Source: a virus. From it: DNA of 64,000 nucleotides. The notes below the pieces were generated by a model. That model was not told the DNA's origin, made no database searches, and was given only the letters and a program-made list of their open reading frames with translations. This document shows, piece after piece, positions 1-64,000 of the stretch (within the stretch, counting starts at the first letter, position 1; each line of letters begins with the position of its first letter). The stretch lies in the IMG/VR virus record IMGVR_UViG_3300045988_171964, one strand, 5' to 3'. Both the position numbers and the translations under genes were made by a program.

Positions 1-410
1 GCCCACCGATGAGCACACACCGCCCACCGTCTGGACTTATCACCCACCAACACCAAGAGGCACGCCCACCGATGAGGAACACACCGCCCACCGTCTGGAC
101 TTATCACCCACCAACACCAGGAGACACGCCCACCGATGAGCACACACCGCCCACCGTCTGGACTTATCACCCACCAACACCAAGAGGCACGCCCACCGAT
201 GAGGAACACACCGCCCACCGTCTGGACTTATCACCCACCAACACCAGGAGACACGCCCACCGATGAGCACACACCGCCCACCGTCTGGACTTATCACCCA
301 CCAACACCAAGAGGCACGCCCACCGATGAGGAACACACCGCCCACCGTCTGGACTTATCACCCACCAACACCAGGAGACACGCCCACCGATGAGCACACA
401 CCGCCCACCG
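1..410. repeat. Tandem repeat of alternating 63-bp and 64-bp units (127-bp super-unit), about 6.5 units, truncated by the window start
   Basis: Unit A is gcccaccgatgagcacacaccgcccaccgtctggacttatcacccaccaacaccaagaggcac and unit B is the gaggaac/aggagacac variant. They alternate strictly. The ORF track repeats identical 85-aa ORFs every 127 nt. Confidence 0.95.
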
Positions 411-607
411 TTTTATTTTTCCTATATATAATAAGGTATACTATATATAATAAGAAATAAAGATATAACATTATATTTTTATTTAGGTAAACATATATAT
501 TTGTAAATAACTGTAAAAATAAAGAGATATATTGTTTTCAAACGTTAAATATAAGGATAAATCTTTATTTTTTCATCAAATTATTTGGTAGAATAAAGAT
601 AAATACG

Positions 608-615
608 TACCTTTG
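608..615 (+). promoter_or_regulatory. Bacteroidota-type -7 promoter box (TACCTTTG, consensus TAnnTTTG)
   Basis: tacctTTGcaaac lies about 50 nt upstream of the ATG at 664, inside a 250-bp AT-rich tract. Confidence 0.55.
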
Positions 616-663
616 CAAACGTAAACAAGAAACAAAATAATAAACGAATAAAAAATTAAAGTT

Positions 664-1032
664 ATGAAAAAGAATTTAGTTATCTCAAGTGTAGCTGCAA
701 TTGCAGCACTTAACCCTGAAGGTTTTACTGTTAACGCTGCAAACTTGCAGCCCGTAACTACAGGTTATGCAGTAGCATTAAAGAAGACACAAAACAGTTT
801 CGGGGCTGAAGGTTTGGCAAAGGTTGCAAACGTAATCGACGAACTCCAGGCTTCAGGTAATTTAAACGGCCGTACCTTAGCATTCGGCGGATGGTATGAT
901 TCCGAAAGCGGTTTATATTATTATGATGCTACAGTAATTTTCGAGGACCGCGATGAAGCTATCGAGGCGGGCCGCGCAAATGAACAACTTGCAATTTTTG
1001 ATCTTGCAAATCTAGAAGAAATTAGACTGTAA
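664..1032 (+). CDS. Hypothetical protein (122 aa), first gene of the cassette array
   Basis: Clean ORF downstream of a TAnnTTTG box. It is followed by a GC hairpin at 1046-1066. Confidence 0.65.
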   Translation: MKKNLVISSVAAIAALNPEGFTVNAANLQPVTTGYAVALKKTQNSFGAEGLAKVANVIDELQASGNLNGRTLAFGGWYDSESGLYYYDATVIFEDRDEAIEAGRANEQLAIFDLANLEEIRL

Positions 1033-1045
1033 TACATAGGAACAC

Positions 1046-1066
1046 GGGGGCCGCTCCGGCGGTCCC
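1046..1066 (+). terminator. GC-rich hairpin at a cassette boundary
   Basis: gggggccgc-tccg-gcggtccc stem-loop lies directly before the next cassette motif. There is no clear U-tract. Confidence 0.4.
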
Positions 1067-1097
1067 TATTATAGAAACTTTTTAAAATTTAGAAATC
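1067..1097 (+). promoter_or_regulatory. Cassette junction motif (TATTATAGAAC-N-AAAATTT-AGRAAT-ATG family)
   Basis: tattatagaaactttttaaaatttagaaatc abuts the ATG at 1098. Confidence 0.6.
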
Positions 1098-1346
1098 ATG
1101 AAAGAATTTTTTAAGATATTGGCAAATATGGAGATTACAAGTTTTATCTTGGTAATTATCCCCGTACCTTTTTTGTTAGGCGCTTTTTATACCGCTTATA
1201 ACTTGGTTTTTAACGAAGTGGTAAAGAAACAGGTAGCTATTGAAAATTTGTTATTATTAGGTGTTATTGCTGTTTTGATGTATGTTGTATTTGGTACTAT
1301 GTTTAGAATGGACTATAACGAAGCAAAACGAGAATTAAACAAATAA
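1098..1346 (+). CDS. Small membrane protein (82 aa, two hydrophobic segments)
   Basis: The ORF starts directly after the cassette motif. Hydrophobic stretches are ITSFILVIIPVPFLLGAFY and LLLLGVIAVLMYVVFG. Confidence 0.6.
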   Translation: MKEFFKILANMEITSFILVIIPVPFLLGAFYTAYNLVFNEVVKKQVAIENLLLLGVIAVLMYVVFGTMFRMDYNEAKRELNK

Positions 1347-1360
1347 TATAAGTACAATTA

Positions 1361-1394
1361 TATAGACTATAGAACTTTTTAAAATTTAGAAATT
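1361..1394 (+). promoter_or_regulatory. Cassette junction motif (variant)
   Basis: tatatagactatagaactttttaaaatttagaaatt abuts the ATG at 1395. Confidence 0.55.
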
Positions 1395-1832
1395 ATGAGT
1401 ACTAAAAGATATAATACCAAAACATTTGATTTTGTAGTTAACGGCGAACACGTTTATTTTACATGTGATACGACCAACACAAAAAACGGCTTCTGCCATC
1501 ATTTTTTTGCAAGTGGAGGCGGCAAATATTACGAACATTCCCGCGTGTCTTATTTAAATAGGACCTGGGAGTCTTTTGAGTATGAAACGGCGCTTTTGCA
1601 CGCCGTGGATAAATTCCCTAAAAGTATGCGCGTACCTTTGCGCCTGGAGATCCAGGCAGTAGCACAAAACGAACACGAGAAAGCAGAAGCTTTTTATAAG
1701 GCGTTCGCGGCTAACTTCGCGGCGTTGAGTACTGAACAAAAGAAATTTGTGCAGGATCATACACCTGTTATTAACAACATGAACCAGGCTAAAACCGTTA
1801 ACGCGGCCGTTGCTATGATGGCAGTATTATAA
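1395..1832 (+). CDS. Hypothetical protein (145 aa)
   Basis: ORF directly after the cassette motif. Confidence 0.65.
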   Translation: MSTKRYNTKTFDFVVNGEHVYFTCDTTNTKNGFCHHFFASGGGKYYEHSRVSYLNRTWESFEYETALLHAVDKFPKSMRVPLRLEIQAVAQNEHEKAEAFYKAFAANFAALSTEQKKFVQDHTPVINNMNQAKTVNAAVAMMAVL

Positions 1833-1874
1833 TATATTTTAAAGATTCCAGGGTGCAAAGGTTTGAGGCCTTGG

Positions 1875-1892
1875 CGGGGGATCATTCCCCCG
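1875..1892 (+). terminator. GC hairpin at a cassette boundary
   Basis: cggggga-tcat-tcccccg, a 7-bp stem. Confidence 0.4.
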
Positions 1893-1900
1893 GTACCCCC

Positions 1901-1930
1901 TATTATAGAACATTTAAAATTTTTAGAGTT
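1901..1930 (+). promoter_or_regulatory. Cassette junction motif
   Basis: tattatagaacatttaaaatttttagagtt abuts the ATG at 1931. Confidence 0.6.
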
Positions 1931-2206
1931 ATGGCAAAGTATACAAAGGAAATGGAATATAACGAACTTGCAAAACGCGGGGAGTGTTTTTGTGAAACTA
2001 GTAATTGCGGCGGTTATGGTATTGTTGTTAACGCCGGCAGCGATGCTGTATTGTGGCGCCGTTATTGTATGGACCAGGAACACACGGCGCAAAGATGGCA
2101 GGAAATTAAATACACGTTTCCAAGAAACGAGGAGGCGGAGGCGCGTCCTTATTTCACGGTGTACGGTACCCGTTATTATCTCGATAACTTTATGAGATGT
2201 GCGTAA
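1931..2206 (+). CDS. Cys-rich hypothetical protein (91 aa, MAKYTKEMEY...)
   Basis: This internal ATG of track ORF 1853..2206 is the one positioned directly after the cassette motif. Confidence 0.6.
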   Translation: MAKYTKEMEYNELAKRGECFCETSNCGGYGIVVNAGSDAVLWRRYCMDQEHTAQRWQEIKYTFPRNEEAEARPYFTVYGTRYYLDNFMRCA

Positions 2207-2215
2207 AAATACCCC

Positions 2216-2240
2216 GGTACCCTGGATATTTCAGGGTACC
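2216..2240 (+). terminator. Hairpin at a cassette boundary (GGTACCCTG / CAGGGTACC)
   Basis: Perfect 9-bp stem with a 7-nt loop. Confidence 0.45.
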
Positions 2241-2254
2241 CACAAAATAACTAT

Positions 2255-2282
2255 ATTATAGAATCTTTAAAATATTAAGATC
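2255..2282 (+). promoter_or_regulatory. Cassette junction motif
   Basis: tattatagaatctttaaaatattaagatc abuts the ATG at 2283. Confidence 0.55.
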
Positions 2283-2543
2283 ATGAATAATTATAATATC
2301 ATTTTTTCACGCCGTCCAGGTACGGCCGAACTAGTAAGCATTTTATTTGCGGTGTGTGCCCTTCTATTTGCACGCCTGAACAAAAGTACCTTTGCGGCTA
2401 TAAAATCCGCCTGGCAGTGGCTTTTTAAGCCTGAAACTTACTTTGCAAGTGACGGCGAAGGCGTGACAGTTAACGGGCTGCAAATTATAGGTCTTAATCT
2501 AATTACCGCGGCCGTGTGTTTGATATTATCAATATCTTTATAA
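2283..2543 (+). CDS. Small membrane protein (86 aa)
   Basis: ORF directly after the motif. Hydrophobic segments are LVSILFAVCALLFA and IIGLNLITAAVCLILSI. Confidence 0.6.
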   Translation: MNNYNIIFSRRPGTAELVSILFAVCALLFARLNKSTFAAIKSAWQWLFKPETYFASDGEGVTVNGLQIIGLNLITAAVCLILSISL

Positions 2544-2688
2544 TGATATTCTTTTTCAAGCTTTAAATAACAGGGTGCAAAGATTTTGAGATCTCCAGGC
2601 GGTTCGCGGACCGCCGGCACCTTCTAACAAGGTGATAAAAGCCGCTTTTATAGCGGGTGTAAAATACCACTAGGAATTAATAAATATA

Positions 2689-2717
2689 TATTATAGAACA
2701 TTTAAATTTTTAAGGTT
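2689..2717 (+). promoter_or_regulatory. Cassette junction motif
   Basis: tattatagaacatttaaatttttaaggtt abuts the ATG at 2718. Confidence 0.6.
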
Positions 2718-3392
2718 ATGGCTACATGTAATTTTATGAGCGCAAATTGCACCCGCTATTTTGCAATTGGTATGAATCGATACTATACTAAAGAAGACGT
2801 GGAGGAGTGCGACCTGGATCCGGAACTTGAAGGGGAGTTTGATGAGTTCGGAACGGAAACAGATTATGATTTTGCCAAGCAAAATATAGTTTCAGGTCTT
2901 CAGGCGAAGGGCTGGGAGGATTACGACGGGTACGAAGGCGACGCGCGCGTAATTGCTTACAAGGATAAATCACTCGTTTATGGAGGCTGTGAAATTTCAC
3001 TCGAAATAAAAGCCCTGGTGCGTTTCGGTTATTACGAAGGCGCTTGTATGGATCTTTCTGGTAAAGTTACTATAGACTCTGCCGGTGATTACTGGACCGG
3101 CAGCCCTGAATATGATATGTTTGATGATGGCGAATTTAGCGAGGTTTCCGTGGTAGATGATAATTGGACTGGGAACGCCGGTTTAGATCACCTTCAGGCA
3201 AAGAACATTATCAAGAAATTAAACGCTATTATAGAGGATCTGAGAAATGAAGCAGAGTACGTTTTTTCTTGCTATTGTGGAGAAGAGTTGGCCGTTGCAT
3301 ACCACTGTAGTAACGGGGAAACAGGCTACAGCAGAATCGAAAAAAGACTCTATCAAGAAGTAGACGAAACGAAGCCTAACAAGGCAGCATAA
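2718..3392 (+). CDS. Acidic hypothetical protein (224 aa, D/E-rich)
   Basis: ORF directly after the motif. Acidic runs include DLDPELEGEFDEFGTETDYD. Confidence 0.7.
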   Translation: MATCNFMSANCTRYFAIGMNRYYTKEDVEECDLDPELEGEFDEFGTETDYDFAKQNIVSGLQAKGWEDYDGYEGDARVIAYKDKSLVYGGCEISLEIKALVRFGYYEGACMDLSGKVTIDSAGDYWTGSPEYDMFDDGEFSEVSVVDDNWTGNAGLDHLQAKNIIKKLNAIIEDLRNEAEYVFSCYCGEELAVAYHCSNGETGYSRIEKRLYQEVDETKPNKAA

Positions 3393-3401
3393 ACGCAAAA
3401 C

Positions 3402-3430
3402 GGGGTACCCCTGGAGGCTTCAGGGTACCC
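3402..3430 (+). terminator. Hairpin at a cassette boundary (GGGTACCCCTG / CAGGGTACCC)
   Basis: Stem-loop homologous to the hairpin at 4690-4710. Confidence 0.45.
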
Positions 3431-3458
3431 ACTATTATAAAATGTGTAAAATATCACT

Positions 3459-3487
3459 TATTATAGAACATCTGAAATTTTAAGGTT
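3459..3487 (+). promoter_or_regulatory. Cassette junction motif
   Basis: tattatagaacatctgaaattttaaggtt abuts the ATG at 3488. It is preceded by aaaatatcact. Confidence 0.6.
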
Positions 3488-3766
3488 ATGAAAGAATTAA
3501 AGAAATTAGCTATCTTATTACGTGCACTTGGTTTTAAGGTAGAAGTGGAAAATGAAACAATTAGTTTTGGCGACGGTGCTGTATATGATAATATCTTTGC
3601 TGCTGTCGATTTGGCAAACTGCCACTGGGACATCTGGCACGAAGGCAGAACGTTTGAGGTACACTTTTTCGCAAATAATGAGTGTATTTATGATCAGGTG
3701 TACTTCTCATTTCAGTTCGACGTTATCAAACAGATTTTTATCGATTACGACAAATACGGGAAATAA
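3488..3766 (+). CDS. Hypothetical protein (92 aa)
   Basis: ORF directly after the motif. Confidence 0.6.
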   Translation: MKELKKLAILLRALGFKVEVENETISFGDGAVYDNIFAAVDLANCHWDIWHEGRTFEVHFFANNECIYDQVYFSFQFDVIKQIFIDYDKYGK

Positions 3767-3827
3767 GCCTGTGAAGGCTTCCGGGTACCCCTGGAGTCTT
3801 CTTTATAGGCTGCAAAGAATATCACTC

Positions 3828-3858
3828 TATTATTGAACATTTTAAATTTTGAAGAATT
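3828..3858 (+). promoter_or_regulatory. Cassette junction motif
   Basis: tattattgaacattttaaattttgaagaatt abuts the ATG at 3859. Confidence 0.55.
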
Positions 3859-4683
3859 ATGGAAACAAAGATAGATTTAAATAATTTAGAGAAAGAAAAT
3901 ATCGTGAATATCGCGGACCGCCTGGGCGTTTTGTCTGAAGACTCAGGAGATGTTTTCCTGTGGTTTTATGATACTCTTTCTGCCCCAACATCAAAAACTT
4001 TCAGCAGCGAGGAAAACGCGAAGGAGTACGGAATTTTGAGAAATGAGTTTTACATGCGCCGTGGCTTGATTGAACGCGATGAGCCAAAAAACTATATTAT
4101 AGGCTCGGAAAAAGATTACCGGAACGCCGTGAAGGCCTGGCAACGTCGCAAGAAAAACGAGGAAGTAAGAAAGTACCGCGAACACGTCGATAAACTCGTG
4201 GACCGCACAAACAAAGAAATTATAGCCCTGAAGGCACTCAAAGATGTTTGCTGTACCTTCGACGGCAAAGTGATAAATAAGCGCTTCCTGGACGCTGCAA
4301 CGAAGGCGACGGGCTTTAATTGTAGTTTCTGTGAAGACTGCCTGTTTATGTTTGCTATTAATTCATACGGGGAGTATGCTCCAGGTATTACGCTTTATCC
4401 TACTTCATGCTCTAAGATATATAAGGCGTGGGAATGGACCACGGGCGACCGTATGGAGGCAGAAAAAGCCCTGGGCGTGATCGACGGGTATATTCTGGAT
4501 AAAAGGCAGGATATTGCCAAATATAAAGAAAGTACTAAACATTATGCTAAGTACGTGGAACAGGTACGCAAAATTGAGGCTGCATTCCATGAATTGATAA
4601 AAACCGACGATACAATAAAAAGCTGGGCGCGTGAACACGACCTGGAAAAATACCCGCTTGTTAGTCACATCTGGGCATTCTAG
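3859..4683 (+). CDS. Hypothetical protein (274 aa)
   Basis: ORF directly after the motif. Confidence 0.7.
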   Translation: METKIDLNNLEKENIVNIADRLGVLSEDSGDVFLWFYDTLSAPTSKTFSSEENAKEYGILRNEFYMRRGLIERDEPKNYIIGSEKDYRNAVKAWQRRKKNEEVRKYREHVDKLVDRTNKEIIALKALKDVCCTFDGKVINKRFLDAATKATGFNCSFCEDCLFMFAINSYGEYAPGITLYPTSCSKIYKAWEWTTGDRMEAEKALGVIDGYILDKRQDIAKYKESTKHYAKYVEQVRKIEAAFHELIKTDDTIKSWAREHDLEKYPLVSHIWAF

Positions 4684-4689
4684 CAGCTA

Positions 4690-4710
4690 GCCCTGGAGGC
4701 TATCCAGGGC
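4690..4710 (+). terminator. Hairpin at a cassette boundary (GCCCTGG / CCAGGGC)
   Basis: gccctgg-aggctat-ccagggc. Confidence 0.45.
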
Positions 4711-4740
4711 ACCTGTTTATAGAAAGTGTGAAATATTACT

Positions 4741-4771
4741 TATTATAGAACGTTTTAAATTTTGAGGATTT
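4741..4771 (+). promoter_or_regulatory. Cassette junction motif
   Basis: tattatagaacgttttaaattttgaggattt abuts an ATG at 4772, not the ATG at 4841. Confidence 0.6.
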
Positions 4772-4840
4772 ATGATTAATACGAAATTATATGTAGATAT
4801 TCTGAGCCGCTAGGCAAAGAAGGATGGCCGGCCACACGAA

Positions 4841-5482
4841 ATGGCACTGAGTGATTTTTGCGACTTCCTTCTTGATTTGTTCAGCGTAGAGGCATTCAAG
4901 GGCAAAGGAGCAGATAGCTTGAAAAACTGGTTCGATGAACGTATCGGCAAAAAGCCTGATTTCGGGCTGCTGGCTACTAACTGGCTTGTAGATGTTAGCA
5001 CGGCACTCCAGAAGGGCACTTGGCTCGATGCTTTCGGCATTCTTTATGAGGATATGTATCTATCACGCGGCAAGGCTTCTCAGACAGGGCAATTTTTTAC
5101 GCCTAAGGATGTTTCCGACCTGGTAAGTGATATTATAGGCTCGAAAGAAAAACAGGCTTCTAGCCCCGTTATTTCGGGCAAAATGGTAAATGATTGTGCA
5201 GCTGGCAGTGGCCGCCTTCTTCTTTCTCATTTCGCAAAGATGAGCAGCCCTGATCCTTCAGTTGGTAGAACTTATAAATATATTGCCCAGGATTCAGATC
5301 CGCTGGCATGTAAGATGTGCGCCCTGAACATGATGGCACACGGTATGAACGGCGTCGTTATCTGCCAGGACACTTTGGCGATGAGTAAACCAACGGCAAC
5401 GTATTACATAAACGAAGTGAAATATCCGTTTATCACGCCTTTTTATAGCGTGCGTATTGTATCAGGGAATCCTCAAAAGTAG
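4841..5482 (+). CDS. SAM-dependent N6-adenine DNA methyltransferase-like protein (gamma/HsdM-like order), ending at a degenerate motif IV. The motif-positioned start is 4772, with an in-frame TAG at 4811.
   Basis: Motif X-like GQFFTP, motif I-like NDCAAGSGRLLL, then QDTL. The protein ends in SGNPQK where NPPF/Y would be expected. Confidence 0.6.
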   Translation: MALSDFCDFLLDLFSVEAFKGKGADSLKNWFDERIGKKPDFGLLATNWLVDVSTALQKGTWLDAFGILYEDMYLSRGKASQTGQFFTPKDVSDLVSDIIGSKEKQASSPVISGKMVNDCAAGSGRLLLSHFAKMSSPDPSVGRTYKYIAQDSDPLACKMCALNMMAHGMNGVVICQDTLAMSKPTATYYINEVKYPFITPFYSVRIVSGNPQK

Positions 5483-5489
5483 GATTCCC
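5465..5489 (+). terminator. Hairpin overlapping the stop codon
   Basis: gggaatcc-tcaaaagta-ggattccc, an 8-bp stem. Confidence 0.4.
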
Positions 5490-5508
5490 TGGGAATAGAA
5501 AGAAACAT

Positions 5509-5536
5509 ATTATAGAACATTTAAAATTTTAAGGTT
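5509..5536 (+). promoter_or_regulatory. Cassette junction motif
   Basis: tattatagaacatttaaaattttaaggtt abuts the ATG at 5537. Confidence 0.6.
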
Positions 5537-6175
5537 ATGGAAAAGAAAAAGAAATTAGATGTATCAAACATCGACCTGGTAAGCTTCGAAGGCTTTTATC
5601 AGACTATCTGGGATTCTTCTTTTGAGGTATCAGATTACGAGTACCGGAACGAAGTTGTAGAGGATGAGGATTTCACCTTCAATGAAGACAGCTACCAGAA
5701 GGCAGTTTGCGAGGCATACACCAAGCAGTGGGAACGTTGGCTCCAGCAGTATGTTTGCAAAGATATTAAATTGTCCTTCGTAGGCGTGCAGCACCCTCTG
5801 GCTTATAACTTCAGTACCGATACTATCCAGGTTAAAATCGGGCTATCTAGCGAGGCAAAGAAGGCAATTATAGCAAAGGTAAGAAATCACCGTGAAGAGA
5901 TAGCCGGCTGGATCAAGGAAAATCACTCTTCCAGCGATGGTTTCTGGTCCTTTCTGAGTAATGATATTAAAGACTGGAACCGTGCAGCCTTATTCAACCA
6001 TACGAGCGACCGTCAGGAAGCCTATCTTGCCTACATGCTGTATTATATAGTGAAGGCTGAAATCGGGGCTAAGAACGGCGACGACCGCCTGGAGATGATG
6101 GCTTATTACAACATCTTCGAGCAGATGAGCATCACAGAGTTTATCACATACCCTGGCAATAATAAGGCAGCCTGA
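5537..6175 (+). CDS. Hypothetical protein (212 aa)
   Basis: ORF directly after the motif. Confidence 0.7.
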   Translation: MEKKKKLDVSNIDLVSFEGFYQTIWDSSFEVSDYEYRNEVVEDEDFTFNEDSYQKAVCEAYTKQWERWLQQYVCKDIKLSFVGVQHPLAYNFSTDTIQVKIGLSSEAKKAIIAKVRNHREEIAGWIKENHSSSDGFWSFLSNDIKDWNRAALFNHTSDRQEAYLAYMLYYIVKAEIGAKNGDDRLEMMAYYNIFEQMSITEFITYPGNNKAA

Positions 6176-6200
6176 GCGCTGCCCTATTATTGCCCATCGG

Positions 6201-6237
6201 AAAAATTAGAAATCACTCATTATAGAACAGATAGAAA
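6201..6237 (+). promoter_or_regulatory. Cassette junction motif (variant)
   Basis: aaaaattagaaatcactcattatagaacagatagaaa abuts the ATG at 6238. Confidence 0.5.
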
Positions 6238-6594
6238 ATGAAGAAATCATCAGCTATATATAATTTCGCTATATCGCAGCAGCAGGGTAAAATCCTGCTG
6301 ACTGCCCAGGAATATCCCTGGAGTGTGCTCCAGGTAATCACTTTCGAGCCACAATATTTCGATAAGGTGGTGGCGCTTTGCAAGCGCCGTGGTATGGTAG
6401 CCACCCACGACAAGGACCGCTCCTTCTGCATCATCCATCTTGGCAGTGGCGACCAGGGCGGCAAATATCCAGATAAGCATATCAATACTGATACGCCAGC
6501 AGCTATCGACAAGTATCTGGAAGCATTGAAAGATGCGATGGCGCAAGCAGTAGTGTGGTATTATAGCAATATTATAGCAACAACGAAAAATTAG
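6238..6594 (+). CDS. Hypothetical protein (118 aa)
   Basis: ORF after the variant motif. Its 3' end carries the next junction motif. Confidence 0.6.
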   Translation: MKKSSAIYNFAISQQQGKILLTAQEYPWSVLQVITFEPQYFDKVVALCKRRGMVATHDKDRSFCIIHLGSGDQGGKYPDKHINTDTPAAIDKYLEALKDAMAQAVVWYYSNIIATTKN

Positions 6595-6599
6595 AAATC
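6570..6599 (+). promoter_or_regulatory. Cassette junction motif (variant, overlaps the upstream coding 3' end)
   Basis: tattatagcaacaacgaaaaattagaaatc abuts the ATG at 6600. Confidence 0.5.
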
Positions 6600-6863
6600 A
6601 TGAGAAAGTTAACAAAGAAAGATAAGGAGTTTTTAAAGAAAATCGGCTATCTCGAAGAGGATTTCAACCAGATAGAAGAAGCTAATTATAAGTATTATAC
6701 TGAAGATGATCAGAGAATCAGCGAGGAGGAAGCTCTTAAAAAGTTAGGTAGAGATCGCTGGCTGTCTGGTATCGGTAGAGCCTGTTTTCATGCTTCTGCT
6801 GTAAGGGAGTGCAAGCGTGGTTCAGAGACCATATATATTAAAAGTGATACTTTCGATAAATAA
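6600..6863 (+). CDS. Hypothetical protein (87 aa)
   Basis: ORF directly after the variant motif. Confidence 0.6.
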   Translation: MRKLTKKDKEFLKKIGYLEEDFNQIEEANYKYYTEDDQRISEEEALKKLGRDRWLSGIGRACFHASAVRECKRGSETIYIKSDTFDK

Positions 6864-6876
6864 TATCACAATCACA

Positions 6877-6907
6877 TATTTATAACAACATTAAAAAATT
6901 AGAAATT
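6877..6907 (+). promoter_or_regulatory. Cassette junction motif (variant)
   Basis: tatttataacaacattaaaaaattagaaatt abuts the ATG at 6908. Confidence 0.5.
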
Positions 6908-7468
6908 ATGAAAGCAAAGAATAATAATAAGAACGGTATGAACGTTATAAAGAATAAGGAGAACGAAGTGCAGGTGACAGAAGAGAGCCGCAAGGCATAC
7001 GGACGGCCATCCATCAACGAGGAGAAGGGCTGGAAGCTGGATCACGTTATCCCTTTTGACTTCTATCACAACGCTTATATCAAGAGCCGCAAGGGTATCG
7101 ATGAGCTTGTGAAGATGGTGCTGCAGGAGTGTAATATCAGCCCTGACGATACCTGCTCTTGGGCAAAGGACATCCGCACGATTATTAAGCATAGTATTGA
7201 GAACTATGACAAGCTTTTGGAGGAGAGCGAGGACACTCCGGACGAAGAGGACCTGAACCTATCAGGGTGTTTGATTGGCGATGCAATCGAATTTCGGCAT
7301 GAGGCTTTTTATCCTGCCGATTACATCGCTCCTCATACCTTTGAGGAGACGAAAGAGGAATACGTTCGGGAAGGTAACTGGAAGAGTTTTCTGGCCTTTA
7401 ATAGTATGACCGAGGAGGAATATAAGGAGTATTACAACAAACACTATTTTCCTGCTGATGTAGCATAG
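6908..7468 (+). CDS. Acidic hypothetical protein (186 aa), last gene of the cassette array
   Basis: ORF after the variant motif, E/D-rich. It is followed by structured GC-rich sequence and a hairpin plus T-run at 7563-7590. Confidence 0.65.
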   Translation: MKAKNNNKNGMNVIKNKENEVQVTEESRKAYGRPSINEEKGWKLDHVIPFDFYHNAYIKSRKGIDELVKMVLQECNISPDDTCSWAKDIRTIIKHSIENYDKLLEESEDTPDEEDLNLSGCLIGDAIEFRHEAFYPADYIAPHTFEETKEEYVREGNWKSFLAFNSMTEEEYKEYYNKHYFPADVA

Positions 7469-7562
7469 AAATCCCCTACCCCGTCCGGCAGACCGGCAAG
7501 CGTGGAGCGACACCGCCACGGGGTGCGTTATTTTAAACATAACTTTAAGATTTTAATTGTTT

Positions 7563-7590
7563 TGCGGAAGCGTCCGCATTTGTTTTAGTT
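7563..7590 (+). terminator. Intrinsic-terminator-like hairpin with a T-rich tail
   Basis: gcggaagcgtccgc followed by atttgtttt. Confidence 0.5.
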
Positions 7591-7631
7591 TACAGGCTGT
7601 CTGCGGTCTGTGAGGATAGCAGCAGCAATTT

Positions 7632-7693
7632 CGCCTATGGTTGGCCGAGGATGATATGCTTCATCCTTCAGGGTCCGAATCCCTGGTGGGCGA
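7632..7693 (+). other. tRNA-like element: acceptor-like pairing, one 7-bp hairpin and a T-arm-like hairpin, with no D-arm
   Basis: cgcctat pairs with gtgggcg (2 G-T pairs). caggg-tccgaat-ccctg resembles a T-arm (canonical loop TTCGAAT). aggatga-tatgct-tcatcct sits in the anticodon-arm position. Confidence 0.3.
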
Positions 7694-7755
7694 CAAGAGA
7701 AGAAAAGAAGATAAAAAGGTGTTGAGAATTTACTTTGCAAATAAAACAAACGTTA

Positions 7756-7795
7756 AAAATGCACCTAAAAGCGCAATTAAAGTGCATTTTATTTG
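7756..7795 (+). terminator. Hairpin with a T-rich tail
   Basis: aaaatgcac-N17-gtgcatttt followed by atttgg. Confidence 0.35.
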
Positions 7796-7815
7796 GTAGT
7801 TTCAGAAATTCTTTG

Positions 7816-7823
7816 TACCTTTG
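7816..7823 (+). promoter_or_regulatory. Bacteroidota-type -7 box (TACCTTTG)
   Basis: ctttgtaccTTTGcaaatag lies about 90 nt upstream of the ATG at 7911. Confidence 0.55.
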
Positions 7824-7910
7824 CAAATAGAAAAAAACAAGAAGATAAATAAAAACAATAACCGGCTGTGCCAGATAGCCAAATAAGTCTCAAGGGCATG
7901 AGCAGAGAAT

Positions 7911-9290
7911 ATGATTATTACTTTCAAGGAGTTTAAGACAAAAGTTCGTAACAACGCTATCGTATGTTTCGGATCATTCAGATTTGACGAGGCGGAAGAG
8001 ACCAAGGGTCGCGAGGTTTCTATCCATCGTTTCGGTAAGAGCACGCAGTACCAATTTTGCGATGCTTCCTGCATCTTTGACCTTCCGCTTGTAGATAGCT
8101 ATAAGATGGATGTTTATACTGAGCATGAGTATTATGGTTATGGAAGTTATTACGGAACTTACTACGTAAAAGAGGACACTCCTGTAGATTTCGCTGCTAA
8201 TAAGTTCTTTATCATCGCTCCTGACTTCCTCGTTGACATCGAGAAGGCTTATAAGCGCAAGAATGATTATAAGCACTGCTGCATCAATAACTACGTGATT
8301 TCTTCCGTTTCCGTAGCTTGTGCTACCTGGATGCGTCTTACTGACTACCTGAAGGGCAAAAATGAGGTGGAGTTTCTGGATGGCACTATCCGTATCGGTG
8401 AGTGCGAGAAGGATGAAGCCAAGTTAACGGCAAAGGTACGCAAGTACATCGGTTTCGCTGAGAAGGCATTCAAGAAGTATCTTGAAAAGAACGGTCTTGC
8501 CAACGAAAACGAGTATCTGGATATGCTTGCACGTAAGGAAGCAGAGAAGAAGGAGGAGGAGAAGGCAGCGAAAAAAGCTGAGAAGGCGAGAGCTAAGGAA
8601 CTGGCTTATATAAATGACCATATTTTCATTCAGAACAAACGAAATTCGGAAGCCTACAAGCAGGTTATCAATCGCCTGAATACTGGTTCTCATCTGGACG
8701 AATTAAGTGCTTATATTGGAAGAGAAAATGGCATAAATTGTTATGAATCCAGGGATTTTGACGGATATAGTAAGAGCTGTCGTTTCCCTATGATACGCCG
8801 CTCATTTAGCCTGTACTTGAAGAAGGGATATAATATCCATATCGTGGGCGGTCTGATTACCTTTGTGCGTGGAGAAATCAAACGTAGTGGTGTGGCTTGC
8901 GAATGGATTGAGCAGGGCAGGGCTATTGATGATATTGAGACCGTGAAGGGCTTCCTGGTAAGGGGTGAACACATCGTGGCAAAGTCTCTGAAGGAGGCGC
9001 AGCGTATCAATGCGGAGAAGCGAAATAAGCAGGCTCTTAGCCTACTGAATGCCAGAAGCAAGAATCAGCTCATTTACCAGAAGGTAGGAGATCACATGTT
9101 CACCTTTGAGGAGTCTTTGGCTTCCGGCAACTGCCGTCCTGGTACTCAGAACTTCAAAAACCGCTACGAGGCTGCCATCGGTCACGAGGCCACCGAGATT
9201 TCGCTTGCCGACCTTCGTAAGTATGGTAAGAAGTTCGGTCTTGAAGAATATACCGAGCGTGTTATCCGCTATGTTATGAACAGATTGTAG
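7911..9290 (+). CDS. Hypothetical protein (459 aa) with a central K/E/A-rich coiled-coil-like tract
   Basis: Long clean ORF. The tract is RKEAEKKEEEKAAKKAEKARAKE. Confidence 0.75.
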   Translation: MIITFKEFKTKVRNNAIVCFGSFRFDEAEETKGREVSIHRFGKSTQYQFCDASCIFDLPLVDSYKMDVYTEHEYYGYGSYYGTYYVKEDTPVDFAANKFFIIAPDFLVDIEKAYKRKNDYKHCCINNYVISSVSVACATWMRLTDYLKGKNEVEFLDGTIRIGECEKDEAKLTAKVRKYIGFAEKAFKKYLEKNGLANENEYLDMLARKEAEKKEEEKAAKKAEKARAKELAYINDHIFIQNKRNSEAYKQVINRLNTGSHLDELSAYIGRENGINCYESRDFDGYSKSCRFPMIRRSFSLYLKKGYNIHIVGGLITFVRGEIKRSGVACEWIEQGRAIDDIETVKGFLVRGEHIVAKSLKEAQRINAEKRNKQALSLLNARSKNQLIYQKVGDHMFTFEESLASGNCRPGTQNFKNRYEAAIGHEATEISLADLRKYGKKFGLEEYTERVIRYVMNRL

Positions 9291-9313
9291 AATTATATAT
9301 TACTTTATAGAAT

Positions 9314-9538
9314 ATGGAAAAAATAATATTATCACCCTTGCAGCTATCCTCAGTAGCCAAAAGCTACTATGAGGGTAGCATCCCTAAGAACACTTACGGG
9401 ATGGAGAAGTATGTAGCCACCGATGGCGAGAATGCGATGTTTGTAAAATCAGACTATCAGCCTGCACCGGGCGAAGTAGTCTTTTATATCAAGCGCATGA
9501 GATCAGAGCTGTACTGCCAGCTCTATAAAGAATCATAA
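9314..9538 (+). CDS. Hypothetical protein (74 aa)
   Basis: ORF in a tight co-oriented operon. Confidence 0.55.
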   Translation: MEKIILSPLQLSSVAKSYYEGSIPKNTYGMEKYVATDGENAMFVKSDYQPAPGEVVFYIKRMRSELYCQLYKES

Positions 9539-9551
9539 AATACTTGGAGAT

Positions 9552-10079
9552 ATGGCAAAAAGAGAAATTCCCCTGTTTATTATAGACACGCTGCGAAATC
9601 ACAAGCGTGGTGAGTGTGACTTCCTCGTCTGCACTGATAAGGATTGCGGTTTTATCGCGAAGGTAGATTACATCGACGAGGAAAAGGAGGAGGTGGGCGA
9701 TGATTACCGCATCGGTTTTCCTCGCCGTGGTTGCAGCTTGAGAATCAAGATTCATCAGATGATAGGTCAGCACCCTGATACGGGCAGAATAAGAACCTTG
9801 CTGAAGAAGGGTATGGAGTACTTCATGAAGGCTGTTACCTGCGAGGTTCACGTAAACAATCCGAGCCGCGAGGAGTGTGCTGACTTCCTGAATACGCTGG
9901 TCCGTATGAATAGGCAGTATGTTGACGATGCCGGCTCAGACTATCACGCCCGCCAGGCTACCATCCACACCATTATGATGCTGGAGGCTACGAGAAAGCT
10001 CCTTCTGGAAAAGCAGGAAGGTATCGGGATTGAGAACGGCGGCGATAATGATCCGCTCAAAGGTGTAGATTTTAAGTAA
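9552..10079 (+). CDS. Hypothetical protein (175 aa)
   Basis: ORF in a tight operon. Confidence 0.65.
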   Translation: MAKREIPLFIIDTLRNHKRGECDFLVCTDKDCGFIAKVDYIDEEKEEVGDDYRIGFPRRGCSLRIKIHQMIGQHPDTGRIRTLLKKGMEYFMKAVTCEVHVNNPSREECADFLNTLVRMNRQYVDDAGSDYHARQATIHTIMMLEATRKLLLEKQEGIGIENGGDNDPLKGVDFK

Positions 10080-10080
10080 T

Positions 10081-10119
10081 AATCATTCAGCCCTCGACAT
10101 CATGGTTAAGTCATAAGAT
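10081..10119 (+). promoter_or_regulatory. Conserved leader, copy 1 (AGCCCT...stem-loop...AAGATATG family)
   Basis: aatcattcagccctcgacatcatggttaagtcataagat abuts the ATG at 10120. Confidence 0.5.
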
Positions 10120-10665
10120 ATGAAGATTTTAGAAACAAATACGAGAACTTTGGTTGTTTCCCAAAACGCTGATGGTTCTTTACTTATTACAGAAAAAGGT
10201 TTGCCAATCAAGAATGCAGGTAACTTCATCCTTAATCTCGGTGGCATTGATGCTGTTCTGGCAAAATGCAAGGATATGACTGAAGAGGAACTTCTGGCAG
10301 AGAAGAAGAGTAAGTTGAAAAAGCAGAAAGCAAAACATGAAGAACTGCAACGCAGAATCTTGGCGGAGAATGCTCTGATTGAAACAGCATACAAGAAAGT
10401 GTTTACTGATGGTGCAACTGTTGAGTCTACTCCTCATAATATTTATGTATTGCTTTCTTTCCTTAATACGCAAAATTGGGGAATGTGGAATTTGCCAAAA
10501 ATGACTATTGGCTACAAGTGTAATCAATATGATTGTGATGGCAAACAGGCAACTACCATCATTCTTGATAAGCCAATCCTCTATAAAGGAGAAATGCTTT
10601 CACACATCCAGGTTGGTGCACCACGTGGGCATCTTACGCAATATGCAAGATTATCTTTTAACTAA
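10120..10665 (+). CDS. Hypothetical protein (181 aa)
   Basis: ORF after the conserved leader. Confidence 0.65.
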   Translation: MKILETNTRTLVVSQNADGSLLITEKGLPIKNAGNFILNLGGIDAVLAKCKDMTEEELLAEKKSKLKKQKAKHEELQRRILAENALIETAYKKVFTDGATVESTPHNIYVLLSFLNTQNWGMWNLPKMTIGYKCNQYDCDGKQATTIILDKPILYKGEMLSHIQVGAPRGHLTQYARLSFN

Positions 10666-10671
10666 TTATAT

Positions 10672-10705
10672 AGCCCTAGGCGCAGCACGGTTAAGCGAAA
10701 AGAAT
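10672..10705 (+). promoter_or_regulatory. Conserved leader, copy 2
   Basis: agccctaggcgcagcacggttaagcgaaaagaat abuts the ATG at 10706. Confidence 0.5.
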
Positions 10706-11017
10706 ATGGAGAATATATTAGCAAAGACGGTGAAGGAAAATGGAAATATCGACTTAAACGAATTAAGTTGGAAGCAGGTCGTTGCACTCCTTGGTGCCTG
10801 GGATTCCAGATTCGCAAGAAATGAGAACACGTCGTTCTCGGAGATGGTGAAGCGATGCTATAAATCACGTCCGTGGCACGAGAATGCGAATATCATCTAT
10901 TTGCATCGAAATAATCAGAAAACCACCATTCTTCCTCATGCCTGTTATAACCTCGACGAAGCAGAGGAAGATATGATATTTAATTTGCTCAAAAAGCAAT
11001 TTCTACAGAAGTTGTAG
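10706..11017 (+). CDS. Hypothetical protein (103 aa, MENILAKTV...)
   Basis: This internal ATG of track ORF 10508..11017 follows the leader and does not overlap the upstream gene. Confidence 0.6.
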   Translation: MENILAKTVKENGNIDLNELSWKQVVALLGAWDSRFARNENTSFSEMVKRCYKSRPWHENANIIYLHRNNQKTTILPHACYNLDEAEEDMIFNLLKKQFLQKL

Positions 11018-11027
11018 AATAAAAAAT

Positions 11028-11047
11028 GCCCCGACCGAAGCCGGGGC
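11028..11047. terminator. GC hairpin (GCCCCG / CGGGGC) with an A-run on its 5' side
   Basis: aaaaaat-gccccgaccgaagccggggc at the start of a 280-bp structured non-coding stretch. Confidence 0.35.
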
Positions 11048-11270
11048 AACCGCGAGCCTTCTGGCTCGAATCTACTATAGTAGAAATTTGGCTCTTTAAG
11101 AGCGTTTGAATCCACAGACTTTTGAAAGTCTGACCGTCAACGGAAGTTTTATGTTTCTTTTTATTCCATAAAGGTACGATTGAAATCTTCCGAAGATGGT
11201 GCAAATTTAAAAAATAAAACAATACGGTGTATCAATTTACTCGAAAAATTATAGAATTTTAAGTTTTCAA

Positions 11271-11303
11271 AGCCCTACCGCATCGCGGATAAGCGGAATA
11301 AAG
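11271..11303 (+). promoter_or_regulatory. Conserved leader, copy 3
   Basis: agccctaccgcatcgcggataagcggaataaag abuts the ATG at 11304. Confidence 0.5.
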
Positions 11304-11582
11304 ATGTTTAAGATATTGCACGCCTTCCTTGATTATCCCTTCTGCTCGTTCGAGTTTCTAAACCTCGACACTCAGGAGCATATATTTGCCTCATTCTTCG
11401 ATGATCCTCTCTATGAGCTTCAGAAAGAGTGCGGAGTGAATTACGACCACGAATTAGAAGGGAAGATAATAGAGAAGATTCCGTCCGATTTGCGCATACA
11501 TACCAGGGAGTATGCCGTTATCAGGGCGCAACAATATTTGGAGGGTTCTTGGTTCTTTCCCTGGCTAAAGAAGAAAAAGTAA
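11304..11582 (+). CDS. Hypothetical protein (92 aa)
   Basis: ORF after the conserved leader. Confidence 0.6.
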   Translation: MFKILHAFLDYPFCSFEFLNLDTQEHIFASFFDDPLYELQKECGVNYDHELEGKIIEKIPSDLRIHTREYAVIRAQQYLEGSWFFPWLKKKK

Positions 11583-11585
11583 TAT

Positions 11586-11625
11586 AATCATTCAGCCCTA
11601 CGCATCACGGATAAGCGGAAAAGAT
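11586..11625 (+). promoter_or_regulatory. Conserved leader, copy 4
   Basis: aatcattcagccctacgcatcacggataagcggaaaagat abuts the ATG at 11626. Confidence 0.5.
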
Positions 11626-12189
11626 ATGGAGATCAATAAAACATCAAATAAGAAAGGCAGACCAGCAGCAGAGGGCAGCGTCCACAAATATGTGGTGCCT
11701 GATGACGTGCACGACTGGATCAGAAAGCATGGAGGCAGTAGATATATCACGGATATTGTACGCGCTATCGAGGCTGCGACCTTAAAGGCGCAGGAACGGC
11801 AGCAGAAAAGCAAGGAGAAGAAAGAGGATAGTCACGACAGCAGCCATTCGGTACAGGCTTCTAACTTCAAACAGGTAATCGAGCATATTTGCATACCTGT
11901 GACAGACGAACCTATCGAGGAGGAGGATTGCAAGCTGATTTGCAATGTGAAACGTATCAGATATGGCTATCCTTTAAATTCTGATTCTGGTGGTGGATCA
12001 TGGAGGATAGATGAAGATGTAGATGCAACTACCCTTCATAAACTTGTCGAAATAATTCGTCAGTGTTTTGAGAGTGACTATGAAAACGGTCTTTGCTCAG
12101 GAACTCCTCACAGATTTGAAGATTACGTTATAGAAGGCATAGAGATTTGCAAAGATACTCGGGTAGCTACTGTTACCTTCGGCAGCTAG
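11626..12189 (+). CDS. Hypothetical protein (187 aa), possibly with an N-terminal ribbon-helix-helix-like DNA-binding segment
   Basis: KYVVPDDVHDWIRKHGGSRYITDIVRAIEA has a strand-helix-helix pattern. This is a weak inference. Confidence 0.6.
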   Translation: MEINKTSNKKGRPAAEGSVHKYVVPDDVHDWIRKHGGSRYITDIVRAIEAATLKAQERQQKSKEKKEDSHDSSHSVQASNFKQVIEHICIPVTDEPIEEEDCKLICNVKRIRYGYPLNSDSGGGSWRIDEDVDATTLHKLVEIIRQCFESDYENGLCSGTPHRFEDYVIEGIEICKDTRVATVTFGS

Positions 12190-12209
12190 TCACTCCTCGT
12201 TATATATAA

Positions 12210-12231
12210 CATCGGTGAAACTTCACCGATG
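12210..12231 (+). terminator. Hairpin after 11626..12189
   Basis: catcggtga-aact-tcaccgatg, a 9-bp stem. Confidence 0.4.
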
Positions 12232-12283
12232 CTGCGACAAAATTATAAACTTCAATTTTAATACATTTAAAGATTATAGCATT

Positions 12284-12406
12284 ATGAAAAAAGCAATCAC
12301 ATATTCCGTTGCAGCCATCGCCCTGGTAGGCGTAGCTGTGCTGCTCTTCTCTACCATCGGTATAGCAGTGTTCTTCCTGCCACTTCTGGCTGGAGCATTC
12401 AAATAA
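12284..12406 (+). CDS. Very small membrane protein (40 aa, MKKAITYSVAAIALVG...)
   Basis: Internal ATG of ORF 12215..12406, preceded by taaagattatagcatt. The peptide is almost entirely hydrophobic. Confidence 0.45.
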   Translation: MKKAITYSVAAIALVGVAVLLFSTIGIAVFFLPLLAGAFK

Positions 12407-12452
12407 AATATATCAATTTTAATACTTTCGTTTTTTTAAAGATTATAAGATT

Positions 12453-14231
12453 ATGACTAATAAGGAACTGAACATGGCTATCCTCAGCAAACTGTATGAA
12501 ATAGCTGAAATGATTTGGCAGAAGATGGTAAGAAACGACCACGGTTGTTTTCGTGCCAGCGAGATAGCAAAGAACCTGGGTAAGATTTTCTATTGGGATG
12601 ATGCAGATAAGGATGAGCTTATCCAGATAGAGGTAGGCGGTTTCCGCTGCGAGTTTGCTGCTGCGCATATCTTCCGTCTTGTTACCAAGTTCGAGAGTCT
12701 TGCCGGTATCGGCAAGAATGCGCACATGTTTACTTATCAGGAGGAGGACGGTAAGGAATGTGGCCGCGTATGTTTCCAGGCTACCAGGGAGATGGCAGAG
12801 CTTTGCGATTTCGTCAGTAAAAAGCATAATATGGGGGCAAAAACCAGTATCTTTATAGATACAGAGAAAAACCGCCTGGTGGCTACTGATAGCTATAAGT
12901 TGTTGGCTATTCCTGTTACCATCACTCAGAAATCGGGAGATACCCGCGAAATGCTTATCAACGCGAAGACCTGGAAAAAGATGTGCGCAAAGATGAAGAA
13001 GGGAGAAACCTACGAACTGATGGCTACCAAACTGGATAACCGCGAAGAGGCTACTGTGATTGAGTTTGAAGGCGTGACTTCCTACGAGCCTTCTACTTGT
13101 CGTTTTGTGAACTGGGCATACTGCTTTAGCAAGTTATCGGCAGAGCATTCTGTGCATCTGGGCAGCAGTTGGGAGGCTATCCAGCAGATGATCCGCTCTG
13201 TAAACGAAGAATTGGTTTATCTTTCCGGTAAGCAGGGCGAGAAAGTTATCACGGTAAAGATGGGCGAAAATTGGGCTACCTTTGCTACGGATGAGGTGTT
13301 TGCTCATAGCTTTAATCTCTGTTTTATGGGCGAAAAACTGCTTTCCATCTCACAGTTAGATGTGCTCTATCTGGACATGGAGGCTAATACACCAAAGCCT
13401 GCAGTATGCGGAAACGGATATATCTATTTAATCTGTCCTTACACGATGGGCGATGCCTATGTGGGCGAACTGGTGGCCGATGGCGTTTACGATGCTGGTA
13501 AGGCAGGTAATCTTATCGACCTTTTACAGCAGAGCTGCGAAATCACTACTCCTGTGGTATCTGAAAAGAAAGTTGTTCCTGTGGTATCATCTTCTGAAAA
13601 GGCTGCGTCATCTTCTGAGAAGAAAAAGAAGTCTGTGGATGATAGCCGCAAGTTTACTTTTGATAAGATCGGCATCGAGCCTGGCGACATCATTACTTTT
13701 ATCCATGGTGGGCAGAGGGTTATCACGATAGACAATAACAAGGTGGTATACCAGGGCAAGGTTTATACTCTTTCCGGCTTCTGTAAGGAGTTTATGCCTG
13801 ATGATAGACGGAATAAGGCTAACAGCTATCGTGGCTGCGCTTTCTTCGCCTACAAAGGTGTGAAGCTGGATAAGATGTTCAAGGAGGCGCTGAAGGCTAA
13901 GGAGCATGCAGATTTGGCACAGGATAAGGAGGAAGACGAGAAAGAAACAAAACACCTTTCCGTTCCTGCGGCTATCATAAAGATGAATATTGCCGAGTTG
14001 CTTGCATCACCATCGTACACCAAAGATTTTAAGCCTGTATGCGGCTATCTTGTATCGTCGCCTATCATTGTACCATTTGGACGTGATAAGGACGTAGGCG
14101 CAAGGAAAACCCACTATCTGGTAGGCGTGGCTGCGCAGCCTATGCCACCACCTGGGAACGCAAGAAAGCTTTTGCCCTTACAGGGCGAGAGGGGCGCGCC
14201 TATGATTACCCATGGTGTTGCCCTGGGCTAG
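12453..14231 (+). CDS. Large protein (592 aa) with a sliding-clamp (DnaN)-like central region plus an unrelated C-terminal extension
   Basis: NRLVATDSYKLLAIPV resembles the DnaN ATDGHRLA motif. The downstream CRFVNWAYCF resembles the FPDY region. The call is by eye only. Confidence 0.7.
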   Translation: MTNKELNMAILSKLYEIAEMIWQKMVRNDHGCFRASEIAKNLGKIFYWDDADKDELIQIEVGGFRCEFAAAHIFRLVTKFESLAGIGKNAHMFTYQEEDGKECGRVCFQATREMAELCDFVSKKHNMGAKTSIFIDTEKNRLVATDSYKLLAIPVTITQKSGDTREMLINAKTWKKMCAKMKKGETYELMATKLDNREEATVIEFEGVTSYEPSTCRFVNWAYCFSKLSAEHSVHLGSSWEAIQQMIRSVNEELVYLSGKQGEKVITVKMGENWATFATDEVFAHSFNLCFMGEKLLSISQLDVLYLDMEANTPKPAVCGNGYIYLICPYTMGDAYVGELVADGVYDAGKAGNLIDLLQQSCEITTPVVSEKKVVPVVSSSEKAASSSEKKKKSVDDSRKFTFDKIGIEPGDIITFIHGGQRVITIDNNKVVYQGKVYTLSGFCKEFMPDDRRNKANSYRGCAFFAYKGVKLDKMFKEALKAKEHADLAQDKEEDEKETKHLSVPAAIIKMNIAELLASPSYTKDFKPVCGYLVSSPIIVPFGRDKDVGARKTHYLVGVAAQPMPPPGNARKLLPLQGERGAPMITHGVALG

Positions 14232-14320
14232 GAGCTTCTGCCCCTTCAGGGCGTGCTACTTGAGGAAATTTAATAAAAAAACGTAAGGGTATATAATAAT
14301 TCCGGAGGCCTTTGCGTTAT

Positions 14321-14350
14321 CAATTATAGAACAATTTTAAAACTAAAATT
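14321..14350 (+). promoter_or_regulatory. Cassette junction motif (outlying copy)
   Basis: caattatagaacaattttaaaactaaaatt abuts the ATG at 14351. Confidence 0.5.
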
Positions 14351-15163
14351 ATGAAAGATAATGAAGTAGTAGTTACTATCCCCTGCAGCGATCATGCCAT
14401 CTTTCTTGATCTTTATGGCATATTGTATGAGCGCATTGGTCTTGCATGGAAGAAAGACAAGGACAGTTTAGAAGGTTCTAAAGAGTCTTATTACATTGAC
14501 AGAGAGGGTTCCTGGCAGATTCCTGAAGGTGTGGATGAATATACTGGAACTTCTATCGTCGCTCATCGTGGAGAAACGATACCTTTTGAAGATCTATGTT
14601 ACGTCTTTGGATATACCCAATATATTCCATCGGTTATTCCTGCCCTGAAGAGTTACGACGTTCATATAGATAAATCGAACATGACCGGTTCCTTGAAGGT
14701 ATTTCTATACCGTGACGGTGACAAACAAAAATACTCGTCCTATAAACTGACTGTAGAAACCGATAATGGCGTATTAGTTATGTCTTTATCTAAGTTTCTG
14801 TACTTTACAGAACTCGGTTTAAAGGATGAGAAAGAGAATATACTAGGGACGTTGAGAGACTACCTGGTTTCTTTTCTGATAGAATACAGCAAGCAAATAG
14901 GGTTCAGGGTTGAATTTGGAATATTCTTCCGGAAATCAACTGCTCGGGAAGCTGACTACCGCAAAAGGCAAAACCGTTTCATCTGCCAGGAAGAAAAGAA
15001 GTATCTCGGACCGATAAGGAAATTTGTGAAGGAGGAATTTGAAAAGGATTGGAACGATGTTCTGGGCAAAGAGAATGAGAGGGAACTATATAAGAAAGAG
15101 CGTGACGAGTGGCAGCAGGAAGCCGCCAGCAGATATGACAAGGACCCGAACCTGATGGAATAG
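14351..15163 (+). CDS. Hypothetical protein (270 aa)
   Basis: Clean ORF after the motif. Confidence 0.7.
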   Translation: MKDNEVVVTIPCSDHAIFLDLYGILYERIGLAWKKDKDSLEGSKESYYIDREGSWQIPEGVDEYTGTSIVAHRGETIPFEDLCYVFGYTQYIPSVIPALKSYDVHIDKSNMTGSLKVFLYRDGDKQKYSSYKLTVETDNGVLVMSLSKFLYFTELGLKDEKENILGTLRDYLVSFLIEYSKQIGFRVEFGIFFRKSTAREADYRKRQNRFICQEEKKYLGPIRKFVKEEFEKDWNDVLGKENERELYKKERDEWQQEAASRYDKDPNLME

Positions 15164-15306
15164 GTTTTCCTACGTTACTCTACCAATATCACCATTACCA
15201 TGGGTAAGAAAGACAGCGAAAAGACCTACTCCACCTTCACGGTTCCAAATGTGAATTTCGAGCGCAACAAGATTACGACGGTTAGGGGGGGGGACAGTAA
15301 GGTAAA

Positions 15307-15345
15307 AAGGTGCATTCGTACTTTGGTATGTTGCACCTTTATTCT
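15307..15345 (+). terminator. Hairpin with a T-rich tail
   Basis: aaggtgca-N17-tgcacctt followed by tattctttattt. Confidence 0.45.
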
Positions 15346-15745
15346 TTATTTCCACGTTTCCACATTTTCACGTTTCCACATTTCCACAAAAGCAGAAACG
15401 CATACACAAATACACAAACGCATAAATACATAAACGCATAAATACATAAACGCACACATCAATAAAGAAATATACAAACAAATGAACAAATAAATGAGTA
15501 AATAAATGCACGAATAAATGAATAAATAAATCAATGCAGGTATCAAGGAATAAAGCAACCAATACACCCATAAATGTACGAATAAACAAATAAATGCACT
15601 CATAAACGCAGAAAGTTATAAAAAAATTTGGTAGTATCAATTTAAATTCTTAATTTTGTAGCGTGTTCAAGAAATAACGCAAAAGGATCGCATAAAAGCA
15701 TGATTCTGTATCTACATATTTCCACAAAAGCAGAAACGCACAAAC
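15340..15745. repeat. Strand-asymmetric A/C-rich repeat tract upstream of parA (candidate centromere/operator or unwinding region)
   Basis: The top strand is almost G-free. aaacgcataaatacat occurs about 2.5 times, AATAAATG boxes recur at about 10-12 bp, and the 23-bp direct repeat atttccacaaaagcagaaacgca lies near 15375 and 15718. Confidence 0.7.
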
Positions 15746-15829
15746 GTGCATTTATGCGTGGATGCGTTAGTGGATTTAAAGAAACGAACACATTAATAAA
15801 TATATAAACGAATTAATACTTTTAAGATT

Positions 15830-16702
15830 ATGGCAGAAACAAGATTAAAAGAAATCCTCGCCTTCGTAAACCACAAGGGAGGAGTTGGTAAGACAACAAC
15901 CGTACAGAGTTTAGCAACTGGTCTTCGCCGTTATGGCAAAGGTTACTTCGGTAAGGGTGAAGATGGCAAGGAGCGCAAGCCTCGTATCTTGCTCATTGAC
16001 CTTGATCCTCAGTCTAGTCTCTCTTTCCTCTTCGGATGGAGTGAGGCAGAGAATATCGGGAAGCATACCGTATACGATGCGCTGATACAGCAGTCTCCTT
16101 TGCCCGTCTATCAGGTAAGAGAGGGCATTTATCTTGCCCCAGCATCTTACCGGCTTATCAACATCGAACCTTTTCTAAACCAGATGCCGGTACCACGCAA
16201 GGCTTTGTATAAGTTATTCGGCAAGCCGCTGACGGAAGTACGAGGCGACGAATTGGCTACAGAAGGAGTTTCATCTATCCTGGAGGCTTTCGATTATGTT
16301 CTGATAGACTGCCCACCAGCGCTATCTCTGCTTACGCATAATGCCCTGTCTGTGGCAACGGGTGTAGTAATACCTATCCAGCTCGAAATGCTGGCAACGA
16401 AAGGTATTGCCGAAATTCTGAATGCGGTGCAGGAAACGCGTGAAGACTTGAATCCTGATATTGATATTCGAGGCTTGTTTATGGTTATGAGTAATGATCA
16501 GACGAGAGCCACCAAGCAGTTTAAGGAGTATCTGGGCAATAAGTTTGATGATTACATGTTCGATTCGTACACCCGTCGAGATACGAAGATGGTAGAGGCG
16601 CAGGCTATCAATCAGGATATATTCTCTTATTCGCCTTACAGCAGAGTAGGGCAGGACTATGAGAATTTTACGAAGGAGATTTTGGCCAGCATGCCGGAAT
16701 AA
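15830..16702 (+). CDS. parA: ParA/Soj-family partition ATPase (290 aa)
   Basis: Deviant Walker A NHKGGVGKTTT and LIDLDPQ, with typical ParA length and layout. Confidence 0.9.
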   Translation: MAETRLKEILAFVNHKGGVGKTTTVQSLATGLRRYGKGYFGKGEDGKERKPRILLIDLDPQSSLSFLFGWSEAENIGKHTVYDALIQQSPLPVYQVREGIYLAPASYRLINIEPFLNQMPVPRKALYKLFGKPLTEVRGDELATEGVSSILEAFDYVLIDCPPALSLLTHNALSVATGVVIPIQLEMLATKGIAEILNAVQETREDLNPDIDIRGLFMVMSNDQTRATKQFKEYLGNKFDDYMFDSYTRRDTKMVEAQAINQDIFSYSPYSRVGQDYENFTKEILASMPE

Positions 16703-16735
16703 TGATTCATGTTTAACGTTTAGAGATTTACGATT

Positions 16736-17149
16736 ATGGCAAGAAAAACAAAAAGTAGTATACATAAGTTTGAAGGTTTGGAAGACTCGCCAGCCATCAA
16801 AGGTATAGAAAAGATTTATGAGGCAAATGAGGAAGCTCGCCAAAAACGCGCTGCCGAGGCATTGGAGAAACAGCAGAACGGGCAGGGTGCCGCAGAGTCG
16901 GAACCTGCACCACAGGCTGAAGCACCGTCGCAGTCTCCTGTTCCTCCCGCATCAGCCGCTCCTATTTCTGCTCCCGACCCTGCACCTATGAGAAAAACTG
17001 GCAAGAAGACGCAGAACGGTATCACCATCTATGTGCCGATGGACTACTACATGCAGATATTGCAGATGAAGATGGAGACGGGTACGCCTATCAAGGACAT
17101 CGCTCTGCAGGCAGTCATCGAGTATCTGGATAGACATAAGAACGGATAA
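16736..17149 (+). CDS. Partition/centromere-binding partner candidate with a C-terminal ribbon-helix-helix (137 aa)
   Basis: It lies immediately downstream of parA. The middle is low-complexity P/A/S-rich, and the C-terminus ITIYVPMDYYMQILQMKMETGTPIKDIALQAVIEYL is CopG/RHH-like. Confidence 0.6.
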   Translation: MARKTKSSIHKFEGLEDSPAIKGIEKIYEANEEARQKRAAEALEKQQNGQGAAESEPAPQAEAPSQSPVPPASAAPISAPDPAPMRKTGKKTQNGITIYVPMDYYMQILQMKMETGTPIKDIALQAVIEYLDRHKNG

Positions 17150-17720
17150 TGCAGGTAAACGAAAAGTCAGATTTGAAGGTAAACTGAAAATTGGTTTTAG
17201 GTAAAATCTTACTAAAGTCTTTTACCTTCTGAGGTGCCGAAATAGTACCGAGGGGTATAGTTCTTGGTACCAACTCACTACATTTATGGCTAAGTTTATA
17301 TCATAAAACGCTGATTTATAGACATTTATGTTCTTAGAAATACGTTGTACCAATCTAATCTTCATTGAATCAAATGGTTAAATGATTGATTTATAGATGG
17401 TTATGATGAAAAGTTAGCCACAAATGTAGCGAGTTTCGTACCAAAAGGTACAAAAGGGTTATAGTTTTTGGTACCAACCAAGTCACTACATTTGTGGCTA
17501 AGTTTGAGGTAAAATTTTACTAAACTCTTTTACCTTCTTACTAAAGTCTTTTACCGAAGGGTATAGTTTTCGGTACCAAAGGGTATAGTTTTCGGTACCA
17601 AAGGGTATAGTTCTTGGTACGAAGTTCTAAAATTTGGAAGGGTATAGTTTTCGGTACGTAAGGGTATAGTTTTCGGTACCAAAAGGTATAGTTCTTGGAA
17701 CCTCGATTTTTCGGAAACCT
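17150..17720. repeat. Iteron-type replication origin region
   Basis: There are 8 copies of about 21 bp, AAGGGTATAGTT(T/C)T(C/T)GGTACC, at about 17263, 17453, 17558, 17579, 17600, 17638, 17661 and 17683. Also present are CACTACATTTRTGGCTAAGTTT in both orientations and AGGTAAAA-N13-TTTTACCT inverted repeats. Confidence 0.85.
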
Positions 17721-17828
17721 TAGTGTTTATCGGTATTTCGGGCGTTTTTCAAGTTCCTATACTGATACTGATACTATTTATTATATCTGTATATATAAAA
17801 AATGAAAGAAAATATATAAGTAACAGTT

Positions 17829-19112
17829 ATGGGCGCAAAAGAAGACAAGCGAATAAATGAAAATCAGGTTACTTTCCGTGATTTGGAGAACCAGCCAACG
17901 GAACAGCAGCTTTGTAATTTGCGGTGGATCAAGACTCCATGCTCTTATGCTTCGCTGGGTAGCACCTTCTCACTCCTGCAACAGGATATTATGTTGCAAG
18001 TAAGCGCAAAGTTGCAGGAGTACATCAATCAGTACTACGACCAGATGCGATATAAGGAGAAGACTTATCCTAAATCTCCGTTCCTGTCTGAGGAACAGAA
18101 GAGGGAAGCTCTTCATATCCGTATAGATATGTCAGAACTTGTAGATAATCATAGCAACTACAAGGAAATGTTTCAGGAGTTTGCCGATGGTAAGGTTCCT
18201 ATTGTAGAAGAAATTGGCGCTTTGAGGGTGTTCGTAAAGAAAGATAAGATTTCGGACTTCTACCCTGTATTCGACCGCATTTCGCTGCCTAAGAAAACGT
18301 GGGTAGGCAAGGATGGTACCATCAAGGATGTTTATTCGGGTGTTGTCGAGTTAAACATCAATCATTTTGTGGCTGACTATGCCTTCGACCTGAGCAAGGG
18401 ATATGTGCCGCACATGGCGCGTGTAGCGAAGACCAGTAAGCGAAGGGTAACACCGAGGGTTTATCTCTGGCTGATGGAGAATAAAGACCGCCCACGCAAG
18501 AAAGGGCAGAGCGACCCTTTATCGGTTACGGTAGAGAAGCTGAAGGACTTCCTGGGGTGCTATGAGATAGACCCGGAAACGAAGGAAAAGGTTTATCAGT
18601 ATGCCAAATACTCCAAGTTCAAGAAGGACGTTCTGGATAAGGCAAAAGCTGACCTGGTGGCACAGGCAAAGAAGAATGATATAGATATTACCTTTGATTA
18701 TACGGAACATTATCCTAAAGGTAAGAAACGAGGAAACCCTGATTATATCACCTTTGAGGTTTTCTATACGCCGCTCGGCAAACTGCATAAGGCAGGAAAA
18801 TATTCTGAAGGTGAGCTGTTCGATGCGAAGGCTTACGATGTTAAGAAGAACGTGCAGCCTACATCTGCCAAGATAGAAACGAAGGTAGGCGAGGGTACCG
18901 ACAAGTGGAAGGCATTCTGCAAGCTCGTTATAGGTGACGCTGAGAAATCACTGGTTTCCCGTCTTTCCTTTGTAGGCATGAAGAACGGAAGGTTCTGCGT
19001 AGAGTGCAGCGATGATGACTTTGATATGATACGGAAGTTGGGTATCGAGGATAAAGCAAAGGAGTTCTTCGACTGCAAAGGTTCCTTTGCTCCGGTATTC
19101 TACCGAGGTTAA
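17829..19112 (+). CDS. Iteron-dependent replication initiator (Rep_3-like) candidate (427 aa)
   Basis: It is directly downstream of the iterons. The N-terminal LRWIKTPCSYASLGSTFSLLQQDIMLQVSAKL resembles the Rep_3 N-terminal pattern, by eye. Confidence 0.6.
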   Translation: MGAKEDKRINENQVTFRDLENQPTEQQLCNLRWIKTPCSYASLGSTFSLLQQDIMLQVSAKLQEYINQYYDQMRYKEKTYPKSPFLSEEQKREALHIRIDMSELVDNHSNYKEMFQEFADGKVPIVEEIGALRVFVKKDKISDFYPVFDRISLPKKTWVGKDGTIKDVYSGVVELNINHFVADYAFDLSKGYVPHMARVAKTSKRRVTPRVYLWLMENKDRPRKKGQSDPLSVTVEKLKDFLGCYEIDPETKEKVYQYAKYSKFKKDVLDKAKADLVAQAKKNDIDITFDYTEHYPKGKKRGNPDYITFEVFYTPLGKLHKAGKYSEGELFDAKAYDVKKNVQPTSAKIETKVGEGTDKWKAFCKLVIGDAEKSLVSRLSFVGMKNGRFCVECSDDDFDMIRKLGIEDKAKEFFDCKGSFAPVFYRG

Positions 19113-19220
19113 AGGTAAAAAGGTAAAAAGAGCCTAGCGTGATATATCGCCCTGCTGTTCTTTTACTTTTTTACTTTTTTACCTTTTTACTTTTAAATGC
19201 TCTTTTTACTTTTTTACCTT
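19111..19220. repeat. Inverted array of GGTAAAAA / TTTTTACC octamers forming a long hairpin after rep
   Basis: aaaggtaaaaaggtaaaaag at 19111-19132 faces cttttacttttttacttttttacctttttactttt at 19160-19194. Two further tttttac units lie at 19203-19220. Confidence 0.8.
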
Positions 19221-19255
19221 TATTCGTTTGTCCCATCTATTCTTCCCCTTTTTCT

Positions 19256-19263
19256 TACCTTTG
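19256..19263 (+). promoter_or_regulatory. Bacteroidota-type -7 box (TACCTTTG)
   Basis: cttaccTTTGcatcag lies about 30 nt upstream of the ATG at 19294. Confidence 0.55.
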
Positions 19264-19293
19264 CATCAGAAACATTAAAAGAAATGAAAACGT

Positions 19294-19914
19294 ATGAAAA
19301 GGAAAGAGATTATTCAACTACTCTTGATAGCAGTAGTGACGATGATGTTTACGGCATGTGCTGCCTCTCGACGGGCGGTTAGCGATAACCACCAGGAAGT
19401 GAAGGATAGCGTATCGGCTATTCAGCAGGATAGCGTGCATCAGCAGGTAATGGTGAATGACAGCGTAGCCATTAAGGTGAGCGAGGATAAGCATACTTCT
19501 TCTTCGTCTACGGAAACGGGCGAATATGAGGAGACTATCCAGGAGCAGATTACCGAGACCACTGATTCCTCCGGCAATAAGCAGACTACCACCAACCGCA
19601 CTACACATCGCAAGGGCAGTTATAACAACCAGTCTTCTTATGAGGAGCGATTGCAGATGCAGCAGCAGAAAATCAATACGATGCAGAAGACCATCGATAG
19701 CCTTGCCGTCAGTAGCAGTAATGATGTGGGCACCCACTGGGAGGCCACCGACAGCTTATCAGATACGCAGGAAAAGAATACAGCAGAGACAAGAAAGGCT
19801 AACTGGATTCAGAAAGCCAGAAAGAACGCCCTCGCCCTTTTTCTGCTTATCGTGATAGTTTTGGTACTTACAGCAATTAATAAATATATCGACCATGGGG
19901 AAGGGAAAAAGTAA
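19294..19914 (+). CDS. Putative lipoprotein with a C-terminal membrane anchor (206 aa)
   Basis: Signal peptide plus lipobox-like MMFTAC, an S/T/Q-rich middle, and the C-terminal hydrophobic LALFLLIVIVLVLTAI. Confidence 0.65.
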   Translation: MKRKEIIQLLLIAVVTMMFTACAASRRAVSDNHQEVKDSVSAIQQDSVHQQVMVNDSVAIKVSEDKHTSSSSTETGEYEETIQEQITETTDSSGNKQTTTNRTTHRKGSYNNQSSYEERLQMQQQKINTMQKTIDSLAVSSSNDVGTHWEATDSLSDTQEKNTAETRKANWIQKARKNALALFLLIVIVLVLTAINKYIDHGEGKK

Positions 19915-20212
19915 GAAACACGTGCAGTACGGTTACGACATCGTGGATAATGATGAACAGGCAGAAGTTACGCTGCAGGATTTCGTTATCCCGGCAAAGA
20001 TAGAAGCCTTCAATAATCAGTATAAGCCGTTGGATCATTGGGTAGACGGTTGCGAAGTGTTTAACGATGCCCGACTTCGTGAGTACTTCAAGGCGATAGT
20101 CTGTCCGCTTGGCGACCCGCTTTCGCTTTATCTGCAGGAGCTAGGCTACTGGGGCTTTATCATGCAGAATGATGAGAGTGGCGAGCCGGTTATCTATTGC
20201 AGGGCGAAATAA
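19895..20212 (+). CDS. Hypothetical protein (105 aa)
   Basis: ORF overlapping the upstream gene by 20 nt. Confidence 0.6.
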   Translation: MGKGKSKKHVQYGYDIVDNDEQAEVTLQDFVIPAKIEAFNNQYKPLDHWVDGCEVFNDARLREYFKAIVCPLGDPLSLYLQELGYWGFIMQNDESGEPVIYCRAK

Positions 20213-20239
20213 AGGTAAAAAAGTAAAAATGTAAAAAAG
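20212..20239 (+). repeat. (GGTAAAAA)-type octamer array, 3 units
   Basis: aaggtaaaaaagtaaaaatgtaaaaaag starts at the stop codon. Confidence 0.7.
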
Positions 20240-20286
20240 CCTTAACCCCTTTGCGCCCCCGTTCCCAGCGATTCTATCGCTGGTTT
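20240..20286 (+). repeat. Hairpin element copy 1 (long form)
   Basis: ccttaacccctttgcgcccccgttc-CCAGCGAT-tct-ATCGCTGG. The stem-loop is at 20265-20283. Confidence 0.9.
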
Positions 20287-20379
20287 AACTCTCAAAAATA
20301 CAATATTTCGCTGAAAATATATACTCAAAAATACAATTTTTCTCGAAAATTATATAATAGATTAAAAAAATAAGGATTT

Positions 20380-20937
20380 ATGGAAAAAGAAAACAGACCT
20401 CACAACTATCTGAAGATAGCTGATGAGAGTGAGACAGGCAAGAAGCTGAAGGCATTTCTTGCTGAGTGTTGTGAAGCAAGCGAGAAGGCGAGAGCCTGGG
20501 CAGAGAAGCAGGGAGCCGATACCTACTACGAATCGCCCGAAGGCTTTGCAGGTGGTGTGGCGATGGTAGAGTTCAAAAACACGATCAGCAAGGAAGGCTG
20601 GACGAACATTCAGACTCCTACCAAGGACGGAATGCAGAGCACATCGCTCTTTATTCCAGAAGAAAACAGCGAACTGGAGAAGGAGATGATGGCACTGCCT
20701 ATCGTAAATGAAACGGCTCTTATCGCTATCCTGCAGTTCAAGCCTAAGATGGCGAAGGGTAAGGAAGGCAAGGAGGTGCAGCTTCCGTTCTCCTTTGGCA
20801 ATACAACGCCTATCCTCTTTCTGCATCATGGCTTCTTCTATACCGATGTGCCTTACGTGAGCACAAGCGAGGACTGCCAGGTTATCACGGAGAAGGAGTT
20901 CCTTCGTCGCAAGATGGCAGCAGTAAATGAGCATTAA
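20380..20937 (+). CDS. Hypothetical protein (185 aa)
   Basis: The plus-strand ORF has a protein-like composition. The overlapping minus-strand ORF is L/R/C-rich and looks like an antisense shadow. Confidence 0.65.
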   Translation: MEKENRPHNYLKIADESETGKKLKAFLAECCEASEKARAWAEKQGADTYYESPEGFAGGVAMVEFKNTISKEGWTNIQTPTKDGMQSTSLFIPEENSELEKEMMALPIVNETALIAILQFKPKMAKGKEGKEVQLPFSFGNTTPILFLHHGFFYTDVPYVSTSEDCQVITEKEFLRRKMAAVNEH

Positions 20938-21026
20938 TCATATTTCGTTCTTTATATTTTATATATATTTATTTTATATGTTTTATATGAGTTGATTCTA
21001 AAACGTAGTTTAAGCTGAAACATTCT

Positions 21027-21066
21027 CAGCCAGCCGTCCGTGATGGATAGCTGGCTGTTTTTATTT
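21027..21066 (+). terminator. Intrinsic terminator (hairpin plus T-tract) between convergent genes
   Basis: cagccagc-N15-gctggctg followed by tttttatttta. Confidence 0.7.
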
Positions 21067-21758
21067 TATTCCGTCTCGCGATGTATCTCTTCTGCCACCA
21101 TGCCGTAGCTAGGCTGTTGAGATTCCAGACGATGGGTGAGTTCGCTGATGAGCTTCTGCTGATCGCCTATCTGCTTCTGTTGTTCAGCAATAATATCGAG
21201 CATGCGGTTAAGGGTCTTCAAGCTGATGTCCGTTTCTGCTGCTGTAACCGGTTCCGTAATCGGAGTAGGCGCAGCAGCATCCATAGGCGCAGCGGCAGTC
21301 TCTTCCTTGTGCTCTTCCTTGCGTCCGAGCCTTAACCCCTTTGCGCCTCCGTTCCCAGCGTTTCCAACGCTGGTCCACCCAGGCACTACCGATTTCATCC
21401 TCTCCACATCGAGCGGATTGCGCAGCGCCCTCGTACCCTGTTTGCGCTTCTCTTCATTATCCAGATAGCCCCCATCGGGTTCAAATTGGTCATCTATACC
21501 AGGGCATACATACCCCTCCTCGCAGCAGCCTTCCCTTCCTTGCTGGTCCGCATCTACGATAAATGCCGAGAGCGGAACGTGAAACGCATTGCAGAATCGC
21601 AGCATGGCGATGGTAGGCAGCGGCGACTTCATTCTTATCCAGCTATCCAGGCACGCATTACTCGTAGTACCCATAGCCTTCATAATTTCTTTATTGGTGA
21701 TTTTGCTGTTTGCTTCCATCCATTTGTCTAGGAAGCTGTAATTGTAAAAGTACTTCAT
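21066..21758 (-). CDS. XRE/CI-like HTH transcriptional repressor candidate (230 aa)
   Basis: The N-terminal ITNKEIMKAMGTTSNACLDSWIRMKSPLPTIAMLRFCNAFHVPLSAFI is HTH_XRE-like. It is the only minus-strand gene in this region and is divergent from 21929..22423. The C-terminus is coiled-coil-like. Confidence 0.65.
   Translation of the reverse strand: MKYFYNYSFLDKWMEANSKITNKEIMKAMGTTSNACLDSWIRMKSPLPTIAMLRFCNAFHVPLSAFIVDADQQGREGCCEEGYVCPGIDDQFEPDGGYLDNEEKRKQGTRALRNPLDVERMKSVVPGWTSVGNAGNGGAKGLRLGRKEEHKEETAAAPMDAAAPTPITEPVTAAETDISLKTLNRMLDIIAEQQKQIGDQQKLISELTHRLESQQPSYGMVAEEIHRETE
21330..21378 (+). repeat. Hairpin element copy 2 (long form), embedded antisense inside the repressor gene
   Basis: ccttaacccctttgcgcctccgttc-CCAGCGTT-tcc-AACGCTGG-tcc. 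The stem-loop is at 21355-21373 and has a compensatory T/A change. Confidence 0.9.
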
Positions 21759-21894
21759 ATCTCAACTACATTTATAAGGTGAATAACTCTAATCTGTTCA
21801 TCTCGAAATCAATTAATATATGTAACCTATGTTAAATTCCCCTAATTTCTGAAAGAAAATATAGGTAACATTTGGTTGTTTCGATTTTAATCTT

Positions 21895-21902
21895 TAAATT
21901 TG
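21895..21902 (+). promoter_or_regulatory. Bacteroidota-type -7 box (TAAATTTG)
   Basis: ctttaaaTTTGcacc lies about 27 nt upstream of the ATG at 21929, in the divergent intergenic region. Confidence 0.5.
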
Positions 21903-21928
21903 CACCAAAATTAAGAAATAAAATCGAA

Positions 21929-22423
21929 ATGACAAAGGAAATTATAGAAAAAATCTGCAGAAAGAACTCTCCATTAGAGGTAAATGATATTTCTGTGGAG
22001 GAAAAGAAGAACTTAGCTGAGTTTTTATCGGATAATGGCTTCACAATCTCAACTTTCTATCTCCGTTTCTTTCAGAAAGGTTTCGACGCTTGGGAAATCC
22101 AAGGCATTAAAAACTGCAAAAAGCAGTTCTTAGCTATACCGGAAGTAGCTAACCTATTATCTGGGTATGTAGAGACCGATGCCCTGGGCAACGAGATTAG
22201 TAAGAAGGGATATTTGCTTGAGGCTGCTATGAGCGATGAGTCGGGTGTGTTCTACACCTGTCTGAAGAAGGCCAACAACGGTCTCTGCATGAAGTTCTTT
22301 GCCTTTATGGAGGAGCGAGGCATGAGCCGCACGACCATCATCAAGCGTTTTACCGCTGATGACTGGAAGCCATGGGAGCAGGAAGGAATTAAAGCACTCT
22401 TGCTTTTAAAGGTAAAAAAGTAA
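21929..22423 (+). CDS. Hypothetical protein (164 aa), first gene of the operon divergent from the repressor
   Basis: This internal ATG (MTKEIIEK) of track ORF 21872..22423 is placed after the -7 box. Confidence 0.6.
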   Translation: MTKEIIEKICRKNSPLEVNDISVEEKKNLAEFLSDNGFTISTFYLRFFQKGFDAWEIQGIKNCKKQFLAIPEVANLLSGYVETDALGNEISKKGYLLEAAMSDESGVFYTCLKKANNGLCMKFFAFMEERGMSRTTIIKRFTADDWKPWEQEGIKALLLLKVKK

Positions 22424-22436
22424 AAAGGTAAAATTC
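22408..22436 (+). repeat. (GGTAAAAA)-type octamer array, 3 units, spanning a stop codon
   Basis: aaaggtaaaaaagtaaaaaggtaaaattc. Confidence 0.65.
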
Positions 22437-22449
22437 GTAACCATATATA

Positions 22450-23133
22450 ATGATAGATGTAACCTTTGATTGGGAATCCTGTTCGCTCTCGCCCACCGCA
22501 GCCGTGATGAGTCTCGGTGCGGTGGCGTGGAAGCGATATGGGGACGAATCACCTTTCTTTGATGAAGGTGATGGTGTGTTAAGAAATTCCACTTTTTCTG
22601 CTCACGTTGACCTGCGAAGCATGTTCATCAACGGGTTCGCATTTGACAAGAGTACGGCAGAATGGTGGTCAAAACAGAGTGACGAGGCAAAAGCTGCCTT
22701 GCTCGGCAATGACAGCGACGAGGCACCTTGTCAGCCGATTGATGTAATCGTGAACGATCTGTTCGGCTGGATAGCCTATATCAAGAAGAAGCTCGGTGAT
22801 GATGAACTTTGCCTTTGGGCGCAGGGTACTGATTTCGATGTAGCTATCTTGAGATATATCTGCTGGGAGATGGGTATCAAGTTCGAGATAAAGCATACCC
22901 AGTTGAGAGATCATCGCACGTTCTATCTGGAATGTGCGAGAATTATCTGGGATGCAGCCGAGCCAAACGGGGAACCTTTCGACCTCGACAAGGCTTATGC
23001 CCTGACTATGGACTATAAAGACATCGCCGATGAAGGTGCGGCACATGACCCTATCTTCGACTGCAAGCGAAGTATCTATAGTACCTGGCAGATGATGAAA
23101 AAGATAAGAGAAGGCTATGCCAAGACTGTTTGA
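22450..23133 (+). CDS. DEDD-family 3'-5' exonuclease (227 aa)
   Basis: ExoI-like FDWES, ExoII-like GTDFDVAIL and ExoIII-like HDPIFDC. Confidence 0.65.
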   Translation: MIDVTFDWESCSLSPTAAVMSLGAVAWKRYGDESPFFDEGDGVLRNSTFSAHVDLRSMFINGFAFDKSTAEWWSKQSDEAKAALLGNDSDEAPCQPIDVIVNDLFGWIAYIKKKLGDDELCLWAQGTDFDVAILRYICWEMGIKFEIKHTQLRDHRTFYLECARIIWDAAEPNGEPFDLDKAYALTMDYKDIADEGAAHDPIFDCKRSIYSTWQMMKKIREGYAKTV

Positions 23134-23533
23134 TTTGCCATATATCCCTAACCGAAAGGGCATACAGCAGAGGCATAGGAACTTATCTAAATACAGAATG
23201 CTGCATCGCTTCGCCTATACCGAGACGATGAGCGGACTGAAGGATGATATTCCAACCCTCCTTTTCTATGCGCCCTTCGCCCTGCTGAAAGATACCTGTG
23301 AGTATCTTTGCAGGATGATGACGGGCAGCGTGGAAGATATGATTATCACGCCTTCGCACAGTTGCCGCCGCAAGAACGGGAAGATATACTGGAGGCAGGA
23401 AGTGCAGATTATCGGTCTAAATACCGACTTCCTCACGATGGAAAGTCTCTCGCAGATGATAGTACACCGCATGGAAACCATCTGCAACTGTAAGATAAGG
23501 CATTATCGCCTGGAAACATTTCTGAATTTATAA
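23117..23533 (+). CDS. Hypothetical protein (138 aa)
   Basis: ORF overlapping the upstream gene by 17 nt. Confidence 0.55.
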   Translation: MPRLFDLPYIPNRKGIQQRHRNLSKYRMLHRFAYTETMSGLKDDIPTLLFYAPFALLKDTCEYLCRMMTGSVEDMIITPSHSCRRKNGKIYWRQEVQIIGLNTDFLTMESLSQMIVHRMETICNCKIRHYRLETFLNL

Positions 23534-24013
23534 AACATAAAGATATGAAGAAATAAAAGATATTCTGCATGACATCATCCAAATCCAACTTCGGTACGAT
23601 ACACTTCGTTTCCGATTTTTATTTTGTTAGACACCGAGCCATCGGTTAAAATGGCAGGAAGACCGGACGGGCGATAGGTGGACTTGGAAACATTCATCGC
23701 ATATCTCACACCCGCAGCTTCAAGAAGAAGGGGGATAGTCTGATTAAAAAGCCTGGGAACCCCATCGGACGGTATCTGCGGCATCCTCAGTTTTTTGCCA
23801 GTCGCCCGAAAGGTCTTCTTTCTTTGACAATATGATATAAAGAGAATAGGGGAGGCATTCTGGAAACACTCTTATGCAAGGGTAGTAGGAGTCAGTAATG
23901 CCCTACGACTACGATTCACTGCATCTTTGCAGCGGGCGAGTACCACAGATTTTCAAATGCTCCGACCGCTCGCTCTGGAATATAACCCGGCAAGATGTAA
24001 ACACTTGAAGTTT

Positions 24014-24057
24014 GGCCTACCCTTCGCCTCCGTTCCCAGCGATTCCATCGCTGGTCA
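24014..24057 (+). repeat. Hairpin element copy 3
   Basis: ggcctacccttcgcctccgttc-CCAGCGAT-tcc-ATCGCTGG-tc. The stem-loop is at 24036-24054, 60 nt upstream of the primase-helicase ATG. Confidence 0.9.
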
Positions 24058-24114
24058 ATGGTCAAGAGTGGTGCCTTCCCTTCTCTTTTAACTATAATAC
24101 TCTTACTGTAAGAT

Positions 24115-27100
24115 ATGTTATTCCACCCGATATTGAACCAGATTGCCAACCTTGACATGGCATTCCTCGTAAAACCTGCCGATGAGCAGCGCATCGAGGG
24201 ACAGACAGCCTGTTTCTGTCCCCTCTGCCAGAAGGAAGAGGCGGATGATGGCGAGCAGGGCAAAGCAAAGCAGACTCCTCACCTCATTATCTACAATAAT
24301 GAGCGAGGCGGTATGTATAACGGTGTAGGGGTGGAAGACAATTCTAAGGCAGAGCATGGTGCTCTGCGCTGGATGTGTACCAAGACCGGCAAGTATGGCT
24401 ATGGAGCCTTAGAGCTTTATGCTGCCATGCGCAAACTGCCGATGCACGGAGCCAGTCTGCTGCGTCTGTGCCATGACTTCATCGTGAGGGTGTATGGCGA
24501 TAACGAGAAGACGAGAGCCAAATGGCCGATGCTCTTTGCAAAAATGGACTATCGCACAATCGCTCCACAAACGATAGAAACTTTCTCATTTATGCCAAAA
24601 ACTGACTTCAACCCCCAGGAGCTCGCAGCCCTGGGGTGCGAAGTCACATCGGTTAAGGGAATCCCGCAATACGGCTTCGGCAAGGACTTTAACACCAAGA
24701 TGCTGAATGAAGATTTCCGCATCTATGCCGTGGACCAGGTAACGCTGCCCCACGTAGTGAGAAACGGACAACTGGTGAGTGAAATCATTTACGGCACACC
24801 CTGGAACCCGCTATTCGTCTGCTTCGCAACGGACGTAATAGCACCTCAAGGCAGTTGCGGATGCTTCTTCCGTCCAGCCATGCAGCAAGACCCTATCGTC
24901 TTCTCTACCTGTGAGGAACATAGCGTTAGGAAGGTGAGCAAGTGGCTGATGGGTGACAAGGTTTTCACCTATGCGATGGACCATCGGAGTAACAACTCTA
25001 CGGCCGTTCACTCGGCAATAGAAAAGTTGCAACCGGGAGAGGCTTACACCGAGACGAAAGAAATATGGGTAGAGAACGAAACCAAGGATGGTGAACCGAA
25101 AGGCACCTTCCATGTTGAGGAGGAACCTATAGAAGTAGGCGACATCAAAGCTCAGAACATCGTTTTCTGCCGGACCCCGGAAGATGCACTGAGTATTTAT
25201 TACGCCATGCGTTCCCTGCGTCAGGATAAGGCGCAGGATAAGCATTTTCAGAAATACTGCTGGTACCACGTAGCCTTCTCGCTAGGCAGAAGAAACTTCT
25301 GGTATATCGAGCGTGGGCAGTGGAGACAGGAAAAACTCGATTTCAATGCTGTTCAGTATCAGAAGATGAAGCGATTTGCCGAAAGGGTTATCATGATTTA
25401 CCCTAACGACATCGCCAGCCAAAGGGATTGCGGAGCCATCGCAACCAAGTATTGCGATATTTGTTATGCCACGCTGCCCGATGGCTTCAGAAGTAGATAT
25501 AATCAAAGGTGGAACTGGTTGTACGGTTGCTCTCCTCGCTCAGTGAGAGATTATCTGATGAGCTACCACATGGATGATACCGATAACTTCAAGTTCGACC
25601 ACGATATAAGGTTGCCGCTATATTCGAGATTGCGGGGTGCCAACAACACCGATCCATTCGAGATAGAATATCCCCGTGATCCGAGAAGCGGCAAACCTAA
25701 ACCGCCTACCTGCAAGGTATCGCCTACCAAGGTGTGGCTCTTTATGACCTGTCACGGCTATTACAGAATGATAGACCCTGAGAGTACCGACCTTGTAGGT
25801 CAGTATATCCATCTGGATAGATGTTTCGTAGAATACATCGACCAGAAGAGTATCATCCAAGCAACGAAAAACCAACTTCTGCAGTTTACTGAACAGAGTT
25901 GGCGGCATAATGATCAGGAGCGCAAGATGATGTCAGACTGCGCGAACCTGATAGACAAGAATTTCAGCGAGAAATCGGCTGGCGGCTTGCAGGGCATGGT
26001 GATAGACTTCACAGAAAGTTTCGATGCGCATACGGAATATTTCTTTTTCCGCAATGTAGCGTTGAAGATTACGCCCGAAACCATCATGCCAGTCAGCTAT
26101 GACCGCCTGAATTTCTTTATACCTGCCCTGGCTAAAAGACCGTATGATTTTACGATGAGGGTGTTCAATCCTCCGTTTGTTATCAGCGAGAGCCAGGAAT
26201 ACAAGGATAGGGTGGCAGTCATCGCCCAGCAGGAAGCTCAGACCAACGAAGACGGTTCGCCAGTCTTCACAAGAGCCGAAATCGACCAAAAAAAATCCGA
26301 GCTTAAAGATTGGGCGCAAACCTTCCGCTGGCAGGTGGATTGGAAAGGTAAGCAGGAGAAAGAGCTTTGGCCTATCCTGAGAGTGATTCGAGGCTGCTGC
26401 AATATGCAGTGGCGACTGGAGCAGGATTGCATCCGTAACAAAGAGCCAATGCCTGCCGAAGCTATCGCCGACATCGACTCCCATTTTGCCAACATGATTT
26501 CCTGTTTAGGAAGAATTTGTTATCGCTCATGGGCTGATATGCAGAGTATCTGTCCTTATCTTCTCGAAGATGAGGTGGAGGACGAGAAGCAGGCAAGTGG
26601 CGGTTCGGGTAAATCACTGATGATAGAACTTGTGGTAGGTTCAGCAGTCAATGTACTGCGCGTCGATATGAAAGATTTCCTGACGATTGCCGATGCAAAG
26701 TTCAGTCTTTCCGACCTGCTGATTTCTCCGGGTAAATATAGGGTAGTACATTGGGAAGATAAACCTTCGGGTTTCCCCATGAAGTACTTTTATAATAAGG
26801 TAACGGCGGGAGCCAAGGTAGAACGAAAGTTTGGTGACCCTATCGTCTTCAAGTTGGAAGAATCGCCAACGAACGTAATTTCCAGCAACTCGCAGTTGAG
26901 TGATGATGATGAGTCTACCATCGGCCGTTTTCCTTTGGTATCTTTCTCGGATAGGTTCTGTCGAGAAAATCCGATGCAGCATAAGCTGGCACGTTCCCCC
27001 AAGGAAGTGATGAAGAACCTCGTTAAGGAACCGGAGAATCTGAATGAGCGAGACCGCAATCAGGCGATATACATCTGTGCCCTTGCCGTTCAGTTTATCA

Positions 27101-27795
27101 TGCGCTATCATACTTTCGTGATTGCTCCTCAGAAAAACGTTCAGCGAAGACTGATGGTAAGAGAGCTGACCGAGAATACGGTGAACTACTTTGAGTGGTT
27201 CTTTAGCCGTAATGAGGTATATTCAGCGCCTATCTGTGCAGACGAAATGTTCAATGAGTTTATGCGAGATTGGGCTGATGCCAGTGAGGGCAAGAGTAAG
27301 GAGTACAGCCGAGCCACTTTCAAGAAGAAAATCAAGAAGTATTGCAAGAATATGAATATCATCTGCAATCCTGATAATCTCCTGATAGGTGAGGACAATA
27401 AACGCCATGGTTGTTTCAAGCTTCGAGCCTGGATAACGGAAGAATACTTCGTAGGGCGTGAATGGGAGAACGATGATAGTGTGGAGCCGAAGCATATCCG
27501 CAGAGTAAAGACGAGTAAGCACGTCTATTTCTTCTTCCGTAGCGGAAAGGATCATATTCCGGAAAGCTACGACGAGTTAAAGCGGATAGCGAAGGAATAC
27601 GTTGAAGGTCCCGACCCATTACCATACCGTGATGACGATGGCAACATTGTTATTCTCACCCCAGAAGAGGAAGAGCGATGGAAGACATTCACCTCCCGCA
27701 AGCAGGGCAGAAGGCAAGCTATACCGAACGCTAGCGATGGCAACAATGCCGCAGCTACCGTAGAGGAAATAGATAAGAGCGACCTGCCTTTTTAA
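24115..27795 (+). CDS. Primase-helicase (P4/D5-like SF3 helicase fusion), 1226 aa
   Basis: N-terminal Cys cluster CFCPLCQ, Walker A ASGGSGKS, and a Walker B-like YRVVHWED. Size and layout are typical of phage/plasmid primase-helicases. Confidence 0.75.
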   Translation: MLFHPILNQIANLDMAFLVKPADEQRIEGQTACFCPLCQKEEADDGEQGKAKQTPHLIIYNNERGGMYNGVGVEDNSKAEHGALRWMCTKTGKYGYGALELYAAMRKLPMHGASLLRLCHDFIVRVYGDNEKTRAKWPMLFAKMDYRTIAPQTIETFSFMPKTDFNPQELAALGCEVTSVKGIPQYGFGKDFNTKMLNEDFRIYAVDQVTLPHVVRNGQLVSEIIYGTPWNPLFVCFATDVIAPQGSCGCFFRPAMQQDPIVFSTCEEHSVRKVSKWLMGDKVFTYAMDHRSNNSTAVHSAIEKLQPGEAYTETKEIWVENETKDGEPKGTFHVEEEPIEVGDIKAQNIVFCRTPEDALSIYYAMRSLRQDKAQDKHFQKYCWYHVAFSLGRRNFWYIERGQWRQEKLDFNAVQYQKMKRFAERVIMIYPNDIASQRDCGAIATKYCDICYATLPDGFRSRYNQRWNWLYGCSPRSVRDYLMSYHMDDTDNFKFDHDIRLPLYSRLRGANNTDPFEIEYPRDPRSGKPKPPTCKVSPTKVWLFMTCHGYYRMIDPESTDLVGQYIHLDRCFVEYIDQKSIIQATKNQLLQFTEQSWRHNDQERKMMSDCANLIDKNFSEKSAGGLQGMVIDFTESFDAHTEYFFFRNVALKITPETIMPVSYDRLNFFIPALAKRPYDFTMRVFNPPFVISESQEYKDRVAVIAQQEAQTNEDGSPVFTRAEIDQKKSELKDWAQTFRWQVDWKGKQEKELWPILRVIRGCCNMQWRLEQDCIRNKEPMPAEAIADIDSHFANMISCLGRICYRSWADMQSICPYLLEDEVEDEKQASGGSGKSLMIELVVGSAVNVLRVDMKDFLTIADAKFSLSDLLISPGKYRVVHWEDKPSGFPMKYFYNKVTAGAKVERKFGDPIVFKLEESPTNVISSNSQLSDDDESTIGRFPLVSFSDRFCRENPMQHKLARSPKEVMKNLVKEPENLNERDRNQAIYICALAVQFIMRYHTFVIAPQKNVQRRLMVRELTENTVNYFEWFFSRNEVYSAPICADEMFNEFMRDWADASEGKSKEYSRATFKKKIKKYCKNMNIICNPDNLLIGEDNKRHGCFKLRAWITEEYFVGREWENDDSVEPKHIRRVKTSKHVYFFFRSGKDHIPESYDELKRIAKEYVEGPDPLPYRDDDGNIVILTPEEEERWKTFTSRKQGRRQAIPNASDGNNAAATVEEIDKSDLPF

Positions 27796-27829
27796 AGGTA
27801 AAAAGGTAAAAGGGTAAAAAGGTAAAAAG
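27796..27829 (+). repeat. (GGTAAAAA)-type octamer array, 4 units
   Basis: aggtaaaaaggtaaaagggtaaaaaggtaaaaag lies directly after the stop codon. Confidence 0.75.
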
Positions 27830-27830
27830 A

Positions 27831-27878
27831 ACCTTAACCCCTTTGCGCCTCCGTTCCCAGCGATTCTATCGCTGGTCC
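27831..27878 (+). repeat. Hairpin element copy 4 (long form)
   Basis: accttaacccctttgcgcctccgttc-CCAGCGAT-tct-ATCGCTGG-tcc. The stem-loop is at 27857-27875, 44 nt upstream of dnaN. Confidence 0.9.
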
Positions 27879-27918
27879 ATAAACAAGAAAATAGAATTTA
27901 CAAAAAAAATAAAGCAAA

Positions 27919-29115
27919 ATGAAAATACAAGCGCAATCATCCCTCTTGCTTCGTCAAGCTTTGCAGAAAGCTGCGAAGTGTATCGACAGCAAGTCAACCA
28001 TCGCCATCTTGAGCAATGTGCTCCTTACCCAGCGCAAGGAAGATGGTCAGTTCTTCTTCGTATCAGCTACCACTGATTCGGAGTTATCTATCCCTGCACC
28101 TCTCAGTATCGTGGAAGGCAGCTTCAAAGAAGACGTTGTTCTTCCTATCACGTCTCTGTTGCCTCTCCTTTCTACACTCTCTGCTGACTGCGTAGTCACC
28201 ATGGATCTATCTCAGGATAAGAACCGCTCAATGAATATTGAGTATTGTACCCAGAACGGCGAAAATGTAAAGAAGGGTAACGTCAGTCTGGTTTATTTCA
28301 GCGCCGAGGAATTTCCTCGTGCAGCGCAGCCTGATAATGCCAGTCTTCATATCTCCCTGCCGATGGCAACCTTTGGTAATGTGCTCTCTCATGCCGGTAA
28401 CTTTGTAGGCAATTCAGAACTTCGACCAATCATGAACTGTCTCTGCATCGATGTAGCCGAGGACAGAAGTGAGGTTACTTTTGTAGCCTCTGATGGTCAC
28501 TCTCTCATCAAGCTCATTCATACCAACAACCCTGAAACGGGAGGCAGCAATTTCTTCCGTAGCGGTACACCTGGCATTATTCTCGTAGAAAGAACCTTCT
28601 TCAAGAGCTTGGCGGTTTTTGATGACTGCGCAGATATTGATATAGAAGCAAACGAGAGTATGGTGCGCTTCACTTCGGGTAATGATATTACCTTCGTCTG
28701 CAAAAAGATGGTAGGTCAGTACCCTAATTATAATTCGGTAATTCCTCGCAACAACCCTTATAATGTTGTGGTAGACAAGCGGGAATTGGCAAGTGTAGTA
28801 AAGCGTGTAGCACTCTTCTCTTCAGAAAGTAGCAACATGATTGTTCTGAAGAAAGAAGGTATGTTCCTCGATGTGGCAGCGCAGGATTTGGACTTCAATA
28901 TGTCGGCAAACGACCAGGTACTTATCATCGACAGTAATTGCGTAGATGGTCATCGCATGGGTTTCAAGGCAAGCAGTCTGCTGAATGCCCTGGCACCTAT
29001 CCAGTCTGATACCGTCTGTCTGCATCTTGGCGATCCTAGCCGTGCAGGTGTAATTACCGCCAACGAATCATCGCCTAGAGCATTGACCCTGATCATGCCG
29101 ATGATTCTTGAATAA
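27919..29115 (+). CDS. dnaN: DNA polymerase III beta sliding clamp (398 aa)
   Basis: The N-terminus aligns by eye with DnaN (TIAILSNVLLTQ...VSATTDSELS). The second-domain motif FVASDGHSLIKL and QYPNYNSVIP are also present. Confidence 0.85.
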   Translation: MKIQAQSSLLLRQALQKAAKCIDSKSTIAILSNVLLTQRKEDGQFFFVSATTDSELSIPAPLSIVEGSFKEDVVLPITSLLPLLSTLSADCVVTMDLSQDKNRSMNIEYCTQNGENVKKGNVSLVYFSAEEFPRAAQPDNASLHISLPMATFGNVLSHAGNFVGNSELRPIMNCLCIDVAEDRSEVTFVASDGHSLIKLIHTNNPETGGSNFFRSGTPGIILVERTFFKSLAVFDDCADIDIEANESMVRFTSGNDITFVCKKMVGQYPNYNSVIPRNNPYNVVVDKRELASVVKRVALFSSESSNMIVLKKEGMFLDVAAQDLDFNMSANDQVLIIDSNCVDGHRMGFKASSLLNALAPIQSDTVCLHLGDPSRAGVITANESSPRALTLIMPMILE

Positions 29116-29146
29116 TAAACTTACATCGAACGAATAAGATAAGATT

Positions 29147-29863
29147 ATGAATGATACTTTGCTCTTTATTCCTCCCTGCTGTGTGGATAAAAAGCTGCCC
29201 AAGGCAATTATACAAGCGCCACGGCGGGCATTGAGCTTCTATACTCACGGCGATGTGCTGATAGATAAATTCTTCCACGCTATCGGATACTTGGCAGATG
29301 TAAATCCCAACCGGGCACAGAAAAATCATTTCTGCGTGATGGTGTTGGCGATGACCGTAAGCAGAACATCTGCTACCGGGTATATCATCAACTATCTTCA
29401 AACCTGCTTTGAGCGAGGTTGGATAACTCACCTGGTGCTCTCTACCGATAAGAGTGTAGAAGACTGGATAGATATTCATCTGATGGAATACAGAGACAGA
29501 ATCCTTTATCAGAACCATCAGGATGTGACCCTACAGACCTCGCACATGGTTCTTTACAATGAGGAGAAAGCCTTTACGTTGGCTGGTCCGATGCTCGATA
29601 CCCCTAACGGTAAGTTATCGCATTACTCCATGGTTCTTTACCCCGATTATTCGGCATGCAATGACGCAGCCGATTGGTCGAACCCGCTCAAGAACATCCT
29701 GTTTCCTGATATATTGCGGCATCGGCAAAGGGTAGCCAAGGAGAAACGGAAGGTAGACAGTATCATCCTAAACCGATTCCTGCAAGCAAAGCTTCCTCCT
29801 TACGAAGAGGATAAGGAGCAGGATGGTCCTCGTGATCATTACGACTTCGGTGGTTTCGTATAA
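29147..29863 (+). CDS. Hypothetical protein (238 aa)
   Basis: ORF preceded by aagataagatt ATG context. Confidence 0.65.
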   Translation: MNDTLLFIPPCCVDKKLPKAIIQAPRRALSFYTHGDVLIDKFFHAIGYLADVNPNRAQKNHFCVMVLAMTVSRTSATGYIINYLQTCFERGWITHLVLSTDKSVEDWIDIHLMEYRDRILYQNHQDVTLQTSHMVLYNEEKAFTLAGPMLDTPNGKLSHYSMVLYPDYSACNDAADWSNPLKNILFPDILRHRQRVAKEKRKVDSIILNRFLQAKLPPYEEDKEQDGPRDHYDFGGFV

Positions 29864-29875
29864 ACAATAATAGTT

Positions 29876-30187
29876 ATGGCAAAATATCATCAGTCTTATC
29901 AGAACCTCCGTCAGTTCTGCGAGAAGTGGCAGTGGATAGACCCACGAAGCGGACAGCAGGTAACTGGCTATGTGCATCCGCAAACAGCGAGAAATGTAAA
30001 GCGCAAATCGTTCTACATTAAGTTCCTTACAAAGACCGGGCATGTAGATGAAGGTGAATGCGTTTGTTTGAAGGTAGACGTTCTGAGGCATCAGAGGAAA
30101 GTGCAGTTCGTTAATAGCGGAGAAATCCGTGTGGTTAACGACATTCTGGTGCTTGAAGTAGACGGTACCAGGTTTATCACTCATTAA
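29876..30187 (+). CDS. Hypothetical protein (103 aa)
   Basis: ORF in the operon. Confidence 0.6.
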   Translation: MAKYHQSYQNLRQFCEKWQWIDPRSGQQVTGYVHPQTARNVKRKSFYIKFLTKTGHVDEGECVCLKVDVLRHQRKVQFVNSGEIRVVNDILVLEVDGTRFITH

Positions 30188-30437
30188 GGTAATTCATGTT
30201 TTAAGATTCAATATAGTTTATCGAAGATTTTTAAAGCTCTAACTGTTAAATTATTGAATTTATGTAGATGCTTCATAGCAGACACCTTTAGCGTAAGGAT
30301 GTTCCGTATTTATTTTACAATAACTACAAGCAAAAGCAATGTAGGGTTGTCTATTCACATTTCCCTACACCTCCCCGGTGCGTGAGCATAGGGCGCTTTT
30401 TTAATTTGAATATTCATTTTTAAACAATATATAGATT

Positions 30438-30998
30438 ATGTGGAATCCGTTTAAAAGAAGTAAAGCGAAGCAGAAAAAAGCAGCTCTGAAGAATATGAGT
30501 ATTCTTTATGCTTCATTCGAAGAGTGGGAACGCTCCGGTCTGTTTCACTGGCAGGTGAAAGACAAAACACTTTTGCTGGAGCAGAGCCTCGCGGTCTCTG
30601 TGATGTCTATGGGACCGGAAATTTTTAAGAAGTTTCTCGACCTCTTAGCGCAGTTCAAAAATGCTGAATTGGTGTTTAATGCCTACGAGCAGCAGCGTCT
30701 AGACCTGGAGACGGTAGCCGTGCGCAAAGCGCAGGAGCAGACTCAGACAAAACTCACCGATATTGATATTCAGCGCATCCGTCAGAATGCACGCGAGAAT
30801 ATGCAGCACATCGATATGAAGAGCATCATGGATGCTATCCACGAGTTCGATATTATGATTATCCGCAGCAGCGCCATCTCATCAGCGGACGCTACTCAAG
30901 AAGGTGGCGAGTTGGTAGCCGTTGGCCACTTCGATGGCAAGAAGGTGGAGATGGCGATGTGGGATGAAATCAAGAACGATTTAACTGCAGAAAAATAA
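30438..30998 (+). CDS. Hypothetical protein (186 aa)
   Basis: ORF after a 250-bp non-coding gap. Confidence 0.65.
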   Translation: MWNPFKRSKAKQKKAALKNMSILYASFEEWERSGLFHWQVKDKTLLLEQSLAVSVMSMGPEIFKKFLDLLAQFKNAELVFNAYEQQRLDLETVAVRKAQEQTQTKLTDIDIQRIRQNARENMQHIDMKSIMDAIHEFDIMIIRSSAISSADATQEGGELVAVGHFDGKKVEMAMWDEIKNDLTAEK

Positions 30999-31013
30999 GC
31001 AACCCCTCGCCCT

Positions 31014-31382
31014 ATGAAAACAATCGTGATAGCCAAGGAGGCTTGGCTGTGCAGTCAACTCAGCATAGCCAAATATTCCGGAGGCATTGATATATCAGAT
31101 GAGGAAAATGGCACACGCCATTTCCTGGTAGTAGATGAAAAAGGTCAGCCTTACCAGGGCAAACTGATTCCTAGTGCCCCTGCCGATTTGGTGGATAAGG
31201 AGTTTATTCCTTTCTACCGCAAACTGGGCAGAGATAAGTTTATTTCCCTCGTATCAAGGGAACCTCTCGCCTCTCGCAAGGGACTGAAACAGATACTATC
31301 TGCTGCAGTTTTGGAAGAGAAAGCGGATAAGGCAGCAAAAGAAGAGGAGCTGAAGGCACGTCAGCCTTCCCTCTTCGACTAA
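31014..31382 (+). CDS. Hypothetical protein (122 aa)
   Basis: ORF in the operon. Confidence 0.6.
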   Translation: MKTIVIAKEAWLCSQLSIAKYSGGIDISDEENGTRHFLVVDEKGQPYQGKLIPSAPADLVDKEFIPFYRKLGRDKFISLVSREPLASRKGLKQILSAAVLEEKADKAAKEEELKARQPSLFD

Positions 31383-31417
31383 GAAAAGTTTTATAATACA
31401 TTAAAGATTTTGAGAAA

Positions 31418-31903
31418 ATGAGAACATTAGAAGAATTTCAGAAAGAAGTCCTTGCGCCTTTGCGTAAGGAAAGAGACAAAAAGCACGAAGTTGCTTTGAA
31501 AATCAAGACCGATGGCGGCGAGGCCTTTGCGAAACGTAAGAAGGAACTCCTGGATAAAGAAGTTGAGTTCAAGGAACGTCAGAAATCCTGCCTGAAAGAG
31601 TTTCTCGGTAAGCAAACCTTGGAAAAGAAATCTTTCTTCGTTCAGCAAGATGCTGATCGTGCCGAAGCTCATGCCCAATATCAGAAAGCTACCCAAGACT
31701 ACAAGATTGCTAAACGCCGTGCTAACGAAGAGTTTATGGATAAGATAGGTATTGCTTATGCTGAGTATAACAAAGAGCGAGTAGCCGCAGGTGAGCAGCC
31801 TGTGTATTACGACAATCGCCGTGAGAAGTCAGCCGATGAACACAAGACGGGCTATGATGAATATGGTTGGCCAGAAGACCCAGCACAGGAGGCTGAAATA
31901 TGA
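31418..31903 (+). CDS. Hypothetical K/E-rich coiled-coil-like protein (161 aa)
   Basis: ORF in the operon. Confidence 0.6.
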   Translation: MRTLEEFQKEVLAPLRKERDKKHEVALKIKTDGGEAFAKRKKELLDKEVEFKERQKSCLKEFLGKQTLEKKSFFVQQDADRAEAHAQYQKATQDYKIAKRRANEEFMDKIGIAYAEYNKERVAAGEQPVYYDNRREKSADEHKTGYDEYGWPEDPAQEAEI

Positions 31904-31937
31904 GTTTCAGAAATACAAAATAAACAATTATAAAAAC

Positions 31938-32519
31938 ATGAACACGAAACAACAGAATATTCTTCGCTCATTACTGAAGAAATACAAGTTCAAGAGCGTA
32001 AGCAACATGGTTCGTCAGGCGCTCGGAATCAACTTCGAGAACTTCCTGCAGAAAACGGAACCTCTCTACATCATTCCTCGCATCGCTTCCTGCTATGCCG
32101 TGGAAGAGGATAAAGAGAAGCTGATGGGCATCGTCTATAAGGAATGGCTCAAGGACGTAGTAGAAAAAGCCTGGGTGAAACCGCTCAATGCCTACATCGA
32201 AGAATACGGCGAGCGCATCGTGCTTTCTGCTATCTACTATCTCATCGACAACGGTCTGTGGGAAGTATACGAAGGTCGCCTTGCACTCGACGCACAGGAA
32301 GATAATTACTACGATAAGTTGGGAGATATGCCTTCCGCTATCGAATTTGTGCAGGAACAGCAAGCTGAGGAAAAGAGGGCAGAAGAAAAGAAAGCTGCAG
32401 AGGAAGCCGCCACAAAGAAAGAAGCCGCCCAACAGCAAGCCTCTGCCTCGTCACGTCCCTCTCTCGTCCCCGTTCCCAGCGATTCAATCGCTGGTCTCAA
32501 GAAAAATCATTTAAAGTAA
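31938..32519 (+). CDS. Hypothetical protein (193 aa) whose C-terminus is encoded by hairpin element copy 5
   Basis: This internal ATG (MNTKQQNIL) of track ORF 31791..32519 lies after the upstream stop. The C-terminal LVPVPSDSIAGLK is translated from the element. Confidence 0.6.
   Translation: MNTKQQNILRSLLKKYKFKSVSNMVRQALGINFENFLQKTEPLYIIPRIASCYAVEEDKEKLMGIVYKEWLKDVVEKAWVKPLNAYIEEYGERIVLSAIYYLIDNGLWEVYEGRLALDAQEDNYYDKLGDMPSAIEFVQEQQAEEKRAEEKKAAEEAATKKEAAQQQASASSRPSLVPVPSDSIAGLKKNHLK
32465..32497 (+). repeat. Hairpin element copy 5 (inside a coding 3' end, sense orientation)
   Basis: cgtccccgttc-CCAGCGAT-tca-ATCGCTGG-tct. The stem-loop is at 32476-32494. Confidence 0.85.
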
Positions 32520-32526
32520 TAGCACT

Positions 32527-33090
32527 ATGCACATATTTAAATTAAAAGAAGGCACCAAGTCCTATGATTGGGTAAAGGACGTGATAGATAAGGAGCGAAA
32601 GCAAAACGCAGAGTATTGCGATCGCATCCGCAAGGCGATACCCTTCCAGTTAACCCGAGTCATTGCCTCTTATGTAAACTCCACCTTTTCCCGAAAGTTG
32701 GAAATCTACGAGTTTGTTGTTACTCCCGAGGAGTACGAAACATTGGATAAGGAAGTCTGGAACAGGACTTATAGTGATGATAATCAGTTCTGGGTAGCTC
32801 CTAACCTGAATAATGAAGAGGGTAGGGCTATAAAGGAAGTGATGTCTTCATATCCTCCAGTTACTACTCACTATGATATTCTGAAGAAGTTAGGGCTGCG
32901 TGCCCTCATTGCTTGCAGACCTTTCCGTCCTACCAATCTTACCACCCATGAGGGTAAGTATTATTTCGTCCTTACCGATGATTTGGTTATCAAGGATAAT
33001 GACAATAACGATGATTTGGAATTGATAACCGAGGAGGATGCCAAGCACCTCACCGGTTTCAAAGATGAGCGGGTAGATTATAGCAAATAG
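32527..33090 (+). CDS. Paralog family member A (187 aa, unknown function)
   Basis: It shares K-GTK-Y-(Y/W)-K...LDK-(V/A)W...PN...(Q/E)G(R/K)A...SY with 34637..35194 and 37765..38313. Confidence 0.7.
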   Translation: MHIFKLKEGTKSYDWVKDVIDKERKQNAEYCDRIRKAIPFQLTRVIASYVNSTFSRKLEIYEFVVTPEEYETLDKEVWNRTYSDDNQFWVAPNLNNEEGRAIKEVMSSYPPVTTHYDILKKLGLRALIACRPFRPTNLTTHEGKYYFVLTDDLVIKDNDNNDDLELITEEDAKHLTGFKDERVDYSK

Positions 33091-33093
33091 CGC

Positions 33094-33324
33094 ATGACAA
33101 ACAAAGACTTTTTTGATGTGTATCGCGGGAAGCCAGCCCTTTATAAGGGAAAAGATATTGGCGCATACGTAGCAGGGTATGTCGGTGAGAAGTATATCAT
33201 CTTAGGATTTCACGATTATACAGGCTGCATCCTGAGATTTACGGCAAGAGTCAATAAAACACTCGATGTAGTATACACCTCATACCGATTTGCTAAATTG
33301 AAGTATGTAGAGGTAGTAAGTTAA
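33094..33324 (+). CDS. Hypothetical protein (76 aa)
   Basis: The start lies in a TAGCGCATG stop-start junction. Confidence 0.55.
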   Translation: MTNKDFFDVYRGKPALYKGKDIGAYVAGYVGEKYIILGFHDYTGCILRFTARVNKTLDVVYTSYRFAKLKYVEVVS

Positions 33325-33338
33325 AAAGAAATAGTAGT

Positions 33339-33566
33339 ATGAAGATAAAAATTTTTTCACTTTATTTCCCCAGATTCTTTTATGGGGATGTGGACCCTCA
33401 ATCGAGCCTTGCGTATAGAAAAAGGTACTTCATCATGTACAAAAAGCATTGGTGGCAAAGATATAAATACTTTAATGATTATTTCGGCCGCCCCATGAAG
33501 TTTGACAGCCAAAAGGAAGCCGAAGAATTTCTTGAAAGAAATGGTATAGAATATAAAGGTAAATAG
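33339..33566 (+). CDS. Hypothetical protein (75 aa)
   Basis: ORF in a tight operon. Confidence 0.5.
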   Translation: MKIKIFSLYFPRFFYGDVDPQSSLAYRKRYFIMYKKHWWQRYKYFNDYFGRPMKFDSQKEAEEFLERNGIEYKGK

Positions 33567-33568
33567 CT

Positions 33569-34003
33569 ATGGCAGAAAAGAAAATATTAACCATTCATCT
33601 TACTGATGAGTGGTACCAGAAGATAGCTAGCGGAGAGAAGACAGAGGAGTATCGGGAATGCTCTTTATACTGGACGATTCGTTTATTTAGAAAGGATATA
33701 CCGAATAGACCAGACTTGATAGCTGGTGTAGCCAAATATCATCGTGCTTCCGATAGAGGCCTTTTCGTGCAAGGTTATCTCACCGGAGGTCTCAAACATA
33801 CTTCGGACAGTCCGGAAGATAGAACTTACCGCAAGGAGGTATTAGAGCCTTTCACACACGTTCATTTTCTCCTCGGTTACCCGAAAGATAACCAACCGTA
33901 TATCGAGAAGGAAATCGACGAGATAACTGTAGATAAACCGAAGAATGGCATGTGCCCTGATGCGTGGTTAAAAAAGAATATGTTCGTAATCAGATTCAAA
34001 TAG
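33569..34003 (+). CDS. ASCH-domain-like protein (144 aa)
   Basis: The N-terminal LTIHLTDEWYQKIASGEKTEEYRE matches the ASCH pattern (sG-KT-E-R), by eye. Confidence 0.5.
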   Translation: MAEKKILTIHLTDEWYQKIASGEKTEEYRECSLYWTIRLFRKDIPNRPDLIAGVAKYHRASDRGLFVQGYLTGGLKHTSDSPEDRTYRKEVLEPFTHVHFLLGYPKDNQPYIEKEIDEITVDKPKNGMCPDAWLKKNMFVIRFK

Positions 34004-34006
34004 CTT

Positions 34007-34144
34007 ATGGCAAAGAAAGAAAAGAAATGTTGCGGTAACTGCTACTGGTTCGACAATGAGGATGCCTATGGCCAGGGCTGGTGCATTGATTCGCAAGGCG
34101 AAACGTCATGTGATTTGGTTTGTAATAATCATTTAAATAGATAA
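34007..34144 (+). CDS. Cys-rich miniprotein 1 (45 aa), below the ORF-track cutoff
   Basis: MAKKEKKCCGNCYWFDNEDAYGQGWCIDSQGETSCDLVCNNHLNR. The start lies in a TAGCTTATG junction. It is a paralog of the next ORF. Confidence 0.55.
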   Translation: MAKKEKKCCGNCYWFDNEDAYGQGWCIDSQGETSCDLVCNNHLNR

Positions 34145-34148
34145 GCGT

Positions 34149-34286
34149 ATGCCCGATGAAGTAGATCAGTTCTGCGGTAACTGTTTTTGGTACAGTGTCG
34201 ACGATGACCATCGTGCCTCTGCATGGTGTGTTAAACATAATGACAAAACATCATGTTTTAATGTTTGTAAAGATCATAAATTTTAA
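34149..34286 (+). CDS. Cys-rich miniprotein 2 (45 aa), below the ORF-track cutoff
   Basis: MPDEVDQFCGNCFWYSVDDDHRASAWCVKHNDKTSCFNVCKDHKF. The start lies in a TAAGCGTATG junction. It shares the CGNC-W...WC...(T)SC..VC..H spacing. Confidence 0.55.
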   Translation: MPDEVDQFCGNCFWYSVDDDHRASAWCVKHNDKTSCFNVCKDHKF

Positions 34287-34425
34287 TTAGTGTATAGAAA
34301 CAAATGTTATATATTGGTTATCCTCAGAGTATTTATAAGTGTCCGGAGCCTATAGAGATGATGATTTCTACTCCTAAAGACTTCGGGCAGTATATACAGA
34401 ATAAACGTAATAGGAGAAGAAAGAA

Positions 34426-34683
34426 ATGACGTTAGAGTTATCGACGGAGGAAAAGATCATCGTAACCATGCTTTGGGTATTTGCGATATTCTTCCTGGTG
34501 TTGGTTTCCGGAATATTTGAAGGTGGGCATGAGCCTATAAAGCCGCCGAATATCCCGCCACCGCCGCCTCCATCTCGCCCTCATCCTCTGCTATTCCGTC
34601 GCAGATTAAGAGTAAGAACTAAAAAACGAAGAAGATATGTTGTACGAAGCAAAACAAGGAACAAAGACTTACGAATACATTAA
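34426..34683 (+). CDS. Small membrane protein with a Pro-rich and basic tail (85 aa)
   Basis: TM segment IIVTMLWVFAIFFLVLVSGIF followed by PPNIPPPPPPSRP. It overlaps the next gene by 47 nt. Confidence 0.45.
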   Translation: MTLELSTEEKIIVTMLWVFAIFFLVLVSGIFEGGHEPIKPPNIPPPPPPSRPHPLLFRRRLRVRTKKRRRYVVRSKTRNKDLRIH

Positions 34684-35194
34684 GGGTATTGTCGAAGCTG
34701 AATTGCAAGAACGTGTAAACTACAAGAAGCGAATAGTGGAAGCTATCGGTTCTGATTTCGATAAAGATATACACGTTGAGGAAAATTGGTTTCTCACTCG
34801 CCGATTTAGAATCGAGAAGATACTGGTAACGCTAGAGCAACGGGCTAAATTAGATAAGAGAGCCTGGGTGAAAATTCTTACTCATCGTTTTCCGAGCGGC
34901 GTTTATCATTACTTGATTCCCAACCAAAAGACAGAGCAGGGTAGGGCTGTTCAGCAGGTGCTTGACTCGTATAACCCTGTAGCAGGTTTCAATGATATAA
35001 GAATAGGTTTGAACCTCACAGAGCCAGTGAATAGACCGATTTGGCCGTTTAAACTCTATTTTTTCAGAAGCCGCGTCTTCTTCTATGTGGATGAGCCAAG
35101 CATGAGGTTTAGAGAAAAAGATGAAACTTTGAAAGAAATTTCCTGGCATCAGTTCCATCTTGATTTCTATGATGAATTAAATGAAATGAGATAA
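34637..35194 (+). CDS. Paralog family member B (185 aa)
   Basis: The N-terminus MLYEAKQGTKTYEYIKGIVEAE is nearly identical to member C. Confidence 0.7.
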   Translation: MLYEAKQGTKTYEYIKGIVEAELQERVNYKKRIVEAIGSDFDKDIHVEENWFLTRRFRIEKILVTLEQRAKLDKRAWVKILTHRFPSGVYHYLIPNQKTEQGRAVQQVLDSYNPVAGFNDIRIGLNLTEPVNRPIWPFKLYFFRSRVFFYVDEPSMRFREKDETLKEISWHQFHLDFYDELNEMR

Positions 35195-35216
35195 ACAAAT
35201 AAAAACATTAAAGATT

Positions 35217-35480
35217 ATGGCATGTAATTGTATTAGCAGAGTTGAGAAAATGGTTAAGGAGAAGACCAACGAGAGTGGTTGCCTTGATACAAGTATCGGT
35301 ATTCCATCGGGCATTGCGATGGTGAATGTTTATGGTTTATTCCATAAACAGAAGAAAGATGGCTCTTTCTGCGAAAAGTGGAACCAGGTAAACATCCTAC
35401 CCGAGTATTGCCCTTTCTGTGGCAAGAAGTATGTGGAGGATAAGAAAGAAGATGTTCAACAGAAAGAAACTGAGAAGTAG
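35217..35480 (+). CDS. Zinc-ribbon-like small protein (87 aa)
   Basis: CNC near the N-terminus and CPFCGKK near the C-terminus. Confidence 0.55.
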   Translation: MACNCISRVEKMVKEKTNESGCLDTSIGIPSGIAMVNVYGLFHKQKKDGSFCEKWNQVNILPEYCPFCGKKYVEDKKEDVQQKETEK

Positions 35481-35483
35481 CGT

Positions 35484-36101
35484 ATGATAAGATATTATGA
35501 AGATGAAGAGAATGCGGATCATTCCTTTATTCATCTGATGTTAAATACAGATTGTGATAATCATTGCATTTTGTGCTGTAATGACCAATATGATTTAAGT
35601 TCTGTTCCGGTTGTAACGGTTGAGGAACTTAACAACGCAAAAACCGTGTTGCTGACAGGTGGTGAACCTTTCAAAATTCCATACTTTGCAGATTTCGTGC
35701 AAAATCTGCGCGGCCAGTATAAAAACATAGAAAACCTTTATGTTTATACTTCGGGATATTCTATGTACCACAACGTAGAACAATGGAACAAAAATGAGGT
35801 TTATACCGATATAGATGGCGTAAACATCTCACCTAAAGGAACCAATCGTGAGCGTTGGGCTATACAAGGCATGTTGGGAAAGAATGCACTGGATGTTTTC
35901 TTTCATATATTTGCCTCCATGAAAAGCTGCAGGCTTATCTTAATGGACCGTAAGGAGGAAAATGACGAGCTTCTTTCTACATTGAATCTCCAACAATTCA
36001 TAGATCTTGGGGTTCGTTTCGATGTAGAGTATCGTGATTGGCAGAACGAGTTCCAGCCTAATGGAGGGGTGTGGAGAAGATTACCTATATTGTTAAATTA
36101 A
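35484..36101 (+). CDS. Small radical-SAM enzyme (205 aa), NrdG/QueE-like (organic-radical-activating type)
   Basis: CX3CX2C cluster CDNHCILC and LLTGGEPF. Confidence 0.65.
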   Translation: MIRYYEDEENADHSFIHLMLNTDCDNHCILCCNDQYDLSSVPVVTVEELNNAKTVLLTGGEPFKIPYFADFVQNLRGQYKNIENLYVYTSGYSMYHNVEQWNKNEVYTDIDGVNISPKGTNRERWAIQGMLGKNALDVFFHIFASMKSCRLILMDRKEENDELLSTLNLQQFIDLGVRFDVEYRDWQNEFQPNGGVWRRLPILLN

Positions 36102-36112
36102 AAAAATAGCGT

Positions 36113-36598
36113 ATGGATTTGAAAGATATTAAGTTTAGGGCAAAGCGCAAGGATACGTTGGATTGGGTGTATGGCCTCCCTGCTCCTGGCAATGCTTATC
36201 CTGGTGCATCTTGCATTCTGACATTTGAATCGCGTAAGGATTTACCTAAAAATGCGGTTTTCCTTGGGTGCGGCTTTATCCCGGTATTAAGTTATACCAT
36301 TTGCCAATATACGGGGATGAAAGATATGTATGGTGCAGAGATTTGGGAGCATGATTTACTTAAAGACGAAAAAACGTCTGGTATATACGAGGTGGTTTAC
36401 TTTAATGGTACATTCGTCTTTCTGAACGAAAGTGATATTTTTCAACCGGAAGGCTACCCCTGCTACAAGAAAGTGGACCATAATGTAATTCGTGATATGT
36501 TTGTTGTCGGGTCAGCCCTTGATGGAGATAGTAGCCGCGATATTCAGGAACTTTGTTCTCGTCTTGCCTCCCGTGGTTTTATCGCAGTTCAAAAGTAA
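36113..36598 (+). CDS. YopX-family protein (161 aa)
   Basis: IKFRAKRKD...ICQYTGMKDMYGAEIWEHDLL matches the YopX pattern. Confidence 0.7.
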   Translation: MDLKDIKFRAKRKDTLDWVYGLPAPGNAYPGASCILTFESRKDLPKNAVFLGCGFIPVLSYTICQYTGMKDMYGAEIWEHDLLKDEKTSGIYEVVYFNGTFVFLNESDIFQPEGYPCYKKVDHNVIRDMFVVGSALDGDSSRDIQELCSRLASRGFIAVQK

Positions 36599-36617
36599 TA
36601 ATCAAAAAACAAAGAAA

Positions 36618-37376
36618 ATGAAAGTATTGAGATTTTTGAAACGGGTGGGTATCGTTGCGATACCAATTCTTGCCGTGATTATGGTAACACTGGTCTTTTA
36701 TGGTATATTGACGTTAGCTTCTAATACAGTTCATCTTGGCAAGCTATATCTAGAACTGTTCTTATCTGATAAGATGTTAGCTGCGTATTGGATTTTTGCG
36801 AGTATAGCCGTTTCCTTTATGATATACCCTAGTCTGATTAATTGGACGAAAGCGAAAATCCGTCAAATGGATGCAGAGGAATCCAAAGCTGATGAGCAGA
36901 AAGGCAACAAGAGTGAACATGCCAGTAATGTCAAAGTCTACTCTTTTGTCCAACTTTCACATCAGCTGCAAGATTGGTACAACGTTCGCAGATATTTAAT
37001 GACTGAAAACCTGGAGACTGAAGTTTACGGCACCTTGCATCTTGATATACCAAAACAACATGCGAAGGAAAGTGATCCGTTCTGGAAAGATTGCGATGCC
37101 TTCATTTGGGCGGTCTTTGTAGATGATTGTGCAAGGAAGGCTGGTGTCGCTCGAAAAATGATGCGAGAAGCCGAGGTAGTGTGTGTTATGGAAAGATGTC
37201 TTACTGTCGGATTGCGTTGGGACGACCGCGAAAGCGAACCTTGGGTGTTAGACTGGTACACGCGCAGTGGGTATAAGGAAAAAAGAGTGGAAGAGGATGG
37301 TCACGCTCATTTCCTTGTTAAAGACTTGAGCGATAAATATAACTTGCGTTCATCTTCTAAGCGATTTTTTCGATAA
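36618..37376 (+). CDS. Membrane-anchored GNAT-like acetyltransferase-fold protein (252 aa)
   Basis: Internal ATG (MKVLRFLKRVG). It has about three N-terminal hydrophobic segments. The C-terminal VFVDDCARKAGVARKMMREAE...WVLDWYTRSGYKE resembles the GNAT core and 44603..44968. Confidence 0.55.
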   Translation: MKVLRFLKRVGIVAIPILAVIMVTLVFYGILTLASNTVHLGKLYLELFLSDKMLAAYWIFASIAVSFMIYPSLINWTKAKIRQMDAEESKADEQKGNKSEHASNVKVYSFVQLSHQLQDWYNVRRYLMTENLETEVYGTLHLDIPKQHAKESDPFWKDCDAFIWAVFVDDCARKAGVARKMMREAEVVCVMERCLTVGLRWDDRESEPWVLDWYTRSGYKEKRVEEDGHAHFLVKDLSDKYNLRSSSKRFFR

Positions 37377-37428
37377 TGCAAAAAAGATTAGTTGATAGTT
37401 ATTAAAACAAATAAAAATATTAAAGATT

Positions 37429-37734
37429 ATGGCAGAAAAAACAAAGCAGCAGAATGCAGAGAATGACTCAGAAGAAGAGGAGCTTGGCAAGCAGATTTTG
37501 CAGCTCAACCTTTCCTATCACGAGATGAAGGATGACAAGTTTACCGTCAAGGTAACTTGCGAGAAGGATGGCAAGGAGTCTGACCTAAACATCCTCACCG
37601 ATGATGATTCCATCGGTATGGTATATCAGGGAATGAAAATCGCCATGGGTACCGTGGCCCGCTTCTACCTGATGAGCCTTTTGAATAAAGGCACAATCAC
37701 TCAGGAGGAGTATGATAAAATGGTGAGTAAATAA
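37429..37734 (+). CDS. Hypothetical protein (101 aa)
   Basis: ORF preceded by attaaagatt ATG context. Confidence 0.6.
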   Translation: MAEKTKQQNAENDSEEEELGKQILQLNLSYHEMKDDKFTVKVTCEKDGKESDLNILTDDDSIGMVYQGMKIAMGTVARFYLMSLLNKGTITQEEYDKMVSK

Positions 37735-37764
37735 TACATGTTTTTAGAAACAAAAAAATAGCGT

Positions 37765-38313
37765 ATGTTATACGAAGCTAAACAAGGATCAAAAGCTTGT
37801 GAATACATTAAGGGTATTCTCGAGGCCGAAGAAAAAGAATACCAATCCTACATGAAAAGAGTGGAAGAAGCCGTCGGCTTTGAGTTCGAGAAGTATCAAG
37901 GCTATCAGCCTAACCGCAGTCTGCTGCGAGAGTACGAGATAACCGCCATCTGGTTGCCGACTGCGCAATATGAAAAGCTGGATAAGAAGTTATGGCGAGA
38001 GGTAAATAGCCAGTTGTTTGGTGATGGCCGTTACGTTTGCGTAGCGCCTAACAAGCGATACAAGCAGGGTAAGGCTATCGCCGCCGTACTTGCCTCCTAT
38101 AAAGCTGTAACCAATCATTTCAAGATATTGAAGGAGTTGGGCATAGGGGGTTCTCAAGGTAACTCTATCTCCATCACTCAGCTTCTCCGCTGCAAAGACC
38201 GTATTTTCGCCTTCTTCGATGATGGCATTCGAGCCGAGAAGTGCAACTCTGATTTCACAGAAATCACGATTAGTGAATATGAGGATCTTATTAATAGTAG
38301 CAAAGAAGGATGA
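37765..38313 (+). CDS. Paralog family member C (182 aa)
   Basis: MLYEAKQGSKACEYIKGILEAE. The start lies in an AATAGCGTATG junction. Confidence 0.7.
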   Translation: MLYEAKQGSKACEYIKGILEAEEKEYQSYMKRVEEAVGFEFEKYQGYQPNRSLLREYEITAIWLPTAQYEKLDKKLWREVNSQLFGDGRYVCVAPNKRYKQGKAIAAVLASYKAVTNHFKILKELGIGGSQGNSISITQLLRCKDRIFAFFDDGIRAEKCNSDFTEITISEYEDLINSSKEG

Positions 38314-38317
38314 TCGT

Positions 38318-38776
38318 ATGAAGATAAATATGAATCAGGTGAAGGAGAGGATAGCAGGCTTTATCTTTGACCTTATCATAGAATCGGGCAGTAAGTCTAA
38401 ATTCTTCCGTAAGTACACCAACCATCGTTTCCGTAAGCAGTACGAACGATGGGGGGGAAATGCCGCTTATAGAATATACAAACGCAATAACGATTTGGAA
38501 AAAGAGATAAGTGAGCTGCGTGAAGAGATTAATACTTTGAAGCGTAGACTTCGGGGGGCTTATAATAAGATAAAAGTCGTAGCTACAGAGTACCCTAAGA
38601 ACATCCCGTGTCCTCACGGAGAAAAAGATGAGATAAACCAAGACCTTATCAGAACAGATTCCTTAGAATGCTGGGGCTGCCCAGGTTTCGTATGTAGAAT
38701 ACCTGAAAATGGTACCATCATCTGTTGGAATAAAAACTTTGAACAGAGTGAAGATTTAGAAAATAAACAAAAATAG
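38318..38776 (+). CDS. Hypothetical protein (152 aa) with a coiled-coil region and a C-terminal Cys cluster
   Basis: Internal ATG in a TGATCGTATG junction. Features are LEKEISELREEINTLKRRL and CPHG...CWGCPGFVC. Confidence 0.55.
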   Translation: MKINMNQVKERIAGFIFDLIIESGSKSKFFRKYTNHRFRKQYERWGGNAAYRIYKRNNDLEKEISELREEINTLKRRLRGAYNKIKVVATEYPKNIPCPHGEKDEINQDLIRTDSLECWGCPGFVCRIPENGTIICWNKNFEQSEDLENKQK

Positions 38777-38779
38777 CGT

Positions 38780-39574
38780 ATGGAAACAGAAGAATATGTA
38801 AGCATCATCAAGAATATGCTAAAGTTTAGCAATATGGTGGAATGCGTTTTTCCCGACCAATATAAGTTTGTCTGTCATCTGCATAATATTCAGGAGCGTG
38901 AAGCGATGGATATGTACGGTGATCTGCGTAAGATAGCTTCGGGCCAGTATTGGAGTATCAAAGATAAGAAGGACGGGTATCTTTATTCCATGATAAACAT
39001 GGCGTTGGAAGCTAGCAAGATTCAAGTCTTCAACTCTCTCATCAAAGATACCGCAGCCATTGGCGAGGATAGAAAGCCAAATATCCTTGCGTTCTTTAAA
39101 AGAGGCGATGAGCGTTTTTCGCAGGAGTTTGATTTGCAATGGCAGGTTGCATATCTTGATATAGCCGAAATGATAAAGAACGGCTATACGCTAACGGCTA
39201 CCGCCCGCCAGGTAGATAATGTTGATGCCAAAGATTACGTAGGCGAGAATAATGGCAAGAAATCATATATTCCTATTTACGATGGTGATGTAATGCTTTG
39301 CTATGTAAGAAATCCGAAATGGTGGAGTTCTGATTGTAAGAATAGCGGTCTGTACCTATGCAAGGATGGTGTTTACTATCGTCTCATCTATACCCCAGGT
39401 AAAGGTTATATCAGACACGGTGAACCTGATACTGACGAAGCCTTCGAGTTGGATATCGAAGAGAATGCTTTCAGCAGCTATGTGATGACTCTCAGCCAGA
39501 AGTGGTATAAGCTTGGTAATATCCACGCTGGTATCGGATTCTTGATTGAAAAGCCAGAAGATAAAAAAGAATAG
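38780..39574 (+). CDS. Hypothetical protein (264 aa)
   Basis: The start lies in an AATAGCGTATG junction. Confidence 0.65.
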   Translation: METEEYVSIIKNMLKFSNMVECVFPDQYKFVCHLHNIQEREAMDMYGDLRKIASGQYWSIKDKKDGYLYSMINMALEASKIQVFNSLIKDTAAIGEDRKPNILAFFKRGDERFSQEFDLQWQVAYLDIAEMIKNGYTLTATARQVDNVDAKDYVGENNGKKSYIPIYDGDVMLCYVRNPKWWSSDCKNSGLYLCKDGVYYRLIYTPGKGYIRHGEPDTDEAFELDIEENAFSSYVMTLSQKWYKLGNIHAGIGFLIEKPEDKKE

Positions 39575-39577
39575 CGT

Positions 39578-39907
39578 ATGACAAAGCAAGAATTGTTATC
39601 TACCCCTGCCTTTAAAAATGCAAGGGATGATGCTTTTATCTATTTCGTCGGCAAGCTCCACAGTATCTACCGAGCGCGAACCGTTTACTTTACAGCTCCA
39701 AAACGTGAATTTCAGACGAATGACAGGCTTCGTCTCGGTCTATTCGGACCGCCGATAACCAAAGGTAGATTAATGGCTAACCTGTCATTTCGCCACACCA
39801 TGCCCCATAAGACAATCTGCGTTATGTTTCCCGATTATTGGTACGATTTGGGAGACTGCAACGTAGAGATAGATAGTAATGGCGATATTGTGATAACAGA
39901 AAAATAA
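39578..39907 (+). CDS. Hypothetical protein (109 aa)
   Basis: The start lies in an AATAGCGTATG junction. Confidence 0.6.
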   Translation: MTKQELLSTPAFKNARDDAFIYFVGKLHSIYRARTVYFTAPKREFQTNDRLRLGLFGPPITKGRLMANLSFRHTMPHKTICVMFPDYWYDLGDCNVEIDSNGDIVITEK

Positions 39908-39917
39908 AAAGTAGCGT

Positions 39918-40907
39918 ATGAAAACAGAAACGAAAGAAACTCCTGTAAAGGGAGCATTGATTTACCAGCCGCAGGGCGCGGCTGGTGAATATGCCAAGTG
40001 GGCAATCAATTTATACCATGGTTGCTCTAACGGCTGCACATATTGTTATAACCGCAGAGGAGTATTGAGCCATGTCTTCGGCGATAAGCCGGAACTGGCA
40101 GCACCTATCATCAGGCAGCGCGATAAGTTGCTCAATGAATATCTGAAGAAAAACAATATGACTGCACATGATGCTATCAAGAAAGGTATTGTGAACCATG
40201 AAGGTCTTATGGCTGCCCTTGATCTTATTTCGAGGGATTTAGAGAAGATAGGAATAGATAAAATACGTCAAGATGGCGGTATCTTCTTCTCTTTCACTTG
40301 CGACCCATTCGATATAGAGGCAGATATGTTTATCCTGCAGCAGGTGGTTTTACATTTGCTATTTGATCGTATTCCGGTTACGATATTAACAAAAAACGTA
40401 AATTGGATGCAGATGGGTTTGTGGAAGAGTACACTTCGAGACCTTTCAACAGATTATAAAGATATAGCCCGCCACCTTACCATCGGTTTCACTATCACCG
40501 GCAAAGATAAGTTGGAGCCTGGTGCTCCTTCTACCGAGGAACGTATCGAAGCTTTGCGTGAGCTGCACGACAAATATGTGGTTAAGAATTTTGTATCTCT
40601 AGAGCCGATAACAAGTATTCATACTGCATCGGAAGTAATCAAGAAAACATACAAGATTACGGACGAGATACGCATCGGTGCTCAATCTCCTATCAAGAAA
40701 GATAGATATGATCCCAACGAGTTTGTCGGTTTTATTGTTGCGGTTAAAACCCTGGCACGCGGTCTTGATTGCCGTTTTATGGTAAAGGACAGCATGTATA
40801 AGCAGGCAGAAACTTTTGAAGGTGCTTATCGAGATTTGTGTGTCAGAAATCTTGATGAAATAAAAAAGATTTATGAATCAAAACAAAAAGAAAATGATGA
40901 AAAGTAA
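39918..40907 (+). CDS. Radical-SAM enzyme, SplB/DNA-photolyase-like (COG1533-like), 329 aa
   Basis: NLYHGCSNGCTYCYN (CX3CX2C). The start lies in an AGTAGCGTATG junction. Confidence 0.65.
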   Translation: MKTETKETPVKGALIYQPQGAAGEYAKWAINLYHGCSNGCTYCYNRRGVLSHVFGDKPELAAPIIRQRDKLLNEYLKKNNMTAHDAIKKGIVNHEGLMAALDLISRDLEKIGIDKIRQDGGIFFSFTCDPFDIEADMFILQQVVLHLLFDRIPVTILTKNVNWMQMGLWKSTLRDLSTDYKDIARHLTIGFTITGKDKLEPGAPSTEERIEALRELHDKYVVKNFVSLEPITSIHTASEVIKKTYKITDEIRIGAQSPIKKDRYDPNEFVGFIVAVKTLARGLDCRFMVKDSMYKQAETFEGAYRDLCVRNLDEIKKIYESKQKENDEK

Positions 40908-41559
40908 ATTGAAGTATTACGCCCAGGTTGTCGGTGTTAACCTGTTGGCGATTTTGGTACCCATCCTTGCTGTTGTCCTTATTTACGCTCTCGGCAAGCT
41001 GAAGAATATCTATACCCATCCTTGCATCCTATCGCAGGAGATATACGATTGCTGTCTGGAGGCAGTCATCGTTGTAATGGCTGGCTTCTTTGTTGGTTTC
41101 TGGCTTCTTTCTTGGGCTGATAATTGGAGAAAGTCATGGCTCACTGGCCTAAGAATTAAAAATGAGTTCGATGAATTAGGAATACGTGTTGTCGTAAAGA
41201 AAATTTATCCTAACGAGGAGAGGACGGAGCAGAAGAATATACCTACGTCTGATGATTCCGAGTTTGAGGATATTTCCGGATTGACAGTTAAGGAGATTTA
41301 TCATCTTTATCAAGGTCGGGAAGTTCTGATTACGACAGGCATTCAGGCGAAAAAAGGAGGAAGATATTGCGGCCGTCTTGCTGGTTATGACAATGAAGGT
41401 TCTATCCTTTATATAGGCTTTCCTTCGTGCTACGTAGGTCCTTACTCTTTGGATGATATAAATGCTATGCGTGATACAAATCCCGAAGTCAGCTATGTAG
41501 AGCCAGGATATAAAAACTACGGTTGCTATATTCCTAGACTTATCCGCATTTATAAATAA
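40873..41559 (+). CDS. Membrane protein (228 aa; the start may instead be 40894)
   Basis: Two N-terminal hydrophobic segments. It overlaps the upstream gene. Confidence 0.55.
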   Translation: MNQNKKKMMKSKLKYYAQVVGVNLLAILVPILAVVLIYALGKLKNIYTHPCILSQEIYDCCLEAVIVVMAGFFVGFWLLSWADNWRKSWLTGLRIKNEFDELGIRVVVKKIYPNEERTEQKNIPTSDDSEFEDISGLTVKEIYHLYQGREVLITTGIQAKKGGRYCGRLAGYDNEGSILYIGFPSCYVGPYSLDDINAMRDTNPEVSYVEPGYKNYGCYIPRLIRIYK

Positions 41560-41568
41560 AAAATAGTT

Positions 41569-42150
41569 ATGAAGAAGAATTATTTGTTTGATGTTGATGG
41601 CTTGCTGCAGGTGCTGCAAGCCATCAAGGATGGGAATCCCGTGGAGTATCGCCCATTGGAGGAACCTAATTGGCGAGATTTCAACCCAGAGGAATATGAT
41701 ATTGATACGGAAAACTGTAAGTATCGTGTCAAGCCTTGTGAATATAGTGAATACGTGGAAGATGTTAATGTACCTCCTGCGCTTATGCAGGAAGGTGTGA
41801 TTTATTTCCTGAAAAGCAAAGACCATCGGAGTACTAAACAGAGTTTTGCTTGCGTAAAGGCTAACCTTTGGCATATAGATAAAAAGATATTGCTTCATTT
41901 CTTTTGGAGTGAAGACGGTGATTCAAAAAAGCTTTATGTTAGCGATCCGGATAGAAGAATTAGCCGTAGCGAGAAAACAGATAATTTTGCTAATGAAATT
42001 ATTCCTGATATAAATCTTTGCGATCCTGATAAAGCCGAAATTTATGTAGCTTCCATATCACAAGTCAAGATGTTGAAGTCAAGACTTCGAGATGTGGGTT
42101 ATGAATTAAAGGACGGACAAATGAAAAAGATAGATGGGAACAAAGAGTAA
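41569..42150 (+). CDS. Hypothetical protein (193 aa)
   Basis: ORF in the operon. The long antisense ORF 41176..41898 is rejected. Confidence 0.6.
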   Translation: MKKNYLFDVDGLLQVLQAIKDGNPVEYRPLEEPNWRDFNPEEYDIDTENCKYRVKPCEYSEYVEDVNVPPALMQEGVIYFLKSKDHRSTKQSFACVKANLWHIDKKILLHFFWSEDGDSKKLYVSDPDRRISRSEKTDNFANEIIPDINLCDPDKAEIYVASISQVKMLKSRLRDVGYELKDGQMKKIDGNKE

Positions 42151-42730
42151 ACAAGCACCGCTCCTTACTAAGGAGCAGGTATCAGAGCAGCTTCTTCAGC
42201 AGCATTTGCGCGGCTGGAAATCGAACCATAAGTTTATCGTAGAAAACCTTTATGTGTTCGACTGGGAGAGTGATATGCTCATCAAGACCCGAAGCGGATA
42301 TTGGTATGAGGTGGAATGCAAAATATCCCTTGCTGATTTCAAGAACGATTTCACCCATAAGCGGCAGAAGCATGAATTGCTGAAGAATGGAGATGAGAAA
42401 CGTCGCCGCCCGAATTTCTTTTATTATTGCGTACCATGGTACCTTAGTGCGAAAGTATATCCTCTCCTTCCTGATTATGCCGGGCTGATTGTACTTAAAG
42501 TGGATGGTAAACTGAATGAGATAAAACAGGCTCACTGCCTGCATCTGCATAAGTATACCGATGAGGAACTGAAGCTATGCGATAAGTTTTATTATGCCTA
42601 CCGCAACTGGAAAAAGTGTGTAGAGCGTAATCAGCCTACCGCAGAAATCAAGCGCCTGAAGGATGAGATTGCTTTCCTCAAGGCAGAATATAAGGCAGTA
42701 GCCGGGTGCGATATTAAAGACGCATTTTAA
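42134..42730 (+). CDS. PD-(D/E)xK nuclease-like protein (MmcB-like), 198 aa
   Basis: DWESDMLIKT...YEVECK fits a D...E-x-K arrangement. A coiled-coil tail follows. Confidence 0.5.
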   Translation: MGTKSKQAPLLTKEQVSEQLLQQHLRGWKSNHKFIVENLYVFDWESDMLIKTRSGYWYEVECKISLADFKNDFTHKRQKHELLKNGDEKRRRPNFFYYCVPWYLSAKVYPLLPDYAGLIVLKVDGKLNEIKQAHCLHLHKYTDEELKLCDKFYYAYRNWKKCVERNQPTAEIKRLKDEIAFLKAEYKAVAGCDIKDAF

Positions 42731-42751
42731 TGATTAAAAGATTTATAGATT

Positions 42752-43405
42752 ATGGAAAAGATTGAATTTACAAAGGAACAGATAGAGAAGATAGCTGAAG
42801 GCATCAGCGTCATCTGCTTCCGTTCTAACTCGAAGGCAAAAAAGTTTTTGCTTATGGAATATCCGAAGGTTAAAGACGTGCTCAGTAACTCCTGTATCTG
42901 GGATGAGCCTGCATATAATGAGGAACACCCCCAGGAAGTAAAAAGTGTGCTGCCTAGTTTTGAGGCAGTGCATACTTTCGGATCGTCGGCTTTATTCAAA
43001 CCCACTCTTGCTGAGATTATCCAGGCTTGCCCTATCAACCTTCTTGGAAACTTTAACGCTGTCACCATTCATTATAATGGTTTTATAGAGGACGCTTCCA
43101 AGCATAAGAGTATCGTGACTCCTTATGTGATTTGTGAGAAGAAGAAGCCATTCGTTCCTTTTTTCAGCGATAAAGAGGAGAAGAAGTTGCATCCTTCACA
43201 ATTAAAGATAGGCGACCTTGTAGGCACTATCATTGACGAGTTCTGCCAGGTAAGCATTGATACTATCCAGCCTGATACCCGCAACCTTCAGACCTTATTT
43301 GAGGGTCCACTGAATGAAGTTCCCGAGAAGTACCTGGATAAACATTTCCGTCCGATAGAGATTATCAAGGACTACGAAGATGAGATACATTTAATCATTA
43401 ACTAA
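42752..43405 (+). CDS. Hypothetical protein (217 aa)
   Basis: ORF in the operon. Confidence 0.6.
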   Translation: MEKIEFTKEQIEKIAEGISVICFRSNSKAKKFLLMEYPKVKDVLSNSCIWDEPAYNEEHPQEVKSVLPSFEAVHTFGSSALFKPTLAEIIQACPINLLGNFNAVTIHYNGFIEDASKHKSIVTPYVICEKKKPFVPFFSDKEEKKLHPSQLKIGDLVGTIIDEFCQVSIDTIQPDTRNLQTLFEGPLNEVPEKYLDKHFRPIEIIKDYEDEIHLIIN

Positions 43406-43413
43406 GCTTTATC

Positions 43414-44010
43414 ATGTTTGAGATATACGTTAAAATGAAGAAAAGGAAGTGCTGGAAACTCGCTATAGAGGTTCCCAATGCTTGGGGTGGAATGCCTCAC
43501 CTCTGGATGTATCTGGAAAAGAAATACCTTCCATCTTACGTACCGGTAGGAGCTGATGGAAAACCGCTGGATTTGGAATGGGTGAAGGAAGCACAGGCAA
43601 AAGGTGAATATGCAAGCCGCTGGATCTATGCTTCATCCAGAAAGGAGATCGAGGATCTACAGAAAGATTTCCGCTTAACTTATGAGGAAATGATGGTGTT
43701 CAGATCTACCTTTGATTTCGCAAAGGTTCTAGGCGAAGATATACCAGTTTATCTTGATTGTTTAAAGGTTGTCGCTGATGAGTGTGGAGGTATCTATCCA
43801 CAACAATACAAGGAACTGAGTGACTTTATTAAGGTCCACAGCATAGATGATATTGAGGCGATCGCTTTCAACCAGACTAGCGTAAACTGCGCCTATGATT
43901 TCTTTGGCAACAGATACAATGAGCCAGCAGATAACTTCTGGGACTGCATGTGTCCAAAGGATTTTTATGACAACCTCAGAAAAGATTGTGATACTAAAGA
44001 CGAATTTTAA
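43414..44010 (+). CDS. Hypothetical protein (198 aa)
   Basis: ORF in the operon. Confidence 0.6.
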   Translation: MFEIYVKMKKRKCWKLAIEVPNAWGGMPHLWMYLEKKYLPSYVPVGADGKPLDLEWVKEAQAKGEYASRWIYASSRKEIEDLQKDFRLTYEEMMVFRSTFDFAKVLGEDIPVYLDCLKVVADECGGIYPQQYKELSDFIKVHSIDDIEAIAFNQTSVNCAYDFFGNRYNEPADNFWDCMCPKDFYDNLRKDCDTKDEF

Positions 44011-44021
44011 ATAATAAGATT

Positions 44022-44573
44022 ATGAGTTTATACACAAAAGAAGAAAAGAAAAAATCCCTTTGGCATCCTATTACCGATGAGGATTTCACTATTGACTTCA
44101 GTAAGCCGTTTATTGTTTGTTGCGATGATGCTTCTCTCTTCATCGTGGAAGATTTTGCAGATATGTTTAACTATCTGGATGAAGATCGATTCTACGATGT
44201 CAAGGCGCAAACCTTGTCTGAAGAAGGCAAGGAGGAATTTCGAGAAGACTATTGTGGATATATGTATCTCGACGAGGATTTTTACCATGCGATAGATTGG
44301 GCGAAGGGCAAGTATATCGAGGACGTGAAAGGCGATCGAGAGAGACCTGACTTGTTCGTAATGTACGAATCGGGTCCAAAGGTGTTTGACCATTTCGATT
44401 TCGGTCAGAGCGGTACTCTGGTATACGACGGGACACCGTTACTGCGCAGAGAGTTCGCTGCAAGATACCCCGAATTATACCACGTAGAGTATATCGTTAA
44501 TCTGAACAGGGTTTCAGAAACCCAGCTCAGTGCTTTGTTCAGAGCGCCTCTCGATGAGTCTCTTAGCAAGTGA
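44022..44573 (+). CDS. Hypothetical acidic protein (183 aa)
   Basis: ORF in the operon. Confidence 0.6.
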   Translation: MSLYTKEEKKKSLWHPITDEDFTIDFSKPFIVCCDDASLFIVEDFADMFNYLDEDRFYDVKAQTLSEEGKEEFREDYCGYMYLDEDFYHAIDWAKGKYIEDVKGDRERPDLFVMYESGPKVFDHFDFGQSGTLVYDGTPLLRREFAARYPELYHVEYIVNLNRVSETQLSALFRAPLDESLSK

Positions 44574-44602
44574 CTTTAAGGATTTATAAAAAAGAATATA
44601 TT

Positions 44603-44968
44603 ATGATACAGATTCAAGATTGGGAGTCATCCAAAAAGATTGTTGTCGTGGATGAAAATCATCACGGCACCGTACAGGTGGAGGTACCGAAGCCTGGACC
44701 TTATAAAGACGAGTATTATCAGTATGCCGATTGCGCTATCTACAACCTTTGGGTAGATGAGAAGTACCGCAAGCAGGGAACGGCTCGCCTCCTGATGGAG
44801 ACCGCAGAGCGGGAAGCTAAGAAACTGGGCTGCAAGTCGGCACAGCTGGAATGGGATGATAAAGGCAGTAAGCTTTTCGTTCTCGAATGGTATAAACGCC
44901 TTGGCTATCGTGTAATGGCAAGGAATGAAAACGATCGTCTGCTGCTGGTGAAGAAACTTCAATGTTGA
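44603..44968 (+). CDS. GNAT-family N-acetyltransferase (121 aa; alternative start 44570)
   Basis: LWVDEKYRKQGTARLLMETAEREAKKLGC...LEWYKRLGY is a typical GNAT motif A region. Confidence 0.65.
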   Translation: MIQIQDWESSKKIVVVDENHHGTVQVEVPKPGPYKDEYYQYADCAIYNLWVDEKYRKQGTARLLMETAEREAKKLGCKSAQLEWDDKGSKLFVLEWYKRLGYRVMARNENDRLLLVKKLQC

Positions 44969-45051
44969 GTGTTGAATGTTGAGTGTTGATTTAGTCTAGC
45001 GCCCTTGAGCCCGTCAGGCAATTCAACATTCAACACTCAACATTCAACATT
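44960..45051. repeat. Inverted pair of (TGTTGAR)4 / (YTCAACA)4 heptamer arrays forming a long hairpin
   Basis: caatgttgagtgttgaatgttgagtgttgatt at 44960-44992 faces aattcaacattcaacactcaacattcaacatt at 45020-45051. The loop is about 27 nt. Confidence 0.85.
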
Positions 45052-45090
45052 AAAAAGGTTTTTGTCCCAGACATAAAAACCTTTTTTCTT
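45052..45090 (+). terminator. Intrinsic terminator
   Basis: aaaaaggttttt-N11-aaaaacctttttt followed by ctt. Confidence 0.65.
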
Positions 45091-45097
45091 ACCTTTG
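45090..45097 (+). promoter_or_regulatory. Bacteroidota-type -7 box (TACCTTTG)
   Basis: cttaccTTTGcaaac lies about 30 nt upstream of the ATG at 45126. Confidence 0.55.
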
Positions 45098-45125
45098 CAA
45101 ACAGAAAATAAGATTTATAGAGAAT

Positions 45126-45587
45126 ATGACAGAAAAGGAACAATACGAACTCCTTTTGGAGTTGAAAGACCTTGCAGAATGGATGCAAAATAGCGCACCT
45201 GGTTTTGATGTAGAGGAGTATAGATCGCTCGAAGAGCAGATAAAGAGTCTGAATCAGGAATCGGGTGATTTCTATGAGGTCATTATTGAAATCCATTTTA
45301 ATAATGGCAGATACATCACTCTCCACAATCAAGCCTTTGAGACTTTGGTGCAGGATTCATATATAGGCGATGAGATTGATGCTACGTCGAAGGATACGGT
45401 GATAGGAGTTACATACATAGACTCAGAGACAGACTATACGCAGATGGTGATTCCTATCAGTTCCATCTGCTACATTTCTGCCTACACCCAAGAAATCAAG
45501 TGGCAGGAGCGATGGGATGCACTGAGCAAAGATAAGAAAGATGACTACATTGCAGCCTTCGATGAACAGTACGAAAATCGCCATTAA
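45126..45587 (+). CDS. Hypothetical protein (153 aa)
   Basis: ORF after a -7 box. Confidence 0.65.
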   Translation: MTEKEQYELLLELKDLAEWMQNSAPGFDVEEYRSLEEQIKSLNQESGDFYEVIIEIHFNNGRYITLHNQAFETLVQDSYIGDEIDATSKDTVIGVTYIDSETDYTQMVIPISSICYISAYTQEIKWQERWDALSKDKKDDYIAAFDEQYENRH

Positions 45588-45603
45588 GGTAAATAGAATT
45601 TTT

Positions 45604-45875
45604 ATTCTTCTAATGTTTTGTCAGATATATTTTATAAGTTAAACGATTATTTTTTACTTATCGAAAATCGCTTAGTTTCCTTCGTTGTGAAACGCGGGGT
45701 TCTAATTTCTTCATTAATTCTAATGTGTGTGTAAAGAATAGATTCTTCTAATGTTTTATCACAATATGCTAAACGTATTTAGTTACAATTATTTTATTCA
45801 AAATTATGAGTTGTTAAAGTTTATCTTGGTTCCTTCGTTGTGAAACGCGGGAGCTTTTTATTCTTCGTTAATTAG
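45604..45875. repeat. Two copies of a direct repeat (offset about 140-150 bp) in the convergent intergenic region next to terL
   Basis: attcttctaatgtttt at 45604 and 45742. ttccttcgttgtgaaacgcggg at 45677 and 45830. ttcttc(a/g)ttaatt at 45706 and 45862. Confidence 0.75.
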
Positions 45876-45910
45876 TTCTCATATTTGAACTTAGTTTATG
45901 GTTATAGTAA

Positions 45911-45943
45911 GAGGGGCGGCTGTCGCGTTGACATCCGCCCCTC
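45911..45943 (-). terminator. GC hairpin downstream of terL
   Basis: gaggggcgg-N15-ccgcccctc. It follows the heptamer array at 45952-45979 in the terL transcription direction. Confidence 0.5.
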
Positions 45944-45951
45944 ATTCCTAA

Positions 45952-45979
45952 TTCAACATTCAACATTCAGCATTCAACA
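45952..45979 (-). repeat. (TGTTGAA)4 heptamer array (read on the minus strand) immediately after the terL stop
   Basis: The plus strand reads ttcaaca ttcaaca ttcagca ttcaaca. Confidence 0.8.
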
Positions 45980-45984
45980 TTTAG

Positions 45985-47988
45985 TTAAACGTTTCTTCCG
46001 TCCGGCAGTACGAACCAGCCGATATTACCTCGCCAGAATTTGCAGCCCAGATATAGCGAGTCGAAGGCATCGGTGAAGTCTGTTCTCTGCTGCAACGGCA
46101 GGTTGTCTTCCGTTTCCGGCTTCTTCTCCTGGCTCTTATCCTTTCGGAATCCCTGATAACCGATGCTTACCTCACAAAGTTGCAGGGCAATAATCAGGTC
46201 GGGGTTGTTAGGCTGATTGATACGAATAGCAGGATATTCTATGCCGGCAAGACCATTATTGATGATACGGTGCTTCACCTCATGCTTTTCCGGCACACCC
46301 ATATCTATTGCCGTAACATTCCAGCCATTGCGCTCCAACTCCTTAATCACTGCCTGGTAGAATCGCTCATCGGTCAAGGCATACGATGCACCTTGCTTTG
46401 CGGTAGCATCATAGTAGTAAACCACATCTCTGTTCACGGCTCTCTTCGGAGCATAGTAATGCGAGAAATCATCTACCAACTCTCTCAGCTTGCGCTCGTT
46501 CTTCACGTAGAAACTCTTGATAACATTCACTGCCTCTACTCCGTCACGCTGATATACCTGACCTACCACCAGGGTATTGATATTGGCGTTATAGTCAAAT
46601 GCGAGATAAAGAGGAAGGTCGTTTATGCAGTCGCTATCCATACGGCAGTCGTTTCTCTCGGACAGCTCTTTTAAGTCGGGCTGATAACTCTCTGATGTAA
46701 TCTTCTTGCCGCCGATGATGCCCGTAGCCTTTTTTGTTTCCCACTTCGCCACTGAGAGCGGATCTATCTCGTTGTCGGGGATATAACCGTGTACCCTATC
46801 TATATCCAGGTTAGAGTAAAAACCGTCATTTGATTTCTTGATTTTGATGTTCAATATTGAAACGGCGAAGGTATAGGCAGGGAGATCTCGCTTTAACTGC
46901 CTGATGTAATCCTCACCGAGAATGTCCACATTCTCGAGAGTAGATGCCCTGCGTACTACGAAAGCTGAACGCCTCAATTCTCTCAGATATTTATCTTGGA
47001 ATTTCTTAGAACGTAAAAACATCTGCATCTCGAAATCCTCTTCTGGTGTAATCAGATATTCGTAATCATAGATGAGTTCGGCATCTTCTGCAGTAACCAG
47101 TTTGTAGTTTACCGCCATATCTACCATGTTTTTGGTAAGATGATTTCCGTGTTTAGGTAGAATACGAAACATGCCCTCATGCTTCAGCATTTTCAATGCT
47201 ATTGCACGAATCATCGTTCTTACTTCCGCAGGAACCACATGGGGTGTGTGTCTTGATTTTTGGGCATTATAGAGCAGGTCATTGTAAAAGATAACTTTAT
47301 TGGCATATTCTTCCAACTGCTCCTGCACCCATCGGTAGGTTTTACCTTTAAAAATTCCGTTCTCTATCACTAGGTCTAACTTCTCATCTTCTCTTTCCAG
47401 CCAACTGCCTTTTGCGGTCAGAGCAGCATCGGAAACGAAAAGCCTACCTCTATAGTAAGGGTTATATTCAGAAAACTCTATATTGCCTAATGGATGAGTC
47501 TGTCCTGATAGAGAAGGCATAAACTCCTCGTCGATTTTCTTTTTGTTTGCAAATCTACCTTCATCCAAAATGGCGTGTGAAAACGTATAAGAGTTTGCTG
47601 ATGCAGTTTGTGCAAGGGATATGGAAGCCCATTGTGCGCCGTTGGCGAACCATATAATATTATCATAATTTTTTGGCTTAAAAATGGCAGGGCGGGCATG
47701 TTTCGGTGGCCTTCCCCATCCCATGTGAATACCTATTGTGAAGCCAAACATTCGTTCCATGGCTGCCATGGTACCAGGAATAGTTTTAGAAAATGCTTGC
47801 TGTCTTGAAATAGCAAGCCAAGCTCCCAACATGCCGGGCATAGAGTTTGATACCGCCCATACGCGTGGCGCTACCAATCCGTCTGTTTTACCGGTACGTC
47901 GTCCAGCTATGACGATTTCGTCTTTTGCCCCCATATAAAAGAGTTCCTGCTGGAATCTGTTTAAATATATCTGATGTGGTTGCTGCAT
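45985..47988 (-). CDS. terL: Terminase large subunit (667 aa)
   Basis: N-terminal Walker A-like VIAGRRTGKTDG. Size and overall pattern match phage TerL, including an acidic nuclease-half region. Confidence 0.8.
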   Translation of the reverse strand: MQQPHQIYLNRFQQELFYMGAKDEIVIAGRRTGKTDGLVAPRVWAVSNSMPGMLGAWLAISRQQAFSKTIPGTMAAMERMFGFTIGIHMGWGRPPKHARPAIFKPKNYDNIIWFANGAQWASISLAQTASANSYTFSHAILDEGRFANKKKIDEEFMPSLSGQTHPLGNIEFSEYNPYYRGRLFVSDAALTAKGSWLEREDEKLDLVIENGIFKGKTYRWVQEQLEEYANKVIFYNDLLYNAQKSRHTPHVVPAEVRTMIRAIALKMLKHEGMFRILPKHGNHLTKNMVDMAVNYKLVTAEDAELIYDYEYLITPEEDFEMQMFLRSKKFQDKYLRELRRSAFVVRRASTLENVDILGEDYIRQLKRDLPAYTFAVSILNIKIKKSNDGFYSNLDIDRVHGYIPDNEIDPLSVAKWETKKATGIIGGKKITSESYQPDLKELSERNDCRMDSDCINDLPLYLAFDYNANINTLVVGQVYQRDGVEAVNVIKSFYVKNERKLRELVDDFSHYYAPKRAVNRDVVYYYDATAKQGASYALTDERFYQAVIKELERNGWNVTAIDMGVPEKHEVKHRIINNGLAGIEYPAIRINQPNNPDLIIALQLCEVSIGYQGFRKDKSQEKKPETEDNLPLQQRTDFTDAFDSLYLGCKFWRGNIGWFVLPDGRNV

Positions 47989-48094
47989 AAAAATGAAAAT
48001 GTTATCCTGAATGTATGTTTTTTAGCCGCATCCTTGCGTCCGTTAGGCGTTCCTGCGGATTTAAAATCCGTAGATAAGTCAGTTTTTTACAATC

Positions 48095-48376
48095 TTAGAG
48101 CAATTTTGCTGGCTGGCAATCATCGATTAACTTGCGTGTCTCTTTGGCACACTCAGCCACGCATCTCTCGACTGCCTCGGTGATGTCTTGAATTTGATCC
48201 TCACGCATATTGCCGTATTTATCGCAAGTGTCGTTTATTATTTTGTAGAGAACCTGATTTTGTAAAGCCTCCATATAATCTACGTACTCCTTGCAAGTAT
48301 TGCGCCGAGGTGCTTGCACCCATTTAAGAAAGCCCTGCTTCCAGTCTTTCCATGTTTTGATTTTTATTACTATCAT
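48095..48376 (-). CDS. Hypothetical protein (93 aa)
   Basis: ORF in the minus-strand operon upstream of terL. Confidence 0.55.
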   Translation of the reverse strand: MIVIKIKTWKDWKQGFLKWVQAPRRNTCKEYVDYMEALQNQVLYKIINDTCDKYGNMREDQIQDITEAVERCVAECAKETRKLIDDCQPAKLL

Positions 48377-48382
48377 TGTTGC

Positions 48383-48706
48383 TTACATTTTAAATTGTCG
48401 TTTCAAAAACTGGTTGCTCTTTATGAGTTCTATCATTTCTTCTTCTGAGTGTACTCCTCCCCAGAAGAGTTCGGTATGGTCTCCGACTCTATCTTCATCT
48501 ACAGAGAAAGGTACACCGTAGTTGGTGTAGGTTTCACCATGGTGTTGAACCAGGTGGCGACCTGGGTTTTTCCGGATGTTTTCTATCCAGACTTCATTAT
48601 CACACTCGCACCATTTATTATACTCCTCTCCTGTCAGTGTCATATCAATACCGATAGGGTAGTGTCCGGAGCATCCATTGGTTCCGAAATAAATAATCTT
48701 TGCCAT
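48383..48706 (-). CDS. Hypothetical protein (107 aa)
   Basis: ORF in the minus-strand operon. Confidence 0.6.
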   Translation of the reverse strand: MAKIIYFGTNGCSGHYPIGIDMTLTGEEYNKWCECDNEVWIENIRKNPGRHLVQHHGETYTNYGVPFSVDEDRVGDHTELFWGGVHSEEEMIELIKSNQFLKRQFKM

Positions 48707-48718
48707 AATTTCGCAGAT

Positions 48719-49489
48719 TTAAAATAGACTAGGCTGCATCATTTCTAATTTGATGCGCTTACAAGCCTTGTCGTAATATTCTTTGTTTAATTCAAATCCG
48801 ATGAAGTTTCTCTTTTCTCTGATGCAGGCGATTGCGGTAGTGCCGCTGCCCATGCAATTATCGAGAACGCACCCCCCCACATTGGTATAAGTACATATAA
48901 GATACTGGATAAGGGCGACTGGCTTTTGCGTAGGGTGGAAGGTATCGGCAGAATGTTCTTTATCAAAGCAGATAATGCTCTTTGGGAATTTTTCATCTGA
49001 TACGATAGTAGGCACTTCTTTATGGTCGCCATAACAACCTCGCTTCAAACTATGAGAGCCATCTCCCCTTCGATGATTCCTTTGATGTGGCGCACATTTT
49101 ACCATTTGAGGATTGTAGACAGGTTGTTTTCGATAAAATACTGCAATATCCTCATGTGAGCGCAGAGGCATCTTGTTGGCATTCAGAAAGCCTGTTACCC
49201 GCTGCTTGCTCCAAATAAGATTATATTTCCAGAGTTTCGACTGCGACATCATAAGCTGTGCGGTAAACATGCCCTGGCAGAAAAGAATAATGGCTGCATT
49301 TGGTTTGGTTATGCGCAGATATTCTTTCCATAATGGCTCAAGCGGGATAATGCTATCCCAGCCACCGCCTTCACTCTGTTTGTTGAGAACGCCATAAGGC
49401 AAATCGCAGATAATGCAATCCACGCTTGCGTCCGGAATCTTTTTCATTCCTACCAGACAATCCTCATTATATATCTTATTTAATTCCAT
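48719..49489 (-). CDS. DNA methyltransferase, beta-class, motif IV variant DLPY (256 aa)
   Basis: MELNKIYNEDCLVGMKKIP...DCIICDLPYGV...DNCMGSGTTAIACIREKRNFIGFELNKEYY. The start is chosen at the MELNK Met shared with the paralog. Confidence 0.8.
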   Translation of the reverse strand: MELNKIYNEDCLVGMKKIPDASVDCIICDLPYGVLNKQSEGGGWDSIIPLEPLWKEYLRITKPNAAIILFCQGMFTAQLMMSQSKLWKYNLIWSKQRVTGFLNANKMPLRSHEDIAVFYRKQPVYNPQMVKCAPHQRNHRRGDGSHSLKRGCYGDHKEVPTIVSDEKFPKSIICFDKEHSADTFHPTQKPVALIQYLICTYTNVGGCVLDNCMGSGTTAIACIREKRNFIGFELNKEYYDKACKRIKLEMMQPSLF

Positions 49490-49503
49490 TATAATTATAT
49501 GTT

Positions 49504-50202
49504 TTAGAATAGGCTCGGCTGCATCATTTCTAACTGAATGCGCTTGCAAGCCTTGTCGTAATATTCTTTATTCAGTTCAAAGCCGATGAAGTTCCGCTTT
49601 TCCTTGATGCAGGCGATAGCGGTAGTACCGCTGCCCATAAAAGGATCGAGGACGGTATCACCTTTCAGACTCGAATTGATGATATGTTTTTGAAAGAATG
49701 GTGTTGGCTTTATGGTTGGATGATTCCAAAGATTTTTCTCTGAAGTGTTGAGTGGAGTAATGAAATACGTTCCTTTGGTACTCGTATCACCATAAATACG
49801 AACTCCTTTTTCTCGGAAGAACAAACAATACTCAGTATCAGTAATATATTTATTGCCGCACGCAGGTATCGGGTTTGTCTTGTGCCAAGTAATCAGATTC
49901 CAGTTACAGCCTTTCTCTTTTACAAAGTAATCAAGATATAGAGGAATCTGTTTTTGGCTACACCAAAGATAGATATTTATCTTTTTCATAACCCTGCAGC
50001 ATTCATCTAAAATCTTTAAATCGAATCCGCTCTTTATCTCATCCAGCTCTTTTACATAGCCTTTATCGTCATGGGCGTAAATACCCCCCCCAGAATTGTC
50101 TATAATATAAGGAGGATCACTAACTATTAAGTCGATAGCCTTGGAAGGAATCTTTTTCATTCCTGCCAGGCAATCCTCATTATAAATCTTATTTAATTCC
50201 AT
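49504..50202 (-). CDS. DNA methyltransferase, beta-class, motif IV DPPY (232 aa)
   Basis: MELNKIYNEDCLAGMKKIP...DLIVSDPPYII...DPFMGSGTTAIACIKEKRNFIGFELNKEYY. Confidence 0.85.
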   Translation of the reverse strand: MELNKIYNEDCLAGMKKIPSKAIDLIVSDPPYIIDNSGGGIYAHDDKGYVKELDEIKSGFDLKILDECCRVMKKINIYLWCSQKQIPLYLDYFVKEKGCNWNLITWHKTNPIPACGNKYITDTEYCLFFREKGVRIYGDTSTKGTYFITPLNTSEKNLWNHPTIKPTPFFQKHIINSSLKGDTVLDPFMGSGTTAIACIKEKRNFIGFELNKEYYDKACKRIQLEMMQPSLF

Positions 50203-50229
50203 TCTCTATAAACTATTAACTGTAAACTA

Positions 50230-50463
50230 TTAACTCTTTACTCTCCCCACATGCCATTTCTGGCAAGTCTTGCATTGGTACGCCACATACCCTTGCGCCT
50301 TCAGCTCCGGTCTTTGGTTCAGAAACTCCCAGGCAGCATCCTCTGTTTCGTATGCCACCTTCGCCTTCCAGGTATGCTGTTTTCGGGTGTAATGTTCGGG
50401 GTCCGGTGTAAAGGGAGGAACCTTATTGTGATAATGATGATCACCTTTGCGCTTACTCATCAT
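50230..50463 (-). CDS. Small zinc-ribbon-like protein (77 aa)
   Basis: MMSKRKGDHHYH...YQCKTCQKWHVG. Its start overlaps the stop of the upstream gene (ATGATGAGTAA). Confidence 0.5.
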   Translation of the reverse strand: MMSKRKGDHHYHNKVPPFTPDPEHYTRKQHTWKAKVAYETEDAAWEFLNQRPELKAQGYVAYQCKTCQKWHVGRVKS

Positions 50464-51265
50464 CGCCTCCTTCCTTTTCGGTATCACCTTCCTCTTCCGG
50501 AATATCCATTTCGGCTTCCTTCTTCTCAGCATGTTCATCCAGCACCTCTTCCATATACTCCATATAGTCAGGTACCTTTTCATTATGCTCCTGCAGACTT
50601 TCCTCCTCGGCAATATCCTGCATATCCTTAGCAGTAAGACCATACTTGCGAGCCATTTTTTTCTTGTACTCGTCAGTATAGTTCACCCTATCACGCTTCA
50701 CGATGCTTACATCCTGCGTGATGGCAATGCGGCTCATATCCGGCATTTCCTCGGTAGCATCCTTCTCTTCTAGGAAGTTGCCATAAACGGTAGCCAATGC
50801 CTGCATACCCTTATCCACCGCACGGTCGTTGTTCTGCTGCTTGCCCGTACGGATAAGCCACTCAGCAGAATTGAGATACATCGCCTTGTGACGAGGGCTT
50901 TCATCGGTCATAAAAAAGCGAATAATGTGGTTGCAGACCGCCACATCGTTTGTCAGCTCGGTAATGGTACGGGGTTTGATATTTCCTTCGTCGTCAATAT
51001 CAATATGCAGCGCCATCACCATTTCCTGCGCCTCCCTGTTGCCCTGTCCTGCCTGTTTCATAAACAGCGCGTAGTCGCGTCTTGCTATGTTGCGGCAGGT
51101 AGTCTTGGGGTCTATATCGTTGTTTTGTACCCAGCGCTTGTAGAACTCGTAGCAGAGCTGCATCCTATACTTCTGTTCCAGTTTTGGAAACATCGTGTCG
51201 ATACTCAGTCCATTTGATAGCCATTTGTCTATACGTTGCAGGGTATTCTGCGTAAGTTGACTCAT
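50453..51265 (-). CDS. Hypothetical protein with an acidic C-terminal tail (270 aa); a small-terminase role is possible but unsupported
   Basis: Clean ORF in the operon that contains terL. No diagnostic motif was seen. Confidence 0.65.
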   Translation of the reverse strand: MSQLTQNTLQRIDKWLSNGLSIDTMFPKLEQKYRMQLCYEFYKRWVQNNDIDPKTTCRNIARRDYALFMKQAGQGNREAQEMVMALHIDIDDEGNIKPRTITELTNDVAVCNHIIRFFMTDESPRHKAMYLNSAEWLIRTGKQQNNDRAVDKGMQALATVYGNFLEEKDATEEMPDMSRIAITQDVSIVKRDRVNYTDEYKKKMARKYGLTAKDMQDIAEEESLQEHNEKVPDYMEYMEEVLDEHAEKKEAEMDIPEEEGDTEKEGGDDE

Positions 51266-51370
51266 CTCTTATTAATGTTTAATGTTTAATGTTAACCTGG
51301 TGGGGCATCGAAAACCGAAATTCGTGCTATTCGTGTCATTCGTGTTCAAACTCCCCGAACCCCCGAAACG

Positions 51371-52223
51371 CTATATGGTAAGGTCGATACCAAACTGACC
51401 TTCCAGGAACTTCTTGTAATCGGGCTTACCGAATAGCGGTCCGTTCACCTTATTCCACTCCTTATTATTAGAATAGAACACATCACGTGTGAACCATTCA
51501 TATACGCTATCGTAGCGTTTCAGCGCCGTGCAGTTAGGATGCGTATTTAAGTACTTCTGTCCGGCACGCAGATAAGCCTTCGCTATGCGGGGATGCTTCT
51601 GAAACTCGATAAGGCGCTTGCGTCTGGAAGCCAGAGGACAGCACATGCAGCCGAGTCTTCGAGTAACGTTGATTTGCCCCCCCCGTATCATAGTAGAGTG
51701 GAGCCAGCTTCAAGTCTCTATCAAGAATGAAATCCCTTACGTCTTCATCAGTCCACTCTAAGATAGGGTAAATCTGCTCCACATGGTTCTCTTCTTTCTT
51801 TGCACCAAAATATCGGCACTCGGTAGGCTCGTTATATCTTTCTTTTCTCGCTCTGCTTTCCGCTTTGCGCACACCGATAATGGTTTTATCGAGTACCTTA
51901 TACTCTTTCAGAGCCTCACAGCAGAAACGGGAGAAGCGAGAAGGAAATCCCTTCTTGGCGATAAGCTGAAAGAAATTCTCTTTAGGTCTGAGAATTTCCA
52001 CGCCCATCTCCTTCACGTGGGCGATAGTGCCAGGTGGGTCGATGGTGGTGTTCTTGTATATCGCCCTGTATCTGATACCGGCTTCCTTTGCAAGTTGAAG
52101 GATCACGTCGCTATCTTTGCCGCCCGAATAAGCCAGTTCTATCTCTCCATCGTACCTTTTCTGTACGCTTTGCAGGAGTCGGATAGACTGATCTATCTTT
52201 TTCTGTAATTGCTCGTTTATCAT
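51371..52223 (-). pseudogene. PAPS-reductase-family (PP-loop) gene interrupted by a frameshift at an 8-nt homopolymer
   Basis: The N-terminal ORF 51534..52223 carries AYSGGKDSDV. The C-terminal ORF 51371..51691 carries RRLGCMCCPL. The two frames overlap and switch at C8 (plus strand) 51677-51684. Confidence 0.75.
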
Positions 52224-52320
52224 TTTGCGCCTTTTTAATTTCTTTATTTGCCCACAAAATTACGAAATCGCCCCTAAATGATTGGGACAACCCCCGAACC
52301 CCCTTATCTCGAAATAACAC

Positions 52321-52358
52321 CCCTCTCGCCCCGTCCCCAGCGATTCCATCGCAGGTCC
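52321..52358 (+). repeat. Hairpin element copy 6 (degenerate)
   Basis: ccctctcgccccgtcc-CCAGCGAT-tcc-ATCGCAGG-tcc. The stem-loop is at 52337-52355 with one mismatch. Confidence 0.8.
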
Positions 52359-52396
52359 CTCAATCCTTTTGTCCCCATCTCTCAATAAAAAACCGA

Positions 52397-52404
52397 TACC
52401 TTTG
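52397..52404 (+). promoter_or_regulatory. Bacteroidota-type -7 box (TACCTTTG)
   Basis: gataccTTTGtatcg lies about 45 nt upstream of the ATG at 52449. Confidence 0.55.
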
Positions 52405-52448
52405 TATCGTATTAAAAAACATAGGATAACATTAAAAAGAAAAAAGAA

Positions 52449-53054
52449 ATGCAAAGTTTAATTCCAACCCTTACCAGGTTTCTTGCAGCCATCATCGGCT
52501 TGGTGTGGTGCACACTGGAACCATCCCTTAACTACATCGCCGTATGCTTCTTCGCCCTTGTCTGCGACTGCTACACGGCATGGCGCTGCAACTGTCGCAT
52601 CTATTCCCGCTATCGGGAGGCTATCAAGAAAGACCCTCGATGCAAAATCGACGGCAAACTGAAATCTAAGAAAATGGCAAAGATGGTGAAGGATTTCTCC
52701 GTCCTCATCCTTGCGATATTCTTGGCCACGATGGTAGATACCGTCATACTCGATTTCCAAAACCCTCTCCATCTTGCTAACTATCTCGCTGCCATCTATT
52801 GTGGCGTGCAACTCGTGAGCATCCTCGAAAACGAGAGTACCTGCAATGGTGCACCCTGGGCAAGAGTGATGCAGAAGATTGTGGCCGATAAAACCGAAAG
52901 GCACTTTAATGTAAAGCTGAAAGACTTGATGAAGGAAGCAACAGAAGAAGAGGGCAACAAGGAAGAGGCTACTCCGGAAGAGGATAAGAAGAAAGAAGAT
53001 GATAATGACGACTGGATTCCGCAGAAACCTGCAGACCCAGTAATGGGCATGTAA
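52449..53054 (+). CDS. Holin-like membrane protein (phage holin family 4-like), 201 aa
   Basis: Three to four hydrophobic segments, VQLVSILENES (the SI-EN motif of holin_4-type proteins), and a charged C-terminal tail. Confidence 0.55.
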   Translation: MQSLIPTLTRFLAAIIGLVWCTLEPSLNYIAVCFFALVCDCYTAWRCNCRIYSRYREAIKKDPRCKIDGKLKSKKMAKMVKDFSVLILAIFLATMVDTVILDFQNPLHLANYLAAIYCGVQLVSILENESTCNGAPWARVMQKIVADKTERHFNVKLKDLMKEATEEEGNKEEATPEEDKKKEDDNDDWIPQKPADPVMGM

Positions 53055-53118
53055 TGTGCCAATATCTCTTAATTTCCGTACGCTATCAGTTAATAATGTG
53101 TTAAAATCTCTTTGAATT

Positions 53119-53721
53119 ATGACAATATCAAATGTTTTGGAACACTGGGCAACCATCTACAAGCCCTTGTCTCATAACCCGACAAGCAAGAAGCTGGAGG
53201 ATCAGAGTTTCTTCCGCATTCGTGATATTGATGAGGAAAATATCTTTTCCCGAAACGCCAATATCATCCACTCTCCCTGTATGCTCTATCGTGTCGTTAA
53301 CTCCGGAGAACTGAAATCGGATAAGCAAGCCCTGATTACTTATCAGGTCTGTTTCCTTACCCGACTGAAAGATTCCTCTGCTACATTGGGCAGATATGAT
53401 GGCAGCAAATTGCAGGCTGCATCGGATGATCTGATGGAGTATTGCGAAGACCTTGCCTCTTATCTCACTCAGCTTCGCCGCACGGGTATCTGTCCTATCA
53501 CGGGCAGAAACTTCAAGACGGAAGAGCCTAAGCTGGGCATAGAGTTATCATCCGTCGATATAGAGAGTTTTGCCTATGGTGTAAACCCTCTTTTTCGTGG
53601 ACCGAGCTGGCTCCTTGCTGATTGTTATTGGCAGACTATCCGTCCGCTCTATAACTTCCAATGCGGAAAGGAGCAGAAATATATCATTCCTGCATCAACA
53701 GAAGACGGAAAGGAGGGATAA
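53119..53721 (+). CDS. Hypothetical protein (200 aa)
   Basis: ORF in the operon upstream of the tape measure gene. Confidence 0.6.
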   Translation: MTISNVLEHWATIYKPLSHNPTSKKLEDQSFFRIRDIDEENIFSRNANIIHSPCMLYRVVNSGELKSDKQALITYQVCFLTRLKDSSATLGRYDGSKLQAASDDLMEYCEDLASYLTQLRRTGICPITGRNFKTEEPKLGIELSSVDIESFAYGVNPLFRGPSWLLADCYWQTIRPLYNFQCGKEQKYIIPASTEDGKEG

Positions 53722-53724
53722 GCC

Positions 53725-54279
53725 ATGCCTATCAGAACCCAACCTATCAAGTCGCCTTTTGCACCCTTAAAAGAGGTGGCAGGTGTATATCTGAAGCAAG
53801 CTCTTCTTGATATAGAAGTTAACTTCAATACCCAGAAGATTTATCCGGTAGAAGTATATCGTGGCTACGAGAAGGTGAACAAATATCGCGAGGAACACGG
53901 CATGTGGTACTCTACGGGTGAAGGTAAGAAATCCTTTGAGGGTACGGTATATCAGGCTGATGAAAAGACGGGTAATCTGATGGTAGGAATCCGTTATAAC
54001 GACTATCTCCGCTATGTGGATATTGGTGTAGGTTTGACGGGTGATCCTCGTGACCCTGCAGCCCATATCACTGCCGATAAGGTGGACCGCTCGAAGAAAG
54101 CTAAGTTTAAAACACGATATATCGGCAAGTGGGATAGAAGGGCAGGTAAATCTCATCGTCCTGCCATCATGCGCACGGTGAGAAGACTGAAAACGAGATA
54201 CGAAAACCATCTTGCAGATTACTATGGCTACCAGGGCTTGTTGCAGATAATGAACGCCCTGGAGGGCAAAGATGAGTAA
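53725..54279 (+). CDS. Hypothetical virion-associated protein (184 aa), weakly HK97 gp10-like
   Basis: YLRYVDIGVGLTG loosely resembles the gp10-family Y-x-x-Y-V-E-x-G motif. This is low-confidence. Confidence 0.55.
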   Translation: MPIRTQPIKSPFAPLKEVAGVYLKQALLDIEVNFNTQKIYPVEVYRGYEKVNKYREEHGMWYSTGEGKKSFEGTVYQADEKTGNLMVGIRYNDYLRYVDIGVGLTGDPRDPAAHITADKVDRSKKAKFKTRYIGKWDRRAGKSHRPAIMRTVRRLKTRYENHLADYYGYQGLLQIMNALEGKDE

Positions 54280-54314
54280 CTTTATAAGTATTCATATTTA
54301 AAAACAGAAACAAA

Positions 54315-57300
54315 ATGGCAAAGAATAAAACAGAGGCTATCATCACGCTCAATGGCCAGCAGCCGCTCCAGGTACTGAAGCAGTTGCAGGAGGCAGCAGC
54401 GGGTATATCCGAGCAGATAGATGCGGCTCAGGCGAAGCTGAAAAACCTGAAGCCGAACACTGACCCATATAAAGCCCTCGATGCGACCATCAAGGATCTG
54501 AAGAAGCAGTACGATTTGCTGGCTTCTGCACAGATTAAGGATATTTCTGCCAATGAGCGTTTGCAGAGCGTAGTGGACCAGCTCAGTAATACTTCACTTC
54601 GCAACCTGCGCCGTGCATTGGGCGACGGCAAGCGTCAGCTTGAAGGCTTGTCAGAGGCAGAACTGGATCAGGCAAACGCTATCCGCTCAATGATGAAGGA
54701 AGTAGGCGACCAGGTGCGCTTGCTCGAAGGGAAGTATGTAAAGATTGAAAAAGGACTGAAGAATATAAGCATTCAGTCTGACCAATGGCTGAGTAAGGCC
54801 ATAACGCAGCAGAGAGACCTTGTGGCTTCACTCGAAAAGACAGATGCCAGCTATCTCAAGAATCACGCCACATTGAAGCAGTTGGAGAGAGAGGAGGATA
54901 GACGTAATGGCAAGCTGACTACACCGGAGGCTATGACTGTGGTGCAAGACCGAACATCTACTGCCTCCGAACTTCGCCGCGCCAAGACATCAATCACTCA
55001 GGCGAGGGATAATGTAGATACATCTGATACTGCTCAGATAAAAGCCTATAATGAAGCCCTTGCTAAGATTGAGGAACGCCTTGATGCCGTATCGGGGAAA
55101 GCCCAGAAAACAGCCATCGGTTGGCAGAAAATGCGCCAGGTATTATCTAACCCTGGCAAGGCTTCGGGCGAGGACATTAAGCAAACCATGGACGCTATTC
55201 AGCAGAAAATACAGCAACTCCCTGCTGGAAGTAAGGCTGTATCAGATTTGCGCAGACAATACGCCCAGTTGGAACAAACTATGAAAGGTACCCGCCTCTC
55301 GCAAGCGCAGCTCAATGATATTGTCGCCCGCAGTAAGACCGGCAAGGCAAATATCAATGAGCTGAGACAGGCTTATAAGCAACTTGAGGAGGAACTGAAT
55401 CAGTTAAACACCAAAAGCAAGGAATTTAACGAGAAGCAGAAGGAACTGAAGGATTTAAAGAAGAATATCGACAATGCTACTGGAGCCATAAGCCAGCAAA
55501 GTAAATCCTGGCAGACGGCATTAAAGAACCTGACCGCATACGTAGGTCTCTTTCAGGTCTTCAATGCTATCAAAGATACAGTTACTTCTGCTATCAAGAA
55601 AAACTTTGAATATTCTTCGTCTTTGACGGATATTCGCAAGGTGTCCGGACTCACGATGCAGGATGTCAATAAACTGTCTGAGGAATTGGCTAAGATTGAT
55701 ACTCGTACTTCTGTTGATGGCTTGGCCCAACTTGCCTATCAGGGTGCAAAACTTGGTATGGGTAAGTATGGCGTGGAAGGTATGAAACAGTTCGTAGCTG
55801 CTGCCGACCAGATCAATGTAGCCATTGGTGAGGAAATGGGCGAGGAAGCGCTGCCGGCTCTTTCTAAAATGGTGGAGACGATGGGTCTTATCCCGAAGAT
55901 GGGTATCGAAAAAGCGATGCTTGCTACGGGTTCGGCTATGTTCAAACTGTCTTCTACCTCTACCTCTACATCTACCAATATAGTGGAGTTCGCCAAGCGA
56001 TTAACCGGTGTGAGCCGTACTGCAGGTATCACTACCGACCAGTTGTTGGCTCTCGGTTCTGCATCTGATTCCCTCTTCCTGATGCCGGAGGTGAGTGCCA
56101 CGGCGATGTCTAAGTTCATCGTAGCTTTGCAGAAGAACCATAACCTTATCGAGAAGGATTTGGGCATTCCGGATGGTACCATCAAAAGAATGTATGCAGC
56201 AGGCAACGCAATGGATGCCATCGTGATGGTACTTGAAAAGATGCGAGACAAGGGTAATATGAATGCCCTTGGCGGCATCTTCAAAGACCTTGGTTCTAAT
56301 GGTCAGCGACTCGTTACCGCCATGGTAACTATGTCTAAGAACGTAGATGTACTGAAGGATCATCTCTACGAGTCTAAGGAGGCATTCGAGGAGGCAACTG
56401 CTGTAACCAGCGAGTACACGATGCAGCAGCAGTCTGCCGCAGGTATATTGGATAGAGCCAATAACCTTTGGGAGAAGGCTTTTATCAATCCAGATGGTGT
56501 GGAAAGTGTAAAGTCTATGGCGCAGGCTTGGTACGATATGTCGCAGATGATCTTGCAAAGCCCGATATTCAAGAATACACTTCAGGCAGCCATGTGGAGT
56601 GTGATTACTGCTTGCAAGGTATTTGTAACTCTCCTTCCTCTCATCGCTAACTATGTTGCTGCTCTAGGTATCTATAAAGCCGTTTCGTTTCTTTGGGAAT
56701 TAGGTAAGGCGATAAAAGCTGCGGCAGCTGCGCAAACGTTGTTTAATTCAGCAGCCAAGGTAAATCCTTATGTAGCTATTGCAAGTGCGATTGTCACCGC
56801 CGTAGGTGTGGTATGGTCTTTTGTGGAAGCGGATAGAGAAGCTGCTGCTGCGGAGGCAGAGGCAGCACGCAAAGCTAATGCCTGGAAAGATAAGTTGAAA
56901 GAAGCGCAGTCTCAAACTGATACGCTTACCCGAAAACTCCATTCTTATAAAACTACACTCGAAGCCCTGAACGTATCGCAGAATGCCCGAAATACGCAGA
57001 TAGCCCGATTTAATCGTGATTTTCGCCAGTATATCTCTAAGTTGGGTATCGAAATCAAGAGCGTGAGCGATTTGAAGAAGCATTATTCGGAGTTAGCACA
57101 GGAAATTCAGCGTGCTACCTATTATCGCCTTCGTGAGGAAGCCAAGCAGAGCGTAATGCCTTCCTATCAGATGGATCGTCTGAATGCGGCTAACCGTATC
57201 AAGAAGGAACTTAATAATCTCGGCTTGTTTGCAGGCGGTTTTACCCAAAAGAACGTGATGGATATGTTCAATAAGGGTGCAGGTGCAGGTTGGATATGGC

Positions 57301-60300
57301 AGAAGATTATCGAGGCAAACACAAAAGATGCCAAGCAGGGTAGTTTCCGTTTCAATATGAAAACAGGAAACTATACTTATACTGATAATAGCGGTAAAAC
57401 CGTCAAGGGTAATCCTACAGGCTATAAAGGTCTGTTATCTTCACTCGTTCATTTCCAGAACGCAACCAAGCGCGAAACAAGTAAGGATAAGGAAATCAAT
57501 GATTACTTCAATCAGGTAGTTAATCTTGATGGCTATACTCCTTGGGTAGAAGATGAACCTGGTACGCTTGAAAATGAAGCACCCGATAATGATGCCATCC
57601 GTGCTGCGAAGCAGGAGGCACGCGATCAGCAGCGTTCCTGGCGTGAGGAGTTGAAGCAGAAGCAGGATGAAGCAAACGCTATCATGGATAACGTGCGCAA
57701 CTTCTATGAGCGACAAATCAACGAAAAACTGTCACAGGCAGTAAGCCTCGGTATGGATAAGACGGAGCAGGATTTGTTCGTAGAGCCAGTGAAGAAGCGT
57801 ATGGATGAAGCCCTTTCGCAGGTGCGCCTTGCTATCGCTGGTCAGGCTAACACCTGGGAGGACTTCAAAAAGACGATGGATAATGATCTTATCGAGAAGA
57901 CCGATGAGACCGGAGTTAATCTTTCCAAGAACCTCCTCACCTCCATTACGCAGAATAATATCGCAGCCCTGCGCACGAAGATGGCTCAGTTGGGTAATAG
58001 TCTGAACCGTCCGATGAACTCCATCACGGCTGAAATATTTGCCAAGGCTACCAAGAACCAGCAGGATCGTGTAAAGCTGGAAGCGCAGCAGGCAGAAGCC
58101 CGTAGAAAGGTGGCTCAGGAGCATAACTACATGGGTGCCGTGCAGCAGAATATGTATGACGATTTCAACCAAATGGGCTATGCTACCCCAACCGATTTTG
58201 AAGCGCAGGACAAGGAAGCCTTTGACAGACGCAAGGCACACATCATTTCCATGTACGAGCAAGCAAGAAAGCAAATCGCCAACCTTTATACAGTTGATGT
58301 CAGCAATAAAGAAGGTAGGGGATTGCTGATGCAGGTACTCTTTGGCGATGATCCTTATGCGCTGGGTGCCCGCATTCAGAGTGTATTGGGCGACAATGCG
58401 GAAGACTGGAGGGTGTTCTATAACAAACTTATTCAGTATTCTGATGAATATACTGAGGCTCAGAAGAAGACCTACGACCAGGCAAAAAAGATTGCCGAGC
58501 AGATGTGGAAGGTCAACCAGCGCAATCTTGCCAACCAGGAAACCCTTCGCAAGATGCAGCAGGAAAGCGCCCTCTTCGGTAAGCGAACCAATATGTGGTC
58601 GAATCTTGGTCTCGGCGATCTTACCGCCGACCCAGAGGTGGAGCTGATGAAGATGAAGATGCAGATGGCGGAAGATTATTATGCTTTCGTTTTCAAAAAT
58701 TCGAGAAATCAGCAACTTATCGATGAAGCTGACAAGGCTCGTCAGGAGGCAGAACTTGCCTATGTCAACCAAATGGCTACGGCGATGAAGAACCGCCTCT
58801 CACAGATGCAGCAGCTTGTGCAGCCTATCGAGACCTTCGGTGCAGAAGTAGGCAAGGCATTTGCTGAAATGCGCAATGATGTAAGCAGCGCACAGGAAGC
58901 TATCAAGAACGCTCTGAAGTCTATGCTCGAATCGTGGGGTAATATGGCGCTCAACGATGTGAATACGCAGATGTGGAAGGCTATCAATGATGCAGGTGCC
59001 AAGCGAGCCAAGAAGAAAGCGCAGCCTGGTATCGATGCAGCAAGAGCCAACGCTAACGCCAATGCCGTGAAGGAAGACTTCTCTCATCTCGGCACAAAGG
59101 CGAACCCGATGTATGTGCGACTGGTAGATGAGGGAGCATCTTATCTTACTCAACAGCCGCAGTCTAACTTCGAGAATATGACTCCTCAGCAGCCGGCTCT
59201 CGGTTGGAATCCTGACGGCTCGCCTATCAATCCTAACAGTCCGGCTATTGTGCCTCCATACGCGCCCCCTGCAACCCCCGAGCAGGCGAATAAGCAAGCA
59301 GAGGGCAATGGTGCTCCTCATGCGTGGGCACATCGCAATCGAGACAATGCCAATGCGTTTTACCAGGATGCCGCAACGCAAACGGGTGCGGCAGCAGCCG
59401 ATGCTATCGCAGGTGGCGGTTCCTGGTCCGATGTCGCAGCCGGTATCGGCGGTTCTTTCATCGGTGGCGTAATGAATACCGAGTTCAAGACTGGCGGCGG
59501 CAAATCAAAGGAGGATAAGGAGAAAGCCGAGCAGTTGAAGAAGGAGAAGAAACACCAGAAGGAACTGAGCAAGGAGGTAAAGAAGGGCAATAAGGAACGT
59601 GAGAAGGTTACCACGCAGGGTGTCAAGAACATCACAGACGTAACTGATGCCGGAAACAAGGAGCAGACCGAGGGTACAAAGATAGCTTTGAATACAGGTA
59701 TGGCTATGACGGAAACGGCGCTCACTACCAACCTTGCGAAAACGCAAGCCAATAACGAAGCTGTTATCGAGTCGGATGCTGACCGCACGCGAGCAGGAAT
59801 GACCTTCTCTATCGCTGGTGCCATCGGTAAGTGCTTCGACTTCCTAGGTCCTATCGCGGGTCCTATTGCTGCTGCTGGTGTGATGGCTACCCTGATGGGC
59901 TTGCTCCAGTGGGCACTCAATTCAGCCTTCAGCGGCGGCAAAAAGAAGAGTAATACCAATACTACCAATACCAAGCTTGTTACTGGTATGCTTACCTATG
60001 ATTCCGGAAACGTTCAAGACTTGAAGCCATTTGTGGCTGATAATGGCGAGGTGTATTGGGCGAAGGAGGATGACGGCAAGCAGATGCAGGGCGTGAAGAT
60101 GCTTACATCTCCAACCGCCACCACCGTTAATGGTCAGCCGTCTCTCGTAGCCGAGAAAGGACCGGAAATCGTGATTGGCCGTGAAACCACTCATGCCATG
60201 ATGATGAATAACCCTGCCCTGCTGAAGGCGCTGGTCAATTACGACAGCAACTATTCGGGAGGAAACTCAGCAAGAAGGGCATTTGATAGCGGCAACGTGG

Positions 60301-60533
60301 GTGATGTTCTTGCAGCAGGCACGCAAGCAGGCAATGGTAATCTTTCGTCTGGCGCGTCAGCGGCAGGCGACCTGATTGCAGCCAGCGCAGCAAGCAATGC
60401 GGCGCTCCTGCAAGCTGTGAATGCGCTCATTCAGCGCCTCAATCAGCCTATCAACGCCCAGATTAACATGTATGGTCGTGACGGACTGCATGATAGCCTG
60501 AATAAGGCTAATCGGTTTATGAAGAATAAATAG
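54315..60533 (+). CDS. Tail tape measure protein (2072 aa)
   Basis: A TP901-type TMP core-like region (LTDIRKVSGLTMQDVNKLSEELAKIDTRTSVDGLAQLAYQGAKLG...VEFAKRLTGVSRTAGITTDQLLALGSASD), long coiled-coil stretches, and internal hydrophobic segments. Confidence 0.8.
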   Translation: MAKNKTEAIITLNGQQPLQVLKQLQEAAAGISEQIDAAQAKLKNLKPNTDPYKALDATIKDLKKQYDLLASAQIKDISANERLQSVVDQLSNTSLRNLRRALGDGKRQLEGLSEAELDQANAIRSMMKEVGDQVRLLEGKYVKIEKGLKNISIQSDQWLSKAITQQRDLVASLEKTDASYLKNHATLKQLEREEDRRNGKLTTPEAMTVVQDRTSTASELRRAKTSITQARDNVDTSDTAQIKAYNEALAKIEERLDAVSGKAQKTAIGWQKMRQVLSNPGKASGEDIKQTMDAIQQKIQQLPAGSKAVSDLRRQYAQLEQTMKGTRLSQAQLNDIVARSKTGKANINELRQAYKQLEEELNQLNTKSKEFNEKQKELKDLKKNIDNATGAISQQSKSWQTALKNLTAYVGLFQVFNAIKDTVTSAIKKNFEYSSSLTDIRKVSGLTMQDVNKLSEELAKIDTRTSVDGLAQLAYQGAKLGMGKYGVEGMKQFVAAADQINVAIGEEMGEEALPALSKMVETMGLIPKMGIEKAMLATGSAMFKLSSTSTSTSTNIVEFAKRLTGVSRTAGITTDQLLALGSASDSLFLMPEVSATAMSKFIVALQKNHNLIEKDLGIPDGTIKRMYAAGNAMDAIVMVLEKMRDKGNMNALGGIFKDLGSNGQRLVTAMVTMSKNVDVLKDHLYESKEAFEEATAVTSEYTMQQQSAAGILDRANNLWEKAFINPDGVESVKSMAQAWYDMSQMILQSPIFKNTLQAAMWSVITACKVFVTLLPLIANYVAALGIYKAVSFLWELGKAIKAAAAAQTLFNSAAKVNPYVAIASAIVTAVGVVWSFVEADREAAAAEAEAARKANAWKDKLKEAQSQTDTLTRKLHSYKTTLEALNVSQNARNTQIARFNRDFRQYISKLGIEIKSVSDLKKHYSELAQEIQRATYYRLREEAKQSVMPSYQMDRLNAANRIKKELNNLGLFAGGFTQKNVMDMFNKGAGAGWIWQKIIEANTKDAKQGSFRFNMKTGNYTYTDNSGKTVKGNPTGYKGLLSSLVHFQNATKRETSKDKEINDYFNQVVNLDGYTPWVEDEPGTLENEAPDNDAIRAAKQEARDQQRSWREELKQKQDEANAIMDNVRNFYERQINEKLSQAVSLGMDKTEQDLFVEPVKKRMDEALSQVRLAIAGQANTWEDFKKTMDNDLIEKTDETGVNLSKNLLTSITQNNIAALRTKMAQLGNSLNRPMNSITAEIFAKATKNQQDRVKLEAQQAEARRKVAQEHNYMGAVQQNMYDDFNQMGYATPTDFEAQDKEAFDRRKAHIISMYEQARKQIANLYTVDVSNKEGRGLLMQVLFGDDPYALGARIQSVLGDNAEDWRVFYNKLIQYSDEYTEAQKKTYDQAKKIAEQMWKVNQRNLANQETLRKMQQESALFGKRTNMWSNLGLGDLTADPEVELMKMKMQMAEDYYAFVFKNSRNQQLIDEADKARQEAELAYVNQMATAMKNRLSQMQQLVQPIETFGAEVGKAFAEMRNDVSSAQEAIKNALKSMLESWGNMALNDVNTQMWKAINDAGAKRAKKKAQPGIDAARANANANAVKEDFSHLGTKANPMYVRLVDEGASYLTQQPQSNFENMTPQQPALGWNPDGSPINPNSPAIVPPYAPPATPEQANKQAEGNGAPHAWAHRNRDNANAFYQDAATQTGAAAADAIAGGGSWSDVAAGIGGSFIGGVMNTEFKTGGGKSKEDKEKAEQLKKEKKHQKELSKEVKKGNKEREKVTTQGVKNITDVTDAGNKEQTEGTKIALNTGMAMTETALTTNLAKTQANNEAVIESDADRTRAGMTFSIAGAIGKCFDFLGPIAGPIAAAGVMATLMGLLQWALNSAFSGGKKKSNTNTTNTKLVTGMLTYDSGNVQDLKPFVADNGEVYWAKEDDGKQMQGVKMLTSPTATTVNGQPSLVAEKGPEIVIGRETTHAMMMNNPALLKALVNYDSNYSGGNSARRAFDSGNVGDVLAAGTQAGNGNLSSGASAAGDLIAASAASNAALLQAVNALIQRLNQPINAQINMYGRDGLHDSLNKANRFMKNK

Positions 60534-60595
60534 AAGAAGGTTTTGTTGATTATTAGTTGTTAGTTTTTAAGTTTATTAGTTATTTGTTTTTCGAG

Positions 60596-60628
60596 GCTGT
60601 TTCGCTGTGAAGCGAGGCAGCTTTTTTT
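60596..60628 (+). terminator. Intrinsic terminator after the tape measure gene
   Basis: gctgtttcgct-gtga-agcgaggcagc followed by ttttttt. Confidence 0.7.
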
Positions 60629-60630
60629 AG

Positions 60631-60658
60631 TGTTGAACGTTGAGTGTTAAATGTTGAA
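60631..60658 (+). repeat. (TGTTGAA)4 heptamer array
   Basis: tgttgaa cgttgag tgttaaa tgttgaa. Confidence 0.8.
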
Positions 60659-60667
60659 TTAGGCTAT

Positions 60668-60709
60668 CGCCTTTGGGTCTCCGTTCCCAGCGAATTTTTC
60701 GCTGGTCCC
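60668..60709 (+). repeat. Hairpin element copy 7
   Basis: cgcctttgggtctccgttc-CCAGCGAA-ttt-TTCGCTGG-tccc. The stem-loop is at 60687-60705 and has a compensatory A/T change. Confidence 0.9.
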
Positions 60710-60770
60710 ATTTTGTAATAAAGCTAATATTTTTCCGTACCAACGTTAACCCTTTGATTTAGTGGGCATT

Positions 60771-61263
60771 TTGGTCTCAAAAGCATATCTTGGTCTCATT
60801 TTTCGTCGGTTTTACTACCTATATATAAAATTTTCCGTGTATTTTTTCTTTTCCCTAAAATCAAAATCCCCTAACCTCAAACTAGGAGTTAGTAGCATTA
60901 ACGGCTATGCCGTAAACTTCAGACAATAAGGTAGTTATGGGGATATAGGGGAGTGGCAGCTAGCGAGAGAAATGCGTGATTTTCTACATATATTCTACAT
61001 ATTTCTGAAATATTTTGTATCTCCTGCGTACATCTGTTTATAGAAAATTATATAAAAATGAGACCAAGATATAGTAAGTTGCTGAAAAATAAGCAGATAG
61101 TAAAAAATCAGTGTGGGCTAGCAGTGGGACAATGGTGTGGCAGCAGGGGGACAATATACGCCGTTTTAGCAATTAGGGGACTTTAACATTTCTGCTAATA
61201 AAATTAAAATGAGACCAGAATCGGCAAAATGGGACCAGATTTCGCTTCCTGGTCTCATTTTTG
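60771..61263. repeat. Six dispersed YTGGTCYCATTTT boxes in both orientations (candidate protein-binding sites or second origin)
   Basis: Forward copies lie at 60771-60780, 60789-60803 and 61249-61263. Reverse copies lie at 61054-61070, 61206-61220 and 61226-61240. Confidence 0.75.
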
Positions 61264-61270
61264 AAAAAAC

Positions 61271-61312
61271 AACCTTTGCGTCTCCGTTCCCAGCGATTCC
61301 ATCGTTGGTTCC
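61271..61312 (+). repeat. Hairpin element copy 8
   Basis: aacctttgcgtctccgttc-CCAGCGAT-tcc-ATCGTTGG-ttcc. The stem-loop is at 61290-61308 with a G-T pair on the plus strand. A C8 run follows. Confidence 0.85.
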
Positions 61313-61401
61313 CCCCCCTCTCAAACCTATATTAAATGTTAAAAATATAACTTATTTCAAATATAATATAGCTTACCTATACTTTATTCGATTTATTTTT
61401 G

Positions 61402-61409
61402 TATCTTTG
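61402..61409 (+). promoter_or_regulatory. Bacteroidota-type -7 box (TATCTTTG)
   Basis: tgtatcTTTGcagcg lies about 35 nt upstream of the ATG at 61444. Confidence 0.55.
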
Positions 61410-61443
61410 CAGCGAAAAATGAACAATATAATATATGTAAGGT

Positions 61444-62571
61444 ATGTTTGAGGAGATATGTTCCATCTATCGGGATGCGAAAGATGCACTCGGAAGATAC
61501 GTCGATATGGAGACGGGCGAGTGCATCACGCAGATGTCTATCCGTGAGTTCTGTCTTACGGATAGATGGAAGCCGTATGTAGAGAAGCTGAGAGCCATGC
61601 GGCAGCAGTATGGTAGCAAGGCGAAGAAGATGCCGGAGTATATCGAAACCAAGAAGATGCTTCCAGGTGCCACACTGAGCGGTCTCTTCGCTACCTACGA
61701 GGACGATAGCCTTACCCATCCCGGCCAGCGTGTGATGGTTTCCAGAAGAGAAAGCCACCTTCAGCAGCATACCGGATGGCTGGCGATAGATATTGACCTT
61801 CAGGACAACGAGGGTATTGCCGATTTCGAGAATATCCGCAGGGTGTTGGCATTTCGCCCCGAAGTAGCCCTGCTGATGCGCTCCTGCTCCGGAACTGGAC
61901 TGTTTGGCTTGGTCCGTCTGGCTTATCCAGACCATCATAAAGAGCAGTTCAAGGCATTATTGCATGAATATGCTGCAATGGGTATCATGCTCGATGGCTC
62001 CTGCGGAAACATCGGACGCGTGCGCTTTGCCTCATGGGATGATCCTGCGCATATATATATTAATGAACGCGCGATTCCATATACCAAACTGCCCGATAAC
62101 GTACCTACACCAATGCCCGTGATGAACTATGCCAACACATATTTCAGTGGCAGCCATCCGACTGGTGTTGGCTATGGAGGCAGCTATCCGCATAGCGGAC
62201 AGGGCACCTACAGACGGGACACACCGGAAATCATCTATCGCAAAGCTTTGCGCCTTGTTGAGAAGATAGAGGCTCAAGGCATTGATATTTGTGCCGGAAA
62301 GGATGCTAATAGCGGTTATCTGGGTTGGGTGAAATGCGGCATGTCGCTTTACCATGTGGATAGAACGGCGGGTTATGACCTATGGAGAAGAGTTTCCCGC
62401 TTCCGTCCTGCTGACTCTACCTGCGGCCACAATGAAATGGATTTCCGCAAGCGATGGAACCAGTTCGCTAATTACAACAAGATTTCTGAGGCAACTTTCT
62501 TCGACTACTGCAAGCGGTCGGGCATCTTCCTCACCAGGGAAGACTGGAAAGAGATATATCAGAATACTTAG
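61444..62571 (+). CDS. VirE/BT4734-like N-terminal domain protein (primase-like), 375 aa
   Basis: KKMLPGATLSGLF...HTGWLAIDIDL matches the pattern of the BT4734/VirE_N family, recalled from memory and not searched. Confidence 0.6.
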   Translation: MFEEICSIYRDAKDALGRYVDMETGECITQMSIREFCLTDRWKPYVEKLRAMRQQYGSKAKKMPEYIETKKMLPGATLSGLFATYEDDSLTHPGQRVMVSRRESHLQQHTGWLAIDIDLQDNEGIADFENIRRVLAFRPEVALLMRSCSGTGLFGLVRLAYPDHHKEQFKALLHEYAAMGIMLDGSCGNIGRVRFASWDDPAHIYINERAIPYTKLPDNVPTPMPVMNYANTYFSGSHPTGVGYGGSYPHSGQGTYRRDTPEIIYRKALRLVEKIEAQGIDICAGKDANSGYLGWVKCGMSLYHVDRTAGYDLWRRVSRFRPADSTCGHNEMDFRKRWNQFANYNKISEATFFDYCKRSGIFLTREDWKEIYQNT

Positions 62572-62574
62572 AAA

Positions 62575-62608
62575 GCGCCTCCGTTCCCAGCGATTCTACC
62601 GCTGGTCC
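62575..62608 (+). repeat. Hairpin element copy 9 (short form)
   Basis: gcgcctccgttc-CCAGCGAT-tct-ACCGCTGG-tcc. The stem-loop is at 62587-62605 with one A-C mismatch. Confidence 0.85.
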
Positions 62609-62651
62609 ACAAGCAAGGAAAAATATTTTAATACATAAAAGATTAAAGATT

Positions 62652-62933
62652 ATGGCAAAAAGAAAAGTAAAAATCCCGAAGGGGTCATGGCTCGACCAGA
62701 ATGGTCAGCGATGGATGAAAGTAGTGTTCGATGTAATGTCCGGTTTCGGGGGGGGTGAAAAGTTCATCCGTCAGATCAATTTGGAATTCACCTGCAACTT
62801 CGATTTTGGACTGAAAAGATATATAGTTAATATGGGTGATTATGGTAATCTGCGAAACGTTGTTTTGCAGAAATACCCATCGCTGGCGAGATATGGAGAT
62901 TTTCACTTGGCGATGACTACTCATAAAATATAA
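62652..62933 (+). CDS. Hypothetical protein (93 aa), contains a G8 run in frame
   Basis: ORF preceded by attaaagatt ATG context. The G8 run is at 62748-62755. Confidence 0.55.
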   Translation: MAKRKVKIPKGSWLDQNGQRWMKVVFDVMSGFGGGEKFIRQINLEFTCNFDFGLKRYIVNMGDYGNLRNVVLQKYPSLARYGDFHLAMTTHKI

Positions 62934-62943
62934 AGATAAGATT

Positions 62944-63444
62944 ATGAAATTGATAACGATTATTGGTCCCTCTGGGGCTGGCAAGGACACGGTAGCAAAA
63001 ATGCTGTCTGATATTCTGGGATATGATGTGCTCTGTTCCTACACCACCCGTCCGATGCGGGAAGGTGAAGTTGACGGCAAGGAGCATCATTTTGTCAAGG
63101 AATGCAACGTTCCCAAAAGCGAAATGCTTGCTTATACCCGATACGGAAACTATGAGTATTGGACGGAGAAGAAACAGGTAGATGGTGCCGCCATTTACGT
63201 CATCGACGAGAAAGGACTGATGGAGCTGATGGAGCGCTGTCCGAAAGCCAAGATCATCACCGTCTATGTTTCGGCAAAGCCGGAAACTTTGAAGAAGCGT
63301 GGTATCTCTGAGGAACGTACCGACAGAGACCAGTATCGTGTTCAGATTGATTTCAACAGCTATGATTATGTGATACCAAACAACCGAACGATGCTTCATC
63401 TTTGGGACTACGTTGCGTTCGTAGCCAAGAAGATAAAAGAGTAG
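62944..63444 (+). CDS. Guanylate-kinase-like nucleoside monophosphate kinase (166 aa)
   Basis: P-loop GPSGAGKDT and YTTRPMREGEVDGKEHHFV, a Gmk signature. Confidence 0.75.
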   Translation: MKLITIIGPSGAGKDTVAKMLSDILGYDVLCSYTTRPMREGEVDGKEHHFVKECNVPKSEMLAYTRYGNYEYWTEKKQVDGAAIYVIDEKGLMELMERCPKAKIITVYVSAKPETLKKRGISEERTDRDQYRVQIDFNSYDYVIPNNRTMLHLWDYVAFVAKKIKE

Positions 63445-63679
63445 GATTTTTGCATTGCCAACTTTACTGTAAAGTAAGTTCAAAGTGAACATCCTGTACC
63501 GTTTCAGTACAGACTGAGTATAGACTGGGCACAAATAAAATAATGGCAAAAATAACTACCCATTCACCCATCGCTGGTATATCAGGCAAGCTGCATAAGA
63601 TAGGTAACATCTTTGCCTTTGTCTCCAATCGGTATGGCGTGATAGATTTTTAATATATAAACATCAAATAAGAAACAAT

Positions 63680-64000
63680 ATGAAAATGATAATTCCTGGT
63701 GTTGAGTGGTGGCCTCAGAAGACCGGCACTCAACAGGTTGCACGAGTAGGAAGAATCTGCTACAAGAGCAAAGCCAAACAGCCTGATGAGAAACTTTCTG
63801 AAGAAAAGAAAGAGGAGTTTCGGGAAGTACAGGCTGCAAAGTTGGTTAACCATTTCTGGAAGAGCGGTCATCGCTCTATGCTCCGTCATGGTACCATCTA
63901 TTTCTTCGTCAAGAATGACAACAAGCTGCCGAGGTCTCTCTGGTCTCTCCTCGTGGCTTCACCTTACATCAATTATGCGGTGAAGGATAAGAAGGTATGG
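63680..64000 (+). CDS. ThyX-like (flavin-dependent thymidylate synthase) N-terminal fragment, runs off the window end
   Basis: MKMIIPGVEWW...RICYKSKA...HFWKSGHRSMLRHGTIYFF resembles the ThyX N-terminal GH-S-x-x-EH region. The diagnostic RHR...S motif would lie beyond the window. Confidence 0.45.
   Translation, partial: MKMIIPGVEWWPQKTGTQQVARVGRICYKSKAKQPDEKLSEEKKEEFREVQAAKLVNHFWKSGHRSMLRHGTIYFFVKNDNKLPRSLWSLLVASPYINYAVKDKKVW

Follow-up and report, generated by a model that had tools for sequence, protein, structure and literature searches.

In temperate phages, accessory genes known as morons are scattered and expressed from host promoters, and the leading regions of conjugative plasmids hold gene banks with single-strand promoters formed by hairpins. 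Closer to the locus described here are the promoter-early stem-loops (PeSLs) of T4-type phages (Arbiol et al. 2010, PMC2839356; Comeau et al. 2014, PMC4122927), experimentally proven promoter and terminator cassettes which bound insertions and deletions in these phages. The locus analysed here belongs to an uncultured ~100-kb gut phage that has promoters of the Bacteroidota type and encodes ParA as well as a Rep flanked by iterons; the latter two suggest a plasmid-like carrier state, and this Bacteroidota phage is possibly a phage-plasmid. Within the window (the whole 64-kb stretch of DNA under analysis), positions 1040-7470 are best explained as a hyperplastic accessory-gene region built of self-contained expression cassettes.

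Organization of the array

Host-type promoters, called by the Bacteroidota consensus of -33 TTTG and -7 TAnnTTTG (PMC7366714), were located by a TAnnTTTG scan of the window at 608, 7816, 19256, 45090 and 52397. P608, a near-perfect host promoter (TTTG 584-587, spacer 20 nt, TACCTTTG 608-615), lies directly 5' of the array and could feed it entirely if the hairpins leak; the next one 3' of the array has TTTG at 7792-7795 and TACCTTTG at 7816-7823. Gene 664 appears to be driven by P608 and is kept in the A, intermediate and B lineages (see below) and in more distant phages; its AF2 model (pLDDT 72) gave no Foldseek match and its profile no match in the PDB. In circular assemblies, a divergent HTH repressor-like gene (PHROG families 3 and 8) is found just upstream of the array. 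The motif TATTATAGAAC-ATTTAAAATTTTAAGG-ATG is present as 9 strong and 3 degenerate copies before consecutive + strand genes, from 1098 to 6908. The single-gene array proposed in an earlier note on this DNA is therefore real, but its motif-led genes number 12 rather than about 13, gene 664 having a host-type promoter. The features are as follows.

584..615, +: P608, host-type (Bacteroidota sigma-A) promoter (direct reading, TAnnTTTG scan; consensus from PMC7366714)
664..1032, +: gene 664, first of the block, 122 aa, pI 4.4 (comparison of relatives)
1046..1067, +: GC-rich hairpin of 9 bp, junction -19.7 kcal/mol, abutting motif copy 1 (fold prediction)
1067..1097, +: motif copy 1, TATTATAGAAA...AGAAATC, then cassette 1098-1346 (core scan, nhmmer)
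1365..1394, +: motif copy 2, GACTATAGAAC..., then cassette 1395-1832, 145 aa (nhmmer); fold prediction gives no hairpin at this junction
1851..1900, +: two-tier hairpin module GGGTGCAAAGG..GGGGGATCATTCCCCC..GGTACC (variants, consensus fold)
1901..1930, +: motif copy 3, then cassette 1931-2206, 91 aa (core scan, nhmmer)
2216..2240, +: hairpin GGTACCCTGGA...TCAGGGTACC, 3' of cassette 1931 (fold prediction)
2254..2282, +: motif copy 4, then cassette 2283-2543 (core scan, nhmmer)
2571..2671, +: two-tier hairpin 2571-2621, small hairpin and U box 2642-2671, reading TTTATAG..GTGTAAAATACCAC (fold, repeat family D6)
2689..2717, +: motif copy 5, then cassette 2718-3392, 224 aa, pI 4.2 (consensus scan, nhmmer)
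3403..3458, +: hairpin GGGTACCCCTGGAGGCTTCAGGGTACCC 3403-3431, then U box 3433-3458, a diverged tandem motif copy without ATG (fold, repeat families D6 and D8, alignment)
3459..3487, +: motif copy 6, then cassette 3488-3766, 92 aa, pI 4.8 (consensus scan, nhmmer)
3766..3826, +: hairpin 3766-3811 and U-like box ending AATATCAC (fold, alignment)
3828..3858, +: motif copy 7, TATTATTGAAC, then cassette 3859-4683, 274 aa (core scan, nhmmer)
4690..4740, +: hairpin GCCCTGGAGGCTATCCAGGGC 4690-4710 and U box 4711-4740 (fold, repeat family D6, alignment)
4741..4771, +: motif copy 8, then cassette 4772-5482 (direct reading, relatives)
5462..5490, +: hairpin CAGGGAATCCT..AGGATTCCCTG across the stop codon of 4772-5482 (direct reading)
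5508..5536, +: motif copy 9, perfect consensus, then cassette 5537-6175, 212 aa, pI 4.9 (consensus scan, nhmmer)
6166..6237, +: hairpin 6166-6183, U-like box and shortened motif (CATTATAGAAC just 9 nt from the ATG), then 6238-6594, 118 aa (core scan, fold)
6563..6907, +: degenerate copies 6563-6599 and 6876-6907, before genes 6600-6863 and 6908-7468 (repeat family D5)
7470..7600, +: hairpin cluster with T-tracts, closing the array (fold)
14322..14350, +: outlying motif copy, AATTATAGAAC..., then gene 14351-15163, 270 aa (core scan, nhmmer)

A profile made from the copies gave 9 strong nhmmer matches in the 64-kb window (E <= 4e-5, all on the + strand), ending at the ATGs of 1098, 1395, 1931, 2283, 2718, 3488, 3859, 4772 and 5537, and weak matches at 6213, 14317 and 11248, the rest of the 64 kb being empty. 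The last two correspond to the outlying copies reported earlier, one full before 14351 (a good copy, core 10/11) and one partial near 11246. With up to 3 mismatches the 32-nt consensus occurred 3 times vs 0 in 100 shuffles, and with up to 1 mismatch the 11-nt core occurred 12 times vs a mean of 1.8 expected from shuffles; an independent repeat finder recovered the same families (D1-D6, D8). The motif is thus statistically real, strand-specific and, within the window, restricted to the array, as it is in the remainder of one relative's genome. The copies at 6238, 6600 and 6908, degenerate in the window, are intact in relatives.

The products had been described as unrelated and often acidic or membrane proteins, in agreement with our data: BLASTP detected no similarity among them, 4 have a pI of 4.2-4.9, and the small proteins of cassettes 1098-1346 (82 aa) and 2283-2543 (86 aa) have two hydrophobic segments each. 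For the early timing and the host-takeover or anti-defence role suggested earlier, which are no more than possible, the sole functional hint comes from 4772-5482, a truncated type I methyltransferase-like gene with an in-frame TAG at 4811-4813 in the window and 235-236 aa in relatives; the others are ORFans. Cassette 3859-4683 is present in 29/30 relatives.

GC-rich hairpins, noted previously at many junctions, are predicted in 9/12 window junctions, and 84% of 188 unique A-type junctions fold at <= -10 kcal/mol vs 45% of shuffles. The two-tier module is reused after several different cassettes in relatives (45 sequence variants), its pairs being preserved by compensatory changes in the consensus fold. 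Many hairpins have no clear U-tract and the core TATTAT or TATTGT often follows directly 3' (within 4 nt in 108/110 B-type junctions), so that some of the core might also serve as the tail of a terminator; by their appearance, the hairpins are putative terminators or insulators. In roughly half of the junction types there is additionally an upstream AATATCAC box or a tandem copy of the motif that has diverged, and tandem core copies without an ATG (U box) are common. The two junctions previously given as ~80% identical (3402-3487 and 4690-4771) do align over ~90 columns (3396-3490 and 4684-4774), equivalent cross-junction BLAST matches showing 77-79% identity.

A core that differs between phage lineages

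Among 212 unique copies, information peaks at TAT-TATAGAA-C (~2 bits per position), with no conservation 5' of it, and the core-to-ATG distance is 26-28 nt in 97% of 474 motif-led ORFs. A spacing held to +/-1 nt would equally suit an RNA-level role. The array-specific core occupies -32 to -22, 21-23 nt before the ATG. The ATG-proximal 12-14 nt (A at -11 to -14 and -5/-6, G/A at -4, T at -1) are an ordinary Bacteroidetes start-codon context, common to 49 non-array window genes; the published context is enriched in A at -3, -6 and -11 to -15 (PMC7366714). Hence, while the block abuts the ATG, as had been claimed for a motif at zero spacing, its array-specific portion is limited to the 11-nt core and TTTAAAA. 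Leaderless or near-leaderless mRNAs, an earlier suggestion, are unlikely given this general context and the position of the core, which predicts a 5' UTR of ~17-24 nt and fits the modal 23-nt 5' UTR of B. thetaiotaomicron (PMC7366714). The core lacks palindromic symmetry and fits neither the Bacteroidota -33/-7 consensus nor the sigma-70 -35/-10 pair, which upholds the earlier distinction between the junction signal and the host-type promoters listed above.

A sister (B) lineage shows the same hairpin-motif-ATG layout with the core switched to TATTGTCTAAC, at a fixed 23-25 nt from the ATG; at least 19 cassettes follow one another, and 39 gene families are represented. A loci (810 kb) contain 458 occurrences of TATTATAGAA and none of TATTGTCTAA; for B loci (327 kb) the figures are 3 and 77, respectively. 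Counts across loci include contig pieces that overlap, unique sequences being used where stated. The A and B cores are mutually exclusive between lineages, and host-type TAnnTTTG promoters occur elsewhere in both. In the intermediates L246 and L249, host-type-promoter cassettes with a P608-like leader alternate with motif-headed cassettes, and one intermediate variant has its core ~45 nt from the ATG; the core therefore behaves like an exchangeable promoter and not like ribosome-binding context.

Cassette turnover among relatives

The array is common to ~30 related genomes. The 30 complete arrays represent 29 architectures of collinear order, a single gene family occupying two slots, so that the earlier idea of shuffling was overstated as regards reordering. 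Recombination at the junctions was, by contrast, supported: relatives show gain, loss and replacement of cassettes with breakpoints exactly at the motif. Invariant content, named beforehand as the observation that would speak against this idea, is thus not what the relatives display. In L001, L018 and L045, homology is lost from the ATG that follows one motif and returns where the next motif begins, and the single motif of the relative aligns to both window copies; shared homology at breakpoints amounts to 24-33 nt. Sequence 5' of the core correlates with the gene upstream (k-mer similarity 0.42 vs 0.21) and sequence 3' of it with the gene downstream (identity 0.77 vs 0.60): a hairpin moves together with the gene it follows, a leader with the gene it precedes.

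Proposed mechanism and alternatives

Direct observation covers the layout of the units, the restriction of the motif to the array, indels bounded by motif copies and the switch of the core between lineages. The best explanation (probability about 0.6) is a set of PeSL-like cassettes, each combining a terminator-like hairpin, a promoter specific to the lineage and a short leader, which are exchanged through recombination within the motif. Each unit would be an ORF followed by a GC-rich, structure-conserved hairpin, and units would be joined by a ~32-nt module made of (i) a lineage-specific promoter-like core, TATTATAGAAC, with TTTAAAA, and (ii) a short A/U-rich leader with the ordinary Bacteroidetes start context, placing the ATG 26-28 nt away from the core. 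Since its copies are direct repeats, homologous recombination within the module would delete, insert or replace whole cassettes while sparing the expression signals, yielding arrays of equal order and differing content. We infer that the core has promoter activity and the hairpins terminator activity, as well as where transcription starts and what reads the core. The most likely reader is a factor that the phage lineage itself specifies, as opposed to the host sigma-A holoenzyme acting alone; this could be a sigma-like protein or an activator that works with host RNA polymerase, as at T4 late promoters, or else an unrecognised polymerase. Neither Pfam nor PHROGs revealed an RNA polymerase, sigma factor or activator in the window and the remaining structural region of a relative, and the DxDxD motif of two-barrel polymerases is absent from all large proteins.

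It is rather unlikely that the array is instead covered by one long early transcript from P608, the hairpins stabilising RNA 3' ends or marking sites for processing, like the RNase III sites that separate T7 early genes, and the module working on RNA as an endonuclease site and as a translation-initiation region optimised for internal cistrons in a host without Shine-Dalgarno pairing. The near-perfect host promoter directly upstream, the spacing fixed to +/-1 nt in both lineages and the typical Bacteroidetes initiation context of the proximal half (PMC7366714) would suit such a transcript, but the most conserved part, TATTATAGAAC, lies outside the start context common to other genes and is missing from all other operons of the same phage. 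Hairpins that mostly have no U-tract and abut the motif are likewise compatible with it; however, relatives carry host-type promoters at equivalent junctions, implying that the hairpins do stop transcription. Although the failure to find a phage RNA polymerase or sigma factor also points this way, a concerted, mutually exclusive core switch is unexpected for host ribosome or RNase recognition, and neither the variant with its core ~45 nt from the ATG nor the common U boxes agree with it.

Less probable still, the core could be an operator through which a phage regulator, with the divergent HTH repressor-like protein as candidate and the scattered asymmetric C1 operators of phage P1 as model, acts over weak degenerate host -7-like promoters and silences the cassettes in the carrier state suggested by ParA and Rep. 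The repressor-like gene adjoins the array, but the motif was not found in the divergent repressor/P608 control region; TATTATAG fits TAnnTTTG at 4/6 specified positions, but the core has no -33 element or other promoter consensus; and the core switch would fit co-evolution with a phage DNA-binding protein, whereas an operator needs no fixed ATG spacing and the core is not palindromic. Integron-like site-specific recombination with the hairpins as attC, suggested by single ORFs that all point the same way, each with a variable, imperfect palindrome behind it, and by the fit of the B-type core GTCTAAC to the RYYYAAC inverse core, is highly improbable and is contradicted by the absence of an integrase from Pfam annotations of the window or flanking loci, the misfit of the A-type core ATAGAAC, palindromes without a complementary GTTRRRY partner, breakpoint homology of the length found, as for homologous exchange, and collinear gene order.

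Comparison with known systems

Like morons and plasmid leading regions, the PeSL-like cassettes favoured here would be autonomous accessory genes with their own promoter and terminator, and they are small, diverse, often of unknown or possibly anti-defence function, and placed beside a genome end or control region; here, unlike there, a single shared double-strand motif heads every unit. T7 RNA polymerase promoters read TAATACGACTCACTATAG and those of SP6 ...CACTATAGAAG. The extended AAATATCACTTATTATAG-AAC fits the T7 consensus at 13/18 in the same register, and also SP6 CTATAGAA; if transcription started at the G, the leader would measure 22-24 nt, and lineage-specific promoter variants recall the T7/T3/SP6 pattern. 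On the other hand, ~105 kb of genome coverage yielded no T7-like polymerase and the upstream ATCAC part is present in just about half of the copies; the resemblance may serve as a lead. T4 late promoters have one -10-like element, TATAAATA, whose recognition depends on gp55, a sigma-like phage protein. They share with the core a short, phage-specific, AT-rich single block with no -35 partner, near the putative transcription start, but here no gp55-like or other sigma-like protein was detected and the element is restricted to the accessory-gene array instead of late genes.

PeSLs are likewise small repeated intergenic modules of stem-loop and promoter (the activity being presumptive here) which end at the ribosome-binding region and start codon, are concentrated 5' of ORFans in hyperplastic regions, and bound insertions, deletions and replacements between close relatives that homologous recombination explains. 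The present phage is not T4-like, its host phylum is Bacteroidota, and its units, 12-19 in number, form one contiguous array. PeSL promoters fit the host sigma-70 consensus, whereas no host consensus fits this core, which changes from one phage lineage to the other. Single genes are thus gained, lost and swapped at a conserved, non-host-like signal, as in T4-type phages, with a putative reader specified by the phage.

A repeated hairpin and motif module separates the genes of the array

Region 1-8000 of the window was read directly and its ORFs were listed, which gave 12 successive genes, each with an AT-rich block directly 5' of its start:

584-615, P608, host-type (Bacteroidota sigma-A) promoter heading gene 664
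664-1032, gene 664 (122 aa)
1098-7468, plus strand, array of single-gene cassettes, with gene starts at 1098, 1395, 1931, 2283, 2718, 3488, 3859, 4772, 5537, 6238, 6600 and 6908

The blocks comprise 9 strong and 3 degenerate copies of a motif. A profile built from the copies gave 9 matches with E<=4e-5, all on the plus strand, all within the array and all ending at the ATG; the only others in the 64 kb were weak matches at 6213, 14317 and 11248. The long consensus had no match in shuffled controls, the 11-nt core was observed 12 times versus a mean of 1.8 in shuffles, and an independent repeat finder returned the same motif families, along with a second box and hairpin arms that also recur between junctions. 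The repeated junctions of a single-gene array described in the earlier note are thus real, and the similarity it reported between two of them extends throughout, junctions 3396-3490 and 4684-4774 being alignable end to end. Its picture of small, unrelated, often acidic or membrane products also held: we found no mutual relatedness, four products have a pI of 4.2-4.9, and two small proteins each carry two hydrophobic segments.

GC-rich hairpins are predicted in 9 of the 12 window junctions, and 84% of 188 unique junctions fold at -10 kcal/mol or below, versus 45% of shuffles. A 50-nt two-tier hairpin recurs behind five different cassettes in 45 sequence variants, its pairing preserved by compensatory changes; an Rfam search of window 1-8000 returned no credible family, for this hairpin or otherwise.

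Scanning IMG/VR for the motif pattern yielded 45 loci on ~25 contigs of 58-109 kb, with 4-10 motif copies per locus in a single orientation. Among 212 unique copies, information peaks at TAT-TATAGAA-C, followed by TTTaAAAA-TT-TT and a purine pair; upstream of the core, conservation is limited to a blurred A-rich/ATCAC signal. In 97% of 474 motif-led ORFs, the distance between the T of TATAGAA and the ATG is 26, 27 or 28 nt. The final 12-14 nt before the ATG (A at -11 to -14, A at -5/-6, G/A at -4, T at -1) are shared with the start context of 49 other window genes and agree with that of Bacteroidetes, which is enriched in A at -3, -6 and -11 to -15, without Shine-Dalgarno use (PMC7366714). Since this stretch is common to non-array genes, the array-specific element is the core plus TTTAAAA, from -32 to about -14. 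Transcription starting on the G of TATAG, or slightly past it, would leave a leader of ~17-24 nt, near the modal 5' UTR of 23 nt in B. thetaiotaomicron (PMC7366714), so that the leaderless or very short 5' ends suggested in the earlier note are unlikely. About half of the junction types have an extra box (..GTGTAAAATATCAC) between hairpin and core, which is a diverged tandem motif copy without an ATG.

Apart from the motif, a second conserved element, AGCCCTACCGCATCRCGGATAAGCGGAA, lies directly 5' of start codons (11271-11298 and 11596-11622, with a degenerate copy before 10120). It is GC-rich, with a possible CCGC/GCGG stem, is also present in relatives including L246 and L249, and is a candidate for a translational operator or for a further junction signal. 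The stop/start junction AAAAATAGCGTATG, found 5-6 times between consecutive genes at 35484-39920 versus 0.04 expected by chance, adds a third type of recurring gene boundary to this genome. In a distant phage with a gene-664 homologue (L270, 46-kb contig), AAAAACCCGACCAA is repeated immediately before at least five start codons (9376-14600).

Cassettes are gained and lost at the junctions

ORF clustering of 30 complete arrays revealed 29 different architectures in one collinear order, built from 7 near-universal and ~20 variable cassette families. Just one family was found in two different slots. This family of 72-74 aa (L237 2144-2362 vs L245 452-676), with 68% nucleotide identity confined to the ORF, is the sole departure from the collinear order seen. 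In BLAST comparisons of the window with relatives, homology ends at the ATG behind one motif and restarts where the next motif begins; the flanking segments overlap by 24-33 nt in the relatives' coordinates, so that a single motif in the relative aligns to both window motifs. The cassettes lost were 1098 in L001, 2718 together with 3488 in L018, and 2718 in L045. Over all junction pairs, the sequence before the core tracks the upstream gene (k-mer similarity 0.42 vs 0.21) and the leader after it tracks the downstream gene (identity 0.77 vs 0.60), which points to ATG-ORF-stop-hairpin as the exchangeable unit, with the crossover in the core. The modular architecture and junctional recombination proposed earlier are upheld by these motif-bounded breakpoints and by the variable content of the relatives. 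Ready-made promoter/terminator cassettes would be swapped by recombination in the shared signals, and we hold the cassette-exchange part of this explanation to be very probable from the alignments.

The sole cassette with a family assignment, 4772-5482, is a type I methyltransferase-fold fragment that covers positions 4-121 of the 311 in the Pfam N6_Mtase profile, i.e. just the first third of the domain. Relatives have it intact (235-236 aa); in the window an in-frame TAG stands at 4811-4813, 13 codons past the motif-led ATG, and the gene is either a fresh pseudogene or re-initiated at 4841. The other cassettes are ORFans, and PADLOC matched no cassette but the methyltransferase-like fragment. 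A model of the acidic 224-aa cassette was unusable (pLDDT 43), its alignment being shallow because the homologues among the matches listed are all at least 86% identical. Anti-defence or host-takeover roles for these genes are conjecture, and we infer early timing only from the position of the array adjoining the control region.

The control region and the phage

In circular assemblies, a 2100-2600-aa fibre-like protein, a minus-strand HTH repressor-like gene, P608 and gene 664 precede the array in that order. Between the HTH gene and P608 lies a tandem repeat (window 1-411; period 127 bp in two ~64-bp half-units, 3.2 copies, 100% identical) that is GC-rich in an AT-rich phage. Many family contigs in IMG/VR start 300-800 nt 5' of the gene-664 homologue, which indicates that assemblies break at this repeat; it may serve in regulation or replication, or mark a physical end of the genome. 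In some genomes the same interval includes an optional 498-aa HNH/homing-endonuclease gene (L047, L048 and L050, ~7779-9402). An RVT_1 reverse-transcriptase gene near the tail-fibre genes of one genome (L048 1190-2671) suggests a diversity-generating retroelement.

Homologues of gene 664 form 736 clusters in the protein collection, and human-gut assemblies are the source of contigs that encode an identical protein. Short gene-664 contigs, considered as possible transcripts, are ordinary fragmented metagenome contigs.

The window encodes a 2072-aa tape measure, ParA, a Rep3-like initiator behind 22-bp iterons, a sliding clamp, two DNA methylases, a holin and a PriCT-type primase. Taken with the Bacteroidota promoters and the surroundings of the array, this content identifies a large tailed phage of a Bacteroidota host, possibly a phage-plasmid. 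The maintenance features are:

15348-15607, field of short AT-rich repeats
15830-16702, ParA
17552-17693, 22-bp iteron, 6.8 copies
17829-19112, Rep3-like initiator

These features and the divergent HTH repressor-like gene suggest a phage-plasmid lifestyle. The phage family is common in human gut assemblies. Searches against GenBank phages with the array (megablast) and the capsid protein (tblastn), and against PLSDB plasmids with 24 kb (megablast), gave no match, and with it neither a cultured relative nor a host assignment; when 185,579 species genomes were scanned for the motif, the only matches were 13 chance-like singletons, with no prophage or host copy.

The core is confined to the array and switches between lineages

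The motif is limited to the array and gene 14351. All other operons, including structural and lysis genes, have host-type promoters and tightly packed genes, the window promoters of this type (TTTG, 20 nt, TAnnTTTG) lying at 608, 7816, 19256, 45090 and 52397, among others. In more distant relatives found via their gene-664 homologue (L246 and L249), host-type promoter cassettes, with the same leader as P608, and motif cassettes occupy equivalent slots, and one variant has the core ~45 nt from the ATG. The host-type promoter with leader TACCTTTGCAAAcGTAAACAAGAAACAA is a reused module as well: it heads gene 664, resembles the 7816 promoter (608-640 vs 7816-7848) and recurs in the L246 and L249 arrays.

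A sister lineage (B-type, as opposed to the A-type lineage of the window) was represented by ~30 IMG/VR contigs of 55-123 kb, including L248, L368 and L375. Its arrays, which run to at least 19 cassettes in a row, have the same hairpin-motif-ATG layout, and 39 gene families occur in the lineage; two cassettes are large (476 and 550 aa). The core is TATTGTCTAAC, with the ATG 23-25 nt away, and each cassette has its own, unique hairpin immediately next to CTATTGTCTAACTTAAAA-N5-6-GGAATT-ATG. Between lineages, the cores exclude each other: (i) A loci (810 kb) contain TATTATAGAA 458 times and TATTGTCTAA 0 times, and (ii) B loci (327 kb) contain TATTATAGAA 3 times and TATTGTCTAA 77 times. The switch affects three central positions (TATT-ATAG-AAC in A, TATT-GTCT-AAC in B), while the Bacteroidota host promoters are kept in both lineages. 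Such a concerted change in the most conserved part of all copies is expected from co-evolution with a phage-encoded recognition protein, and would be hard to explain if host ribosomes or host RNases were what recognised the core.

Is the core a promoter?

The restriction of the motif to the array, the mixing of host-type and motif cassettes and the core switch of the sister lineage favour a promoter whose reader is specific to the lineage, and on this comparative evidence we lean somewhat towards the core being a promoter. The main rival is a single transcript from P608 that undergoes processing at the hairpins, the module being an RNA-level signal. This reading accounts for the fixed spacing between core and ATG and for the missing polymerase, but leaves unexplained the lineage switch, the restriction of the motif to the array, the interspersed host promoters and the tandem cores without an ATG. 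An operator for a phage regulator, in the manner of P1 C1, would still require a promoter, and none is visible. As for the TATTnT shared by both cores, it could be a weak -7/-10-like element requiring an activator or, where it abuts a hairpin, the U-rich tail of a terminator; it lies within 4 nt of the hairpin in nearly all B junctions.

Counted against a promoter read by a lineage-specific factor is the failure to find that factor. Pfam and PHROGs detected no polymerase, sigma factor or HTH activator in the window proteome, nor did PHROGs among large ORFs in the other ~40 kb of a relative's genome, and a sequence search of the PDB found no relatives. Gene 664 is not supported in this role because its AF2 model (pLDDT 72) has no Foldseek match at E<0.4, it has no profile match in PDB, and its homologue is itself motif-led in the B lineage and also occurs in phages without arrays. 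Overall, we give a probability of about 0.35 to the full reading, in which an unrecognised transcription-specificity system (a highly divergent polymerase, a sigma-like factor or an activator, possibly virion-delivered) would read an 11-nt promoter and drive an accessory-gene bank of at least 66 families, primed for recombination.

This non-host, lineage-changing signal points to an unknown mode of directing transcription in Bacteroidota, where promoter and translation signals are already unlike textbook ones. The motif is also a cheap sequence tag, a single pattern scan yielding hundreds of candidate accessory, possibly early, genes; the motif-tagged families (27 A-type and 39 B-type) lend themselves to screens for host takeover and anti-defence. 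If the factor that reads them can be found, the A and B motifs are orthogonal candidate expression signals for Bacteroides engineering.

Comparison with known systems

T7-like promoters have a conserved block of ~23 bp, from -17 to +6, with TATA and then a purine start. The extended A-type motif shares 13 of 18 positions with the T7 promoter, and also resembles that of SP6; in the motif, TATA-G is invariant and the upstream ATCAC occurs in only about half of the copies, with a 1-nt jitter. No T7-like RNA polymerase was found by Pfam or PHROG among 64 window proteins, in the large ORFs of the structural region or in the Pfam lists of flanking loci, and the resemblance is only a lead. Two-barrel virion RNA polymerases (crAss-like gp66, the P23-45 tape-measure fusion) are giant virion proteins with DxDxD; [DN]xDxD is absent from the 2605-aa fibre-like protein, the 2072-aa tape measure and the 1226-, 949- and 605-aa proteins. 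N4 promoter hairpins have a fixed geometry, whereas the array hairpins differ in stem, loop and distance. Comparison with crAss-like early promoters is not applicable, as the early transcripts of phi14:2 share no common motif. The Bacteroidota sigma-A consensus is TAnnTTTG at -7 with TTTG ~20 nt upstream (PMC7366714); the array motif has neither a -33 TTTG and -7 TAnnTTTG nor a sigma-70 -35/-10 pair, and the core TATTATAG agrees with the -7 element at 4 of its 6 specified positions, with nothing conserved upstream. GAAC as an ECF-type -35 element was rejected, since the matching -10 would land on the start codon. An integron array was rejected: no integrase domain occurs in the window or flanking loci (Pfam), the A-type core misfits RYYYAAC and has no complementary GTTRRRY partner, and the breakpoints are homology-length rather than site-specific.

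The closest known kind is the promoter-early stem-loop (PeSL) of T4-type phages, in which strong promoter activity and efficient termination have been demonstrated and which delimits the indels between phi1 and RB49 (PMC2839356; PMC4122927); excised mini-circles are a further mark of the class. Like PeSLs, the array has a repeated intergenic composite of stem-loop and promoter-like element ending at the start codon, upstream of ORFans in a plastic region, and its junction modules bound the indels and replacements between relatives. In contrast, the PeSL promoter matches the host primary-sigma consensus and the array motif does not. New with respect to PeSLs are the phylum and type of phage, the arrangement as one long array and, most of all, a non-host core that switches between lineages and has no identifiable reader. 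The T4-type route to gene novelty, by swappable cassettes with a putative promoter and terminator, thus extends to a very different, uncultured phage that is widespread in the gut.

Follow-up and report, generated by a model that had tools for sequence, protein, structure and literature searches.

Short hairpin-forming sequences that recur within a genome have been described in several systems. The REP/BIME sequences of enterobacteria and the REPINs of Pseudomonas are short imperfect palindromes forming a stable stem-loop, are dispersed over the host genome, mostly between genes and often just past stop codons, occur as singles, as inverted pairs and in mosaics with other repeats and terminators, and have plausible roles as mRNA 3′ barrier and recombination substrate; all these features are shared by the element reported here, with its unit of ~33 nt. 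To our knowledge, mobile elements are described as largely free of REPs and REPINs, whereas the present element is abundant in phage genomes. It also differs in lacking a GT(A/G)G head, in having no associated RAYT gene that could be found, in its strong sense bias, in its in-frame copies within ORFs, and in its host, which belongs to the Bacteroidota and is not a proteobacterium. Rickettsia palindromic elements (RPE), listed among prokaryotic MITE-like elements (review PMC10969869), are likewise palindromic repeats, open in most frames and found in frame in genes as well as between genes, but they are ~100-150 nt long and not reported in phages, while the present unit measures ~33-50 nt and is mostly intergenic.

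The promoter-early stem-loop (PeSL) cassettes of T4-type phages are conserved, co-oriented intergenic stem-loop motifs flanking individual genes (PMC2839356, PMC4122927). Like the present element, they overlap with the boundaries of insertions, deletions and replacements that distinguish related phages, and recombination from copy to copy has been proposed to shuffle modules; PeSLs are, however, phage-specific and carry a recognisable early promoter and a terminator-like stem-loop, whereas the present element is also found on the host chromosome and has neither a host-type -33/-7 promoter nor, at the host loci compared, a start site. Integron attC sites are also co-oriented hairpin sites between single genes, two of which bound a module, but they are conserved in structure and not in sequence, have RYYYAAC/GTTRRRY cores and extrahelical bases, and need the IntI integrase; the present element is nearly invariant in sequence and lacks those cores, and no integrase was identified for it. 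The early hairpin promoters of N4 and lambda boxB resemble it in their short G+C-rich stem, 3-nt loop, conserved flanks and orientation with transcription, but they depend on a dedicated phage protein (the virion RNAP, or N) and are phage-specific sites, few per genome, while copies of the present element are numerous, are also found on the host chromosome and in ORFs, and have no associated start site.

The window, i.e., the whole stretch of 64,000 nt analysed, contains nine copies. It is likely that these nine hairpins represent a REP/RPE-like interspersed palindrome common to the gut bacterium Segatella (Prevotella) copri and the mobile genomes replicating in it, with a role as a portable patch for recombination and perhaps, between cistrons, as an RNA hairpin; the family is REP-like by its chromosomal distribution and RPE-like by its tolerance of in-frame coding copies. 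The pattern CCAGCGWW-NNN-WWCGCTGG (at most one mismatch) matches nine times, always on the plus strand, from 20265, 21355, 24036, 27857, 32476, 52337, 60687, 61290 and 62587, where 0.01 matches are expected by chance (100 shuffles). A covariance model built from the nine copies and run unfiltered across the entire window returned only the same nine at 55-71 bits and one weak candidate, possibly a degenerate relic, at 34562-34609 (12.6 bits). The nine co-oriented hairpins of the initial annotation were thus all recovered by both pattern and model, and the Rfam search that it had proposed together with this Infernal scan matched no family.

The conserved unit of ~33 nt consists of GCC-N-CCGTTC, the hairpin CCAGCGAT-TCN-ATCGCTGG and TCC; its 5′ arm (..GCC-N-CCGTTC) is C-rich, the 8-bp stem is rich in G+C, and the loop reads TCN/TCY and the tail TCC(CC). 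In the full form, the 5′ arm is preceded by heptad/octad arrays of the GGTAAAR or TGTTGAR type, which can pair with it to form a second hairpin. The main hairpin appears in every fold computed and, by prediction, is stable. A longer 5′ arm, CCTTAACCCCTTTGCGCC, is common to the copies at 20265, 21355 and 27857, the three for which it had been annotated.

The first copy (20211..20287, plus strand, 67.2 bits; hairpin 20265-20283, loop TCT, tail TTT) is intergenic and combines a (AAAAGTAA)n heptad/octad array at 20211-20239 with the long arm and the core CCGTTC; it lies 28 nt past the stop of 19895-20212 and 96 nt short of the ATG at 20380. The third (24011..24058, plus, 59.9 bits; hairpin 24036-24054, loop TCC) has a divergent 5′ arm and sits 60 nt ahead of the gene for a 1226-aa Walker-A protein (ATG at 24115); counted from the hairpin, HSP endpoints fall at -14, -12 and +28. 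The most complete copy is the fourth (27794..27879, plus, 71.3 bits; hairpin 27857-27875, loop TCT, tail TCC), with a (AAAGGTAA)x4.5 array at 27794-27829 and the long 5′ arm, flanked on the left by the end of the 1226-aa gene (stop at 27795) and on the right by the ATG at 27919 of a beta sliding clamp gene. Its whole 90-nt unit is 76-95% identical to dozens of S. copri chromosomal loci, twelve HSP endpoints coincide with it, and three relatives (L065, L069, L087) carry an additional small ORF of ~250 nt immediately 3′ of the element. The sixth copy (52312..52359, plus, 54.8 bits; hairpin 52337-52355) lies between the divergent genes 51534-52223 (minus) and 52449 (plus), with HSP endpoints at +25. 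The seventh (60629..60709, plus, 59.7 bits; hairpin 60687-60705), ~130 nt beyond the tape-measure gene stop at 60533, is built of a TGTTGAR/TGTTAAA heptad-type 5′ arm (60629-60657), TTAGGCTATCGCCTTTGGGTCT and the hairpin; this TGTTGAR-type arm is also found in L069 and in the host loci L154, L148, L166 and L170. The eighth (61265..61312, plus, 61.5 bits; hairpin 61290-61308) is located 135 nt before the ATG at 61444 of a BT4734-like/PriCT_2 primase, and the ninth (62562..62609, plus, 56.5 bits; hairpin 62587-62605) has its conserved core immediately past the stop codon of the primase (62569-62571), 46 nt short of the ATG at 62652, with HSP endpoints at -11 and +31.

Two copies lie within coding sequence. 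The second (21330..21377, plus, 68.5 bits; long 5′ arm, hairpin 21355-21373) is not intergenic: it falls, in antisense and in frame, within a genuine minus-strand gene, 21066..21758, whose 230-aa product carries it within a low-complexity linker as ..PGWTSVGNAGNGGAKG... In amino-acid sequence, conservation of this minus ORF exceeds that of the plus ORFs overlapping it; its element segment, present in relatives in a canonical TSDGIAG version, is conserved across 120 database homologues and is missing from a homologue in L106 (52% identical). The fifth copy (32451..32498, plus, 57.6 bits; hairpin 32476-32494, loop TCA) is in frame and in sense at the 3′ end of the plus-strand gene 31791..32519 (..LVPVPSDSIAG-LKKNHLK-stop), 32 nt ahead of the ATG at 32527. 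The true start of this gene is probably an internal ATG, since its relatives begin MNTKQQNIL..; in these relatives the ORF runs ~185 aa further past the element, and the C-terminal domain of ~185 aa is lost in the window, with this copy as the truncation point. The peptide PVPSDSIAG that it encodes can be found in two unrelated phage protein families, and host in-frame copies encode HRSQRFYRW in a ResB/CcsA (CcsBA-like) protein and PFPAIPSLV in an M6-peptidase-like protein. Coding copies are known in three sense frames and in antisense, and in-frame copies in several frames and both orientations fit poorly with a signal serving the start codon that follows it.

Base pairing in the stem is under selection and maintained by compensatory change, since several kinds of compensated stem variant exist. 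In the window, the inner pair is compensated in the hairpins at 21355 (CCAGCGTT-TCC-AACGCTGG, GTT/AAC) and 60687 (CCAGCGAA-TTT-TTCGCTGG, GAA/TTC), the two copies for which this had been proposed, and other variants include CGAGCG/CGCTCG, CAAGCG/CGCTTG and CCTGCG/CGCAGG. Overall, 99% of stem cells are paired and 31 cells are compensated; among copies found by the left arm only, ~29 of 45 substitutions in that arm have a corresponding Watson-Crick change in the right arm. The claim of a single G-T copy tolerated on the plus strand only fails, because three window copies have imperfect stems: 61290 with a G.T pair (ATCGTTGG), 62587 with an A.C mismatch (ACCGCTGG) that would be G.T on the minus strand, and 52337, where the uncompensated right-arm change ATCGCAGG leaves an A.A mismatch and whose relatives have the fully compensated form CCTGCGAT..ATCGCAGG. 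Among 348 unique copies, G.T is found 13 times and A.C 12 times on the sense strand, and these equal frequencies of G.U-type and A.C-type mismatches give no sign of selection specific to sense RNA.

Stem sequence, loop and flanks vary so little that they may well be recognised by a specific protein, a point against the REP/RPE-like reading. A palindromic duplex operator, bound by a dimeric protein from either host or phage and co-oriented genome-wide like mycobacteriophage stoperators, would account for the extreme conservation of the stem and for mismatches without strand asymmetry, and the asymmetric conserved flanks would give the site its direction. It is nevertheless very unlikely: S. copri HDD04 holds both CAAGCG/CGCTTG and CCAGCG/CGCTGG stems in one genome, such coexisting symmetric double substitutions fitting pairing and not the recognition of one half-site sequence, and the numerous host copies are found at unrelated genes and inside ORFs.

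The exact 25-nt core is found at no fewer than 120 loci in S. copri, including the complete chromosomes of HDD04, HDD05 and G8, and at no fewer than 119 loci in gut viral contigs; the family thus occupies many host chromosomal sites and reaches high density in phages of S. copri. Host copies bear the same extended arm, (GGTAAAR)n-GAGCC-TTAACCCCTTTGCGCC, as the window copies at 20265 and 27857. That all of them lie within prophages or integrated phage copies looks unlikely, as some are inside the CcsBA-like and M6-peptidase-like genes and one precedes a putative trpC-like gene, for a protein starting with MADILEEIVAHKRIEIEQRK. The initial annotation had itself set such a scattered host repeat against the phage-signal roles that it proposed, and since the element is just such a repeat on the S. 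copri chromosome, these roles are largely refuted; its inference of a folded structure stands, while nut/boxB-like antitermination, an N4-type promoter or single-strand initiation (ssi) for the phage primases are now hardly credible. The latter roles could draw on a 3-nt loop such as the N4 early promoters have, on the BT4734/PriCT_2 primase and Walker-A protein encoded in the window, and on the seven of nine copies that precede plus-strand starts, several of them of replication genes, by 32-135 nt (30-140 nt in the initial annotation). Yet no fixed-distance downstream motif accompanies the copies, some are within coding sequence, at least nine sites per genome is far above the number of nut sites, and none of the window's large proteins was recognised as an RNA polymerase, the 2072-aa protein being the tape measure and the 1226-aa protein, with its Walker A motif, matching no RNAP. 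The element is not a promoter in the host at the seven HDD04 loci for which start sites were compared (dRNA-seq, Table S1A, bioRxiv 10.1101/2024.04.05.588293; +2 coordinate offset verified): none has a start site at the element, and the sole nearby start site is driven by a canonical TAnnTTTG box lying 62 nt downstream.

Host copies are single or in inverted pairs, mostly between genes of the same direction and in sense orientation; after de-replication to 46 distinct sites, 24 unpaired intergenic copies are in sense between tandem genes and 3 in antisense. Inverted pairs flank terminators, and at L194 each of two convergent genes is followed by its own sense copy before a shared intrinsic terminator. 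The core starts 14-40 nt past stop codons and ~40 nt short of the next ATG. In phage arrays, an ORF stop is followed by the element and, after ~40 nt, by an ATG; multi-copy viral loci have a single orientation in 62 of 62 cases. It is possible, though we regard it as doubtful, that the element is above all a host functional RNA signal adopted by phages. It would be a hairpin with C-rich flanks in intercistronic or 3′-UTR RNA, where it might stabilise mRNA as a barrier, be processed by an RNase or attenuate through a factor (e.g., Rho/rut-like), its repetition reflecting selection for function and not selfish spread, which amounts to making the RNA half of the preferred explanation the main role. 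The sense bias, the single orientation of the phage loci, the distances from stops and starts, the arrangement at L194, the stable hairpin and the C-rich, G-poor flanks, which may resemble Rho-loading sequences, would all suit such a signal. It accords poorly with the equal tolerance of G.U and A.C mismatches, with the copies in ORFs, and with the head-to-head pairs of L211, which are in apparently untranscribed spacers with a terminator on one side and a promoter on the other; moreover, a barrier needs no such invariance of stem, loop and flanks, and no sRNA or 3′-derived RNA is annotated at the HDD04 sites checked.

The phage copies sit at joints of the genomic mosaic. Element zones contain 35 of 219 internal endpoints of homology between related phages where ~3 are expected, a 12-fold enrichment that alone is no proof of crossover in the element, breakpoints at any shared intergenic motif being partly expected because alignments extend through the motif. 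Eleven HSP endpoints fall at the copy at 32476, which is a recombination joint: a relative (L079) has one copy, 1.9 kb and a second copy, while the window has a single copy with the left flank of the first and the right flank of the second, flanks and loop matching between the two-copy and one-copy states. At least one rearrangement is therefore a deletion between two direct copies, which removed 1.9 kb and truncated 31791-32519, and a crossover within the element is proven by this case only. At 20265, two relatives (L069, L087) have the same flanking genes and a different palindromic intergenic element, and the intergenic cassette is replaced there.

Such punctuated arrays could also be cassette arrays of an active non-autonomous mobile element, transferred in single-stranded form by a host or phage enzyme that recognises hairpins, be it a HUH transposase of the RAYT/IS200-IS605 type or, as with integron attC, a tyrosine recombinase; insertion specific to one strand would then explain the single orientation in phage genomes. 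Y1 transposases (IS608/REP-RAYT) recognise a conserved hairpin plus conserved flanking bases, an anatomy that the element would share. Although arrays are punctuated gene by gene, modules are bounded by two copies, flipped-loop (GGA) variants and inverted pairs exist, ORF insertions are found in all frames and one orientation per phage genome is kept even by the copy in a minus-strand gene, we consider this explanation improbable. Nearly all antisense-in-gene phage copies derive from one inherited event, host orientation follows the genes without a replichore pattern in the few HDD04 copies, and the element has no GTAG-type tetranucleotide, no attC R′/R″ core sites and neither a target-site duplication nor a clean empty site, the relatives at 20265 having a different element. 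No Y1 transposase, integrase or other recombinase that would move it was found beside copies in the sampled loci (1.9 Mb), where a tblastn search with IS608 TnpA as query, a weak test, gave no match. Candidate routes to new copies are transposition via a hairpin-binding enzyme and copying by recombination.

According to the preferred explanation of a REP/RPE-like palindrome, the phage element would mainly serve as a portable stretch of identity, 30-50 bp long, where gene modules may be exchanged, inserted and deleted by homologous or hairpin-assisted recombination. When transcribed, the hairpin would probably act as an intercistronic or 3′ barrier shielding the upstream mRNA, like E. coli REPs, a role that would account for the preference for sense orientation and for the location of copies 14-40 nt past stop codons. 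The element would thus mark recombination joints between phage genes, and not a phage-specific promoter, antitermination or priming signal.

When the whole window is searched with the pattern CCAGCGWW-NNN-WWCGCTGG and no more than one mismatch is allowed, nine plus-strand matches and none on the minus strand are obtained, against 0.01 expected from shuffles. These copies, named by the start of their hairpins, are 20265, 21355, 24036, 27857, 32476, 52337, 60687, 61290, and 62587, and only these nine reach 55-71 bits when the whole window is scanned, filters off, with R1, a covariance model built from them; the co-oriented hairpins of the initial annotation are recovered by both routes. The aligned copies share a core of about 33 nt, comprising GCC-N-CCGTTC, the hairpin CCAGCGAT-TCN-ATCGCTGG, and a TCC tail. 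A longer 5' arm (CCTTAACCCCTTTGCGCC) is common to copies 20265, 21355, and 27857, as had been described, and the distances that had been given to seven downstream start codons are correct. A second type of 5' arm, made of TGTTGAR heptads, is found at copy 60687, in the viral relative L069, and at several host loci. Where a single imperfect stem (G-T) had been reported, three are present on the plus strand, at copies 61290 (G.T), 62587 (A.C), and 52337 (A.A). The last (ATCGCAGG, uncompensated) represents a half-way state, the same variant being fully compensated in relatives. One weak R1 candidate of 12.6 bits lies at 34562-34609, inside a small proline-rich ORF; since its sequence (TCTGCTATTCCGTCGCAGA) resembles the CCTGCGAT-TCC-ATCGCAGG variant, a tenth copy may have decayed here. 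The stretch 20291-20356, which lies between copy 20265 and the ATG at 20380, contains two 33-nt direct repeats in tandem (CTCAAAAATACAATATTTCGCTGAAAATATATA) and may be a regulator binding site or promoter region.

The element is widespread in viral contigs. The exact 25-nt core is found at no fewer than 119 loci, from many human-gut contigs of 50-110 kb, and R1 gives 175 matches in the first 80 of these loci. All 62 multi-copy viral loci show a single orientation within the locus, and among relatives with a 98-kb genome as the example, one orientation is kept over 70 kb or more. The closest relative among the matches listed, with 97% identity at its locus L001, is an IMG/VR contig of 87 kb. 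The gene arrays of relatives follow a regular layout, namely an ORF stop, 14-40 nt, the element, about 40 nt, and an ATG. Across 214 unique copies from viral loci, the 33-nt core stays near 2 bits per position, with no conserved motif at a fixed distance downstream. GenBank phages include no near match to a 13-kb region, and the 55-nt element has one unannotated match in phages and none in PLSDB plasmids. No Rfam family matches the whole window at gathering thresholds, and a permissive scan of copy 27857 yields chance-level matches only. In the literature searched there is no match to the exact hairpin sequence, nothing relevant on RAYT or repeat elements in Prevotella, and no description of this repeat family.

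Regarding the genome that carries these copies, the window encodes a 2072-aa tape-measure protein, a beta sliding clamp, an exonuclease, and a BT4734/PriCT_2 primase; no tRNA or tmRNA genes were found in it. Eight 22-bp iterons (GTACCAAAGGGTATAGTTTTCG, 17245-17704) lie directly upstream of a gene for a Rep3-like initiator (17829-19112), and 1 kb further upstream is a ParA-like partition gene (15830-16702). Together these look like a plasmid-type replication and partition module in a tailed-phage genome, possibly that of a phage-plasmid of Segatella copri. Just upstream of the ParA-like gene, dense A/T-rich tandem repeats at 15348-15607 (ATTTCCAC five times, with units of 16-28 nt) are a possible centromere-like (parS) region. 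At 48719-52223 lies the sole block of minus-strand genes, which is free of the element; it encodes a PAPS-reductase-like protein along with a pair of neighboring, paralogous DNA methyltransferases, and its genes may form a module for DNA modification or anti-restriction.

Pairing of the stem is under selection. In the model-based alignment of 122 distinct copies, 99% of stem cells are paired, with few double changes. As this set was chosen for pairing, the test was redone on copies identified from their 5' flank and left arm alone, in which the right arm carries the matching Watson-Crick change in about 29 of 45 left-arm substitutions. Compensated variants occur at several stem positions (CGAGCG/CGCTCG, CAAGCG/CGCTTG, CCTGCG/CGCAGG, GTT/AAC, and GAA/TTC). 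A reciprocal test anchored on 11 nt of the right arm was set aside, the anchor being so loose that it collected mostly random sequence. The preservation of pairing despite base change, proposed from the window copies, is therefore borne out. The argument from a G-T pair tolerated on the plus strand only is not supported, and mismatch counts do not tell which strand folds: among 348 unique copies, sense-strand G.T (13) and A.C (12) are without strand asymmetry. Flipped palindrome loops are a signature of events at the DNA level, and the loop is flipped (GGA) in three copies.

The element is a repeat of the S. copri chromosome that also populates the phages of this host. In a collection of bacterial genomes the exact 25-nt core occurs at 120 or more loci, essentially all of them, among the matches listed, from S. 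copri or Prevotella sp.; at least seven separate loci lie on the complete chromosome of HDD04, and others in HDD05, G8, and H-2632. A few matches come from MAGs with other labels; their sequence is typical of S. copri, and mis-binning is probable. The initial annotation had named identity with a host repeat scattered in the bacterial chromosome as contradicting its interpretation, and such a repeat is found. Host copies carry the full arm of window copies 20265 and 27857, in the form (GGTAAAR)n-GAGCC-TTAACCCCTTTGCGCC-CCGTTC-hairpin-TCCCC, and the 90-nt unit 27790-27880 aligns with dozens of chromosomal loci at 76-95% identity. Once orthologous sites are collapsed, 46 distinct host sites remain among the matches listed, most of them intergenic. 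Unpaired intergenic sites show a sense bias: the element is in sense between co-directional genes at 24 sites and antisense at three, with four sites between convergent genes and one between divergent genes. Inverted pairs, head-to-head and tail-to-tail, are also found 60-90 nt apart, and some copies are joined to arrays of the (GGTAAAR)n or (TGTTGAR)n type or to intrinsic terminators. In one host locus (L131), a copy directly 3' of a stop codon precedes by about 40 nt the start of a gene whose product begins MADILEEIVAHKRIEIEQRK, which we take to be trpC-like. In another (L194), two genes converge on one bidirectional terminator, and a separate sense copy stands between each gene and that terminator. 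Elsewhere a copy is followed by an intrinsic terminator (L160), or a terminator and a canonical promoter enclose a head-to-head pair (L211).

Other repeats of the window are shared with the host as well. Long near-perfect palindromes at 19111-19221, built of (AAAGGTAA)n/(TTTTACTT)n arrays, and at 44955-45056 (also 45943-45981), built of (TGTTGAG)n/(ATTCAAC)n, have matches at many chromosomal loci of S. copri and resemble host-type bidirectional terminators; their heptad and octad arrays also form the alternative 5' arms of the element. A structured intergenic repeat of about 95 nt at 14165-14262 (GCCCTTACAGGGC...GCCCCTTCAGGGC) recurs at about 15 S. copri loci with 78-86% identity in both orientations, and appears to be a different host-shared family. 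Beyond this element, the phage has the full repertoire of intergenic repeats in common with its host. Two more repeats were observed in the window. A C-rich tandem repeat of 127 nt (two 64-nt half-units) runs off the window start in 3.2 perfect copies (1-411), and perfect 22-nt direct repeats (TTCCTTCGTTGTGAAACGCGGG) at 45677-45698 and 45830-45851, 153 nt apart and each beside a second repeated 20-mer, sit in a 400-nt non-coding gap at a gene-orientation switch.

Copies are not restricted to intergenic DNA. The minus-strand ORF 21066-21758, which holds copy 21355, is conserved at full length in relatives down to 52% amino acid identity, better than every overlapping plus-strand ORF, and is therefore a real gene. 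The claim that copies are co-oriented whatever the local gene direction holds even here, where the element is translated antisense as TSVGNAGNGG (canonical TSDGIAG in relatives). The segment is kept in the 120 closest database homologues and is missing from the most distant homologue among the relatives. Gene 31791-32519, which has about 185 further residues in eight relatives, carries copy 32476 at its end, where the sense reading gives PVPSDSIAG, and an unrelated second phage protein family (about 367 aa) has PVPSDSIAG from identical DNA. In the host, the element lies between the two domains of a ResB/CcsA cytochrome-c assembly protein in another frame (HRSQRFYRW), and in an M6-peptidase-like protein in the third frame (PFPAIPSLV). 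With copies inside genes in several frames, the distribution is unlike that of a signal tied upstream of a start codon.

The promoter, nut, and ssi readings put forward for the element are not supported. Hairpin promoters of the N4 type start transcription at a fixed short distance from the hairpin and use a dedicated phage RNA polymerase. No start site falls at the element at seven HDD04 loci checked in the dRNA-seq data of this strain (Table S1A of bioRxiv 10.1101/2024.04.05.588293; its coordinates are two bases off the RefSeq record, as checked on two genes); the only one nearby, 1824471, lies 62 nt downstream, after a TAnnTTTG box. The S. copri promoter is reported to consist of a -7 TAnnTTTCA and a -33 AAAnnTTTGG (bioRxiv 10.1101/2024.04.05.588293), an arrangement missing from the element. 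Read from the sequence, the Bacteroidota -33 TTTG / -7 TAnnTTTG is absent in register with the element, and by inspection sigma-54 and ECF-like readings of the minus strand mismatch the conserved positions. No RNA polymerase was found among the large proteins of the window, 23 kb of the phage genome lying outside it. The lack of start sites at these host copies, copies within ORFs, and the presence of the element on the host chromosome speak against an N4-type promoter.

Antitermination of the lambda type relies on one or two nut/boxB sites per operon downstream of early promoters, with a boxA and an N-like protein; here nine copies span 42 kb, others lie at unrelated host genes, and no companion box stands at a fixed distance. 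An intrinsic (Rho-independent) terminator has a G+C-rich hairpin followed directly by a U-tract. The element has the hairpin, followed by TCC(CC) and then A-rich sequence, with no U-tract; genuine terminators with A/T tracts adjoin some copies. With regards to replication direction, every one of the nine copies is found on the right side of the iteron origin (17.2-17.7 kb), and GC skew in the window tracks gene orientation. An ssi signal would direct primer synthesis by a primase on the folded single strand; the evidence bearing on this is indirect, in that both orientations are represented among host copies, the few HDD04 copies follow no replichore pattern, and mismatch tolerance is alike on the two strands. 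The ssi proposal had been linked to two primase-type proteins, of which the BT4734/PriCT_2 primase stands; the other, a 1226-aa protein (24115-27795) with no sequence match in Pfam, PHROG, or PDB, shows a Walker A motif (SGGSGKS) as its only such feature, next to an N-terminal CxxC motif. It is conserved in relatives and in the Prevotella MAG contig L184 (88% nucleotide identity), and is probably a novel primase-helicase.

In phages, copies coincide with recombination joints. By blastn of the window against viral loci, 35 of the 219 homology endpoints not due to locus ends fall in nine 85-nt element zones, where about three are expected (12-fold), an enrichment of which part is inevitable for any shared motif. 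The viral locus L079 has a first copy with the left flank of the window, which leads in frame into the C-terminal domain of the 31791-32519 homologue, and about 1.9 kb further a second copy followed by the right flank; the window has one copy at this joint, with the loop of the second L079 copy. This is as expected after deletion between direct copies, and the event so reconstructed truncated gene 31791-32519. At copy 27857, three relatives have an extra Cys-rich ORF of about 250 nt directly after the hairpin; in one of the three, the 5' arm is of the other type as well. This ORF of about 80 aa (MAKKEETKKKGIRVANRQAWVDTFVYLCPQHRGG...), found in L065 (about 4200-4450, minus strand) and L069 (about 8375-8625), is missing from the window. 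At copy 20265, two relatives keep the flanking genes and have a different palindromic intergenic element; no clean pair of filled and empty sites was obtained.

MITEs have terminal inverted repeats matching an IS together with a target-site duplication; no such duplication is evident here, though GGTAAAAAGAGC recurs on both sides in L160. A tblastn search for a Y1 transposase with IS608 TnpA, a weak test with an approximate query, found no match in 1.9 Mb of sampled loci. Integron attC sites have RYYYAAC...GTTRRRY cores and an adjacent IntI, and conserve structure with variable sequence; the consensus of the element lacks these cores, and its sequence is near-invariant, as would be expected if a protein recognized it. 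It seems unlikely that the element is the recognition site of a putative strand-specific, hairpin-dependent recombination or transposition system that shuttles between S. copri and its phages and builds integron-like cassette arrays. Under this reading, a gene-shuffling machine would have its active joints at the co-oriented copies, which would not be passive patches of homology.

The element is best described as a REP-like interspersed palindrome. REP/BIME sequences are imperfect palindromes of 20-40 nt with maintained pairing, and the 8-bp stem with its 3-nt loop conforms to this. The likeness extends to dispersed, mainly extragenic host copies, and to inverted pairs and mosaic clusters, here with heptad arrays and terminators. 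REPs also have a conserved GT(A/G)G head and flank a cognate RAYT (Y1 transposase) gene; the element consensus is without a GTAG head. Tolerance of in-frame copies, in gene 21066-21758, two phage families, and two host genes, is RPE-like. PeSLs are intergenic motifs at the boundaries of indels and replacements, to which the clustering of endpoints and the two-copy versus one-copy states correspond; PeSLs differ from the element in having a functional early promoter. In T4-type phages, PeSLs have been proposed to offer portable homology for module exchange (PMC2839356, PMC4122927). It is inferred that the S. copri element would likewise mainly supply portable homology for module exchange in phages, and that its transcribed hairpin would protect or delimit mRNA.

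It is unusual for a REP-like element to be dense and strictly oriented in phage genomes. S. copri is among the most abundant human gut bacteria, and its non-coding DNA is little known. The element connects its chromosome with a large set of uncultured gut phage genomes of 56-110 kb, and could serve as a host-assignment marker, the exact core being found almost only in S. copri/Prevotella assemblies among the matches listed. As a practical lesson, a hairpin conserved in phages should first be compared with the host genome, and only then be interpreted as a phage regulatory signal. The element would explain fine-scale mosaicism in these phages, the repeat being the point at which genes are exchanged, gained, lost, and even cut short, and it is well suited to the question of whether repeats of this kind are selfish, regulatory, or devices for recombination.
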